NCBI RefSeq assembly: GCF_006345805.1
Contig: NC_043006.1
Location: 100,440,001-100,504,000, forward strand
From: Octopus sinensis
Taxonomy: Eukaryota
Length of the DNA: 64,000 nt
Reading direction: 5' to 3'
In this document: positions 1 through 64,000 of the stretch, piece after piece
Layout: each line of letters opens with the position of its first letter
Position numbering within the stretch: the stretch's first letter is position 1
Translations under genes and position numbers: made by a program
Notes under the pieces: generated by a model
Seen by the model: the letters and a program-made list of their open reading frames with translations, nothing else
Told to the model about the DNA's origin: nothing
Database searches by the model: none

Positions 1-1033
1 AACTAATTGGTGCAGGCCGTACCTTAATCAGATCAAAATGACGGAAATAACATCAGGTGCTAACTGAGAAAAAGAAGAGTGAAAAATCAAAGGAAAAGTG
101 CAACACCGATGATGTTAGGGAAATGAAAATATCAAATAATAACGATCGCTACGAAATGAACTAAAAGCACGGCGAAAGAATTTCATTTAAATGCACGATG
201 TTCTCTGAACTGAAGCGAAGTAATTCGAGAACTGTGTGAACTAATTGATATTATCAAGATGTGATCTAATTCACCATGTTGTAAGGTTTATTGGCAATAA
301 GTGCACACAAGCTGTTGTTGGGTGGTATCTAAGAGATAGAAAGATATATATATATATAACCACTCAGTGGTTATAAAAGACAATGAGATAAAGAGTTACT
401 TAAAGAGTTCGGTGACAAATTGAAAACAAGGTTGAAATCAAAGGCAAAATATAAGAACATTGCAAACAGTAAGAAATAAGGAGATATGATGATCTGGTGT
501 AAAGGAGAAATATATATTCGAAATTATATATACTATATACACCCTACCTTCACCCCGTAACTAATAGTTGCTTTTAGACACAAACGTACATATGTAGCCC
601 TGAGTAGAAAATTAATTTTAGGCTTTCTAATAAGCGCTCTGTCGTACGTAGAAGATTTGTTTATTAATTTAATCACGCTGGCGACGAACGTGTGGTTTGC
701 GGCCTAGTTTAGTCATCGCAAATAAAATCAGGTTTGTGTTTCACTTAAATAGCGATTGTTGTAATTTCCGTTCGTAGAATACTTGTCTCCTGATAAGTAG
801 TAGACAACCGGCTTTGAAACAAGTGAAGATAATCCTCTTTCATTTTTCTGTGTAAAAACAATAAAATATATTGTGACATTTCAATGTTGGTTTATAAAAA
901 TGTTCTCACAATAAAAAAAAAATGTGTTTAGATTTGTGCGAGTTCCACAGAAAAGGTTTTATGAACTGGTTTCACTACATTAAATTTGCCGTGCTTCCTC
1001 TAATAGACGCTGCCATGTGCATAGAACATTTGC

Positions 1034-1079
<46 letters not shown>

Positions 1080-2000
1080 TGTGTGTATGTTTGTGTATGT
1101 GTGTGGGTGCGTGTGTGTGTATATATTCATACACATTTACCTATGTATGTATATATATATATAAAGATGTCTATTTATGGATTTATGTATGCCTGATTGA
1201 TGGGATACACGTATATGTTAAAAGAATTGGAAAGCAGTCACTCAGAAGATATAAATGAGCGTCGAAACCGCAACAACTAAAATCTATGGGAAAAAAATAT
1301 TTCTGAAAAGTTTGTCACGGATTTAACCGAAAATACACGCAGATTTCAGTTGTTCTAATTTAATCAGATTTTTTTCTATATATTTTATTTTATATGACAA
1401 CGCACAATAGTTAACAATAAAACTGAACAAAACAAGAAGAACACAATACATTTATAACGTTCTCCATGATAAGTCAACGCTTTCAACATAACCTTTGACC
1501 TTTATAACTTTAAACCACAAAAGGTTTATTTTTGCGAGATTTCTTTTCTATTTATTACGATTTTTTAACATAAAAGTCTTCTATCTTCAAAAGTAAATAA
1601 ATCTTTCATCCATAAAGCAAACATGACGGAAATGTATATGTCACATACACACAAACACACACACACAGTTACACGTGCAGACGAACACACACACCCGCAA
1701 ACATATACGCACACAAACGCTTATACGCAAACACACATACACATGCAAACCAAACAAGCACACACACACACATATATATATATACACACTCATCCAACCA
1801 TATGTGCAAGCGTATATATATATATATATATATATGTAGATATATATAGATAGATAGATAGATATATAGATAGATAGATATATGTAATAGATACCAAGAT
1901 ACACCTAAAAATATATGTGTACGTTTGTGTATATATACAGACATATATACACATGTACATACCTATAGGCATATATGTATGTGAATATATGGATATATAC

Positions 2001-2037
<37 letters not shown>

Positions 2038-2755
2038 GCATATATATATATATCCAGAAACACATACGCAAGAACATACAACACACACACAGACACACAC
2101 ACTCGCATCTGTTTATGCACGTAGAAAGGTATCTCCACCTCTCTACATTAATATCTATAAGTACTTTCCTTTACACACAACAACAATAAATACAAGAGCA
2201 AAATGAAATAAAGAAAAAAAAACAACAGCAGCAACAATAACAGTATTTTATCAGAGAGGATAGGACTAATACTGAGGCTGGCTTTAGAAGGTAAACGTTG
2301 GTGGAAGACGGAAGTGGCTGGAAGTTTGATTGCTTTGCGGTGAAAAAAATGACTTCAAAGAGAAATGATACATCGCTTCCAAATAAATTCCGAAAAAATG
2401 TTTGACAGATGGTATCTTTTATGCTTTCCTCTATAATGGCAGAAAAACAACAAATAAACATCTGTGAAGCGTTGCATAGTTTTGAACTCGGAGCAGTTTT
2501 GGGGAGGATTTTTATAGCCGTTCGTTTCTTGTGTTTTCGTTTAAATTTTGTTACATTTTATTTTGTGATTGTCAAACAGAGAATGTTCATTTTTAATTCG
2601 ACTTTTTCGTCTTTTGCAATTTTTGCATAGCTAAAATTCTCTATAAACCGATGTTGGTTGTACATACACATACTCATGCATATATATGTGTGTGTGTATG
2701 TCTGTGAGTGTATGTGTGTGAACCTATATGTGTATGTCTGTACGTATATGTACAT

Positions 2756-2822
<67 letters not shown>

Positions 2823-3570
2823 ATGTATGTGCGTGTGCAGCGCTTACACATGCCAGTATAAATCTGTCCATTTCCCTGATTCTATACGCGTATGCTGAGT
2901 GTGGGGCTGTAATGTATATGTGCGCCGGTGTGTATATATCTGCATGTGCGTTTAATACAGTGGATACATATTAATAACTGACCACAATACGATACAGAAA
3001 TGAAAGCGAAAGTAATCTTCACACCCTGCACTCCACCTATTTGTCTGCTGGAGGAAACAACTTCAGCCGTATCAGCAGAAACACAATAAACTGTATATAA
3101 ATATGAATGTGGGACTGAAACACATATCACATGCAATGTGTGCTATTAAATGCAACTAAAACGCAATTGCACACACATAAACGCACATTGTATACACGCA
3201 TTGCGACTCAAATAAATTGCAATCGTCAGAATATCAGAGACGGGTGACACATGTAGATAAAATTTAGAAGCCCTATTATTCCTCACACCCAACCGTATTG
3301 AGGAGGACCCTTTTTGTTGCTTTTTTAATTAATTTCTCGGCCTGTCATAGCGATGGCTTTACCACAGATTTCCTGTGCAAGGGTCTCCATCTATCATGTG
3401 TCAGGTATTTATATGTATTTAAGGTTCTTCACGCCAATTAAAATTACAAGCACATACAATCGTATACACAATAACACACACATACATACATACACATGCA
3501 TACATATATACACAAGCATACATATATACACAAGCACATATTCACATGAACGTAGCAACACACAAGTAAA

Positions 3571-4029
3571 TCTTTATATATAAAAGAGAGGTTGTGTGCT
3601 GTCTGTCTCCTACGATTTAGATTCCTAACTACTCCCACATTTTGCGGTGCAGTTTAACCAAAAGCAGGTATCATATAGTCGTGATTCATATCGAGCCCTT
3701 CTGGGTGTTAGCGCGCGTCTACGATGAGTCTACGATTTTCTTCGCTATTATATAAGGGAAGTAACTCTCTAAAAATGTCTACGATAAGTCAACGATTTAA
3801 AAAAAAATTACCATCATTTTTTTCCATTTTAATGCATTTTTTCGCTATTATATAAGGGAAGTAACTCTCTAAAAATGTCTACGATGAGTCAACGATTTTT
3901 AAAAAAAAATTACCATCATTTTTTTTCCATTTTTAATGCATTTTTTGCTATTTTTGGCTATAACTCTCTAAAAATGCTTATATAGTTATTTCCCTTACAA
4001 ACCCGAGCAACGCCGGGCGATACTGCTAG
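3571..4029 (+). mobile_element. Non-autonomous Helitron-like element
   Basis: Starts TCTTTATATATAAAA after an A. Ends with hairpin CCCGAGCAACGCCGGG, then CTAG followed by T (A|T insertion, no TSD). Internal ~100-bp tandem duplication (TTCGCTATTATATAAGGGAAGTAACTCTCT at 3741 and 3842). Confidence 0.7.
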
Positions 4030-4861
4030 TAAAATATATAAAGATGCAAGAAAACACCACAAGGAATGGCTAATATCTGAAATAGATTAAAAAGGTTCAG
4101 AAGATATTTGTCGACAAGACATCAGTCACCGCCAATCAATTAAGCAATATATCAATCAATAAATGTACAACAAAATTAAACTACTCATTTCACTGAGGTG
4201 GAATAATATTTGTCTCAACATTACCCTCCATCAGTTTCTCGCTTCCGATTTCCAGACTGTTAGTTTGTATTCGAATCTCTCTGCGTTGAGCATAGAACAA
4301 CAAGATACAGGGAATCAAGGAGAAAAATACTTAATCTTTGCTTGGAGATATAAATATAAATATATCTCCAAATATCTCTCCAAATGAGACCGACTTTGCC
4401 ATGAAGAATCAATAAACGCAGCTATAAATATATTTCACAATGACATTACGTGATAGATTTAGTAAAAAGCTACGCAACCGACATTCTAGAAGAAAAGAAT
4501 TTAAGATGTATGAGGGTGAGTCAAAAAGTATTACATTTTGTATCATAAGAACCTCACTTCTCAATGAAATTACTCGATATTTGGCACGGACGTTACGGGA
4601 CGAATACTCTTGATCTTTAATTATCAAATTTTGGTTCCTTTTTTTGCAGATATATGAATAAATGAGCAGATAAAATGGTTGCCCTGTGAGAGATCGATCA
4701 GAAACAAAGAATAATAAATGAGCTCTTGGTTACCGGAGGAGAACCTCCCGTAAATATTCGCAAAATACTGAAAACAGTTCACAAACATAACGTGTAGAGA
4801 TGAGCTCACTGTCTGAATGGGAATTCAAATGACCGAAATAACTGGAAGAGACATACAACAT

Positions 4862-5112
4862 AAAGATTATTCTCTTTCTTCAGTTGTCCCTAAAATCCCA
4901 AATTTTATTTAACTTGCTTTGCGGAAAGGACTGTTTCAAAGAAGTGGCGTCTTGTCCTTACCTTCTAAAACGCGGAGAAGATGAAACAGGGACAACTGTA
5001 GAAGGGGAATATTCTTTATGTTGTATGTCTCGTTTCTCTGTTTTTGTTTTTATGTCTTCGTTTCTCATTGTATTCAACGTTTTTTTTTATGTCCTGTACC
5101 CATATATGCATG
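4862..5112 (+). repeat. Interspersed repeat fragment, same family as 14003-14340 and 15843-15970 (opposite orientation), ending in (TA)n
   Basis: Shared terminus GTACCCATATATGCA / TGCATATATGGGTAC. Shared internal ACAACTG(AT)GAAGGG..TTCTTT motif. Confidence 0.5.
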
Positions 5113-5143
5113 TACATATACATATATATGTAAGTATGCACAT

Positions 5144-5190
<47 letters not shown>

Positions 5191-5301
5191 GCATATATCT
5201 ATATATTATTTATATTATTACATGATCGAACGCCACGCATTCTTTTGCAAGTAAGTTTTATCATATTATTATATATATATATAATATATATATATTATAT
5301 A

Positions 5302-5332
<31 letters not shown>

Positions 5333-5518
5333 ATACATTACATATATATATATATAATGATGGTTTGTTGCCAGCTTAATGTGTCATTGCCAGGAAAGGG
5401 AATAATGCTACTGCTATTTAGCGCCACGAAACACCGTTTCTAGTTGGCTACATGACACAAGTACTATTAAGTTTTCAAACAGGGGAGATAAACACCTCCA
5501 TCCAACAAAGCGAGCAAT

Positions 5519-5561
5519 CAGAAACTAGTTTCAGGGTAGCTTCTCTCTCTTCATCAGTCTG
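5519..5561 (-). ncRNA. Minimal type I hammerhead ribozyme-like motif (slightly degenerate)
   Basis: Minus strand reads CAGA-CUGAUGA-AGAG..CCCU-GAAAC-UA-GUU-UCUG. Stem I CAGA/UCUG, stem II has one mismatch, palindromic stem III ACUAGU. Confidence 0.55.
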
Positions 5562-5758
5562 GAGTAGCTTCGCCTTGCTAGCTGTCGGTGTTAAATCGAT
5601 GCTGAAAACTTATAGAACTGAAGGGAAATTAGTCTCTGGTTGCTGACTTTGTTGGGTGGAGGTACTTTTCATCTCTGTTTGAATATATTAAATACTGTAA
5701 GATTTTGGATAATTTTCCCTTTGATATATATATATAACATATATACACGCACACACAG

Positions 5759-5861
<103 letters not shown>

Positions 5862-5867
5862 CACACA

Positions 5868-6078
5868 CACGAGAGGATGCTGAAAAGTTTTGGGTAAAAG
5901 AAAATGCAGGAGGATCAGTTGATTATGATTCTATTCAAATTATTCCTCTCTCAGATTCACGCACTTTTTGCAGAGGTCCTACAGTTTTTCTAATCCCCGT
6001 AAAAGAACTCGGAAGGTTGGGCCTCTAGCTAGGCCCTTCGTATCAGCCTTAAAACTAGTAACTTTTCAGAACCCCCTT
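5868..6078. mobile_element. Mariner-derived MITE (same family as 7006-7206)
   Basis: TIR-like ends ACGAGAGGATGCTGAAAAGTT ... AACTTTTCAGAACCCC. Internal similarity (TTTTGGGTAAAAGAAAAT..AGGA..AGTT) to the 7006 copy. Confidence 0.6.
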
Positions 6079-6580
6079 CTTTGTCAAACTAATGGCTATG
6101 GATTAGATATTGTATATATATTCTATTCACACCTCGATCTATCAGTGGTGTGTTGAGAAATTAATTTACTTACCGTTGATATTGGGAGTTCTTGTCTTTG
6201 TATGTGCTTCTGTCTGTGCGTGCGTGTTTCTATTCATAAAACTTTGCGTCTTCTAAATAACGAGTTCTCAAATTTGTAACTTTGTTAACGTTTCTAACTC
6301 TATCAATGGTGTCTATATTTTGGACTAGTTTGTCTTTTTTTTTTCGTTTTTTTGTCTTGCCAGTATGTCTGTAATCACATTCATTTTGTTTATACTTCAC
6401 CTTTCCTTCAGGCAAAAATAACGATTATAAAGAGACAATATGATCAACTTGTAATATCTATTCTATCAAATAAATGCAATTTTATTCTGCAATTGCTTTG
6501 TATTGAGTACACTATTCACAGTCTCTCATTTCCCACTCTGTCAATAAACGCGTGCGCGCACGCACACACACTCATATGTA

Positions 6581-7003
6581 CAGGGTAATTCAAAATGAAT
6601 GCAAAAATGTAAATATACACGTGAGTGTTGTAATGAAATATATTGAAAAAATACAGATGTAACATGAAAGGTTAACTCTTCAAGTTGCTACTGTCAGTCA
6701 AAGATTATCAATGAGAGCATCCTTTGCCACACAGGCAGACGTCTAACGATAGTGGAGTTCTTTCAATATGTTTTCCAGCATGGGATGAATAACAGAGTAG
6801 ACCATGTCACCTATCCGCCAAATCATTAACCCCACTACGGCAAATCCAACGTTCTGTAAGATGGTGGTTGAGGTAACCGCGCACATGTCTATGCTAACGT
6901 GGCGATCACCCGTCTTCCTGCATAATGGAGTTTGGTACCTCTTCTTCCAACTGGTGTAACAACCAAACGGAGAGTATCGTACCATTCATTTTGAATTGCC
7001 CTG
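6581..7003. mobile_element. Tc1/mariner-type non-autonomous DNA transposon
   Basis: TIRs CAGGGTAATTCAAAATGAATG / CATTCATTTTGAATTGCCCTG, flanked by TA on both sides. Confidence 0.8.
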
Positions 7004-7005
7004 TA

Positions 7006-7206
7006 TATGAGTAGGCGTCGAAAAGTTCTTGCTTTTGGGTAAAAGAAAATACAGAAGGATTAGTTAAGTATGATTTTATCCAACATATTCTCCTCTCATA
7101 TTCACATACTTTTTAGAGCAGCCCTTCAGTAATCCGGAAGGTTGGATCTCAACCCAGGCCATTTGCGACACCCTTAAAACCAAGAACATTCTAGTAGCCC
7201 GTCGTA
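7006..7206. mobile_element. Mariner-derived MITE
   Basis: Degenerate TIRs TATGAG..GAAAAGTTCTTG / CAAGAACATTC..CGTCGTA. Homologous to 5868-6078. Confidence 0.55.
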
Positions 7207-7261
7207 TATGTATTTTTGTATGTATTTATAAATATATATATATATTTATTTATATATATAT

Positions 7262-7620
7262 ATAATCAAAATAAGCTATATGAATATCATCGGTAATTTG
7301 GTACGATCTCTAGAGATCTCTGTCTGTATATCTACCCTCTTTATAATGTTATCAATTAACATGGAAATAAGTATACGTATTGATGGACAACCTCAGTAAA
7401 TGGCTGATGATTGCTCAACATTTTCAAGCTGTTGTAATTATTACAATGTTTAATAAAATGATGTCGCGTGAAACGATTGTACCAAATTACCAAAGATATT
7501 CTTGTTACTTATTTTGATTATAATGACCCCATGGATTTATATGGATAACACCGTACAAAATTCTGGTGCATCTGACTTAAGTACCATATTCATTTGAATC
7601 TAAATTTTGCTGAACTTATA
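7262..7620 (+). mobile_element. Hammerhead-bearing element in (TA)n with short inverted left arm (decayed)
   Basis: 7262-7304 is an inverted copy of 7476-7521. Plus strand 7401-7484 reads UGG-CUGAUGA-(long, imperfect stem II)-GAAAC-GAUU-GUA-CCA. Confidence 0.55.
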
Positions 7621-7768
7621 TATATACATATACATCTATAAATTCAATATAGCTGACGACTGGCATCACGTTTGAAACTCAAGAGTACCAATGAATTGGA
7701 ATCAAACTCTTTTGATCCATACATACACATATATGTGTGTGCATGTGTGTGTGTGTGTGTGTGTGTGT

Positions 7769-8090
7769 GGAGGCTCGTGGCTTAGTGGTTAGGGTATTCT
7801 GCTCGCGTTCGTAGGGTCACGAGTTCGATTTCCGGCGGCGCATTGTGTCCTCGAGCAAAACACTTTATTTGACGTTGCTACAATTCACTCAGCTAATAAA
7901 AATGAGTTGTGTCTGTATTTCAAGGGGCCAGCCTTGTCACACTCTGTGTCACGTTGAATCGCCGTGAGAAGTATGAGAAGGGGTACGCGTGTCTGTGGAG
8001 TGCCCAATCACGTGAAATTAATCTCACGAGCAAGCTGTTCCGTTGATCAGATCAACTGGAAACCCCGTCGTTGTAAGCGACACAGTGCCA
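7769..8090 (+). mobile_element. tRNA-derived SINE
   Basis: A-box TGGCTTAGTGG and B-box GAGTTCGATTTCC. 3' half shared with 8679-8998 and 12440-12690. Confidence 0.8.
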
Positions 8091-8177
8091 CTCTCTCCTC
8101 TCCCTCTCTATTTCTTACTTTTTTTCTCTCTCTCTCTCAATATCTCAATATATATATATATAGATATATATATATAT

Positions 8178-8230
<53 letters not shown>

Positions 8231-8678
8231 ATATTATATATATATATTGACACATGTATATCTATGTATTTTTACATGCACATACACACAAAAACACACA
8301 CTCAGACACACACACACACACATATATATTTATATATACACGTATATAATTAACACTGTCTTCATGTGGACGTTCATCTGTAGTGACGACCTGACCATCT
8401 TTTCAATGGTAACCAATCATTTGGGGTTTTGAACCAGATAAAAAATTACCTTCCCCTAAAACATTTTCAGTTAAGTTTTCACACATCTCTTAAGATATTA
8501 TGATAATCTGAAACCACATACACACCTTATAAACATTACTTCTACTATATTGCTTATGTCTTAATTGAAGACCGTCAGTGACATTTAAATACATGTTCCC
8601 CTTCCTCACTCTATTTATCCTCCCATCTCTTTTACTTTGTCACTCAGTTTGTCTGTATCTTTGTGTCTCTGTGTATGT

Positions 8679-8998
8679 GGAGGCGCAATGGCCCAGTGGT
8701 TAGGGCAGCGGACTCGCGGTCGTAGGATCGCGGTTTCGATTCCCAGACCGGGCGTTGTGGGTGTTTATTGAGCGAAAACACCTAAAGTACTCTTTCACCA
8801 CAACTTTCTCTCACTCTTACTTCCTGTTTCTGTTGTACCTGTATTTCACTCTCTGTGTCACGCTGAATATCCCCGAGAACTACGTTAAGGGTACACGTGT
8901 CTGTGGAGTGCTCAGCCACTTACACGTTAATTTCACGAGCAGGCTGTTCCGTTGATTCGGATCAACCGGAACCCTCATCGTCGTAACCGATGTAGTGC
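8679..8998 (+). mobile_element. tRNA-derived SINE
   Basis: GGAGGCGCAATGGCCCAGTGGTTAGGGCAGCGGACT...GGTTTCGATTCC tRNA-like head. Shared tail GAGAACTACGTTAAGGGTACACGTGTCTGTGGAGTG. Confidence 0.85.
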
Positions 8999-9049
8999 TT
9001 CCTTTGTTATGCGTGACTATATTTGAAGTGGATCCGCGAAAAGAGATGG

Positions 9050-9574
9050 TCATCTTACTTGTTTCAGTCTTTTGACTGCGGCCATACTGGGGAACCGCCT
9101 TGAAGGGTTTTAGCCGCACAAATTGCACAAATAGATCCCAGGAGTTTTTAAAGCCTAGTACATATTATATCGGTCTTTTTGCGGGGACAAATCACACCAA
9201 CACCGGTACTCAAGCGGTGTGGTCGGACAAGCACCGATACAAAGACACACACATAGATATGCACATATATACGGTGAACTTTCCCATAGAAGACGTCGTA
9301 TTAGCGTCCGGCTTTTTTGCCGAACGCCCTGCAAAACTGATTTGTTTATAGTGATCAAATGTTCATGCCGCACATTAGCTGACTCTCTCTCTCTATTAAA
9401 TCGACTTTATCTGAATAGGTGCACTGTGGACCACGTGTCAAGTGTCGTAGTGACTGCAAAGCAAAGTGAGATGAAGTGTTTTGCTGAAGAGCTCAATGCA
9501 CCACCCGTTCTAGGAACTGAAACCACGATCTAGCGATCATAAGCGCAACACCCTAACCACTAGGACTTGCGCCA
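9050..9574 (-). mobile_element. Two adjacent minus-strand SINE pieces (3' tail 9050-9240; head-containing piece ~9280-9574)
   Basis: The reverse complement gives a GGCGCAAGTCCTAGTGGTTAGGGTGTTG head and a CCCCAGTATGGCCGCAGTCAAAAGACTGAAACAAGTAAGA tail as in 61840-62232. Confidence 0.65.
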
Positions 9575-10984
9575 TATATATTGGTTAGTTTTAATATCAT
9601 AATAAATTATACTGTACGTTAGTAAGGTCCTGCCAAGCAAAATTGCATAAAACAGCCAACCATTTTAAAATCAATTCCAGCTGCCATTAGTTTCAAAATT
9701 TGGTACAAAGCCAGCAAGCTCGAAGGAGCGAATATTGCAAAGAATGTGCTCCACATTTTGACAGATACCATTTCTAAGGCAGCAAGGATAAATTTAGTCT
9801 TCTATTGGATGAATATAATGACATTGCTAACAAGCGTCTGGAAATGGTTATAAAATATTTCTGTAAATTTTAGCAAGCGTTATGCAAATTAAATATTAAC
9901 AGTCTATCGTCTATCACAAATTAAAAAGCCACTATCATGATGGGAGTTAAAATAACGGTGCCTATCAGATTTTAAAAGAAGCTTCGTTATTATAACATCT
10001 TATTAGGCGGGGAGCTGACACAGTCGTTAGCACACCGTTGGTTTTTTTTTTTTTTCTGCGACATGTGAAGGCCACCAGTTAATTCTCTTTTGGAATCAAT
10101 TAATCTAATTGTAATTGATACAACCCAGCGTTGAATGACAATAAAATAACGTTTTGCTTTTTCCTACAAGAATCCACATTTCTAATAGTGAAAATGTTAT
10201 GACAGAAATTATATATCAGAGAAATGTTATAAAGAAAATCGTTTTCGAGATGTAGCAGTATTTATTCTTAACCTCTTAATATATTACCTACCTCAAGTAC
10301 CGAGGGAGAAAATTTATATGGTAGCTCGAATGTTATCAAAACAAATTTAAGAAATGAAATGCAACCATCAACACTTGGGAGATTTTCTCTGTAAAATATG
10401 GCCTGAAACCACTTACCTTAAAGTATCAATAAATAATATTGGCACAGTGGATATATATATATATATATATATCTAGCCCAGAAATGAAGTAGAAATAAAG
10501 GATTCATCAATTTAGATGCTGATCCAATATACCAGCAAATATTCCATTTCTACGCTTCAATGACAGGCATCAATTTTTATATATTGTTGCATTTTTCAGG
10601 AATTATTTTCGTAGGAATCTAACGTTAAACTGTAATTTGCATTTATCAACACCATTCTCGTTAGTTTTTAAAAGCGTAAAAGATTACGAGTCACTGCGGA
10701 CGCCTATACGTAGTCGTGCAGCCAGCTAGAAATAGCTGCTAAATCTCTATCCCACAGCAACTTATTAAAAGAGATTAGACTCCATGGTTACTGTGGTCCA
10801 AGATGCACAAAAGCGCCTCTCTACGCACTGTGCTTACAGATCTCTTCGGCTTCTTCGGTTGTAAGTTTAGTCAAACCATTATTGCTATTTTAAGAAATAC
10901 TACACTTTGTATAACACGCTAAAAATATCGAGGTGGACCTCAATGCCAGCACCTTCCAATTCAAATAATATTACAAACCATCTA

Positions 10985-11563
10985 AGGTGGCGAGCTAGCG
11001 GAAATGTTAGGACGCCGGGCGAAATGTTTAGCGGTATTTCGTGTGCCGTTACGTTCTGAGTTCAAATTCTGCCGAGGTCGACTTTGCCTTTCATCCTTTT
11101 GGGGTCGATTAAATAAGTACCAGTTACGCACTGTGGTCGATGTAATCGACTTAAACCGTTTGATCTCCTTGTTTGTCCCCTCTGTGTTTAGCCCCTTGCG
11201 GGTAGTAAATAAATAGGCATTTCGTCTGCCGCTACGTTCTGAATTCAAATTCCGCCGAGGTCGACTTTGCCTTTCATCTTTTCGGGGTCAATTAAATAAG
11301 TACCAGTTGCGTACTGGGGTCGATGTAATCGGCTTAATCCCTTTGTCTGTCCTTGTTTGTCCATGCTATGTTTAGCTCCTTGTGGGTAATAAGGAAATAG
11401 GTATTTCGTCTCTCTTTAAGTTCTTAGTTCAAATTCGGCCACGGTCGACATTGCCTTTCATCATTTCGGGGTCGATAAATTAAGTACCAGTAGCGTACTG
11501 GGGTTGATCTACTCGGCTGACCGCCTCCGCAAGAATTCCGGGCCTTGTACCTAGAGTAGAAAA
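10985..11563 (+). mobile_element. SINE with three tandem ~184-bp internal units
   Basis: Head GGTGGCGAGCTAGCGGAAATGTTAG. Units start at ~11035, 11218 and 11402, each with a (G)AGTTCAAATTC-like box and GCCTTTCATC..GGGGTC..AAGTACCAG. Confidence 0.8.
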
Positions 11564-12439
11564 TATCACAAACCATCTGGCTTCAGAGATACATGTTGGT
11601 GAATCTTTCTTTCGCAAATTGCTTGCATCTTCCTTATATCTAATTTCAACAAGAAATGTCTTTTCAAACCTCTTATTGTCTTTTTGTGCTTCAGAAATAA
11701 ATAAACCATACCTTGCTATAGTTCCTTAAACAATTTTGGGTTGTGTATCCCAATTCATATAAATTGTGTATCTCAATTTATATTTTATATTTATTTATGC
11801 ATAGCATCAGTATTTTAACTCCTTCCTGTCTTACTACTTAGCAGTGAGAAGAACTATATCTTCCTGCTCATCTAATTCAACAATTTCATGAGTTACAACG
11901 CTCCATTGGTCCACATGATTTCCGTTAGCAAAAATTGCTATTTTCGTTCTCCTCTTACAATATTATATGCAACGACTGAGTGCATTTTCCTTTTCGATTT
12001 AGCTGAGTGATCATAATCTTGCCTCCTCTCTTTTTCACTTTTCCCATTCATTCAATTTATATACCACTATTTTCTTTCTTTCTCTTCTGCAGTCTTATCT
12101 TTTAAAACAGGAATAGTTTCATTTTTCACTAAATATTTCATCTTCTCCAATATTTTCTGGTTCAGGACTTCTCTACTTCTCGTTAATTGGACTTTTATAT
12201 TCTTCATTTATAACAATATCTTAAGCATTTCACTCAAGTTCTTTACCTACTCGCAACATCAATTTATCTATATTATTGAGGTACCTTCACCAGTTGACAC
12301 TATTTCGAAACACTCAGTCTTTTTGACTTTTTGAATTTCTCACCGACAAATAAATCTTGAAGAGCGTAACTCCTCACATTAGATGTCACTGGTCTCATTC
12401 TTTCACTAATCTCTGCTTAGATGTGGTGAACCCTGCAGG

Positions 12440-12690
12440 GGATGGTGGTGAACCCTGCTGTACTCTTTCACCACAACTTTCTCTCGCTCTTTCTTCCCGT
12501 TTCTCTTGTACCTGTATTTCAAAGGGCCAGCCTTGTCACTCTCTGTGTCACGCTGAATCTCCTCGAGAACTACGTTAAGGGTACACGTGTCTGTGGAGTG
12601 CTCAGCCACTTGCACGTTAATATAACGAGCAAGCTGTTCCGTTGATCGTATCAGCTGGGACCCTCATCGTCGCAACCGACGGAGTGCTCC
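12440..12690 (+). mobile_element. SINE 3' portion
   Basis: Near-identical to the tail of 8679-8998. Confidence 0.75.
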
Positions 12691-13923
12691 TATAGTGTAT
12701 TTTGGCACTCGTAATGCCAGTTTATCTGGACCACATTATTAGGAATACCGAAGCGCATTCTTAGCACTGATAGCCCATGCCAGGACAAACTCTGGGCCAC
12801 ACGATATTTATATGCTTTTCTCATTACATAAATTATTCTCACATTTGGTACCATTGCTAAATAAACGATTTGAAGCAGTAATAAATGTTTCAATGTTGAG
12901 TTTTAAATAGCTATTCATTTTTCCTAGCAATTTACGTTAACATCTTCCACATCGTTGCTTATAAAACAAATAAAGAAGTTCAAAATAAGATAGGTTCGCC
13001 AAAAATATATTCTTAATGATAAATTCCTTTTTCTTTATTTTAATTAATGTCGTAGCAGAGTTTAAAGTACATGCAGAATCTATTGCTTATTCTAAGCGAG
13101 TCTCTTCAAATCCAGACTAAATTTGTCATTAGATTTCTCCCAAAGTTGAGGTTTATAAAGCTATGATAAATCTGACATGAGCCAAAGATTTTTTTTATAA
13201 CTCAGTTCTAAGAATTCATCTGAATATTTAATATTTTGGAAATATCCGGTGCCAGTTCCCCTTGTAAGCCATGGGTAATCTGGTGGTTGATTGTCTTGTT
13301 TCTCTTCTGGGGCGTCCACTTAGACGTTTTGCCATGCTATGCAATTTTCAAAATGCAGTAATCTTTTAGCATCATATTATTCAAGGGGGTGCGAAAGTAA
13401 ACATAAGACAACGTATACAGACGGGACATCTATTAGTAATCGGTCGACTCGTTACATATAACAGCTAAGTCTCCTTCATATTATCACCTTTAATCTTTAA
13501 AAAGACACATGAGATGATGTGGTCTTTCAGCCCGTCTCAGATGGTAGCCACATCCCACTCACAATCGTAACTGCCTCATATTTGTTGATAATGTACGTAC
13601 TCCTATTAAATGTAGCAGGCATAGAGGAAATTACAACCTACGCCCTACAAGAGACACGCTCAATCAGCGATCCATCATACATTACAAACGAATGAATAAT
13701 TTCTCACTATAGATCTTCTCCATTATGTTTACTCTGGGGTTTCCATACAAATATTCACATTAACACATAAAGAGAGAAACACAATACCGCTACTTTAAAC
13801 GTTATTTTAATACACACACATATGCAGCCATACATGTATCTATCTATCTATCTATCTATCTATATATATATATCTATTTGTATATATATATATATATATA
13901 CACATACCTGTATATATTTATGC

Positions 13924-13969
<46 letters not shown>

Positions 13970-14002
13970 ATATTTATGCGTGTATATATATATATATATA
14001 TA

Positions 14003-14340
14003 TGCATATATGGGTACATGATGTCAGCAGCAGTAAACAACGTGAAGTAGGAAAACAAGCGAGTTAAATACGTAAAGAACGAGAGAAAAATTGAAAACAG
14101 GACAAGTAGCACAAAGAACGACCCGTCATCAGCTGTCGGTTGTCTATCTACTCCACATTTCGAGTATTTAACAACAATATAAGAATTCGAAGACAGTTGC
14201 TCCCATAACTTACAACATAAATTTTGGATTTTTTGGGACAGTGGAGACATACAAGGAAACCGAACGAAAACAAATATGGAGAGTCGTTACACCAGAACGA
14301 CGGGAAAATAGTGAACGCTGGAATAAATATTTTCTTTGAA
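14003..14340 (-). repeat. Interspersed repeat anchored in (TA)n (family of 4862-5112 and 15843-15970)
   Basis: Clear similarity to 15843-15970 (AACAACGAGAGAAAAA..GAAAACAGGACA.GTA.CACAAAGAACGACCC). Confidence 0.6.
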
Positions 14341-14614
14341 AAGAGAAAAGACAGAAGAAATGGATAGAAAACTTCCATTCCTTAGAACGCTGTGCAGGAA
14401 AAGAAAGATGGTCACGTGAGGAAGAGAAAATTGGACGATGGTCACGTATGAGCAACGAGAGAGAGAGAGAGAGAGAGAGAAAAGGCGAAAGAGGACAGAG
14501 AGAGAGAGACAGATATAAAACGGTGTAGGGGAAAAAGAATTAGAGAAGGATGGGGGAAAACAGTATAGAGTTAAGGTAAACTTGCTTGGAAATGGATGCG
14601 TGGCCTTCAATTAA

Positions 14615-14690
<76 letters not shown>

Positions 14691-14722
14691 TAATAAATTA
14701 TAATAAATTATAATAAATTAAA

Positions 14723-14835
14723 TTCTCTGAAGAGGCCGTGGGGCATCCTTGTTAATGTCTCATTTATACCTGACTTATATGGCTTATAGGTTAAATGAGG
14801 CATGCTTGCCCTTACTGCCGAAACAGCTGTCAGAT
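14723..14835 (+). ncRNA. Type I hammerhead ribozyme with ~85-nt stem II, in an element between (TA)n tracts (14687-15020)
   Basis: UCU-CUGAAGA(14727)-GGC..GUGGGGCA..AUGUCUCAUUUA..UAAAUGAGGCAU..UGCCCUUAC..GCC-GAAAC(14820)-AGCU-GUC-AGA. Confidence 0.75.
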
Positions 14836-15037
14836 ATGATATAATTACATATTATATTTTATATTTTATATTTCTATTTCCTTGTCTAATTATATTTACA
14901 ATATATTTTGTATAATGCCTTTACTGTTATGTAATGGTGTAATAAAGTATTGATTGTGTATCATCTGTTGGTTGATGTTTGATTGATTTAAGTATGTTTC
15001 TCCATTTTCTAATTTTGTTATATATATATATATATAA

Positions 15038-15750
15038 TAGTTATCGCCATACTAATATGGCATTCTTATAAAAATAAGAATAAAAGCTGTCCGCTTATTA
15101 GCTCCATGAGGCCATCGCCTTAAGTTAGCTATTTGATACACAAACTGTATCCATATAACCTTCGAACAAGGGAGGTCAGTCGCTCCACACTACTTGACCG
15201 GCAGCTACAGACGCGTTTCGGGGTATTGCCCCTTTTCAATGCAGCGTAGCCAGCCAGTAGGTGTCGCTTCCGACAATCTCTGTTCGATGGTTTTATTTAC
15301 CTAGTTTCGGTGGAATACATCCACTTGTTTCAATAATAGAAATATTAAAATTACTAAGTCTCTCTAAAAGAGAACAGCGGCAGCGTTCCCGGAAAATGAT
15401 AGTTATCGCCATACTAATATGGCATTCTTATAAAAATAAGAATAAAAGCTGTCCGCTTATTAGCTCCATGAGGCCATCGCCTAAGTTAGCTATTTGATAC
15501 ACAAACTGTATCCATATAACCTTCGAACAATAGTGTGGAGCGACTGACCTCCCTTGTTCGAAGGTATATGGATACAGTTTGTGTATCAAATAGCTAACTT
15601 AAGGCGATGGCCTCATGGAGCTAATAAGCGGACAGCTTTTATTCTTATTTTTATAAGAATGCCATATTAGTATGGCGATAACTATTATTTTCCGGGAACG
15701 CTGCCGCTGTTCTCTTTTAGAGAGACTTAGTAATTTTAATATTTCTATTA
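15038..15750. mobile_element. Retrozyme/pLTR-like insertion: 362-bp monomer x1.35 plus inverted arm, flanked by (TA)n
   Basis: TTATCGCCATAC recurs at 15041 and 15403. 15531-15750 is an inverted copy that runs across the monomer junction. Confidence 0.8.
15204..15245 (-). ncRNA. Minimal type I hammerhead ribozyme with U3-A8 variant core
   Basis: Minus strand: GCUGCA-UUGAAAA-GGGG-CAAUA-CCCC-GAAAC-GC-GUC-UGUAGC. Confidence 0.7.
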
Positions 15751-15770
15751 TATATATATATATATTATAT

Positions 15771-15816
<46 letters not shown>

Positions 15817-15842
15817 TATATATGTATGCATGTATGTATATA

Positions 15843-15970
15843 TGCATTGTGGGTACAGCACATCGGCAGCTGTAAACAGTATGAAGTACGAAGACAAGCG
15901 ACTTAAATACGCAAACAACGAGAGAAAAATATGAAAACAGGACACGTAACACAAAGAACGACCCTTCATA
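15843..15970 (-). repeat. Truncated copy of the 14003-14340 repeat family
   Basis: Direct sequence similarity to 14003-14130. Confidence 0.6.
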
Positions 15971-16276
15971 TTTTTGCTCATGCACCCTGAAATAAAACAA
16001 AAGAACATTGTTTATAAAGAAATATCCACTCTTAATGCAACATGAATACTTCAATAACTTAATTTGCCATTTCTATCATTACATTCAAGAATGGGTAAAT
16101 TACCTATTTTATTGAAGTGTATTGGTAAATAAAATAAAAGATACAACTCACTCACTTTTGTCATATAATAATCAAACAGAAGTTCTTGTATGGAATTGAT
16201 CTTTTTTCTACTTCAATTATTACATGTTTCCTCTTATGAAATACACACGTACAGAAGGTGTAAGTTATATATATAT

Positions 16277-16307
16277 ATAATAATAATAAAATAATAATAA
16301 TAATAAC

Positions 16308-16341
<34 letters not shown>

Positions 16342-16404
16342 TAATAATAATAATAATAACAATAATAATAATAATAATATAATAATAAAATAATAATAAT
16401 AATA

Positions 16405-16478
<74 letters not shown>

Positions 16479-16520
16479 TAATAATAATAATAGTAATAAT
16501 AATAATTATAATAATAATAA
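16277..16520. repeat. (TAA)n microsatellite
   Basis: Direct observation. Source of the poly-L/I/Y ORF. Confidence 0.95.
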
Positions 16521-16869
16521 TATATTGAATATGGCTACTGATTAAGAGTAAAAGTAATTACCAGATCAAGGATGGGTATTACTGCTAGTTATTTGTAAAA
16601 TAATTTTATGTGATGGTAACAGAATAAAAATTCAGCAATTTGTAACTGTTACCACTGCGCATTACAAAATTTGTAATTACAGTATGTTTAGTGCATACCC
16701 TTGTGGAATAAATCGGTATATAAGTTTTATACACTAATGGAGTTCAACATATTTATCTAGCTCAAGGAATAACCCCGTTGTATAATGACATATCGTAGCC
16801 GAAAACAGTACAGGATCATTTAAAAGCACATTATGAGGATATTGTCCAGCTAAAACTGAGCCAGGTGGA

Positions 16870-17175
16870 CTCTGTCGTGAGAAGTTTGCTTCCGAACCGC
16901 ATGGCTCTGAGTTCCATCCCACTGCGTGGAACCATCGGCAAATGTTTTCTACTATAGCCTAGGGCCGACTACAGCCTTGTGAGTGGATTTGATACACGGA
17001 ATCTGAAACAACTACGTCGTATGTGTGTGCGTGTCTGTGTGTGCATGTGTGCGCGTCTGTTTGTCCCCCCACCACTACTTGATAGCCAGTGGTGGTATGT
17101 TTACGTCCCCGTAACTTAGCAGTTTGGCAAAAGAAACCGCCAGAAGTACCAGGCTTACAAAAGTAAGTACTGTGG
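16870..17175 (+). mobile_element. tRNA-derived SINE (family of 45066 and 61840)
   Basis: CCCACTGCGTGG..TTCTACTATAGCC..GCCTTGTGAGTGGATTTG, internal (GT)n, TTTGTCCCCC..GTTTACGTCCCCGTAACTTAGC. Confidence 0.7.
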
Positions 17176-17384
17176 ATGACCGCAGATAGGAACTAAAAGA
17201 TATAGACACACACACTTATCTTTATTTGTATATAATAAATTTATGTTGCCTCATGTTCTAGAAAGAACGCATCATATCATCCATATTTCTTGTTTTTCAT
17301 ATCTGTTCATAAAATAACGTTGTCTTATATTTTCAATTGTAAAACACATTAGCGCCGAAAATAACAAACGCTGGGTATTAACTG

Positions 17385-17670
17385 TTTGTTCCTTCTCGAG
17401 CCATGCTTGGCTGATAAGGGCCGGTTTTCCAGTTTCCTTGGCGTATAGGTTCCCCACCTGAACGGGACGCCGGTCCGTCACAGGTGAGCTGCAAGATGCA
17501 GGAGGAAAGATTGAGAGAAAGTTGTGGCGAAAGAGTCATCAGAAGTTCGCCATTACCTTCGTCCAAGTCGCGGGGAGCTTAGGTGTTTTGCTCATAAACA
17601 CATACATCGAACGGGCTGAGATTCGAATCCGCAAGTCCGCTGCTTTAACCACTAGACCATGTGCCTCCAC
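17385..17670 (-). mobile_element. tRNA-derived SINE
   Basis: The reverse complement begins GTGGAGGCACATGGTCTAGTGGTTAAAGCAGCGGAC, like 8679. Confidence 0.75.
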
Positions 17671-18955
17671 GGCTATTAACTGTAATCTAACTTAATTCAT
17701 CTAATTAATTACGATACCTCTATTGTATTGAATTCATTAAAATGTATGTTCTGAAATCTAGCAGGTCATGTCATGTTCCGAGTGAATTTGGGGTAACAAT
17801 GCATTTGCATATATATTTAAACGTAGGTCACACATGCATTTATGGTTTTAGATTTGGATGGCAAAATATTCGTTGTGTCTATATAAAAGTGACGATAAAC
17901 CACTCCATTAGTCTTTTATGCTTAATGACGCGCATGGAATTCTGAAGCTTTATTATTAGTTAACCTGTCCTGCATGACAATGAGATGCTTTGGAATGCGC
18001 AGATAAAACATATGCTTTTAATATAGCAATTAAGTAAATTAGATAGCAAAAAAACAATAAACGGATAAAATATATGCCATTTCACGATCTGTTAACACTT
18101 TAACGTGTTCATGTGTTCATATTTTCCTTGTTTTATAGCACACGTATCAAAATCTGCATGCCCTCCACCACCGTGATTCCATTCCGCTTGATAAAGTGTT
18201 TTCCTGATTCACTAGGTTTGAAACATATTGCTGACTTTTCTTTCTGCAGATTTTGAGTAACGAATGCAAACGATTCATCATTTATCAATAAGTGTCAAAT
18301 AATCGATCCTGCCCGAAGACATATAGTAATTTAGGATTTGAACTGCTTGATTAGGTTGAATCTGTATAATGTATATATTTACTGCGTTGCCAAATAATTT
18401 ACCCATTAGTTTTCTGGGGAGATAAACTGACCATTTTGTTAATTGAAATCTCAGCATTCTCAAGTCATACCCAACTGTAATTCTTCATGATAAATATTGG
18501 TTGAACAGTTGTTTGGTTAAGTATAATTATTAAGGCTGAAAATAAATGTTTGCAAACTGACCTCATCTTATCCATGATCGTATAGGGGCAGTACAAGCAA
18601 TAGAAATTTGTGTGTTGAACCATAGATGGAGCACAGATGCATGTGCACACATATAAGCACAGAATAATTCAAATATGTGCATATATGTGTCTGATTATGC
18701 AAATGTATTTTTGTGTATGTGTCTGTGTGTTGCATGCGTGATTGTGTGTTTGTGTGTATGTATGTATGTGTGCGCGTATGTTTAAGTTTATAGAGGATAA
18801 ACAGAGATGGCAGATCTGGACCTTGGTCTTGCTCGTTCAAGCGATAGTACATGTTATCCGTTTCGAAATAAGTACTTCCAATTTAAACATAAATTTTCAT
18901 TGAGCAATGTGGCATTCACACACGCACGCACGCACAAATACACACACACACACAC

Positions 18956-19004
<49 letters not shown>

Positions 19005-21864
19005 TATATATATATATATATACATATATATACAGATAAATATTGGCAAAGATATATGTATATATTTGTGCGTATATACACACACATATGCACACATATA
19101 TATGGAGAGAATATCTACATATGTATTTACACACACACATATACTCACACACACACACACATATATATATGTGTGTATGTGTGTGTGTGTGTGTGTGTGT
19201 GAGTATATGTGTGGTGTTTGTTTCTCTCTGCGCCTATCTGTGTGTACATTTTCATGCGCTGTATAAATCAATAAAGCGGGAGAGAACTCAGTTTCTATGG
19301 AAGAACGAAAATATCTGTAGATTAAATGCAACACAACCCTGGGTGTTCAGGGAACCAATGTTTTAGTGTGTGAGGTTGCACATGTTAGACCTTCAAGGAA
19401 TCTGGCCCTAAACATTGAAAGTAAACAAATATAGCTTCTCATTGTCATTAAAAAAGAAAAAGAAAGAAATGTGTAAAATTATGCCATATCTCCGACAGAA
19501 TATGTGAACCAGGGGCCGCAACTGTAAAAACCCACTACAAAAGCGTGTAGTGTTGAAAAACTGTAGGAAAAATAATGGCGACTCGTAAGAAGAAACGTGA
19601 AAATTTCTGTTTTTGTAAAACACTCACGAAGATACGGTATACTTCGGACATTGGATCTTTCGATCTGCCAGTATGTAATTGTTTGCATAAGAACATCTTG
19701 TAAAATTTCATATTTAAGGTTGGGGCAGCCATTGAATGTTATAGGGCTTTGTGCAAATTTAGTATACATACACAGGTAGGTCAATAACAAACGGACATTA
19801 ACTTTTCGACTAGGCATACATGCTTACATATATACATAGATACACACATACATATAGAGTACAGCATAATAAAAGCGTTATTTAAATAATATACATTTTA
19901 AGCGTTGAATGAAGTAAAGGAAGCAGTGTGAGACAGCTATGCTGGGACACCATCAGGTTCTATTATCAAGACTACATTAGTGACATTAATCATTACTTTA
20001 TCCTCATAATACGCAGAAACAATCAACAATGGAAAGAAAATCTTTACCAGGCAATGTATAATTGTTCATTGAAGACCAGAACTATTACTCTATATTATTT
20101 TAGCCACTTAAAATATTATTCTCTCAGTTAATTTATTAGGGATACAAAAAATGTGGTGAAATATGGATATGTTAAGAAAAATATAGCATACGCCTTTGGA
20201 GACCAGTTATTTGAAGTCACGTGGTGCTTGCGCCATCTTATACTAACTATAACAGATAGTTATCGACTGCACTTAGATATTCATTTCAGGGGGAAAAAAT
20301 GTTGAAAAACTTCAATCCTGGCGGTAAGTAATTCATTGCATTGTCGAAACCATTACCTTTTTTGCTATTATATATTGTAAGAATACAGAAAATGATTGGT
20401 TTTCCTCATAATCAAAGAAGAGTCAGTAATATTTTGTGAAGTCCCTATCCACCTTCGTTTCTGTAGTAATGTTTCACAGAACCTCTACACATAATGATAA
20501 CAGCAGATCGTATTTCATGCTAGAACTGATGATTCATCACATCCAGCACTGACCAGACTAAGTGAATTACATTCATTTGTATTTTCTGGGACCAAAACTT
20601 TGGTACTCCTGCTTATTACAGTATGAACATTTGACCCTCATCCCGTCCCCAATATAGAAAATAAAATACAGATGAAAATACTTATATTTTAATGTATCTC
20701 CTTCCTCTATATAACGAAGTCAATGCTATTCTCTCGTTGCACATACATTTACTAAGGAAAATGTCCTTAACCAATTTTTATGGATTTGACTGCTAGTATA
20801 GTTTTCGGTTTCGTGTCTACTTTCCTAACAAGTCTTCCAGCCTGTTTTAGGTTATTCCTATGATCCATGGGGTAAAGGAAAGTAACCAATATGCGACGTA
20901 AATCTTGGAATTTATTTTTTGGTAAATGACGCACCTATCTTTACTTGCTTGTTGTACCAAGTTAAGGACGTTGACTATTTAGAAAATACAAAATAATCTA
21001 TAAGATTTGGCGTAAATGATACACGAAATTCACAGACAGAATCACATGTTATCGGCTTTCTATAAAATATAAGCAACTCTGCTGAATAGTCTAAATATGT
21101 GCCAATAATCATACAGTCTTGTATCGACATCTTTGTCCCCTGTATGAGTCTGCTGAATTTATTAAGTTTTATTTTTAAGAGCCCCATTTCCACAGGCAGC
21201 GCAAATACTAACAAGAAGCTATCACCATACCCCCAATCCAAAACTACAATATATACACTGCTCCGAAAGTATACTGTATCAAGATCTTAGAAATTTTCCC
21301 CCCTCTAATGGTCCTGGAAATAACCTCCACCTCAAGGGCAACGTAGGTAATAAGACTTTCTAAGACCAATCCCTAGCGTAGCAGCAGTTGTTTATTTACC
21401 GAAACAAAAGTAAGCGTACAACGCTTCGTATTCTGATTATGCAATTTTTAGACTTGCAGTCTGCTTCTTCTTGCGATGCTCCTAAATAGCCTCGTGTATC
21501 TCTCAAACGGTCATTGCTAGGAATTTAATTTTAAGCAGTCTTAAGATAGATATTATAAACCTGGCACCAAAATATATGTATAAACAACAAATTAAACTTC
21601 TCTTTACGATATATAATGGAGAGTAGCCTACTACTTGGTGATCGTAAAGTCTGCGCAGGTGCATTTATGTGGTGGCTATGGCTTTCCTGAACTTGATGAA
21701 GCAAAGAAGACATTAAATACTTATGTATCTTTTTATACTATCACATCCAGAATCCTCCGGTGGCGAAATGATATTATAATACTAACTCTAGGACATAATA
21801 CTAAACCATTGGTGGCTTAGCACGCCGAAACATCGAAGTCAGTGTCAATACTATTCTTGTTTAA

Positions 21865-22055
21865 GCTACAATCGTTAGTACGCCGAGCATATTGCTTAGC
21901 GGTATTTCATACGTCATTAATTCTTGCGCTCAAATTCCGCCATGGATGACTATGTCCTTCATGCTTTTAGGGTCGATAAAATAATAACCAGCTGAGCACC
22001 GAGGTCGACTTAGCCCTTATCCCGAATTTTCTGGTCTTGTAACAAAATTTAAAAC
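21865..22055 (+). mobile_element. Degenerate SINE (family of 10985)
   Basis: ATCGTTAGTACGCCGAGC..GCTTAGCGGTATTTC..CAAATTCCGCC..GGGTCGATAAAATAA. Confidence 0.6.
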
Positions 22056-23473
22056 CAATATCATACATGTTAAGGAATAATAAATATGTACTCTACAATA
22101 AGTATTGAGTAACTCGTCAGTATAATGGATAATATATATTATTACCTGATATAAAAACACATAGCAATGCATACAAACATACGTAACTACATATACATAC
22201 GTATATTCGGAATCAATACTTTTCAAATTAAAATGAAAATTTTGCAGAACTACAGAAAAGTGAAGGCGCATACAATTTAAAACATTGGATGGTTGAGTAA
22301 ATAAATTAATGTACTTAAAAAGTTCCTCCAAAGCCATGCCACAAGGTTGGACGGAAAATATTGATAAAATGAATGCTATATTACAAGAAAAGGGATTAAA
22401 TATGCTTAAAACTTTGAGAAACGTACGACCTATCTGTGCATACGATCTATATACTTATTCACACACGCACACACACATACACACACGTGGACGCCCACGC
22501 ATGTACATATATTATATAGTGTGTGTGTGTGTGCTAAGATAGATGCGTGTTGCTTTCTGAAAGAACACTGAGCCTTTTAAGTGTTACCGTACTTAATCCT
22601 TAATGCTATAATCAGTATGGACGAGACCTTTTCCTTCATCACATGTATATAATCGTAAATATGACTATGCTGTGCTGATTATCTAATATAGCGTCGGTAG
22701 AGAGAGCAACGTTTAACAGGTTTTTGGATTGTCGTTGTAGTGGCCTCTCGTGACCATTGAAGGTACAATTTTCTTATGTTTTACATGCAGTTCAATCCTG
22801 CTGTCTCCAGGAAGAAAATATTATATATATAAAAAGATAAGGTAGCTAAAGTAGAAACAATTAATTCGGCTGATTACATTCAAATTTCATCACTTATTAT
22901 ATTATTGCATTATCCTTTGGCGGTTGTCAATCGAAAGGAAAGACAATGGGGGAAATATATCCGTTTAATTAAATTCTAAGTGGCGAATAGAGAGACTGTC
23001 TCAGTGCACTCGACAGGAAGTTCATTTTGGTGGATGAAAAATATATATATGTAGTTGACTTTATACAATCAGCATAATGGTTTCTGACATAAACACAATA
23101 CCGGAATGAGGAAAGGCAAAAACGAACAAACTTGCGGGGATTTAAATCGGGATTATGGTTATCATTTGATCGATCCTAATAATTAAAATACCGGTTCGAT
23201 ATCGCTATGAAACGCATCAAGAACGGACTAAAACTTATTTTCAAACCTATTCCTAAGCATGTTTTTTTTTTTACACAGTATTCGTCATTGTGCATATCTG
23301 AAATTCATAAACTGAATAAATTATCGATTTAATTATGTAAGAAAAGAAAATAGTATCTGTAAATTGAAATATTTTAAGAGCGTCAGCCACGGAATAAATG
23401 AATTTAGGTTTGAGTGAGAATTAAAAACTACTGTAGTGTCATTGGGCTGGGATATTGAGACATATTTCATGTC

Positions 23474-23911
23474 GGATCTTTTCGGTTTGAACGGCAGCTT
23501 TTAACATAATTTCTAGGTAACTAAAAAATTAAAATTCGTATACTGGTAGAATGTGTTTATAAAACATCTTTTTCTCTTGGCTTTATTGAGAAAATTCTAT
23601 GGTTTGTAAGATATTTGTTGTTTTTTTCTTCAATTTCTGCAATTTCAACCAATCAATGACGTCCATTTAGGTAAAAAAAACATTCTGTGCTGTATGAATA
23701 TGCCCCTCGTTTAAGAACCGCATTGGGTTTATTTACATTTGTGAAGAAAAAAAGATACCCTTCCCCCCACAGCTAACCCTAACTAACCCTAACTCTAACC
23801 CTAACCCTAAAACAGATTGAAATGCAATAGATCGATACTAGGGTCATAATTATGGGTGACAATTTCATATGACACCGCTAGAAAAAACTGCCGTTCAAAC
23901 CGAAAAGATCC
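23474..23911. mobile_element. Non-autonomous DNA transposon with 24-bp TIRs and 8-bp TSD (Merlin- or hAT-like), containing (CCCTAA)-like repeats
   Basis: TIR GGATCTTTTCGGTTTGAACGGCAG / CTGCCGTTCAAACCGAAAAGATCC. TSD TTCATGTC at 23466-23473 and 23912-23919. CTAACCCTAA repeats at 23772-23810. Confidence 0.85.
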
Positions 23912-24410
23912 TTCATGTCTTCTGGCATGTATCTCTAGAATGTCATTTAGATTTCAGCGGGGAATCATTTCATGTATACTTCAGTAACAAAATAGTTGTG
24001 TCGTGGATTATTTTTCTCGTTTTGGGTGTCTTACCTCCTTTCCTTTTAATGTTCGTTTTATGTCACTACCCTTTTGTATATGATAGTTTCATTTTTCTGA
24101 ATTCTGTATTATTTGGTCGTAGACTTTGTCTCCTATTTGTTTTCATTTTTGCAAAGGAATCTTTAGAGTGGACTGAAAATATTGACTGATTACAGAAAAA
24201 TAACTTCATAACATTATTTAGCAAAAGAACGTGCTATATATATATATATATATATAAAATAAATATAAGAGAGTGGTCACTATATGGCTCACTCTAGCAC
24301 CAGTTAATCCAAAAGGTTTCAACCACAAAAATACATGTTTCCCATGAAAGTCAGTACGATTGTTAGCTCACACGGACAGGGCAAACAAAAAATAACAAAA
24401 ATACAGATTA

Positions 24411-24492
24411 TTTTGGGACAATTGTTTCGCTATTAATGAATTAAATGTAATTTTACTTACAAAAAAATCCACTTGTAGCTCCTCAGCCAAAA
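24411..24492 (-). ncRNA. Type I hammerhead ribozyme (left arm copy)
   Basis: Reverse complement of 24942-25023. Confidence 0.8.
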
Positions 24493-24941
24493 CTATCTGG
24501 ATGAAATCCACTCAATCACACGCCAGATTTTACCATAACGATAAATACACGTGTGGTTCAATTGATTACATCCGACGTTATAATTCAAATGCCCCAACTA
24601 ACAGCGCGCCAAATTTTCACGGAAAACAAATACAGCATTTAGAAATAAATGCAGCATAATTATAATTAATTAATAAGGGTGAGAGAATTAGATACTAATT
24701 TAATAGTATATCTATTCTACACCAAGTGGCCTAGTGCTCCGAGAAACCTGGATTATTATAATATTTTATAATATATTATAATATTTTTACAAAATAAATA
24801 TAAGAGAACCACACGTGTATTTATCGTTATGGTAAAATCTGGCGTGTGAATTATAACGTCGGATGTAATCAATTGAACCACACGTGTAATTATCGTTATG
24901 GTAAAATCTGGCGTGTGATTGAGTGGATTTCATCCAGATAG

Positions 24942-25023
24942 TTTTGGCTGAGGAGCTACAAGTGGATTTTTTTGTAAGTAAAATTACATTTAATTCATTA
25001 ATAGCGAAACAATTGTCCCAAAA
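24942..25023 (+). ncRNA. Type I hammerhead ribozyme (right arm copy)
   Basis: UUUUGG-CUGAGGA-GCUA..GUGGAUU..UGUAA..UUACA..AAUUCAU..UAGC-GAAAC-AAUU-GUC-CCAAAA. 6-bp stem I, palindromic stem III. Confidence 0.85.
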
Positions 25024-25300
25024 TAATCTGTATTTTTGTTATTTTTTATTTGCCCTGTCCGTGTGAGCTAACAATCGTACTGACTTTCATGGGAAACATG
25101 TATTTTTGTGATTGAAACCTTTTGGATTAACTGGTGCTACAGTGAGCCATATAGTGACCACTCTCTTATATTTATTTTGTAAAAATATTATAATATATTA
25201 TAAAAATATTATAATAATCCAGGTTTCTCGGAGCACTAGGCCACTTGGTGTAGAATAGATATACTATTAAATTAGTATCTAATTCTCTCACCCTTATTAA

Positions 25301-25389
<89 letters not shown>

Positions 25390-27343
25390 AGGTGTCTGGA
25401 ATATGATTCTAGTTTCAACAGTGATGGTAGAAGTCGTTAATTGTACTTAATGTATTTTTTATATATGTTTTCGTATGATCTGTTTCGCTGTTTATGTCTG
25501 ATTCTGTACATCCGATAGATTGTTGCTTCGCTATTGTTGTTACTGTAATGTTAATAGCTGAAGAAACATTTGTTCTGTTTCTGCTTTGAAGAATGTGCTA
25601 AATTATATTTGTTCTGGAATTAGACTTACTTTACAGCTTGACTGTGCAAATTCCGAAAGTAATTCTACTTCCCTTGGAGAAGAATAAGAAAATTTCTACA
25701 TTAGTTAAGGAGAGGTACTTACTATCGATTTTTGTCATATCACCTCGAGAAGATTACAATCGCGACTGCTTTCTACGTCGAACGAAAAACATATGAAACC
25801 TCAGTATTATAAAAATATTATAGCAGTGTTGTAACCATTGTTTGTCCATTAGATCAGCAGCCAATGATGTTAGAATGTCGGGTAGGTCGCTTAGTACTAG
25901 CGATGCAACTCACTGCGCACTCTGTTCGAGTCTCACCGATGCTAACTTTGCCTTCCATCATTCTGGGCTCAGATAATAAAGTTCTATATCAGTTCGGAAG
26001 TCAATGCTCCTCCCTTTTTCTTTCTTTCTTTCCGCATCTTTCTTTCTCTCTGACATATATTGAATGTGATCACACCTGGAGAAGGACATGATCTGCTGAG
26101 CTCAAATGTCCAATACAGCCCGTATGCCACACGAGGGCCTCCCTATGGCTTCATAAAGAAGACAAGGACTAACAGCATAACGTAGTATAATCTCCAGTGT
26201 GCTGTTCGTTTTTGAAAATCTTATTCCTTTATTCATAACTGATTATTACGTTTCGGTTAACTCAGAATTATATTTAAGATAGCAATGAAATAACCAAACT
26301 GATTTCTTGACGAACCAATTTATCTTAAGATTTAAGTTTACATACCATTTGAATGAGTACAATGAAAATTTTACGCAAATAGTTTAATGGCGAATTTATT
26401 GAAGTTAAGGTGTAAAGTTTCCCTTAGTCTATGCAGAAGATTTAACATTCATTGGCTGTCGCATTTAAAAATGGGCAATCGATTTGAAGAAACTTTTTGC
26501 TTTGGTTATTTGGAAGTTAATAAACTTTTGATAATGAGTAATAACATTAATTAAAACAACCAACATTTTTCAGTACATATATATAATGGTGTTCTTGTTT
26601 ATTCCTGGTTACTTAAGATCACAACACCTCTGGTCAATACTATTCAATGAACGAGGAAAAGGAAGAAAATAAAAAATATAAAAAACAGACAAGAAGTTTT
26701 CACAAAGCCGTAAGGTTTGAAAATCAAAAGCAAAAGAGTATTTGACGTTTCGGACATTAAAATTCTTCATAACAGAAAAGAAACGAAGAGAAGTGGTGGA
26801 AAGACGCAAAGACGCAAAGACGATAAAAGGTTTAGGGGCCTGGTTCGAATACAGTTCAATGAGGAGGAGTCAAAAAGAGAGGGAAAGACGGGGTGTAGTT
26901 AGCAAATATATGAGAGAGGAACTGTGTAAGAAGATGCGTATCGGGAATGTATTACGAGCAGTGTGGGATGGGGATGGTTCGGTACATGTTTTTGTATATA
27001 TACACTTTTTTATAAGACTTAAGTAGCTGAAGATGTCGAATTATAGAATTTACGTACTAAGTCATTCTACACAAGCGCTAAATTATTACACACGAACGCT
27101 AAATTATTCAACGCCCGCTGGAATCATACTGCTTATTTATTTTTATTTTGTATTCGAAAGTTCATTCTCCTTTTTTCTTTGTCTCATAGATTTCAAATAA
27201 TCTTTTTGTATTCATAAAGTCTGGTGATCGAATTAATGCTATATATATATATGATTGATTGATTGATTGATTCCAGTTTCAGCTTATGAGCTGTGGCCAT
27301 GCTGGGGCACCGCCATTTATATATATATATATATAAATATTAT

Positions 27344-27953
27344 TATATTATTTTTGTTGCTGAAAAAGGCGAAACTGCAGTCTAAGATGAACAGAGTTAG
27401 TAAAAGTTTTTATCTTCATTTCACTAAATTTATCAAGCTTCTGTGTTTCTAGTACATACTTCGCCTTTAATGTACTTATATATGAATAATATATGGCCTG
27501 TGCTAGAAACACCAGCGATAATAATTAATTTTATTTTATCGCATTTTGAATTTGTTTACATATTTCTCGATAAATTTTGAGCGTTAGACTATATACCAGA
27601 AATCCCTAGTTTGTCGGGTTCGTTCTGCGTCTGCGCAGTGATCTGATTAGTTAGAAAGAGCAAATTAGTAGACGCACATGTGTCTATCGAGTTGCGCTTC
27701 ATAATAACAGGAATCTTACTGAAGAGCCTACCTGAGTAAATAAATATTATTTTTGTTGCTGAAAAAGGCGAAACTGCAGTCTAAGATGAACAGAGTTAGT
27801 AAAAGTTTTTATCTTCATTTCACTAAATTTATCAAGCTTCTGTGTTTCTAGTACAAACTTCGCCTTTAATGTACTTATATATGAATAATATATGGCCTGT
27901 GCTAGAAACTCCAGCGATAATAATTAATTTTATTTTATCGCCTTTTGAATTTG

Positions 27954-27955
<2 letters not shown>
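27344..27955 (+). mobile_element. Retrozyme/pLTR-like insertion: 399-bp monomer x~1.5 between (TA)n tracts
   Basis: 27345-27556 is repeated at 27744-27955 (offset 399). Confidence 0.8.
27713..27787 (+). ncRNA. Type I hammerhead ribozyme
   Basis: AUCUUA-CUGAAGA-GCCU..AGGC-GAAAC-UGCA-GUC-UAAGAU. Confidence 0.85.
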
Positions 27956-28010
<55 letters not shown>

Positions 28011-28394
28011 ATATATAATATATGAAACGATATTATTATTGATAAAAAAAATAATATAAGTAGCTAACAAGCAAAAAATAACCATAGAGATAATATATTT
28101 TATCTATAAACAGGCCACAAGACACACAGGGTTCACAGCATTGCTAGAAATAAGAGTCAAAACTTCTCACAACCATAGTTATCACCAATGCACACTGGTG
28201 AATTCGTGAGAAACGAGTACGTATGAAAGCTAAGTTACCATAGTGATTAAAAATCGCAAGTAAATCTACAATTCTTCTCGTAGCACATGATTTTGAACCC
28301 TGTAATAAACACTTAGTTCTCATAAGCAAGTATTACTGCCTGTTTAGAAATACAAACATATGTGTGTATGTATGCATGTATGTATGTATGTATG

Positions 28395-28448
28395 TATGTA
28401 TGTATATAGGTATATATATAAGATATATATATATATATATATATAATA

Positions 28449-28495
<47 letters not shown>

Positions 28496-28620
28496 TATAT
28501 ATCTTTATGTATATAGGTATATATATAAAGATATATATCTATATATATATATATTATATATATATATATAAGTATATATATATATATGTATATTTATATA
28601 TATGTATATATATATATGTG

Positions 28621-28670
<50 letters not shown>

Positions 28671-28673
28671 AGT

Positions 28674-28704
<31 letters not shown>

Positions 28705-28712
28705 CATATACA
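28395..28712. repeat. Interrupted (TA)n microsatellite
   Basis: Direct observation. Confidence 0.9.
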
Positions 28713-29201
28713 AAATATGGGGGTTTAAGGTGGTCTAAACAGTTAGGTAGGGTAGGCAAGTGCTGTAACGGATTACCAAGGCTCCAAGGCTATAGCGGAG
28801 ACGGTAGTTATGGAGCCATTGTAGATTTCCGATATAGCGGATGTATAATTGTTAAAGAGAACAACAAAAGTTTAGGCAAGACAAGCATCTCACATCACAT
28901 ACATCATTATTATTGGGAACAATTCAAGGTCTTACACCTGTTTCTGGGATATCCCAGAGTATAGGATGTTCCGTCATCGGATATAAATAGGGTAAATGAG
29001 AAGGGTATCTCATTGTAAGAGTTTACATTTTTCCCAGTAGTAATAATGTATATGACTTAAGATGTGTGTCTTGCCTTAAAATTCGTTGTCCTCTTTAACA
29101 AGTATATATGAGTGTGTGTGGATGTGTGTGTACATATATATGTATATGTATATATATTTATATATGTGTGTGTATGTATATGTATATACATATATATATA
29201 T

Positions 29202-32200
29202 ATACTAAGCAATAAGGGTTCAGCAACGAATTGCCTTACCACATACCGAATTTAGAAATAGCAGTCAAAGGGTTATAGCTATTTCTTCTACTAAAAAGGG
29301 AGATCTCAGTAAAAACAGCAATTGGAAGGCTGACACAAACAGGTAAGAGAGAATGAATTAACCGCAATCTATCAAACATTTTTAAAGTTATCCACGGACG
29401 TACGTTCGAAATCAAGTTTTAGGAAAGCATAAGAATTAAAATATTAAATATTAAATAATTCTATCTTACCGAAACTTCTTTTCTCTTCAGCGTGGATACT
29501 ATAATCATAAATGATTATATATTGAATTTTGAGATACTAGGAGGTACCAACTCAACTCAGTATCAGAGCGAGCTAGAATCCTCAACTAGTATCACCGAAT
29601 TCAAATTTGTGAATGAAACGATTGTGTCAACAGCCCCTTCTCACCCGCGTGTAGCCAAAACAAGATGCTGTAGTCATCTACTGAGATAAAATATGGTTAT
29701 CCGTAATAATGAAGGGTGAAATTAATTAATTTGGAATAATTATCAATTACACCAAGTAGTCTTCGGCATGTAAAAGCCTCATTGAGGAAAATTTAAGTAA
29801 TACTAAGCAATAAGGGTTCAGCAACGAATTGCCTTACCACATACCGAATTTAGAAATAGCAGTCAAAGGTTATAGCTATTTCTTCTACTAAAAAGGGAGA
29901 TCTCAGTAAAAACAGCAATTGGAAGGCTGACACAAACAGGTAAGAGAGAATGAATTAACCGCAATCTATCAAACATTTTTAAAGTTATCCACGGACGTAC
30001 GTTTCGAAATCAAGTTTTAGGAAAGCATAAGAATTAAAATATTAAATATTAAATAATTCTATCTTACCGAAACTTCTTTTCTCTTCAGCGTGGAATACTA
30101 TAATCATAAATGATTATATATTGAATTTTGAGATACTAGGAGGTACCAACTCAACTCAGTATCAGAGCGAGCTAGAATCCTCAACTAGTATCACCGAATT
30201 CAAATTTGTGAATGAAACGATTGTGTCAACAGCCCCTTCTCACCCGCGTGTAGCCAAAACAAGATGCTGTAGTCATCTACTGAGATAAAATGGTTATCCG
30301 TAATAATGAAGGGTGAAATTAATTAATTTGGAATAATTATCAATTACACCAAGTAGTCTTCGGCATGTAAAAGCCTCATTTGAGGAAAATTTAAGTAATA
30401 CTAAGCAATAAGGGTTCAGCAACGAATTGCCTTACCACATACCGAATTTAGAAATAGCAGTCAAAGGGTTATAGCTATTCTTCTACTAAAAAGGGAGATC
30501 TCAGTAAAAACAGCAATTGGAAGGCTGACACAAACAGGTAAGAGAGAATGAATTAACCGCAATCTATCAAACATTTTTAAGTTATCCACGGACGTACGTT
30601 TCGAAATCAAGTTTTAGGAAAGCATAAGAATTAAAATATTAAATATTAAATAATTCTATCTTACCGAAACTTCTTTTCTCTTCAGCGTGGAATACTATAA
30701 TCATAAATGATTATATATTGAATTTTGAGATACTAGAGGTACCAACTCACTCAGTATCAGAGCGAGCTAGAATCCTCAACTAGTATCACCGAATTCAAAT
30801 TTGTGAATGAAACGATTGTGTCAACAGCCCCTTCTCACCCGCGTGTAGCCAAAACAAGATGCTGTAGTCATCTACTGAGATAAAATATGGTTATCCGTAA
30901 TAATGAAGGGTGAAATTAATTAATTTGGAATAATTATCAATTACACCAAGTAGTCTTCGGCATGTAAAAGCCTCATTTGAGGAAAATTTAAGTAATACTA
31001 AGCAATAAGGGTTCAGCAACGAATTGCCTTACCACATACCGAATTTAGAAATAGCAGTCAAAGGGTTATAGCTATTTCTTCTACTAAAAAGGGAGATCTC
31101 AGTAAAAACAGCAATTGGAAGGCTGACACAACAGGTAAGAGAGAATGAATTAACCGCAATCTATCAAACATTTTTAAAGTTATCCACGGACGTACGTTTC
31201 GAAATCAAGTTTTAGGAAAGCATAAGAATTAAAATATTAAATATTAAATAATTCTATCTTACCGAAACTTCTTTTCTCTTCAGCGTGGAATACTATAATC
31301 ATAATGATTATATATTGAATTTTGAGATACTAGGAGGTACCAACTCAACTCAGTATCAGAGCGAGCTAGAATCCTCAACTAGTATCACCGAATTCAAATT
31401 TGTGAATGAAACGATTGTGTCAACAGCCCCTTCTCACCCGCGTGTAGCCAAAACAAGATGCTGTAGTCATCTACTGAGATAAAATATGGTTATCCGTAAT
31501 AATGAAGGTGAAATTAATTAATTTGGAATAATTATCAATTACACCAGTAGTCTTCGGCATGTAAAAGCCTCATTTGAGGAAAATTTAAGTAATACTAAGC
31601 AATAAGGGTTCAGCAACGAATTGCCTTACCACATACCGAATTTAGAAATAGCAGTCAAAGGGTATAGCTATTTCTTCTACTAAAAAGGAGATCTCAGTAA
31701 AAACAGCAATTGGAAGGCTGACACAAACAGGTAAGAGAGAATGAATTAACCGCAATCTATCAAACATTTTTAAAGTTATCCACGGACGTACGTTTCGAAA
31801 TCAAGTTTTAGGAAAGCATAAGAATTAAAATATTAAATATTAATAATTCTATCTTACCGAAACTTCTTTTCTCTTCAGCGTGGAATACTATAATCATAAA
31901 TGATTATATATTGAATTTTGAGATACTAGGAGGTACCAACTCAACTCAGTATCAGAGCGAGCTAGAATCCTCAACTAGTATCACCGAATTCAAATTTGTG
32001 AATGAACGATTGTGTCAACAGCCCCTTCTCACCGCGTGTAGCCAAAACAAGATGCTGTAGTCATCTACTGAGATAAAATATGGTTATCCGTAATAATGAA
32101 GGGTGAAATTAATTAATTTGGAATAATTATCAATTACACCAAGTAGTCTTCGGCATGTAAAAGCCTCATTTGAGGAAAATTAAGTAATACTAAGCAATAA

Positions 32201-33083
32201 GGGTTCAGCAACGAATTGCCTTACCACATACCGAATTTAGAAATAGCAGTCAAAGGGTTATAGCTATTTCTTCTACTAAAAAGGGAGATCTCAGTAAAAA
32301 CAGCAATTGGAAGGCTGACACAAACAGGTAAGAGAGAATGAATTAACCGCAATCTATCAAACATTTTTAAAGTTATCCACGGACGTACGTTTCGAAATCA
32401 AGTTTTAGGAAAGCATAAGAATTAAAATATTAAATATTAATAATTCTATCTTACCGAAACTTCTTTTCTCTTCAGCGTGGAATACTATAATCATAAATGA
32501 TTATATATTGAATTTTGAGATACTAGGAGGTACCAACTCAACTCAGTATCAGAGCGAGCTAGAATCCTCAACTAGTATCACCGAATTCAAATTTGTGAAT
32601 GAACGATTGTGTCAACAGCCCCTTCTCACCCGCGTGTAGCCAAAACAAGATGCTGTAGTCATCTACTGAGATAAAATATGGTTATCCGTAATAATGAAGG
32701 GTGAAATTAATTAATTTGGAATAATTATCAATTACACCAAGTAGTCTTCGGCATGTAAAAGCCTCATTTGAGGAAAATTTAAGTAATACTAAGCAATAAG
32801 GGTTCAGCAACGAATTGCCTTACCACATACCGAATTTAGAATAGCAGTCAAAGGGTTATAGCTATTTCTTCTACAAAAAGGGAGATCTCAGTAAAAACAG
32901 CAATTGGAAGGCTGACACAAACAGGTAAGAGAGAATGAATTAACCGCAATCTATCAAACATTTTTAAAGTTATCCACGGACGTACGTTTCGAAATCAAGT
33001 TTTAGGAAAGCATAAGAATTAAAATATTAAATATTAAATAATTCTATCTTACCGAAACTTCTTTTCTCTTCAGCGTGGAATAC
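29202..33083 (-). repeat. Tandem array of a ~601-bp hammerhead-containing monomer, ~6.5 copies (RNA sense = minus)
   Basis: ATACTAAGC recurs at 29202, 29800, 30398, 30995, 31592, 32187 and 32786. Copies differ essentially only by 1-nt deletions. Seven ribozyme copies (e.g. 29391-29496, 29988-30094). Confidence 0.95.
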
Positions 33084-35051
33084 CCTTTGACTGCTATTTC
33101 TAAATTCGGTATGTGGTAAGGCAATTCGTTGCTGAACCCTTATTGCTTAGTATTACTTAAATTTTCCTCAAATGAGGCTTTTACATGCCGAAGACTACTT
33201 GGTGTAATTGATAATTATTCCAAATTAATTAATTTCACCCTTCATTATTACGGATAACCATATTTTATCTCAGTAGATGACTACAGCATCTTGTTTTGGC
33301 TACACGCGGGTGAGAAGGGGCTGTTGACACAATCGTTTCATTCACAAATTTGAATTCGGTGATACTAGTTGAGGATTCTAGCTCGCTCTGATACTGAGTT
33401 GAGTTGGTACCTCCTAGTATCTCAAAATTCAATATATAATCATTTATGATTATAGTATTCCACGCTGAAGAGAAAAGAAGTTTCGGTAAGATAGAATTAT
33501 TTAATATTTAATATTTTAATTCTTATGCTTTCCTAAAACTTGATTTCGAAACGTACGTCCGTGGATAACTTTAAAAATGTTTGATAGATTGCGGTTAATT
33601 CATTCTCTCTTACCTGTTTGTGTCAGCCTTCCAATTGCTGTTTTTACTGAGATCTCCCTTTTTAGTAGAAGAAATAGCTATAACCCTTTGACTGCTATTT
33701 CTAAATTCGGTATGTGGTAAGGCAATTCGTTGCTGAACCCTTATTGCTTAGTATTACTTAAATTTTCCTCAAATGAGGCTTTTACATGCCGAAGACTACT
33801 TGGTGTAATTGATAATTATTCCAAATTAATTAATTTCACCCTTCATTATTACGGATAACCATATTTTATCTCAGTAGATGACTACAGCATCTTGTTTTGG
33901 CTACACGCGGGTGAGAAGGGGCTGTTGACACAATCGTTTCATTCACAAATTTGAATTCGGTGATACTAGTTGAGGATTCTAGCTCGCTCTGATACTGAGT
34001 TGAGTTGGTACCTCCTAGTATCTCAAAATTCAATATATAATCATTTATGATTATAGTATTCCACGCTGAAGAGAAAAGAAGTTTCGGTAAGATAGAATTA
34101 TTTAATATTTAATATTTTAATTCTTATGCTTTCCTAAAACTTGATTTCGAAACGTACGTCCGTGGATAACTTTAAAAATGTTTGATAGATTGCGGTTAAT
34201 TCATTCTCTCTTACCTGTTTGTGTCAGCCTTCCAATTGCTGTTTTTACTGAGATCTCCCTTTTTAGTAGAAGAAATAGCTATAACCCTTTGACTGCTATT
34301 TCTAAATTCGGTATGTGGTAAGGCAATTCGTTGCTGAACCCTTATTGCTTAGTATTACTTAAATTTTCCTCAAATGAGGCTTTTACATGCCGAAGACTAC
34401 TTGGTGTAATTGATAATTATTCCAAATTAATTAATTTCACCCTTCATTATTACGGATAACCATATTTTATCTCAGTAGATGACTACAGCATCTTGTTTTG
34501 GCTACACGCGGGTGAGAAGGGGCTGTTGACACAATCGTTTCATTCACAATTTGAATTCGGTGATACTAGTTGAGGATTCTAGCTCGCTCTGATACTGAGT
34601 TGAGTTGGTACCTCCTAGTATCTCAAAATTCAATATATAATCATTTATGATTATAGTATTCCACGCTGAAGAGAAAAGAAGTTTCGGTAAGATAGAATTA
34701 TTTAATATTTAATATTTTAATTCTTATGCTTTCCTAAAACTTGATTTCGAAACGTACGTCCGTGGATAACTTTAAAAATGTTTGATAGATTGCGGTTAAT
34801 TCATTCTCTCTTACCTGTTTGTGTCAGCCTTCCAATTGCTGTTTTTACTGAGATCTCCCTTTTTAGTAGAAGAAATAGCTATAACCCTTTGACTGCTATT
34901 TCTAAATTCGGTATGTGGTAAGGCAATTCGTTGCTGAACCCTTATTGCTTAGTATTACTTAAATTTTCCTCAAATGAGGCTTTTACATGCCGAAGACTAC
35001 TTGGTGTAATTGATAATTATTCCAAATTAATTAATTTCACCCTTCATTATT

Positions 35052-35058
<7 letters not shown>
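33082..35058 (+). repeat. Inverted arm of the same array, ~3.3 copies (RNA sense = plus)
   Basis: ACCCTTTGACTG recurs at 33082, 33683, 34284 and 34884. Ends in (TA)n at 35058. Confidence 0.95.
33459..33565 (+). ncRNA. Type I hammerhead ribozyme with ~76-nt stem II (also at 34060-34166 and 34660-34766; seven more on minus in the left arm)
   Basis: UCCACG-CUGAAGA-GAAA..AAGUUU..AGAAUUA..UAAUUCU..AAACUU..UUUC-GAAAC-GUAC-GUC-CGUGGA. Confidence 0.88.
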
Positions 35059-35094
<36 letters not shown>

Positions 35095-35098
<4 letters not shown>

Positions 35099-35325
35099 AT
35101 CCAAACAAGAAAACACAGAAAAAAAGAGAAAAAAAACACAGCAACGCAGGACGTGGAACAATTAAAGTATTATTGACGCTCAGGAAAGAAGGGAAGGAGG
35201 GCTTAACGTTTCGAGCGGAGCTCTTCGTCGGAAACAAGGAGAAGGAAAAATCCCAAGAAGGGAAGACAGAGGAAAAAATATTTGAGCTGGTGGTGCTCAA
35301 GAGATCACATGTTGAAAGAATCATA
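35095..35325 (-). mobile_element. Penelope-like pLTR fragment with minimal hammerhead-like motif (35204-35236)
   Basis: Minus strand CCGACGA-A-GAGC-UCC-GCUC-GAAAC-GUU-A. Flanked by (TA)n. Confidence 0.45.
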
Positions 35326-35486
35326 TATGTATATTAAATTAGAGATAAAACCACTATTAGGCAAATCAAACAGTGAAAAACATAAGCCAATACATAAAAT
35401 TAATTTTAGAATATAAAAGTTTAAAAATTAAAAAACTATTTAAATAATTGAAACTTATAAATTTTAAATATATATATACAAATATA

Positions 35487-35532
<46 letters not shown>

Positions 35533-36332
35533 ATTTTTATATTTATATATTATTTTATTTATTTATTAATTAATTAATTTATTTATTTATTTTTTTATTT
35601 TTTATTCATTTTTTTAATATTTTAGTTTATAAATATCAAAAGAATTAAAAGTTTAATAAAAGACATGTATGTATGTATGTATGTATGTATGTATGTATGT
35701 GTGCATACGGATATAGTTATAATAATACATCATAAAGAAAATGGCGAATTTTACCAGAGCATAATCAATTTATTTACATTTTGTCAATTATGTAAGCCAA
35801 GGATCGTTTCCATATCAATTTTCATTCAAATTACATAAAATTGTATTATGAAATAACGAAGGTAGATATTGCTTCTGGGCGATAATTGAACGTGTGTTTT
35901 TACATCCTAATAGATTGCGTGTTCATCAACAAACTAAAATAGCAGCATGCGTTTATTTGTATGTGTGCATGTGTGAGTGTATGTGTATGTGTATGTGTGT
36001 GTGTATGTGTGTGTGTTAGCATGTTTGAAACAAAGAAACCGTTATAGGTGTATATATATTTAATTTTAGTTTATATGTTTATCAGTAAGTAAATCTATTT
36101 CATTTTAATTTATATTATTAATTGTGGCAACTTGAATTGCTATCATAATTTTTATTAATTTATCAATGGATTTGTAGGTGTGTTAGTCATAATTGTTGGT
36201 GCATAGGGTTAATTTTTTATATTTTAATTGATTAATCTAATTACATGTATCTATCGCGTGATTGGGCTATATTTTATTTTTGTTTTCTGTTTTACGATAG
36301 TTGTGTTTAACCTCTCAAGGATTTAAGTTATA

Positions 36333-36393
<61 letters not shown>

Positions 36394-36414
36394 CATTATT
36401 ATTATTATTAATTG

Positions 36415-36600
36415 AAAGTGGCGAGCGGCAGAATCGTTAGAACGCTGGACGAAATGCTTAGCGGTATTTCGTCTGTCGCTACGTTCTGAGATCAAAATAC
36501 GCCATGGTCGACTTTGCCTTTCATCCTTTCATGGTCAATGAAATATGTAATCGACTCATCTCCACCTTCCCAAATCTGCCCTTGTGGCAAAATTTTGAAA
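36415..36600 (+). mobile_element. SINE (family of 10985), single unit, after (ATT)n
   Basis: GTGGCGAGCGGCAGAATCGTTAG..GCTTAGCGGTATTTCGTCTG..GTCGACTTTGCCTTTCATCC. Confidence 0.75.
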
Positions 36601-36648
36601 TAATTATAAGTCTTATATCTTAGATTTATATTCAAGAACTTCTACGTA

Positions 36649-37553
36649 TCTACTACATATGTGGGAAGTTCTGTCTGTGTGTGTGTTTGTAGACTTGTTA
36701 GCTACTAAATCATATTATCGATTGTGATGAAACTTGACAGGTGAGTTGAACTCATGTCTAGAAACCTCATGGTATACTCATCGTGTCGAAAAAATGGATA
36801 ATAGGGCCCCTGAAAGGGATCCTTATATATACCTAATATATTTTATTTTCAAAGCCAAGGGAAATGGCCCATTCGCCCCTGGAAGGGATCCTTATGCATA
36901 CCCAAGGGAAATAACCCATTCATTTTCCTGCATTACTTGATATAAATCAAATCGTGTATGCTTATTACTTAGTATTTGAACTGCTAGAGTTATTTTCGCA
37001 AGTTATCTAGTGCAACCCTTAAACAAGTAAATAGTGTTTTCCTATACAATAGAATCACTTATTTTGGTTAGTGACTTATTCACGAATATACCAACACTAG
37101 GGCCCCTGAGGGTAATATTCTCTGGGAACGTACAAAAGTCCTTTTCAAAGTTATTTGCTTTGAATTGTTATTATCTCATATATGATTAGCTTGTTATTAC
37201 GTAACATACTTCACGACTTTAGTATACTTACCTTATTGGTATTTCCTCCTATATTCTATATACTCTGGGAACGCATTAAATCCCTTTTCCGGGATAGTTT
37301 ATGTGAATTCAAACTATCGGGTAACTAAATTGCTGTTATTACACAACTTACTTCACAATTTGTGTATTCATAACTTATCGGGAATTCCTAAAAACAAGAT
37401 CCTGTGTAAGAGAGTTCGGTATTCTCTATAAATGCACAAACATCCATTTTAAGGACAATATATGTTGTATTGATATTATTGGATTAGCGAAACAATTATG
37501 AGAACGGAACCAAGGGATAAGCTTTCCAGGGAATTGCCGGGAACGTCAGCTAG
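36649..37553 (+). mobile_element. Non-autonomous Helitron-like element
   Basis: A|TCTACTACATAT start. Subterminal hairpin TTCCAGG-GAATTG-CCGGGAA, CTAG|T end. Confidence 0.55.
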
Positions 37554-37605
37554 TATATAAATAAGTTTGTATGTACTTATGTATGTATAATACGTTTTGT
37601 GTCCT

Positions 37606-37665
<60 letters not shown>

Positions 37666-37672
<7 letters not shown>

Positions 37673-37998
37673 TATTAGAGACAAAACCACTATTTTGCAA
37701 AACAAACAAGGAAAGACTTAATCAATACATAAAATTTTAAAAAACCGCCATAATTTGAAACTGACTTATTGGAAGTCCACCTGAAGATTGTCGATCAAGA
37801 CAAGAAACGATTGTAGTGGCGGTTTTTTTGACTATTTATTAAAATTTTATGTATTGATTAAGTCTTTCCTTGTTTGTTTTGCAAAATAGTGGTTTTGTCT
37901 CTAATAATATTTTATAATATTTTACTATAAAATTGGATTTAATCCTAAATCTGATTTTTTTCCCTGTAAATTTGGATTTATTCCCTAATATTTATTAT
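37666..37998 (+). mobile_element. Hammerhead-bearing element with inverted left arm, between (TA)n tracts
   Basis: 37666-37750 is an inverted copy of ~37817-37915. Related fragment at 35338-35410. Confidence 0.75.
37777..37819 (+). ncRNA. Compact type I hammerhead ribozyme
   Basis: CCAC-CUGAAGA-UUGUC-GAUCAA-GACAA-GAAAC-GAUU-GUA-GUGG. Confidence 0.8.
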
Positions 37999-38030
<32 letters not shown>

Positions 38031-38824
38031 TGCGTATATCTGTGCATGCACTTATTCCACTATTAATTTTTTCTCCTTCATATATTCAACTATATTCATG
38101 TTATTCCACTATTGCCGTGTGTATTCATCTTAGTGAAAGGTATCATGCATTCAATTTCAGCTTATTTACTAATTACACGGCATGCATGTACTGCTTTAAG
38201 CAAAATACAGAAGCACAAATCATTTGAAATTACAGATTGAAAATTCAGAACGCCAATGTATTTTGGTGCCTTTGCATATCTATAAAAAATATTGTTTTCT
38301 AAGAACTTTTGCAGTGAATGGGAATAATAATGCTTATTACGTACATTGGTAGCTTGTGAGTGGAATATGTCAGATATATTTTAAATGCTCAATTGTTGCA
38401 CAAATTAAAACTATTGTCCATTGAATAGCTTTAGAAAATGTATGTATCCTGCTTGCAAGATCATGAACATAAGTTTGGATTTACATATATTTCTTAATTT
38501 TGGATACATATGTGTACCACATTTGTGAAATTGGGCAGAGCATTTAAATAACGAGTGAATCACTTATTAGTAAATATTGTACGTATTAAAGTTAATAAAA
38601 CCTCTTTGATATTTGGGGAGTGATAAATATAATCTATTTCCAGTTATTTTGACACGGTTATTCACATCCTCATACTTTCAAAAGTAACTTTCATCAAGCT
38701 CAGTTTTCAACACCTCCAAGTGGATGAATTCAATATTGACTCACAGAAACCAAAAGATTATGATTATCACAAAGTTTAATAATATACTCCCTGTCATTAT
38801 TAACTGCTCAAGTAATCTATCTAT

Positions 38825-38876
<52 letters not shown>

Positions 38877-38939
38877 TGTTAAGTGAGATTCGGGTAAAAA
38901 ATTTGTACAATATTATGTAAAGCTCCTCAACCGTTATAG

Positions 38940-39170
38940 GCTACCTGGTATCAGCATACAATGGAAATGCTCCTGTTGCTAGAAAATACATGAAGAATTC
39001 CGTGGAACCCGAAGAATTTATAAAAATAGATAATATGAAATGGAACGAACGACATTTTAAAAATTTGAAGTCACTACAATTGTTTCGACACATTTTCACA
39101 CTTGTAGTGCATCCGTCAGATTTTGTATTATCATATATATACATCCAATGTATAACATGCTCTTCGTCAG
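38940..39170 (+). CDS. Candidate internal coding exon (231 nt, phase 1-1), product unknown
   Basis: AG at 38938-38939 and CAG|GTGGGT donor at 39171. Open frame YLVSAYNGNAPVARKYMKNSVEPEEFIKIDNMKWNERHFKNLKSLQLFRHIFTLVVHPSDFVLSYIYIQCITCSSS in non-repetitive sequence. No homology recognised. Confidence 0.3.
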
Positions 39171-39417
39171 GTGGGTGTATAATTATGTCCGTCGTTAGAT
39201 ACTACCGTTAATTTACTCAGAGTAAGAATGCATACCCAAAGTGATGTGTCATTTTCAGTATGTAACAAAGAAACTAAACTCATAGATATAGTTACAAAGT
39301 ACAATTATAATGATAATTGTTACACAAAATCTGACCAATGTACAGGTGCAAAAATAGTTGTAGTGATTTTAAATATGGAATACCGTTTGTGTACGGTATG
39401 TCTGTATATACATGTAT

Positions 39418-39822
<405 letters not shown>

Positions 39823-40920
39823 TGTGTTTGTGTGCAGTGGTCTGAGCATCAACAGCACCTGCATATTGGCTTATGTTTGTTTCTATGAATCTAATTTTCT
39901 ATTTAAAAAAGATAGATGTTTTTAGATTTACTCCTTTTGAAATATCCAAATTGACCTTTGGACTCCTATTCTAAGGTCATGACCTTGGGATATTTCTGTT
40001 TATACTCATTTCCTAGTCTGTTTTCCATTCAGTCACTATGTTAACTGAAAGCACTCTGTTTATGTCATTTTACTTGTCCTTTCCTCATACCACTTCCTTT
40101 CCTACTATCCTTTCTTATAGTTCTTCTTCTTTTCCATCTCCTAAATGTATTATTTACTTATTTAGATTTCAATTTTACTTAAGCTAATATGTTGTATACA
40201 TCTGTTCTTGGTTTACCCAATCTTTTGCTTGTCCAACTTATTGTTTCTGTTTTTAACTACCCTTCTTTTTCTCTCGTCGTGTTTTTCTATCTTCTTTTCT
40301 GTCCTCTCCATCTTTTTCCTTTCTCTATTCCTTTTCTCACTCCTTATTCTCTATTCAGTCCTTATTGTCTCTTTTCCCCTTCTCTTTTTTTCTTTCTTCC
40401 CTTCTCTTCCTCCTTCCTTACCCTTAATTTCTTTCTGCCCATTGCTTCCTTTCCAATTCTCATCAAAATAAATATCATATGCATTGCCAACAACCCAACT
40501 CTGTACATCATACAATAAATTGTACACTGATGCTCCGTTGTGGTTAATTACCTGATTGTACATGGAATATTCAATGCAGAGATCTAAAAAGCCACAATGG
40601 TGAAACGAACGTGAGAACAAATAATATAAACTTGTGTTTATCATAGTTTTACCCCACATTTGCTCTGTGTATCATAACTAATAACGCTGGTCTACAAGGC
40701 TTTCCGTGTTTAGGAAATAGACATCATTCCTATACAAAATCGGTTTCCTGAATCCAACTATAACCTTCTAATTGACTTATCAGATTTAGTTTTTAAGTTA
40801 TGGTCACTATATACGTGTGTACGTTCAGTACGCAGTGTTCGTTACCTTACTCTAATTCTAAGTTTCTTTGTCTTTCCATACGTTTTAGATGTCGTGGTGA
40901 AGCAATAGAAAATAAGCAAG

Positions 40921-41012
40921 ATGTCCTCTTCAAGAAATTGTTTCGTTAATTCTCCAAATGGGTTTTGCTTTTATTGTGGAGAATATACATTATCTGAAAA
41001 TCGAAAAACATA
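40921..41012 (+). pseudogene. Possible DNA-transposase N-terminal remnant
   Basis: Translates MSSSRNCFVNSPNGFCFYCGEYTLSENRK, resembling the C..N.P..FCY.CGE start of widespread metazoan transposon proteins. Truncated. Confidence 0.35.
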
Positions 41013-41170
41013 TTTTGCTTCACTACAACTTACATTAGTTTTTTTTTTTTTTTTACACCAGGTGCAGAGGTGATATATGTTCTTACGCCTAAAAGCCGAG
41101 GCAGACCCACGCATGACTTCTGTATGTGCTCGATTATGTTCATATACCTCAATTGGCTTCTAATTCATAT

Positions 41171-41215
<45 letters not shown>

Positions 41216-41451
41216 CATACATATATATGCACACACACAAACACAAACACAAACACAAACACATGTACATATATATATATATATATATATACAAATTGAG
41301 ATAGGGGTTGTAAATGCAACCCTCCATGGGATAACATATATCCAATATACTGCTAGTGAAGTACCCAACAATGTTAATACATAAATGTTAATGATTGCGA
41401 TGCAATCAATTCATTTACTGTATTATATGGGCAAAGGTAAAATGTATATTA

Positions 41452-41488
<37 letters not shown>

Positions 41489-41524
41489 CATGAATATATA
41501 AATATATACATGTATGTGTGTACG

Positions 41525-41555
<31 letters not shown>

Positions 41556-41591
41556 GTGTGTATGTATATACATATATAGAAAGATAGATGT

Positions 41592-41630
<39 letters not shown>

Positions 41631-42457
41631 CGCACATGAATGTATGTATATGTATATCTGAATATGTGCATATTATGTACGTATTTATGTGTGTGTATTT
41701 GTGTGTGTGTGTGTGCGTGTGTGTATGTGCTTGTATGCATACATTCAAAAGGTTTAGAAGGAAGTCTCTTGTAAGTTACTTTGTGTTAAAAACAAAAATA
41801 GAAAATGTTATGAGGATATAATCATAAAGTGTAAGAAAATATTTACATTCTTCTCAAAAAGATGTTACTGGCCATAATGTTTAAGACAATGCATTAAACA
41901 GGAAGAGGGAAAGTGAGCTGAATTAAATTAATATTTCATCAAAGCTGTTTTTAATTTAATTCAAATCATTATCATCTTTCTGTATTGTATTCACCATTGA
42001 AACCGGTAGCATCTTTTGATAGAAATATAAATATTTATCGCCTTTTATGATGCAGTCTTAATACCATTTCGCCTTTTAGTTTACTCTCAAACACACACGC
42101 ACACATATACATATATCTTACAGATAGCAAATATGACGATGAAAGCTGTATTTCTTTCATGTTGAATGTGACAAGGAAAGAAATACTAAAATACGAAGCA
42201 CTTCCGAATTATCTGTTCTTCATCAGAAAGGAAGATACGGAGATATGGCGGGGATAGAAAGAGAGAGACTTTCAGACAAAATATATTTGTACTTACGTGT
42301 GTGTGTGTATGCATGGTTGTGTGTGTTATTTAGTGTATATATGTAGATATATATGTGCGTGAGCATATATGTGTGCATATATGTATATACAAATACGTAT
42401 AAATATAGCCTATATATATAGGTATGCATGAAGCTATCTATATCTATAAATACTTGC

Positions 42458-42496
<39 letters not shown>

Positions 42497-44239
42497 CAGG
42501 TATACACAGATATATACACACGTATGTATGCATATACACACATACATATATATATAAATTACACACACACCACACATACACTCATAAACGCACACAAACG
42601 CAAACACACACACACACTTCAGTTTGTGAATGAGTTTCTGTTTTCTGTAACTAAAATTCTTCAATTGCATTTTTGGTCAGTTTATTTTGCTGAATTCATA
42701 AAAATGTCCATTTGATCATTTCTATTTATTTATATTATTTCATCTCTCAATAATATTTAGTTTTCTAAGCATTCTTCGTTATCATCAGAATGATATTTTG
42801 TAGATATATGGAATGTTTTTTAACATTCCATTCTCTTTAGTACAAGCGGAGAAACTGTTATACTAATATTTTTTACATATTTTTGTTATGTTGTTTCTTC
42901 TACACTACCTCACGAAAAATGATTTTATTTCTTCAATTCGCACAAGTACTTGATTTTATCTGAAATTTATGTGCATGTAATTTTTAGATTCCACAGAATG
43001 ATATCGGCAATTTAAGTTTTGATTCCCTATATATTGGATTTTTTTTATAAATATAGAATAATTTACTATTATTTCTTATTAGTGCATTATTCCAAAATTA
43101 GATTATGTCATTCATTCTGTTCAATTTCATTCGAGATATGTAGCATTTTCGTAGCTTTTGTGGGAGGTTATTGTAAGATTCACACAAAGTATTAATAGGA
43201 GCCAGAGAGTGGCTTAGGTTACTGGGTTGATGTACACCGAAGAACTCACTAGTGGGTCTGCATTTAGGGACCTCTCAACTGCACTGGACTGCCTCAACAA
43301 TCAGGTCACTCTACTCATATTCGATCTTACTATAAACTATCCATTTACACAATTGTCGTTGCGAGTTCAAATGATTTCCCGTTGTAAATAATGTAAGCTT
43401 TTCTGTTTACGAGCGTCTTCGAAAAGTGAGGTCGCATACGGGGAAATTTTCTTCAAAAAATAAATTAAGGGATTGTTATGATTAGCAACTTATAGTTTTT
43501 GTATAACATAACATTTAAGTTAACAATGACACATTGTAGAGTGTGTATAATTTTGAGGGGTTAAATTTTTTTTTAATGGAGAAAAGGTTTACGAACTATT
43601 ACAGTATACGTTATTTGAAATGAAGAGCATCATATAAGTCATCGTTCATAGCGTTCTAGCTCTTGTGTCGCAGAAGAAAATTTGGATTATTTACGGCCTC
43701 ATGAATAAGTTTTAACTAAAGCTTTCATCTTGTGTTTAGTCCACACAGTATTCGATGATCACCGATATTGTCTGAAAATGTGTATACAGTCATTAGCTTT
43801 TCCCCAGACTAATTCTAATTAGAAATATTTAAAATATATGAAACAGAACATTAATCTTTTGAATTATAAAAAATTACACCACTGAATTTTATAGTGTGAG
43901 ATAATGAGCGAAAATTATATACATTTTCAAATTTAATGAGTATCAAACCATATTCTGCTGACTTTGTAATGGAGAGAGGTCAGTAGCAAAAGTCTGTTGC
44001 CTAAAACGGGAGTCATAATACATTGCGCCGGGATATACAGTTTTTATGGAAATAGAAATGGGCGACAAAACATTCTGTATATTGCCATCTATAAAACCAA
44101 ACCTTCTTAGGATACAGAATCTTCATCAATCTAGGGAAGTTGATGACGGCGCCCAAGAAACAACTGTGCATAAAAACAAAATGTAGATAACTTTTTCAAT
44201 ACACTTCTCTCCAACGTATGCAATAGTTTCCAGATAAGG

Positions 44240-44745
44240 ACAAATCAGTGATTTAATTGCCTAAAATACTTTCAGGAACCCACTGCAAATCTCTAGCGCA
44301 CCAACACCATGTATCTTCCTTAAGAAAATTTTTGACAGTACAGACAAATGCTACTGCCCATTAAAACAGCAAGGTTTATACCATTTTAACCAACTCTTTC
44401 TATTACTAATCCTGACAGTCTTCAATCCCAAATGTCTGCACAAGACAATTCTCAAATATCTACATTCCTTAATTACAACCCACCAGACCGAATCTTTTTT
44501 ACTACTTTTAGTGATGCACAGAGTAACCTTATTCCTACCAAAATGAACTCGCACTTTACCAACTCACGTGTTTTATCCGAAGTTACTGTTTCTCTCTTTC
44601 ACTGTTTATTTCATCGTGTTGCTTTCTGTTGAAGAGCGTAGCTTCGAAACGTTAACACACTTTCTCACCTCGTACGGCAAACTAATACACCTACTTTTTG
44701 TTTATACCCGTCTTCATTTTCTGTTTTTCTCTAAATTTTAATTAT
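44240..44745 (+). mobile_element. Decayed Penelope-like 3' fragment with minimal hammerhead-like motif (44626-44655)
   Basis: CUGUUGAA-GAGC-GUAG-CUUC-GAAAC-GUU-AA, same layout as the 35204 motif. Pyrimidine-rich tail ending in (TA)n. Confidence 0.35.
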
Positions 44746-44761
44746 ATATATACATATATTA

Positions 44762-44897
44762 TCAATAATAATAAAGGGTAAAATCAACTAATCAATTGAT
44801 AATGAATAATTTTACCAAGTAGTTCGGTATGTTAAAAGAACCGTTATCGCTAAACTTATACAAAAATTCTATAATTATGCTCATAATTATAGAACTT
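44762..44897 (-). mobile_element. Short 3'-terminal fragment related to the 601-bp array monomer
   Basis: TAATAATAAAGGGTAAAAT..ACCAAGTAGTTCGGTATGTTAAAAG versus array TAATAATGAAGGGTGAAAT..ACCAAGTAGTCTTCGGCATGTAAAAG. Confidence 0.6.
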
Positions 44898-45065
44898 ATG
44901 TATATATGTATATATGTATGTATATATGTATGTATATATATGTATATATATATGTATATATGTATGTATATATATGTATATATATATGTATATATGTATG
45001 TATGTATGTATGTATGTGTGTATGTATGTGTGTATGTATGTATGTATGTATGTATGTATGTATAT

Positions 45066-45375
45066 AGGCGCAGAAGTGGCTGTGTGGTAAGTAGCTTGCT
45101 TACCAACCAAATGGTTCTGGGTTCAATCTCACTACGTGACAGCTTGGGCAGCGCTTCTACTATAGCCCCAGGCCGACCAAAGCCTTATGAGGGAATTTAG
45201 TTGACGGAAACTGAAAGAAACCCGTCGTATAAATATATATCTATATGGATATGTTTGTGTTTCTACGTTTGTCCCCCCACCATTGCTTGACAACCGATGC
45301 TGGTGTGTTTACGTCTGTCCTCGCCATCTAGCAGTTCGGCGAAAGGGTTCGATAGAATAAATACTAGGCTTACAA
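45066..45375 (+). mobile_element. tRNA-derived SINE
   Basis: AGGCGCAGAAGTGGCTGTGTGGTAAG head, B-box GGTTCAATCTC. Homologous to 61840-62232. Confidence 0.8.
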
Positions 45376-45490
45376 CGGTAATATACCCCGACTACGCATG
45401 ACACCAATTAGCCCAAACTGTATCAGTGCTCTATTAAACACTTCAACCCACTAATCGACATATATCCGTTTGTCCAAAATGTTAAGCATA

Positions 45491-45580
<90 letters not shown>

Positions 45581-45583
45581 TAT

Positions 45584-45626
<43 letters not shown>

Positions 45627-45685
45627 TGCCCCAGCATGGCCGCGGCCTTCGGACTAAAACATTTTTAAGGATTTAAGGATATATA

Positions 45686-45953
45686 TCACTAAAGTTACCT
45701 AGGGCGCTAGTCGCTACCAGTATTGCTAGAAATAAGAGTTAAAACAACTCATACCCACGAGAAGCACTTATATTAATGACTGACAAGAGAGGCAAGGGGT
45801 ATGAAATCACCGTGATCTGGCTAAGCCTGGACACTGAGCGAGCTTGTCCCCCTTGTCAGTCCTTACGGTAAGTGCTTCTCGTGTCTATGAGTTGTTTTAA
45901 CTCGTATTTCTAGCAATATTGGTGCTGACTAACGCCCTCAGTCACTATAGTGA
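45686..45953. repeat. Imperfect foldback: ~100-bp inverted arms around a ~65-bp spacer
   Basis: TATTGCTAGAAATAAGAGTTAAAACAACTCATA..CACGAGAAGCACTTA is mirrored by TAAGTGCTTCTCGTG..TATGAGTTGTTTTAACTCGTATTTCTAGCAATA. Confidence 0.85.
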
Positions 45954-46150
45954 CGTATATGTTTCTGTCTTTTGGTTATAAATTTGCGAACAAGCTGCCC
46001 TTATTATTTATGTGATAAGGTCGTGCTCCAGTATGGCCGTAGGCAAATGATTGAAACAAGTAAAAGAATAAAATTATATAGATATATATCTTTAAATCTT
46101 CATACTCAAATGTGCGGTTAATTTGAGGCATCACCGCACATGTATGTATG

Positions 46151-46197
<47 letters not shown>

Positions 46198-47782
46198 GTT
46201 CACAGGACACCTCAGTGCAAGAAAGAATGAATAAAGATGCAACTTTCATCTAGAAATATCTTCCCCAACTAAATATGAACACATAACATAATACAGAACA
46301 CTACTAACCTTTCAATTAATACCACTAACCCCATACATCCCATACACCTTTCACATTACAGATCTATATCTAACGTAATTGCACCAAATCCAGAACTACT
46401 TACCTCCCTTACACATTATTTTTTTTTTCTCAGGGACTAATAGACCTGACACCGTTCATTAATCGGTGTGCATTCAAAGCAATGAATGAATGTATTCAAT
46501 GCAATGATTAGTAATTTACGAAACCGGTATGCTTTTAAATCTTTTTAACAATTCACAAAAAGGATTTTTATTACTTTTATTCCTATCTCTGTTCATCTAA
46601 ATCTATATATATTTCGTTACTTTTCATCAAAAGCCTTTTTTTTTATTTCCAATGTGCATTTTCGCTTATTTTTCTTCTAACTTTCCCCTTACATTTCAAC
46701 GTGTAGTTTGTATTTTCTTTTTATAACATATTTCTATTATATATATATGTATATATATATAATATGTGTATGTATGTATGTGTGTATATATGTATGCATA
46801 TATGTATGTATGTATATATGTATGTATGTGTGAATGTCGAGTATATATTAACAACTGCAGCATCAAATTGTTTTCAATAAATACATATATGAAACATGCA
46901 ATTTTTTTGTAAACAAATATTTAATTTTGCTGTGAAAATATAAGAAAATGTCGTAAATTCTGGATTATTAAATTCTCATCAACTGAAGAATATGTGACTT
47001 GTTTGTACTTTTTTTTTTCGCAACTTGACTAAATATTTGTTTGTTTATTTTTAAATATTGCATACGGTTTCCAATATTTATTTACTTCTATGCATATATT
47101 TATAGGGCAAATCAATTTAGAACGTCGCTGTGGAGCAGTTGATGTAAAGATTAAAGAAGCCGAAAAAGCATAGCATCACCAAACAAAGGGACTACTAAAC
47201 CGTTACTTTATACCAAACGTTCTCTGCGATGCAGAAACTTGGAGAATGTACGGAGCAACGTAAAAGAAGAGAGACGCATTTAAGATATGAATCTTTCAGA
47301 GATAGGGAAGAACGAGCTAAGTAAAACAATAGACGCTGCACTACCAGAAAAACTGAACATTTCAGAGACTTCAATTGTCGAGGAACAAGTTCAAAATGCT
47401 ACAAAAGTGTGGACATGGGTCGTTGTGCAAAACCATCCTGAAGAAATCTGTGGAAGAGAGAAAGGAGCCATGAAAGATGTTATGAACAAGAAACAAGAAA
47501 TTGTATGATTGGAGGTTCATAACTGAATGACGGTGAACAGTTGTGATGTTTGTGCGGACTGCTGCCGATGGAAATGTTCAGCCAATATTTTTAAGTTTGA
47601 GTTTTGTTTTAGTTTAGGGTAAGTTGAGTGGGTGTCAAAGATATTAGTTGAAAATTTGGTTAGAAGTGTAGTAACAGTGGGAGCTTTGTGGACAGAAATT
47701 TGTAATAAATAAAGACAGTTCGATAAAAATAATGTTCGATATCAACTTTCATCTTACGATCCAACGACGATCATTCTAAGTA

Positions 47783-48197
47783 CCGTGTATACTCGGCTAT
47801 AAATCGCATTTTTCCCCCTGAAATTTTCACCTAAATTTGGGGTGCGACTTAAAAGCGCATCCTATAAAAAAATCTTCAGAAAGTTTCTAGGTGTAAGCCA
47901 TGTCTGACTTCCAGCACTTGGACTAACCGAAAAGGATGAAATTTTACATTATAAACAACGGTTTTTAAATGCATGGACTTAATAGGGCACCAGTTGTTGT
48001 AAGTCATCTCCAGCTTACTGAAAGTTCGGTTACCGAACAACAACTATGTCGGCGCGATTCCTAATCAAACTTTGCTCTCCAACATCAAAAAGTGACTGCG
48101 ACTTATAGTCTGGTCAATGATAAAATTCCAGATTTGAACCTTGTAAATCGAGAGTGCGTCTTATAGGCGAGCGCGTTTTACAGTCGAGTATATACGG
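47783..48197. mobile_element. pogo/Tigger-type MITE
   Basis: TIRs CCGTGTATACTCGGCTATAAATCGC / GCGTTTTACAGTCGAGTATATACGG with TA on both sides. Confidence 0.75.
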
Positions 48198-48830
48198 TAA
48201 ATATAAGAACGAAACTGATAAGTCCGATCTCTGGGAAAGAGACGGTCAGTGACAGGTTGTTGAGTAGCTGTGTCAGGCTGTTTAGTTCATAGGTAAAGGC
48301 TTGAGTGTGTAAGACATCAGGGAGCCATTATGGAGTTCATGGTTATAACGACAGCCAATAACAATGGTTGTTTCTCGAAGCTGGATGTCAGGAGGCATTT
48401 TCTGCTTAATCTCAGCACTGAATAAATTTGTAGCATTGGTGGATGTGGACAACATCTTATTTATTTTTTAAAATTATATAAAAATATCAGAGATTTAATG
48501 AAACAAGATGAGGAGAGCTAGGCCATCTGGGGAGCGGACCAGTCTGATAGATAGCAACACAATTAAAATAGCGTCCATTACATGCAAAATATATTGGTAC
48601 TTTTCTATTTTATTTTATTTTTCTGTTTTCAATCAATGAAAACTGATAACAGACTGCGCCTACACCGAGGCATGCCTTGATGAGAAGAGTCAATCATTGC
48701 ACGGTAGCGTCTCACACATGAAGTCGTGTGTAATCGCAGGAATTACTTATATTTATATATTTGTGTATAAGTATAAGTGCATGTATGTATATATATATAC
48801 ATACAAACATACATACATGCCTGCATGAGC

Positions 48831-48882
<52 letters not shown>

Positions 48883-49568
48883 AAATCAATAAGACATCAG
48901 GAGATATGTAATTACCTCCATTAGCGCATAGCTGTATCTGCAACAAGTACGCATGCACTTAGGTCTGAGTGCTCATGCGACATGTTACAGTTTCATTGGA
49001 CGCATTTAAATGAAGTGTATCTTTATTGCGCAGATCATTTAAATGCATAGAGACGGATACATATAGAACAATAAATGAAAGAAACCAATTTAGTAGATTT
49101 GAAAATGTTATGCACCTCCCACACACATGAATATAAAATATTTATATATTCGAAATATTTATCTATAGGCGAGGTTATTTCCTCCTCACATTAACCAAAC
49201 TGTGTTATATTATTTATAATTTTACAGATATTAATTTCTGTATGTTTAAATGCTTGTCGCAATATGAACAAACTTCATTTCAATTATTAAAAGGAAGCTA
49301 AAAGATGTTGCATGAAAATTCAACTCCAAGTAAACGCTTACTTAAATCCATTAAACCAGAAATAACAATAAGTTATTGAAAGCGATTAGATAACTCTTGT
49401 TCTTGCCTCATTCCTTGGTTGATGTCAGGCGTCATACTGATCTGATGGCTTACTGTAAAACATAATTTGATCGGTTTCAAATTTTAGCTCAAAGCCTGCA
49501 ATGTCGTTAATTTATTGACCCACGAAAAGATGAAAAGCAAAGTCGAACCCCCGGTGGCATTTGATGTC

Positions 49569-51189
49569 TGCTACCGAGACATCGAGCATGCTTCGAGAAC
49601 TTTACGGCGACGAGGCAATGGACCGTACGCAATGTTTCGAGTGACACAGGAGCTTTAAAAGCGGAAGGAGATCCCTGGAAGATGATTATCGATCTGGAAG
49701 ACCTGCCACAAGCGTCACCCCCGACAAATAATCCTTCGAAGGCAGCCCGATAATCGCGAGTTCGATTATTGCGTTTGAGAGAGGACATTCAACGAAAGCG
49801 ACCGTATCTTATTTCTTTACTGCCCACAAGGGGCTAAACACAGAGGGGACAAACAAGGACAGACAAAGGGATTAAGTCGATTACATCGACCCCAGTGTGT
49901 AACTGGTACTTAATTTATCGACTCCAAAAGGATGAAAGGCAAAGTCGACCTCGGCGGAATTTGAACTCAGAACGTAGCGGCAGACGAAATACCTATTTCT
50001 TTACTACTCACAAGGGGCTAAACACAGAGGGGACAAACAAGGACAGACAAAGGGATTAAGTCGATTACATCGACCCCAGTGTGTAACTGGTACTTAATTT
50101 ATCGACTCCAAAAGGATGAAAGGCAAAGTCGACCTCGGCGGAATTTGAACTCAGAACGTCGCGGCAGACGAAATACCTATTTCTTTACTACTCACAAGGG
50201 GCTAAACACAGAGGGGACAAACAAGGACAGACAAAGGGATTAAGTCGATTACATCGACCCCAGTGTGTAACTGGTACTTAATTTATCGACTCCAAAAGGA
50301 TGAAAGGCAAAGTCGACCTCGGCGGAATTTGAACTCAAAACGTAGCGGCAGACGAAATACCTATTTCTTTACTACTCACAAGGGGCTAAACACAGAGGGG
50401 ACAAACAAGGACAGACAAAGGGATTAAGTCGATTACATCGACCCCAGTGTGTAACTGGTACTTAATTTATCGACTCCAAAAGGATGAAAGGCAAAGTCGA
50501 CCTTGGCGGAATTTGAACTCAGAACGTAACGGCAGACGAAATACCTATTTCTTTACTACTCACAAGGGGCTAAACACAGAGGGGACAAACAAGGACAGAC
50601 AAAGGGATTAAGTCGATTACATCGACCCCAGTGTGTAACTGGTACTTAATTTATCGACTCCAAAAGGATGAAAGGCAAAGTCGACCTTGGCGGAATTTGA
50701 ACTCAGAACGTAACGGCAGACGAAATACGGCTACGCATTTCGCCCGGCGTGCTAACGTATCTGCCAGCTCGCCACCGAATACGCGAAAGCAACCGTATCT
50801 GTGGAGCGCGAAGAATTGGATTCTTCACGATGACAATAAACCCTCTCACCGAGCTCTCCTCACTCGTGAGGTTCTTGCCAAAACCAACATGGCATCGTTT
50901 TCATACCCACCCTATTCACCAGATTTAGCTCCAGCGGATCTCCATCACTTCCCCAAGGTTAAAAGGCAGCTCAAACGTCGCCGTTTTAGCATCGTTGTCG
51001 AAATCAAGGGCAAATCGCAGAAAGTTCTCGACTCTCTTACAGAAGATGACCTCTAGGCCGGCTTCCAAATGTGGCAGGACCGTTGCATTGCTGCGCGTGG
51101 TGAATATTTCGAAGAAGATTTAAAACTTGGAAAAACGAGTTACTTTTTATTAAATCTAACTGGTTCGGGAACCTTTTGATACCAGCTCG
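49569..51189 (+). pseudogene. Decayed mariner (DD34D) transposase, internally deleted and interrupted by a SINE multimer
   Basis: 5' piece translates MLRELYGDEAMDRTQCFE*HRSFKSGRRSLEDDYRSGRP (HTH region). 3' piece [41 protein letters not shown]. 3' TIR GGAACCTTTTGATACCAGCTCG|TA. Confidence 0.85.
49810..50776 (-). mobile_element. SINE with five tandem 184-bp units and one head
   Basis: Units start at 49810, 49994, 50178, 50362 and 50546. Head at 50729-50776. 17-bp flanking duplication CGAAAGC(G/A)ACCGTATCT at 49793 and 50784. Confidence 0.9.
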
Positions 51190-51239
51190 TATGTATAAAT
51201 AGATGATAGATATGTAAATAGAAATACGTATATAAACAG

Positions 51240-51286
51240 ACAGACAGAGAGAAAGAGAGACAGACAGAAAAGCAGACAGACAGACG

Positions 51287-51341
<55 letters not shown>

Positions 51342-51349
51342 GGATAGAC

Positions 51350-51397
<48 letters not shown>

Positions 51398-51409
51398 GGA
51401 TAGATAGAC

Positions 51410-51488
<79 letters not shown>

Positions 51489-51512
51489 TAGATAGATAGA
51501 TAGATTAGATAG

Positions 51513-51543
<31 letters not shown>

Positions 51544-51553
51544 GATAGATAGA
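51240..51553. repeat. (TAGA)n/(CAGA)n microsatellite
   Basis: Direct observation. Confidence 0.95.
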
Positions 51554-51556
51554 CAA

Positions 51557-52257
51557 GTTTCTTTATTGGCCACACAGGGCTGCACACAGATGGGACAAGT
51601 TACAAGGTAGAGCTTTTCTTTTGGGGGATGAAAAAAAACAAAAAAACAAAAGAAAAAAAAGGGGTGGCGTAGGTTTTCGATCAAGAAGGAAGAAAAAGGG
51701 AAGTAAAAGGGAAGAAAAGAACAAAGAAAAAATAAATAAAAAAAAATAAAAGAAAAAAAAAGAATTAAAATAAAAAAAGAAAAGAAAAAGGAACAAAAGA
51801 AAAGAGAAATGAAAAAAGAAGAAAAAAGGGGAAAAAAAGGGGAAGAGGAAAAAAAACGATCAATAGGGATCATGTATCACAGTGTTATGATATATGGTGT
51901 AAAGGGGAAAGCAAGTAAGGCTTATCCGTGGGAAGAAAAGCCTACGAAAAAGACCACGGTAACCTTGGTCAATATTGTTATATGTTACCACATTTGTTTG
52001 CAAGTGGGTAACCCTCTGTTTTCAATTTCTGGGTTCATAGGATTATGCTCAAGGTGGCTTCGTCATTCATACGTGCCATCCTTGCTACATTCACCCATCT
52101 TTTTTTAAAGCATTCGCTAGACAAAACTTGCCTCTCTACTCTCACTTTCCTTTTTAAGTGGTACTTGAAGAAGTTGATGAGAGATTGACCAGAGAGGAAA
52201 GTGTTTGTCTGCAATCCTTTCAGACGCGTCCACCAGATACATTCTTTCGCCATTCTT

Positions 52258-52258
<1 letters not shown>
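51557..52258 (-). mobile_element. Tx1/L1-like LINE 3' end, copy 1, in (GATA)n
   Basis: Ends GTGTGCAGCCCTGTGTGGCCAATAAAGAAAC then (TATC)n. Encodes [27 protein letters not shown]. Confidence 0.7.
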
Positions 52259-52341
<83 letters not shown>

Positions 52342-52384
52342 CAGATAGATAGATAGATAGACAGATAGATAGACAGATATATAG

Positions 52385-52416
<32 letters not shown>

Positions 52417-52438
52417 GGATAGATAGACAGATAGATAT

Positions 52439-53068
52439 GTTTCTTTATTAGCCACACAGGGCTGCACACAGATAGAACAGATTACAAGGTAGAGCTTTTC
52501 TTTTGAAGGTATTAAAAAAAAAAAAAAAAAAAAAAAAAGGAAGGGGGAGGTTCGATCAAAAGGGATCGTAAAAGGAGAGAAAGAGGACAAAAATAAGGGG
52601 GGTTTTAAAAAAAAAAATAAAAAAAAAAAAGGGGGGAGAGGAAAAAAAATGATCAATAGGGATCGTTATCACAGAAATGTCAATATGAAGTGTAAGGGGG
52701 AGGACAGGTGAGGTTTACCGTGGAAAGAAAAGCTGCGGAAAAGACCACGGTAACCTCGGTCAATGAAGTCACATTTTATATTTCTTTTTTTTTTTTTTTT
52801 TTTTTTTTTTTTGCAAATAAGCAACTCTCTGTTTTCGATTTCTGGGTTCATAGACTATGCTCAAGGTGGCTTCGTCATTCATACGTGCCATTCTTGCTAC
52901 ATTCACCCATCTTTTTTTAAAGCATTCGCTAGACAAAACTTGCCTCTCTACTCTCACTTTCTTTTTAAGTGGTACTTGAAGAAGTTGATGAGAGATTGAC
53001 CAGAGAGGAAAGTGTTTGTCTGCAATCCTTTCAGACGCGTCCACCAGATACATTCTTTCGCCATTCTT

Positions 53069-53069
<1 letters not shown>
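52439..53069 (-). mobile_element. Tx1/L1-like LINE 3' end, copy 2
   Basis: Same 5' truncation point as copy 1. 3' UTR near-identical to copy 3. Confidence 0.7.
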
Positions 53070-53150
<81 letters not shown>

Positions 53151-53193
53151 CAGATAGATAGATAGATAGACAGATAGATAGACAGATATATAG

Positions 53194-53225
<32 letters not shown>

Positions 53226-53247
53226 GGATAGATAGACAGATAGATAT

Positions 53248-54426
53248 GTTTCTTTATTAGCCACACAGGGCTGCACACAGATAGAACAGATACAAGGTAG
53301 AGCTTTTCTTTTGAAGGTATTAAAAAAAAAAAAAAAAAAAAAAAGGAAGGGGGAGGTTCGATCAAAAGGGATCGTAAAAGAGAGAAAGAGGACAAAAATA
53401 AGGGGGTTAAAAAAAAAATTAAAAAAAAAAAAAGGGGGGAGAGAAAAAAAAATGATCAATAGGGATCGTTATCACAGAAAGTCAATATGAAGTGTAAAGG
53501 GGAGGACAGGTGAGGTTTACCGTGGAAAGAAAAGCCTGCGGAAAAGACCACGGTAACCTCGGTCAATGAAGTCACATTTTATATTTCTTTTTTTTTTTTT
53601 TTTTTTTTTTTTTTGCAAATAAGCAACTCTCTGTTTTCGATTTCTGGGTCATGGACTATGCTCAAGGTGGCTTCGTCATTCATACGCCATTCTTGCTACA
53701 TTCACCCATCTTTTTTTAAAACATTCGCTAGACAAAACTTGCCTCTCTACTCTCACTTTCCTTTTCAAGTGGTACTTGAAGAAGTTGATGAGAGATTGAC
53801 CAGAGAGGAAAGTGTTTGTCTCCAATCCTTTCAGACGCGTCCACCAGATACATTCTTTCGCCATAGCCACAAGAATGATGAAAATAGCTCTTCCTTCCCG
53901 TTTGAAGGAAGGAGGCGTGACAATATTGACGATAGACACAGCTGATAAACCGACTCGTCCCACACGTGACAGCAGTTGTTCGACATAAGCCACAGGTCGG
54001 AAATTGTTGGACACTGAACGAGTGCGTGCAGAACGGGTTCGTCGCTCTGACCGCATCTCGGGCAGGTCGGCCCCGTGTTTCTCGAGCCGTGTCTGTAGAG
54101 CTTATCCGAACGGGTAGCGCTTCTCGGTAGCACTGCCAGGCCAGGGATCTCTGGAAGTTGTCCATGGGCCCTGGCCCGAAAGTCGTCCGAACAGGCGGGT
54201 CAGGTACTCCTCGTCGACGTCCAGGTTCGCCCCGAGCTCGTCGTCGTACCTCCCCTCCACTAAACCCCTATAGAATGCTTTGGTTGTGTTGAAGTCACTT
54301 AAGGTCGACCCAGGACGGCAGAGTTGCTTGAGAGCAACGCGACACTCGCGGTGCCATTCGCCCTTCCTCGGCCTCTTTTTGATCCACGACTGCAGTTCGG
54401 TCATGGAGACGAGCTGCGGGAAAGCG
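53248..54426 (-). mobile_element. Tx1/L1-like LINE 3' end, copy 3 (ORF2 C-terminal zinc-binding region, frameshifted)
   Basis: Fragments ..RSLAWQCYREALPVR..CPRCGQSDEPVLHALVQCPTISDLW match the zf-RVT-like CxxC..E...H....C motif. Both ends in (GATA)n. Confidence 0.75.
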
Positions 54427-54483
54427 TATAGATAGATAGATAGATAGATAGATACATAGATAGATAGATAGATAGATAGATAT

Positions 54484-54577
<94 letters not shown>

Positions 54578-56339
54578 GGATAGAAGACTGTGTATGTTAC
54601 TTGTTATGTAACATTACAAGTATCTCAGAACTGGTATTATTTATGTTGTGCTCTTTCATGTCTAGCAATAGAGATCGTAAAATAAGAGGCAGTAACCTCT
54701 TCAAAGCAGTACTTAGTATGGCCAGTGTCTAGTGACCAAAACTAGTAGAAAAATAAATATCACAATTGAAAATATTTTATATGTATAGTTGTGCACACGC
54801 TTGTGTGTGTGTGCGCTTATAGATATTTTATGTATGTAATATTCAAATACACACAAACACACGCACGCACACAGGCACACCTGCACACGCAAACATAGAC
54901 ACACACACACATATATATACATACATATATACATTTATATTTATATTTATATATATGAACATATGTGTGGGGGTTGTAAAGATCTATCGAATTTTTAAAA
55001 CAAATTCTATATCTAAATACAGAGAATGTACGTCACTTACTCCCACAAATAATTTGTTTTCCTTTGATTTACCGAAAATGTCAATTCAAACAACTCTGAC
55101 GTCATCAGAAAGATAAAAGAAATTGAAATGGAAATTAACTAAACAAAGGCATAAATAAATAAATGCCATCATCCAATAATTCAATAGATGCGACAGAGAT
55201 CAGTGATCATGTCACAAGAGTGTGACGAACGACTTTCATACCGTTTCACTAAATATTGATTCTTCACCATGAATAACACCAGGCTATAAAACGTGTATAC
55301 GTGGATTGTAACCGCTTGACTCTAACGATTCCCGAAGGTTCAAATTTCAAGTCGAGCTCGTTGCAGTTTCAACTCAGAATATATAGAACTCTCTGAGTTT
55401 GTGCAAATATAACGTTGTGGCGTTTGCTGTGTTCCTCTCGCTCCTGGGCTGTTTTTACCACGCAAAAATAATTATTTCGCTGTTTACTAACAAGGACACT
55501 GATTTCATGGAAGATTGTTAGTGCTGAATTATACACAGCGTCAGTACGAGACAAGAGAGAAGACAAGTGACTTACTCATCAATATATTCTGCACATGATA
55601 ATAAAATCAGGAATTCAATTCCTGTACCATACAACGAATTCGAACCTTGAGCATTTCCTTTCACGTTGCCTCACTGCATCCAGTGGCATTGAGCACGAAC
55701 CAGGCGCTGATGAAGCTCTCATTCCTCCAGATGTCACATGCTGGATGATATGCGATGTCAAGTTTGAGGTTGAGGTAAAGTGACTATAATCACTTGCGAC
55801 TGTACTACGGGCCCAAATCTATTCGTTAAGACATGTATTTTATTATGCCTTAATCATTCGCGAGTGATGGCTGACTATATGTGACAGTCGCATACCGACA
55901 CTGCCGTCTCCGACACTGTTGTTGGTTTTTTGTCTTGTTTCTTTAGCCTCATCAATTTTAATTGATCAAATACATGTCACGTATGAATCAGGTATGAAAT
56001 GATGTGGTAAAAGTAGCCCTTATATCTATTGTTCACGTTGTATTCATATCTCTGCGGAGGCCATATCATTAATACAACACTCCGGTTTATAATGATGGAT
56101 ATTTCTTCACTTTCAAGCACTTATATCATATTACATATATATCATATTTCATGGGTCGAGTCAATATGACACAGGTGTGGGAATTCTAGGTAGTACCTTT
56201 AAATTTTTGTCACAATCCATCCGATAAACTTTTATATTGTCACGGTCTACGCATTTCCATTAAAAAAGCTTAGGTGGACTCAAAGCTAGATAGAAAACAC
56301 TTGCCAAAGATGCTGCAGTGAATGCAGACATGAATGGTT

Positions 56340-56745
56340 AAGAACATGAAATCATGTATGGCCGAGTATCTCGTTTTGCAACAATGTGGTTTTTGCTCTG
56401 TCTGAATATGCGGCACTTTGAGTATTTTCTATTATAGTCCCAAGATGACGAATGCGTTGTCAGTAAATTCAGTCGATGGGATCTGTTTAGAAGGCCATTG
56501 CGTATGTATGCGTGAGTGTAAGTATGTATGTATATATGCTAAATGTGTGTATATGGGACTTTGTGTTTGTATCACATTGCTTCACAACTAGTTCTAGTTT
56601 TAGTTGCTGCAATTTAAGCGGTTAGAAACATGTAATACAACAGAATAAGTATTAGTACCCGCCCGAAAATTTAATAGAGTGGATTGACTAGACCCTTTAT
56701 AAACTGTTGGCTAGCCAATAATTTACAGCCTGAAACAAAAGAAAG
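56340..56745 (+). mobile_element. Old degenerate SINE (family of 61840)
   Basis: TTTTCTATTATAGTCCCAAG..AATGCGTTGTCAGTAAATT, internal (GT/AT)n, tail TGAAACAAAAGAAAG. Confidence 0.4.
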
Positions 56746-57049
56746 TAGCCAATGGTCTCAGCTTACTCATTACAAAACTGGTGCTTTGCGTCAGTTACAT
56801 TTCTAATCACATTCACTCAAATGCTGTACGTTGAAATGCACTTGTCTTGTGCAGCCAAAATGATTCTCTCATTGTCTGCTTTTAGTCCAGAACTCCGCAG
56901 CCACTGACAGTTGAGAGTTTGATATATATATCAGGTTCTTTGCTACAGAAGATATACAGATTGTGTGATAGCTTTGATTCACATTTAGCGCTGTTTCCGT
57001 TGAATTTAATTTTTTGCCTACATGTTGAAGTTCTTTGCACTCTTTATTG

Positions 57050-58630
57050 TAGAATCACCTTAATTTTCCTATTATTCCACAAGTGTTGTGATTACCTTCA
57101 TGACTGAACGTATAATTTTCTTCATTTCATGTTTTGCAACTATTTTCAGCATTCAGTCATCTGTAATTTTAAGTTATTGTTCGAGTCCAATAGTGCATAT
57201 TTTCCATGACAGCTCATGCTGAAATATTCAGCTAACGCCATTTCTTCAAAGCAGGTAGAGAGAGGCGTTCCATATCTGCTTTTGTGTGCTGTAGTTTATT
57301 ACATTTCAGAAGTTACCTGATTTTGGTATCCATTTTCTTTATTTCACTTATGTTCTAATTCATGATGTTACACCTATAGGTGACAACTGGAATTGCAAGA
57401 GCGTTTATATAACATATTTTATTGTTTGAGCTGAGCTTTGTTTTCAAGACAGCATTTTTTCCTGATTTTCTGTTTTATAATAGTGTGATATGAACCTTCG
57501 CCTTCGCTGACCCCTAAATACTTGTAGGTTTGATCTTGTTCCAGTTCCTTAATTACTGCATCAACATATATTTTCATTGAATTTGTGCAATTCTGCCTTT
57601 TTCTTGAATGTTGCTTTCGCGCAATTTCCCAAACTAAAATTCCATCTCTACATCGTCACAGAACAGCTTAACTACCTTCAACAATCCTTCCAACTCGCTG
57701 TTATTTTTGACATAGTTTCAGGCTATCCACATAAAACATGATTTATGGTTCCAACCTTTCTTTTGTAGCAATATTTCATTTTGTTAAGCACTTGAATCAG
57801 AATTATGAGAGCAATGAAAAATACAAGAGGAGAAAACAATTCTACTTGAAAAGTACCACAGTTAATGCTTTTGCTACAGAAACTTTTAGTTCCACCAATG
57901 TGTGACAATGCTTGGTTTGTATTTAATAGTCATGTATTTTAAAAAGTTTGATATTATTGGGAAATGTTTCAGGCCGTTCAAATTTTATTAAAATCCATGA
58001 GTGGGAAACACTGTTAGACGCATCTTTATTAATTATCCAAGTAGTATTCAAAATTCCGTGCTTATTAAGACAGTTTTCAAAGTTTGTACAGGTAACTAGA
58101 AATTGTTCTTTACTGTCGTGAGACCCACGGCGGTAACTTGTCTGCTCATTAAGGAAAAAAGAGGATTTTCGTCCATCAATTTGTAGATTGTCTCAGTCAA
58201 GATTCAGGTGAGAATTTTGTAAGAAATGGAGAGGAAGGTGACGGGAAAAGATTTTCTATGGAAAATTTGTTCCTACTAACTTTGGTAAATGATATGATAT
58301 ACATGATGCAAAAAGATAAGAAGCTTCTCGGGGGTACGCATTATTTCGTTATAATATTTTAGGAGCATATCACGAGTAGCAGTTAAAGAACATAACTAAA
58401 ATTTTGGCAATTTCTCCATTTCTGTTTGTTGGCTTTCTTTGGTGCTAACTCCACTCACGTTTATATCTTACCAAATCTGCCTTTCTAAATTATTTTTTCC
58501 AGTTTATCCCTCCTAAATTCTCATTATGCGATTTTTCTTTACTCCATACTGTTTTCCGAGATTCTTCAATTTCATAAATTGAACAAGGTCCATTTACCCG
58601 AATTGTCTGACAGTTTATTCTACCAGTAAA
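57050..58630 (-). pseudogene. Highly decayed R4/Dong-like reverse transcriptase fragment
   Basis: Minus strand gives ELEQDQTYKYLG and traces of ME(F)..GNCAKATF, paralleling ELDQSQTYKYLG / MKFGLEKCAKVTL in 59680-61259. Confidence 0.55.
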
Positions 58631-58676
58631 ACACGTTCGCTTTTCGAATCATTATGATTATTATTATCATCATCAA

Positions 58677-58888
58677 GACTGCGACATGGCAGAATCGTTA
58701 GCTCGGCGGGCATAATGATTAATAGCATTTCGTCCATCCTTGCGTTCTGAGTTCAAATTCCGCCGGGGTCGACTTTGCTTTTCATCCTTTCGAGGTGGAT
58801 AAAATAAGTAGCAGTTGAGTAATGGAATCGATGTAATAGCATATCCCCCTCCTCAAAATTTCAGGCCTTGTGCCTATAGTAAAAAGTA
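58677..58888 (+). mobile_element. SINE (family of 10985), single unit
   Basis: TGGCAGAATCGTTAG..GTTCTGAGTTCAAATTCCGCCGGGGTCGACTTTGC..GGCCTTGTGCCTATAGTA. Confidence 0.75.
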
Positions 58889-58992
58889 TTATTATTATTA
58901 TTAGTAGTAGTAGTAGTAGTAGTAATAGTAGTAATAGTAGTAGTAGTAGTTGTTGTTGTTGTTGTTGTGGTTGTGGTGGTGGTGGTGGTGGT

Positions 58993-59365
58993 ATTGTCCT
59001 CGAGTGAATTTATTGAAAGGTAGGTGAAATTTGCCAAAGTGGATGGTACCTCTCTAAGTGTAGATCTGTGAGTCGAGAGAAGGAATTGTAGAGGGCACTT
59101 GCTCCTTGGGTTACAGGGAAGTCTCGGACAGTGAGGTTCCTCGATTATCCCAAGAGGCATTCCTGCATCAAGAGGGCCACATCTCTATCATCCTCCTCGT
59201 CATTTTTTACCGTTGTATGCTATACATATGTCCCTTAATTTTCAGTGTATACCGTGTATATTTATCTTTATTTTTTTCCTTTCGTTATTATATGTAAGCC
59301 CCCACACTTTATGTCTGTATTGTACCTCCCATCCTTCGCATTTCTGGCAAATAAATAAAACCATT
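58993..59365 (+). mobile_element. Unidentified retroelement-like 3' fragment between trinucleotide microsatellites
   Basis: Higher-GC block ending GCAAATAAATAAAA followed by (ATT)n. No protein recognised. Confidence 0.3.
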
Positions 59366-59374
59366 ACTATTACC

Positions 59375-59438
<64 letters not shown>

Positions 59439-59502
59439 TATTATTATTATCATCATCATCATCATCATCATCATTATTATTATTACTATCATCATCATCA
59501 TA

Positions 59503-59534
<32 letters not shown>

Positions 59535-59551
59535 CATCATCATCATCATCA

Positions 59552-59615
<64 letters not shown>

Positions 59616-59675
59616 CATCATTATTATTATTGTTATAATTATTATTATTATTATTATATTATTATTATTATTATT
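59375..59675. repeat. (ATT)n/(ATC)n microsatellite
   Basis: Direct observation. Confidence 0.95.
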
Positions 59676-59679
59676 TAGT

Positions 59680-61257
59680 AGTTTTATTTTTATAGCGTGC
59701 TTTCACTTCACTACCGAGCGCAGCTCTGTGTGCCTTGGGTATGTGCTGTGATTTGTTGTGATGCTCTGATGGTTATTGTATGGAAAGTGTTCTGCGTAGG
59801 ATGTGTGCAGTGCCTAGTAGTGCAATTTTCTGTATGTTATATGTGTTTGTAAGTCCTGGTGTTTTTGTTATGTATTTGTCTGAATATTTTTTTATCATGC
59901 CTAATGCACCTACTATGATAGGAATTGTTTCTGTTTCCAGATTCCACATTCTAGTTACCTCTATTTCCAGGTCTTTGTATTTTGAGAGTTTCTCCATTTC
60001 TTTTAGAGACACGTTGTCATCTGCCGGTATTGATACATCAATTAGAAAGCATTTTTTTTCTTCATGATCTCTGACAATTATATCTGGTCTGTTGGCCTTA
60101 ATTTCTCTATCTGTGTGTATCGGCATATCCCAGAGTATGGTGCTTTCTCGTTTTCTGTGTCCTTTTCTGGTGTGTGCCTATACCATCTTTTTTCTGTTGT
60201 TATTCCATAATGTTGGCATAGCTTCCAATGTATGTAGGTTCCAACTCTGTCATGTCTGTGAATATATTCCTTCTTAGCCAGGACTGGGCAGCTAGAGATA
60301 ATATGATTTATTGTTTCTTGTCCATCTCCACATATTCTGCAGTTACTTGTAATATTTCTTTTCATTACATGTTTTTGGTAATTTCTGGTGGGGAAACTTT
60401 GGTCTTGTGCTGCAATTAAAAACCCCTCTGTCTCTGCTTTGAGTCCTGAGCTTCTCAACCATTGCTGGGATTTTTCTTTGTCTATTTCTTTTGCGTTTAG
60501 TTTAGTCCAGTATTTACCATGAAGCGGCTTTTCTTGCCATCGTTTTATCATGCTTCGTTGCTGTTCTATTTTTAGTTTGGATTTCATTTGTTTTATAGCT
60601 TTTGTTGTTTCTTCATCTTCTTCTTCTTCATGTTTATTAGGTTGTATGATTTCTTGTTTGTATTTGTCAGCTTCCTTAAATACTGAGAACAGTTTTTTGT
60701 TTTGCTCGTGTTTTGCCGCTATCTGGATCAGTTTTCCTTCCTTCTGAAGTAGATATTTTGCAGTCCTATGGTGGTTATTTTATAGTAGTTTTCCAGCTGT
60801 ATAAGGCCTCTACCACCTTCTATACGTTGTATATATAGTCTTTCTATGTCAGATTTTGGGTGATGCATCCTAGATCCTGTCAGTATTTTTCTTGTTTTCC
60901 TATCTATTTTGGTCAGTTCATTTCGTGTCCAGTTAAGGATATTGTAGCTGTAACTTATAACTGGGACAGCTAAAGTGTTGATCCCTATTATCTTGTTTTT
61001 AGCATTGAGCTCTGTTTTTAGTATTGATCTAACTCGTCTATAATATTCTTTTTTTATTTTTTATTTCATTTGTGTGTGTTGTGTCTTATCTAGTTCATGG
61101 ATTCCTAAGTATTTGTAAGTTTGGCTTTGGTCTAATTCTTTTATTTCATTGGTTTTATCTAGTGTGATGTTGCTACTCTTAACTAGTTTTCCTCTTTTCA
61201 GGGTTACTTTGGCGCATTTTTCTAATCCAAATTTCATATCTATTTCTTTGGTAAATC

Positions 61258-61259
<2 letters not shown>
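59680..61259 (-). mobile_element. 5'-truncated R4/Dong-clade non-LTR retrotransposon (RT C-terminus, CCHC finger, restriction-like endonuclease), frameshifted
   Basis: ORFs 60078-60587 and 59773-60126: LKAETEGFLIAAQDQ, CRICGDGQETINHIISSC, RHDRV, NRPDII..LIDVSIP..EKLSKYKDL..PIIVGALG. Both ends abut (TAA)n. Confidence 0.9.
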
Positions 61260-61335
<76 letters not shown>

Positions 61336-61839
61336 CATCATCATTATTATTATAAAGGCATTATATGCTAATTTAATTAGAAGGACTGCTATCTCGGGAT
61401 TTGTTGATAAATCTCAATTTCATGCAGAATACAGGATGGCATTCTCTTGCCGGACGACAATGCGAATTTCAATTCCCAAATATTTCAGTCTGTTAGGTAA
61501 CATTTCGGCTGCTGCATCACCTATACGAACCACTCCAGGAATATTTGTCGTCTTACTCATAACACAATCTCTTATGGTCTCTGGCTAGAGCCTGATATTT
61601 TGCAATTTCTTAAATTTTCTTTGCTACCGATTCTGTTATCATAGGTAATTGCAATGTTTATTATCTTACAGTGTTCATTTTCTCTTCTATAATCAAATAT
61701 GGTCAGTCTATATGGAGTATGGTCAGTCTATATGGAGAAGTACTATAAGTTTCTGTAATACATACTTGGATGATATACAAATACATTCTCATATTTAATC
61801 AGTCATTGAACTAGCTTACTTATTATATTTTACTTCACA

Positions 61840-62012
61840 GAGGCGCAGGAGTGGTTGTGTGGTAAGTAGATTGCTAACTAACCACATGGTCCCGGGTTCA
61901 TTCCCACTGCGTGGCATCTTGGGAAAGTGTCTTCTGCTATAGCCCCGGGCCGACCAATGCCTTGTGAGTGGATTTGGTAGACGGAAACTGAAAGAAACCT
62001 GTCTTATATATG

Positions 62013-62045
<33 letters not shown>

Positions 62046-62223
62046 TTATGTGCCTGTGTTTGTCCCCCTAGCATTGTTTGACAACCGATGCTGGTGTGTT
62101 TACGTCCCCATCATTTAGCGATTCGGCAAAAGAGACCGATAGAATACGTACTGGGGTCGATTTGCTCGACTAAAGGTGGTGCTCCAGCATGACCGCAGTC
62201 AAATGACTGAAACAAGTAAAAGA

Positions 62224-62232
<9 letters not shown>
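61840..62232 (+). mobile_element. Full-length tRNA-derived SINE
   Basis: GAGGCGCAGGAGTGGTTGTGTGGTAAG head, GGTTCATTCCC B-box, internal (TA)/(GT)n, tail GAAACAAGTAAAAGAGTAAAAG then (AG)n. Confidence 0.85.
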
Positions 62233-62264
<32 letters not shown>

Positions 62265-62439
62265 CTCGACCTAACTTGCTCTGGTTAATTCTGCGAGAGT
62301 GGACAGCAACCTACTGCCAAAGGTCTCGCAGGTTCTCTTTCCACAAATTATAAGACTTGGTACTTTGGCATCAAGTTTTGAGGAAGATGCTCAACACCCG
62401 AGTACCAATCTTAAAATCCTAGCAGTTTTATTATTATTA

Positions 62440-62927
62440 TTATTCTATTTTTGACTTTTGCTTTACATTTGTACAAGTTGACTCCAAGTCTCACCCAGAG
62501 ACCTCAAGAGACAACAAGTTAGAAGTTCATGTTGGTGTTATGCCTAGGGTGCTATATATTTTGCTTTGTACTTAGTATTGTACTAGTGAATGTCTAAAAA
62601 ACCATGCGAAAATTATGTTTGTTTTAAAACTTGAGATTACATAGAAAGTATTTTTCGTAGGATATGAGCAGTTCCCATGAGCACTATCTTTTGAATTTCT
62701 GCCATTTTTGGGTTTCCTGGTATCTGAGATAGGTAGCGATCAGCTCCTTTTCCTACCATTCCCAGGGCACCTATGACAACAGGTATTGTTTTAGTCTTCA
62801 GTTTCACATTTTGCTGATTTCTATTTCAAGATCTTTATATTTGCTCGGTGTTTGGTAGGTCATGACAGATACGTTTATATCGATTGGGACAGTCATATCA
62901 ATGAGGAGCCATGTTCTTTGTATGAAG

Positions 62928-62930
<3 letters not shown>
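62440..62930 (-). mobile_element. R4/Dong-like 3' fragment in (TAA)n
   Basis: LLIDMTVPIDINVS..SKYKDLEIEISKM..IPVVIGALG. (TAA)n on both sides. Confidence 0.8.
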
Positions 62931-62983
<53 letters not shown>

Positions 62984-63109
62984 CATTATTATTATTTTAT
63001 TATTATTATTGATGGTTCTTTTTCATTATAGCTTTATTTTAGCCGTTTTAGTGCCGGGCGAAGAGTAGAAAGGGCACTTTTGCTTTGCAATGTATGCTAA
63101 AATTATCAC

Positions 63110-64000
63110 GACATTTATTCCATTTCAGATGGAGAGTGCTTTCCGTAGTGTATGGGCTGTATCCATCAAAGTTATCTTTTGTGGTTCACGGAGATTGGAG
63201 TTACCAGGGAGTTGCTTACTATACTTCTCAACCCCCTTCTTTATAATTCCCAATGGACCAATTACTTCTGATATTATCATAGTACTAAGCTTTCACATTT
63301 TTGTGATTTCAACTTGCAGATACATATAGTGAGAGAGCTTTTTGTATTCTTTTCTTGAGGCATTTTGATCTTGTGGGATTGATATATCAATTAACAGACA
63401 AGTTCCTCTCTTGTAGTCCTTGATCACAATGTCTGGTCGATTGGAGTCAATGTGTTTGTCTTTTATCTGTTTTGTCCAAGTTCCAAAGAATAGTGACGTC
63501 CTCGCCATTTACAACATCCTCTCGATGTTGCCGGTAACACTTATCTTGGGGTTTATTTTTGTAGCATTTACAAGTATTCCAGTGGATGTACCGCCCTAAT
63601 CTGTCATGCCTTATGAGGTACTTCTTTTCAGCGTGGACTGGGCAGCCAGAAACAACATGATCAATTGTCTCTGTGAATTTTCAGCAAAAACTGCACTTTG
63701 GGTCAGATCCATATTTAAGGATGTTTGCATAGTAATTTCTGGTAGGTGAGCTCTGATATTTCGCTGCTGTAACAAAACCATCCATTTCCCCTTTCAGACC
63801 TGTCCCTTGTAGCCATTGGTATGTTTGGCCTTGATCAATATCTGGCTTGGACAGGCAGTTAGGGCATCTTCCATGCAGGAGTTTGCCTTTCCAGTTGTCT
63901 TCGATATTATTCATGCAAACATTCTTTGCTTTTGTTTGATGTTTTTTGCATCAATGATAGGTTTGTCACTATTTGGACCTCGTTGGTCTTTCTGATTGAT
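63110..64000 (-). mobile_element. Decayed R4/Dong-like fragment (continues beyond window)
   Basis: WKGKLLHG..WLQGTGLKGEMDGFVTAA..PTRNY..DPKCSFC and NRPDIVIKDYKRGTCLLIDISIP. Confidence 0.8.

Follow-up and report, generated by a model that had tools for sequence, protein, structure and literature searches.

We find that the inverted two-arm inserts of an Octopus sinensis locus were probably (about 65%) each made in a single event, in which a Penelope-like enzyme primed from both 3' ends of a cut tract. The window, the whole stretch of DNA that was analyzed, comprises 64,000 nt (GCF_006345805.1, NC_043006.1, positions 100,440,001-100,504,000, forward strand). Direct support for this reading comes from the geometry of the inserts, the ribozyme motifs, the different 3' stops of the two arms, the TA overlap at the outer ends, junction microhomology or templated inserts, and near-identical arms. 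The two-arm architecture itself is already known, and its value here lies in the mechanism and not in a new kind of element: an inverted pLTR copy set head-to-head is the commonest inverted form of Penelope (PMC3846280, PMC8557442), in agreement with an earlier note on this DNA, which had stated that Penelope-like elements often carry inverted pLTRs.

Divergent hammerhead inserts between (TA)n tracts

Five inserts (numbered 1 to 5: 7262-7620, 15036-15751, 24256-25309, 29202-35058 and 37666-37998) have the left arm on the minus strand and the right arm on the plus strand, with (TA)n outside both ends in every case. This is the arrangement that the earlier note had described, with 3' ends facing outward into (TA)n, and two further divergent pairs (5356-5690 and 28713-29109) agree with it. 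In the window, 7/7 two-arm hammerhead inserts are thus divergent and head-to-head, with the 5'-truncated copy inverted. They were found among 54 TA-bounded segments of at least 100 nt, which also include at least two single-arm inserts; three self-inverted segments (4848-5031, 44857-44904 and 45681-45960) were excluded from the two-arm count because no ribozyme orients them. The single-arm inserts, both on the plus strand, demonstrate that the inverted layout is not universal: 14687-15018 lies between two (TA)n tracts and carries four copies of a 10-nt unit at its 5' join, and 27336-27954 contains 1.55 units of 400 nt with a hammerhead at 27719-27781 and no inversion. Different families adjoin at shared TA tracts, as seen for 14687-15018 and insert 2. 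The segments 6570-7012 and 23468-23917 are MITE-like in appearance.

Insert 1 is old, and its short left arm (7262-7309, minus) holds the 3' part only, being identical to 7475-7521 at 40 of 47 positions; the inverted match is limited to these 47 nt and scores 66 compared to a shuffle maximum of 34. A perfect 14-bp palindrome (7306-7319) lies at its junction, and the right arm (7310-7620, plus) ends in a tail of ~97 nt. Insert 2 consists of a left arm with 1.37 units of 362 nt (15036-15530, minus) and a right arm (15531-15751, plus) that starts 17 nt past the predicted cleavage site, has a 66-nt tail and contains no ribozyme. In insert 3, a left arm of 1.03 units of about 535 nt (24256-24807, minus) and a right arm with a tail of about 130 nt (24850-25309, plus), whose 3' end recurs in other copies, are separated by a templated insert of 42 nt (24808-24849, plus) with microhomology of 2 nt and 3 nt at its ends. 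This junction insert is the exact reverse complement of 24516-24559 in the left arm and matches the right arm with one mismatch. Insert 4 is an array of about 6.5 units of 601 nt on the left (29203-33083, minus) and about 3.3 units with a 103-nt tail on the right (33082-35058, plus). The left arm of insert 5 (37667-37750, minus) has an internal deletion of about 11 nt and an inner tip about 1 nt from the predicted cleavage site; its right arm (37751-37998, plus) has a tail of about 85 nt. Both additional pairs are old and carry the tail on the left arm; 5356-5690 has a hammerhead at 5557-5523 (minus) and a degenerate one on plus, and 28713-29109 a degenerate minus-strand hammerhead read by eye and a 7-bp junction hairpin. 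A one-armed tail of 66-130 nt was observed in 7/7 two-arm inserts, and the outer ends of one insert never fall at the same monomer position but lie 66-130 nt apart.

There are 5 substitutions between the two arms of insert 3, and in older inserts the arms have diverged by about 15-22%. In the array, the left arm departs from the unit solely by deletions of 1-2 nt (2-6 in each unit, with 0 substitutions); these resemble read errors and make the unit count uncertain. Between the array arms there are 0 substitutions, yet both share minority letters at four places where 83-100% of the depth differs, which points to one source.

Scanning detected type I hammerhead motifs with a palindromic stem III in insert 3 (24486-24417, minus; 24948-25017, plus), in insert 5 (37781-37815, plus) and in the array units, six on minus (30088 to 33073) and three on plus (33465, 34066 and 34666). 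The strict motif gave 22 matches in the window, some counted twice, compared to 0 in 5 shuffles. Insert 2 has a hammerhead with a variant core (15244-15210, minus), and the degenerate one of insert 1 (7404-7481) was missed by both scans and read by eye. An Rfam search returned 0 matches at the gathering score, and single-strand folding gave mixed z-scores that did not tell the strands apart, so that orientation rests on the core motif. The earlier statement that the arms are oriented by their ribozymes holds where the motif is present; the left arms of inserts 1 and 5 and the right arm of insert 2 have none and were oriented by homology to the partner arm. The units (362, about 535, 601 and 400 nt) are tandem with an AT content of 58-68%, inserts 1 and 5 being shorter than one full repeat, and the families are very abundant, with a summed depth roughly ~10^4 times that of the flank. 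The five inserts contain no stop-free frame of at least 110 aa and no reverse transcriptase plus GIY-YIG ORF, nor was one present among 9 frames scanned. Judged from their sequence, the elements are best classified as several unrelated, protein-free hammerhead repeats resembling non-LTR retrozymes, and they are likely mobilized by a Penelope-like enzyme that would act in trans; a motif screen recognized no partner enzyme gene beside metagenome copies. Viral contigs gave 0 matches to the family motif. The generic hammerhead motif had 23 matches there.

Junctions, outer ends and copies elsewhere

The array junction has an AC overlap of exactly 2 nt (33082-33083) and is not a palindrome, just as noted before. 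Overlaps across the junctions range from 0 to 3 nt, which does not clearly exceed chance, as at least 2 nt occur in 16-19% of random joins; the junction microhomology that the earlier note had recommended examining is, taken alone, no more than random joining would give. The junction of insert 2 can be read either as blunt or as an overlap of 4 nt from which one base was lost. Stems of 7 bp were observed at 2/7 junctions (7306-7319 and about 28995-29014), both old, and none unusual at 5/7; at random places, stems of at least 7 bp occurred in 5 of 222. In the young inserts 2 and 3 neither arm can be read as one unbroken segment of the other, which rules out plain fold-back copying as their source. 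The left arm of inserts 1 and 5 lies wholly within the right arm sequence. By arithmetic, the right arm extends 71, 155 and 330 nt past the start of the left arm in inserts 4, 2 and 3. The TA overlap at the six young outer ends is 3, 3, 3, 0 (or 3), 4 and 1, summing to 14 compared to a null mean of 5.65 (P about 0.01), and it concerns both outer ends. Arm tips have no general link to the predicted cleavage site, which is near in three tips only: the left tip of insert 5 and the right tips of insert 2 (17 nt) and of the pair at 28713.

In four sequencing runs of four studies, 18/18 visible non-continuity joints run from antisense to sense and none goes back; the 20 joints in all, two of them hidden, have 20-29 letters on the short side and represent different-part inversions, same-part inversions not being displayed and near-palindromic junctions lying outside the count. 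Three further antisense-to-sense joints were present among 10 listed. The inverted joints have a depth of 27-63, compared to a single-copy depth of 42.5 (X1) and 38.1 (X2). The 3' stop of the right arm of insert 3 recurs in 5 contigs of X3, and a stop 7 nt from the right end of the array in 16 contigs of X1; among the contigs listed, none spans the window's own junctions (33083, 24807-24850). Among 54 metagenome loci tested on both sides we found 13 divergent and 0 convergent cases, without (TA)n; the 17 metagenome cases all belong to one linked sequence cluster. Tail-to-tail joints were seen neither in the sequencing runs nor in the metagenome loci. Divergent and convergent arrangements, the comparison posed by the earlier note, are hence far from equal, and its supposed need for a broken (TA)n tract is contradicted by the metagenome loci. 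In two of these (L132 and L134), direct repeats of 12 bp and 13 bp bracket the whole two-arm unit, which is what one staggered cut would leave. Clear flanking duplications were present in 2/19 metagenome loci; in the window, (TA)n makes a duplication unreadable.

Relation to known insertion systems

In L1 twin priming the arms do not overlap, and the second primer lies where the first cDNA stops. The octopus inserts resemble this process in having an antisense left arm, a sense right arm and, as proposed here, two primers at one cut. However, poly(A) is absent, the two arms begin within the same 3' region and have overlapping sequence, and neither starts where the other stops. The layout is not made by L1-type collision twin priming, and the parallel that had been drawn with L1 fails on this point.

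With endonuclease-containing Penelope-like insertions (PMC3846280; PMC8557442) the inserts share the 5'-truncated inverted copy, the 5' head-to-head join, partial tandems, a tail at one end, (TA)n targets and the type I hammerhead, but they contain no coding sequence, and their tails measure 66-130 nt compared to 30-40 in print. Head-to-head arms, one-sided tail and (TA)n targets have been explained by self-priming on an antisense template; for the origin of the inverted ends and the tail, published papers offer this explanation and ask for experiments (PMC3846280). The palindromes underlying that model are missing at 5/7 junctions here. Metazoan non-LTR retrozymes, thought to be moved by Penelope-like elements, are likewise tandem, low-GC, non-coding units with a type I hammerhead each (PMC7229834; bioRxiv 10.64898/2026.07.22.740005). 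At 535 and 601 nt, two of the octopus units are longer than the published 170-400 nt, and retrozymes are known by RNA circles and cleavage, whereas ours are putative members by motif and sequence. In the main text of PMC7229834 the word 'inverted' does not appear, and in bioRxiv 10.64898/2026.07.22.740005 it is confined to the title of a reference.

According to PMC11167929, the purified Poseidon enzyme of Anolis cuts and extends both strands at AT-rich DNA in vitro, is predicted to be a dimer and initiates at two internal sites that correspond to the tail. No homology between these start sites and the target is reported, whereas a TA overlap of 3-4 nt is present at 4 or 5 of the 6 young ends here; the parts of that paper covered draw no link from two extensions to head-to-head inserts. 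An explicit two-ended priming model was not found in the main texts searched, a coverage that mostly leaves older Penelope papers outside.

Proposed two-ended priming and its alternatives

In the mechanism that we propose, a Penelope-like enzyme would cut both strands of a (TA)n tract, and reverse transcription would be primed from both 3' ends of the cut. The two cDNAs may begin at two favored internal sites (the Penelope 'tail'), with a single source RNA or sister transcripts, either a circle or a multimer, as their template. They would grow toward each other, sometimes briefly snapping back on themselves, until their ends could be joined by microhomology-type end joining; extension of one end only would yield a single-arm insert. 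A more specific version, which we put forward tentatively, is that all head-to-head inserts arise in a single step through the action of an enzyme dimer: one subunit would act per double-strand cut end, each end being annealed by 3-4 nt of TA microhomology, in a telomerase-like manner, to a shared retrozyme RNA at one of its two fixed start sites. The cDNAs would then meet and join, and brief snap-back would produce the published junction palindromes. If true, this version would explain both the inverted pLTR and the one-sided tail, and it would supersede the model of antisense self-priming. Copies that are young, non-coding and very abundant are a natural read-out of the insertion mechanism; the non-nested arms and two stop sites, together with the TA overlap and the rare variants that arms share, connect the in vitro both-strand activity with the genomic layout, and the same four features give sharp tests of the mechanism.

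Two-ended priming fits the present inserts better than the published self-priming, in which the inverted arm is copied from the other one, either by fold-back of a single reverse transcription product or by self-priming of an antisense template (PMC3846280). The nested arms of inserts 1 and 5, the exact match of the 42-nt junction insert to the left arm of insert 3 and the 7-bp stems at two junctions speak for self-priming, which also expects near-identical arms; the stems and nested arms count against two-ended priming, as does the non-homology of the start sites reported in PMC11167929, and the periodic array could in principle be fold-back. However, each arm of inserts 2 and 3 contains sequence that is absent from its partner, most junctions have no unusual stem, TA overlap is present at both outer ends, and a double-stranded inverted product would leave both of its ends still to be joined. 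We therefore consider self-priming unlikely as the general explanation. The earlier proposal of two end-joined priming events stands as the best-fitting model, with the short hairpins favoring some fold-back.

That two separate insertions, or later recombination, set two family copies back to back is largely refuted: the families are abundant and do adjoin at shared tracts (14687-15018 and insert 2), but no (TA)n lies between the arms, the array arms share their four minority variants with 0 substitutions, and tail-to-tail joints are not seen. It is equally improbable that the inversions are chimeric-read or assembly artefacts. The deletion-only differences of the array left arm would suit such an origin, as would the lack of a contig, among those listed, across the window's own junctions; against it, left and right flanks differ, the arms of insert 3 and of older inserts have diverged, and joints of this kind reach single-copy depth in four runs, which come from four studies. 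A variant of two-ended copying with another cause of the cut is endonuclease-independent patching, in which (TA)n would break by itself through a cruciform and a reverse transcriptase would extend both ends. AT repeats form cruciforms and break, as the excerpts of PMC12972899 and PMC11797062 report, and the unreadable target duplication inside (TA)n is compatible with this origin. We regard it as improbable, even less probable than self-priming, given that a Penelope-like enzyme cuts both strands of AT-rich DNA (PMC11167929) and that in L132 and L134 the same layout lacks (TA)n and is flanked by duplications of 12-13 bp.

Two-arm inserts between (TA)n tracts

Self-alignment of the window, together with a scan of every segment of at least 100 nt lying between merged (TA)n tracts (54 in all), confirmed the five inverted inserts described in the earlier note: inserts 1–5 at 7262–7620, 15038–15750, 24256–25309, 29202–35058 (the array of 601-nt units) and 37666–37998. 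Each of them (5/5) has an antisense left arm followed by a sense right arm, a divergent, head-to-head arrangement shared by two further, old pairs (5356–5690 and 28713–29109). Three self-inverted segments without an orienting ribozyme (4848–5100, 44857–44904 and 45681–45960) were excluded from the count. Type I hammerheads whose stem III is palindromic were recovered by motif scan from inserts 3, 4 and 5; strict matches to the motif numbered 22 in the window (some counted twice), compared to none in five shuffles. The hammerhead of insert 2 has a variant core, while that of insert 1 (7404–7481) is degenerate and was recognised by eye, both scans having missed it; an Rfam search gave no match. 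As folding energies did not distinguish the strands, the arm orientation depends on the hammerhead core. The five inserts represent unrelated families, as they did not cross-match one another in the self-alignment, and none holds a stop-free frame of 110 aa.

Two single-arm inserts between (TA)n tracts were also observed (14687–15018 and 27336–27954). At the join of the 5′ end to the TA tract both carry short reiterated units, 10 nt repeated four times (14679–14720) and 8 nt repeated twice (27336–27352), which suggests slippage during joining. On the minus strand, two single-arm pieces face TA: one at 35095–35330 with a hammerhead-like motif of altered core, and one at 35323–35401 related to insert 5. 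A TA-flanked repeat at 14100–14175 (minus strand), with a relative at 15759–15969, has GAAA before CTGATGA and looks like a scrambled-order hammerhead.

The two-arm inserts are a real feature and were correctly described, and their architecture is already known. In the portions of PMC3846280 consulted, head-to-head is the most frequent Penelope arrangement, attributed to self-priming on an antisense template, and the tail and duplications are described; consulted portions of PMC8557442 report an inverted 5′-truncated copy, a tail and (TA)n targets. Animal retrozymes have been defined and tied to Penelope-like elements (PMC7229834; bioRxiv 10.64898/2026.07.22.740005; both consulted in part). 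The retrozyme-like families carrying the architecture are new. An explicit two-ended model was not found in our literature search, which covered main texts and few of the older Penelope papers; relevant material may also be present in the supplementary figures of PMC7229834 and of PMC11167929.

Orientation in other copies

The balance of convergent and divergent arrangements came out on the divergent side, in agreement with the layout of the earlier note's five inserts. Four sequencing runs of four studies were compared to a reference consisting of a repeat-free monomer's worth of sequence across the array inversion, on which a skip from left to right indicates a head-to-head joint and going back a tail-to-tail joint. 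Joints were called with a short side of 20–29 letters and likeness set to 90. We found 21 joints, one being normal continuity; 18 of the 20 others were visible and all 18 were skips, in a display that leaves out same-part inversions and in which tail-to-tail pairs across a long tract escape detection. Each skip joint occurred in one run, at a depth of 27–63 compared to single-copy depths of 42.5 (run X1) and 38.1 (run X2). A further comparison with the runs gave three more head-to-head joints among 10 listed. None of the listed contigs crossed the window's own junctions at 33083 and 24807–24850, and the TA stretch at 24227–24273 was skipped in the comparison.

A generic hammerhead pattern, applied to 12 of 64 metagenome parts, yielded 125 stretches, 122 loci and 92 distinct sequences. 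Among the 54 hammerhead-like loci that could be tested on either side of the ribozyme, an inverted copy lay upstream in 13 and downstream in none, and 19 weak-stem loci added two upstream and none downstream; all positives fall in one linked sequence cluster and therefore do not represent many independent families. No (TA)n was found within 1300 nt of the ribozyme at the metagenome loci. Clear duplications of 12–13 bp surround the whole two-arm unit at 2 of 19 loci examined. At three loci (L069, L101 and L136) the sense arm opens on the tail sequence of its family; such a circular permutation fits a template, circular or tandem, of ~200 nt.

Arm ends, junctions and mechanism

The 3′ stops of the two arms differ in all pairs, by 66 nt (insert 2), ~130 nt (insert 3), 103 nt (insert 4) and ~85–128 nt in the four older pairs. 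The offset is what is known in Penelope-like elements as the one-sided tail, although the published tail measures 30–40 bp and those observed here are longer. At the six young outer ends template and TA tract overlap by 3, 3, 3, 0, 4 and 1 nt (taking the other allele of a variable base turns the 0 into 3), which sums to 14, the mean under the null being 5.65 (P ≈ 0.01). Loose (TA)n ends occur at the right-end site of insert 3 in five contigs of run X3, and in 16 X1 contigs they lie 7 nt from the right end of the array. Arm stops thus recur in other copies, and two fixed sites are shown only in part, because the majority of loose ends were not displayed.

The array junction has an overlap of exactly 2 nt (AC), as previously read. 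The arms of insert 2 meet either bluntly or in a 4-nt overlap minus one base. Insert 3 has a 42-nt templated insert edged by 2-nt and 3-nt overlaps; it matches the reverse complement of the left arm exactly and differs by one base from the right arm. Such inserts resemble polymerase theta joints. Junction overlaps of the observed length are common by chance. Stems of 7 bp were observed at two old junctions and at none of five others (background 5 of 222 random places). Neither arm of insert 2 or of insert 3 can be read as one unbroken piece of its partner, so the template of each was a repeating one; the left arms of inserts 1 and 5 lie wholly within the sequence of their right arms.

In all, the target 3′ ends are each joined to a cDNA start, the pattern expected of two target-primed events. 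According to the consulted portions of PMC11167929, both strands of AT-rich DNA are cut and extended by a Penelope-like protein in purified form; the protein is a predicted dimer and has two internal start sites, which bound the tail. Given this layout and these activities we favour, with a probability of about 0.65, a single event: the target would prime cDNA at two 3′ ends, from two start sites on one source RNA, and the two cDNAs would then be united by end joining; a short snap-back of the cDNA tip may account for the junction hairpins and the 42-nt stretch of insert 3. The earlier proposal of two target-primed events followed by end joining is partly supported. L1-type twin priming, which served as the comparison, was rejected because the right arm passes the left-arm start by 71 nt (insert 4), 155 nt (insert 2) and 330 nt (insert 3).

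Self-priming, the published explanation, is the strongest of the other readings and still improbable. A spontaneous break of the tract followed by patching, for which reported breakage at AT-repeat cruciforms provides a background (PMC12972899 and PMC11797062), is somewhat less likely again. Separate insertions of the two arms are very unlikely: the array units show 0 substitutions among them and, at four places, letters unshared by 83–100% of the family depth, which indicates one source for both arms. The differences of the array's left arm are small deletions only, and the unit count may therefore be wrong. We give an artefact equally little weight. The two-ended mechanism is a good inference that departs from the published explanation, and is testable.

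Other repeats in the window

Tandem 3′ fragments of a non-LTR-like element, ~800 nt long and each bounded by (GATA)n tracts, occupy 51550–54430, and non-LTR retrotransposon remnants with (TTA)n flanks lie at 59680–61260 and 63010–64000, with a zf-RVT match at 60078–60776 (minus strand). A 184-bp tandem repeat is present in five copies at 49810–50776, embedded in a mariner-like remnant that gave a weak match to DDE_3, and in 2.7 copies at 10986–11518. MITE-like elements with terminal inverted repeats were observed at 6570–7012 and 23468–23917; the end of the latter reaches extreme abundance in each of the four runs.

Follow-up and report, generated by a model that had tools for sequence, protein, structure and literature searches.

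Layout of the array and its hammerheads

The window analysed here, 64,000 nt of the Octopus sinensis genome, contains a tandem array of a 601-nt monomer arranged in two arms of opposite orientation. The left arm (29202-33083, minus strand) holds 6.5 monomers in 3,882 nt; its 3' end, taken in the sense of the RNA, coincides with what we term start site 1, at phase 195 after the predicted hammerhead cut, and its 5' end lies at phase 497. The right arm (33082-35058, plus strand) holds 3.3 monomers in 1,977 nt; its 5' end is at phase 124, and the 3' end, at phase 298, coincides with start site 2. These two 5'-truncated arms are joined 5' to 5' at 33082-33083, with a 2-nt overlap or microhomology, and the halves of a (TA)n target site adjoin the array on the left (29134-29204) and on the right (35056-35094). 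The 6.5 and 3.3 inverted copies, the (TA)n on both sides and the lack of a credible open reading frame (ORF) had been reported in a preliminary description of this DNA, and all were borne out, the longest stop-free frame of a dimer having 80 codons. A target-site duplication, if any, is masked by the (TA)n on either side.

In the alignment of all units, those of the window differ from the 601-nt reference by 0 mismatches and 0-6 small gaps each. One unit-length monomer, from cut to cut, spans 33560-34160 (plus strand) and is predicted to form a circle that is strongly self-paired on this strand: the z-score of the circular fold, against 25 shuffles, was -6.7 (opposite strand, -2.7), and that of the linear fold was -6.8. 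Within this unit, start site 1 maps to 33748-33760 (phase 189-201, mostly 195) and start site 2 to 33849-33869 (phase 290-310, mostly 298 and about 300-305). Both are held in a structured core (33655-33870, plus strand) that is shared with sister families at 65-80% identity, has covarying stems, and is the predicted enzyme-binding region.

The preliminary description counted ten hammerheads, one per monomer; this count stands, with the core intact in nine. In the copy at 33459-33565 (plus strand), a type I hammerhead, stem I has 6 bp, an extended stem II about 80 nt, and stem III 2 bp with a palindromic loop; the cut is predicted after 33559, downstream of GUC, the position proposed originally. 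Two further intact copies on the plus strand (34060-34166 and 34660-34766) have predicted cuts after 34160 and 34760. On the minus strand, four copies are intact (32973-33079, 31183-31289, 30585-30691 and 29988-30094), two have an intact core (32376-32481 and 31779-31884), and one (29391-29496) lacks one A of GAAA, probably through a homopolymer consensus error.

Rfam models at their gathering thresholds gave no match anywhere in the window. The Hammerhead_1 search that the preliminary description had suggested gave a weak match: every core position, the 6-bp stem I, stem II and the 2-bp stem III pairing were aligned, but the score reached only 21.6 bits (gathering threshold 34; E 0.015), because of a 72-nt insertion in stem II. 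The motif is not due to chance, since the 22-nt 3' core of the hammerhead has 1,209 exact copies genome-wide, as against 0 for a reversed control. Across the compared arrays (164 full units) only one substitution falls in hammerhead core or stem positions, and the catalytic fold is predicted to lie 1.1 kcal/mol above the minimum.

We read the array as a single, young insertion belonging to a non-coding family of non-LTR retrozymes that carry a hammerhead, a known kind of element. The retrozyme identity first proposed is upheld by tandem non-coding units each with a type I hammerhead; the family is also multicopy and has, like other non-LTR retrozymes, a GC content below 50% (about 34% for the monomer). 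The epithet "giant" and the supposedly unusual length of the monomer, in contrast, are not supported: according to Li et al. 2026 (10.64898/2026.07.22.740005) animal retrozyme monomers range from 51 to 972 bp, with an average of 650 bp in ray-finned fish, so that 601 nt falls within that range, although above the 150-450 bp given by Cervera and de la Pena 2020 (PMC7229834). The window array is neither unique nor giant; it is ordinary in this genome, which holds several sister families of like design. A plant LTR retrozyme, with a type III hammerhead in two LTRs and a 4-bp duplication, is ruled out by the type I topology and the tandem layout.

Ends, inversions and variants across the family

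For comparison we used the best-scoring 30 of 1,401 candidate arrays, which are therefore biased towards young full-length copies. These 30 differ by 0.23% from the majority sequence, reach up to 14.6 units, and are short and dispersed over many contigs. Of their 46 RNA-sense 3' ends, 45 cluster at two sites, some 195 and 300 nt beyond the cut, in two intervals that make up 6.8% of the unit and were drawn after the data had been seen; (TA)n adjoins all 46. The 5' ends are uniform along the unit (KS p 0.63), none of the 46 being within 10 nt of the cut. Sixteen arrays are inverted, and each of the 16 pairs an arm ending at site 1 with an arm whose end is at site 2 or close to it (273 in one case), while 13 of the 14 uninverted arrays end at site 1. 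In sister families the distances from cut to end are 192-207 and 283-299, and in their structured core 6 of 33 pairs have changed on both sides, a result matched by 0 of 500 shuffles. Judging from this geometry, the two start sites and their pairing by inversion point to a Penelope-type enzyme. The preliminary description had overlooked both features, namely, that reverse transcription has two fixed start sites and that inversion pairs them. Satellites grown by unequal crossover are expected to have ends of arbitrary phase and to form large localised blocks; here, 45 of 46 3' ends fall at two sites and the arrays are short and dispersed.

Variants are distributed by array. In 23 of the 30 arrays they occur in at least 75% of the covered units, and in 22 of these 23 in every covered unit; in the window array, 8/8 covered units carry the shared variants. 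Both arms agree in all six testable inverted arrays, including for markers private to one array. Array-specific variants shared by both arms are as expected if each array was copied from one monomer circle, and suggest such a template. Array L043 is mosaic, with variants in 6/10 and 5/9 units, and array L034 has its variant in 12/15 units. A single circle would account for these two only with the help of assembly polishing or template switching.

Polarised changes fixed within arrays are A>G or U>C in 12 of 15 cases, as against 5 of 40 singletons (Fisher p 5e-6). Editing was not adopted as their source: most singletons probably reflect consensus errors, polymerases also commonly err by A>G and U>C, and predicted pairs are often kept (11/16 changes, by most likely partner). 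It is tempting to speculate that we are dealing with an endogenous viroid-like replicon, a 601-nt circle that replicates from RNA to RNA through both polarities and is ADAR-edited on each. This would explain the 12 of 15 changes, and a two-primer Penelope enzyme would then return single edited circles to (TA)n, in up to about 15 tandem copies; we regard the idea as a long shot.

Related elements and candidate partner enzymes

Like metazoan non-LTR retrozymes such as newt satellite 2 and the mussel and coral repeats, the family has tandem non-coding units with one type I hammerhead each, the same GC content, a self-paired predicted fold and Penelope elements co-occurring in the genome; it differs in a stem II lengthened by about 72 nt. 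Young dispersed arrays, two nucleotide-precise start sites and inversion in about half of the arrays also set it apart from published retrozymes, as we found no such features described in the accessible text of PMC7229834 or 10.64898/2026.07.22.740005. The former proposes that animal retrozymes spread through the copying of an RNA circle by a Penelope enzyme, and both sources describe partner and mechanism as unresolved. Xenopus retrozyme families have 21 Penelope matches, whereas for our monomer no terminal-repeat homology was found in the 62 loci compared. In vitro, eight of nine retrozymes predicted in Xenopus failed to cleave (10.64898/2026.07.22.740005), which weighs against taking cleavage in the present family for granted.

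Penelope elements are characterised by a tail, an inverted 5'-truncated copy and a bias for (TA)n (PMC8557442, Craig et al. 2021), and our arrays share with autonomous Penelope elements the truncation at the 5' side, the inverted copy, a tail on one side and the microsatellite target. Common to our family and the Hydra clade (PMC8557442) are insertion into (TA)n, a hammerhead of canonical type, a 5'-truncated copy in inverted orientation and alternative ends downstream of the hammerhead; however, the 601-nt family has no ORF and no detectable similarity to the sampled Hydra repeats, and its tail is about 105 nt, compared with about 155 in H1 of this genome and 30-40 bp in print for the clade (PMC8557442). 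Two adjacent internal start sites also define, in vitro, the genomic tail of the anole Poseidon element PAc (PMC11167929, Frangieh et al. 2024). PAc resembles our family in that both sites lie downstream of the hammerhead and match genomic ends, and in its AT-rich target, but it is autonomous, was assayed on linear RNA and has its start sites inside the ORF (PMC11167929). Non-autonomous Chlamys elements, e.g. MRC1 (PMC8557442), resemble our family in being non-coding and inserted as multiple head-to-tail copies, in their case with mobilisation by Penelope.

With plant LTR retrozymes and hammerhead viroids the family shares hammerhead-processed, self-paired RNA circles of similar size, which are predicted in our case. 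In plant retrozymes, however, the hammerheads are of type III and sit in LTRs, the target duplications measure 4 bp and the partner is a Gypsy element; viroids are not known to have a DNA form.

The partner enzyme is inferred from geometry only, because no Penelope terminal repeat matched the monomer: there was no resemblance in 62 loci, namely, 32 GIY-YIG loci (mostly one Neptune-like 781-codon family, so labelled by eye from motifs), 20 of Hydra H1 and 10 of Hydra H2. Naiad and Neptune elements, too, favour (TA)n, which weakens the case for any one clade. Pairwise z values of the monomer against 32 hammerhead regions were mostly below 2 and mostly negative, with a crude shuffle control. Hydra-clade elements of the same genome have long open frames, the longest of 947 codons, as well as type I hammerheads with long loops, and their geometry is the same: they end 46-68 and 204-219 nt past the cut, with one such end per arm in four loci. 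Two of them are candidate partners, assigned to the Hydra clade by motifs read by eye. L172 shows RWK, DKT, a CxCX5C linker and a C-terminal endonuclease that lacks CCHH and has CxxC and CxH around E and N; L157 shows RW, DKT, CxxC and CxH, its linker not being clear. One strong monomer match beside a Hydra ORF (L169) proved to come from a sister family that had inserted separately, in inverted form, with (TA)n between the two, and no linked ORF was met when sister families C, F and G were followed outward.

How the arrays may have been written

We consider it probable that the arrays arise when a Penelope-type, probably Hydra-clade, enzyme nicks (TA)n and copies a ligated monomer by rolling-circle, target-primed reverse transcription from two fixed internal sites. 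First, an existing array would be transcribed. Second, the hammerheads are predicted to cut the transcript to 601-nt unit length, an activity for which dimers are probably best suited, given a stem III of only 2 bp with a palindromic loop; a host ligase would close the units into circles, as in other retrozymes. Third, the enzyme would bind the conserved structured core and nick both (TA)n strands. Fourth, each DNA end would serve as primer at one of the start sites, some 195 or 300 nt beyond the cut, where the ends are observed. Fifth, synthesis would halt at random and the two products would be joined by microhomology, leaving the outward-facing inverted arrays that are observed, or plain arrays if one product persists. 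The rolling-circle origin suggested in the preliminary description is favoured as the most likely route because variants are shared array-wide and ends are unrelated to the cut site.

The 601-nt family is a good test case for retrozyme mobilisation. It is young enough for the reaction to be read from the genome, where the start sites are resolved to the nucleotide, stops are random, inversions are paired and each array has its own variant set, and candidate Hydra-clade enzymes with long open frames are found in the same genome; the mechanism can therefore be tested with a defined RNA, enzyme and target. If it is correct, satellite-like arrays can be born in one step, and an enzyme writing about 9 kb off a circle would be of interest to retrotransposon engineering.

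The strongest competitor, which we rate as clearly less probable but deserving of attention, keeps the two-site Penelope-type insertion and assumes a linear template: a parent array would have been transcribed into a long RNA that stayed uncut, the hammerhead being weak or incidental. It accounts equally for ends, inversions and targets, and the mosaic L043 fits the copying of a mixed parent. Uncut RNA is the main substrate of the anole Penelope enzyme, which inserted in vitro with no need of hammerhead cleavage (PMC11167929), and stem III, predicted at -9.8 kcal/mol as a dimer duplex, is unfavourable as a lone hairpin (+2.4 kcal/mol). However, new variants fixed over up to 13 units require a single-monomer bottleneck, and 5'-truncated linear copying would shrink arrays at each generation, yet arrays of 13-14.6 units are present. 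The hammerhead is kept in sister families despite changed stem I pairs, and of 43 minority variants just one is seen in more than one array, a weak test, since consensus errors probably account for many of them. Uniform arrays would also follow if a uniform parent were copied through a long transcript left uncut.

Returning to the rolling-circle model, DNA-level expansion through unequal crossover or slippage, after insertion of one or two units, is an unlikely substitute for it. Such amplification likewise homogenises units and is the model favoured in 10.64898/2026.07.22.740005, but the arrays are very young and widely dispersed, several have both inverted arms multimeric and sharing private variants, and interior variants, followed unit by unit in 16 arrays, have no block-wise duplication pattern.

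It is very doubtful that the monomer is the terminal repeat of a not-yet-found autonomous Penelope element, of which the arrays would be truncated remnants. Hammerhead type, tail and target are those of Hydra terminal repeats, and the survey of Penelope families covered 62 loci, but 0/30 arrays continue into coding sequence, the sister families examined are non-coding monomers too, and perfect head-to-tail 601-nt joints exclude an intervening ORF. The reverse transcriptase plus GIY-YIG ORF of an autonomous Penelope-like element is absent from the array and from the window flanks. That the monomer does not belong to an adjacent coding Penelope element was also confirmed, with no Penelope-type domain in 136 window frames and no coding partner beside the relatives examined.

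Contigs from four of 24 sequencing runs, from four studies, were examined; they are blind to strand, level and circularity, three of the runs are RNA by our guess, and a head-to-tail joint is also expected from tandem DNA. An assembly artefact, by fold-back chimera or over-expanded repeat, can practically be dismissed: although unit differences are mainly homopolymer-type indels, typical of long-read consensus, the arms are not mirror images, the flanks differ, the two-site rule holds in 16 independent inversions, and the head-to-tail joint and the whole monomer are present in contigs of all four of these runs.

The 601-nt repeat and its hammerhead

The window array consists of two mutually inverted arms of a 601-nt repeat, as the preliminary description had it, which overlap by 2 nt and have (TA)n on both flanks, namely, a left arm of 6.5 units (29202-33083, hammerhead strand minus) and a right arm of 3.3 units (33082-35058, hammerhead strand plus). 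Given these strands, the arms meet 5'-to-5' and face outward. Compared with the reference, the units show no mismatches, only small gaps. Ten hammerheads are indeed present, although not all complete as first described: nine are intact and one is an A short in GAAA. The earlier view that the array holds no credible ORF agrees with a longest open frame of 80 codons. Outside the array, our Pfam search took in 136 of 139 frames, three of which match, as unrelated transposon fragments at least 15 kb away. These fragments, at 50574-51053, 53834-54199 and 60081-60779, are a DDE_3-like and two zf-RVT-like frames.

The proposed hammerhead model search aligned the full core with Hammerhead_1, with a 72-nt insertion in stem II, but the match is weak (21.6 bits, E 0.015), and at Rfam gathering thresholds there was no match anywhere in the window. 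Stem III comprises 2 bp and a palindromic loop; its hairpin is predicted to be unfavourable (+2.4 kcal/mol), and the stem III duplex of two copies is predicted at -9.8 kcal/mol, a layout described for dimer-activated hammerheads (PMC4209133). Against shuffled sequences, predicted folding of the monomer gave z -6.7 for the hammerhead strand and z -2.7 for the opposite strand. Dozens of distinct long-loop type I hammerheads were also met by chance in TA-rich loci of the same genome (L031-L175), which suggests a very large census of hammerheads that escape Rfam thresholds.

Searching the octopus's own genome yielded 243 matches, from the best 30 of 1,401 candidates, and the 22-nt hammerhead 3' core occurs in 1,209 copies genome-wide (control, 0). 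Together with the 29 further arrays readable among the matches listed, the window array makes a sample of 30, skewed toward young, full-length copies, with arrays of up to 14.6 units and a distance to the majority sequence of 0.23%. Sequencing-run contigs under four organism labels contain the repeat, whole or in part, and in all four runs examined contigs cover the monomer and its head-to-tail joint, which speaks for presence and not for expression. The window array is real and young, and nothing sets it apart within a large family of retrozymes. At the level of sequence, it fits the definition of a non-LTR retrozyme (PMC7229834; 10.64898/2026.07.22.740005). The preliminary description has its monomer as longer than the few-hundred-nt animal retrozymes, but 601 nt falls inside the 51-972 bp reported in the latter source, where only one of nine elements assayed was cleaved. 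Among the papers listed by our full-text literature search, which took in a minority of subscription journals, none deals with retrozymes of cephalopods or with the mapping of retrozyme ends; an earlier record may exist.

Array ends, inversions and the conserved core

We counted phase in nt from the predicted hammerhead cut. The arrays have 47 arm segments and, with the two inner ends of the array in locus L032 omitted, 46 3' and 46 5' ends. First, 45 of the 46 3' ends fall at phase 189-201 (site 1) or 290-310 (site 2) and the remaining one at 273, for which the binomial p of 1e-51 is descriptive only, because the windows were picked post hoc; (TA)n abuts every 3' end (46/46). Second, 5' ends are uniform in phase (KS p 0.63), none of the 46 lying within 10 nt of the cut. 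Third, 16 of the 30 arrays are inverted, each pairing a site-1 arm with an arm at or near site 2, while site 1 is where 13 of the 14 arrays without an inversion end. Array junctions show overlaps of 0-8 nt or short insertions. In L032, a 264-nt insertion (9546-9809) divides a 14-unit array, with phases 282-293 recurring on either side, like a 12-bp target duplication.

Penelope insertions are recognised by their truncated 5' ends, a truncated copy in inverted orientation, a tail on one side and microsatellites as targets (PMC8557442), and two-site ends with inversions in (TA)n are this signature. In the anole element, two internal start sites, primed from either nicked strand, were shown to delimit the tail (PMC11167929). 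By this analogy, the inversion flagged in the preliminary description would be what priming at both ends of the DNA normally yields.

Sister families B (unit 559-567 nt) and C, as well as further relatives, each have their own type I hammerhead and resemble the 601-nt repeat only across about +100 to +300 from the cut. Their ends lie at the same distances from the cut, namely, 9 at 192-207, 20 at 283-295 and 1 at 354 in B, and 13 at 287-299, 1 at 195 and 2 at 162 in C, counts that are not independent, as some loci overlap and queries stopped at site 2. In the core alignment of nine sequences, pairing holds in 92.5% of cells, and both sides have changed in 6 of 33 pairs, a level reached by none of 500 shuffles; this covariation is supportive and gives no probability, since the window sequence supplied the structure and the nine are relatives of one another. 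The conserved core is predicted to be an enzyme-binding site. A sister-family fragment in the window (44757-44877), 74-76% like the window family and C, ends in (TA)n at the position corresponding to site 2.

Variants fixed within arrays

Sixteen variant positions are fixed within arrays, at least one of them in 23 of the 30. The arms agree in all six inverted arrays with a marker covered on both; the window array's private variant, found in none of the 29 others, is present in 8/8 covered units of both arms, and only 1 of 43 minority variants recurs across arrays. Such array-wide fixation is directly predicted if the repeat were transcribed and cleaved, and one resulting circle copied repeatedly, rolling-circle fashion, by an enzyme. 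Copying of circles driven by Penelope has been proposed, without demonstration (PMC7229834; 10.64898/2026.07.22.740005), the latter offering DNA-level amplification too.

Uniform daughter arrays would also be expected if the template were one long uncut transcript of a parent that is itself uniform. Against a single-circle template count two exceptions: L043:1979-7984, the only mosaic array, at two positions whose variants are both fixed in arrays L055 and L056; and L034, where the array variant is in 12 of 15 units. Polishing with reads of other copies could account for both; template switching or a mixed parent is also possible for L043. Among polarised fixed variants, with unpolarised position 324 omitted, 12 of 15 are A>G or T>C, compared with 5 of 40 singletons, an excess that may reflect polymerase error, selection on pairing or editing. 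With the window family, the mobilisation of retrozymes can be put to the test using defined components.

Candidate Penelope partners and neighbouring elements

The genome contains a young Neptune-like Penelope family with a 781-codon RT plus GIY-YIG frame, among whose loci (L084-L087) a strict pattern found no hammerhead in the matches listed; a 479-codon frame overlaps the longer one there. Several other families fit Hydra diagnostics (L156-L175), with frames of up to 947 codons. In the Hydra repeats, long-loop type I hammerheads go together with (TA)n sites and two end sites past the cut: ends of group H1 lie within 46-68 or 204-219, with each arm using one of the two in four loci (L157, L161, L162, L165), and those of H2 at 37-44, once at 154. 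Their two-site tail of ~155 nt is far above the 30-40 bp in print. The Hydra anatomy is the best match to the arrays, but the 601-nt monomer showed no sequence similarity to any of the Penelope repeats sampled. Cephalopod Naiads likewise target (TA)n (PMC8557442), and the displayed parts of that paper's supplement have Octopus rows for Naiads only. Among Penelope clades, we give Hydra roughly an even chance of being the partner.

The window holds further elements. At 24235-25309, an inverted hammerhead element with TA-rich flanks has a predicted cut near 25017, its right end ~290 nt on, a hammerhead resembling H2 repeats, a motif like start site 2 and a copy in L086 (89-97%). A 399-nt unit, repeated ~1.5 times in tandem between (TA)n tracts at 27345-27963 and bearing a type I hammerhead near 27719, represents another small retrozyme-like family. 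Adjoining the array on the left, a TA-flanked relic with an internal inversion (28714-29130) resembles a degraded Hydra-type element in L088 at the end where that element carries its hammerhead; on the right, a common repeat (35095-35460) with a minus-strand minimal hammerhead near 35236 is probably a Penelope terminal fragment. Finally, a tandem 184-nt unit at 11033-11518 (2.7 copies) and 49810-50728 (5.0 copies) is probably a SINE-like repeat.
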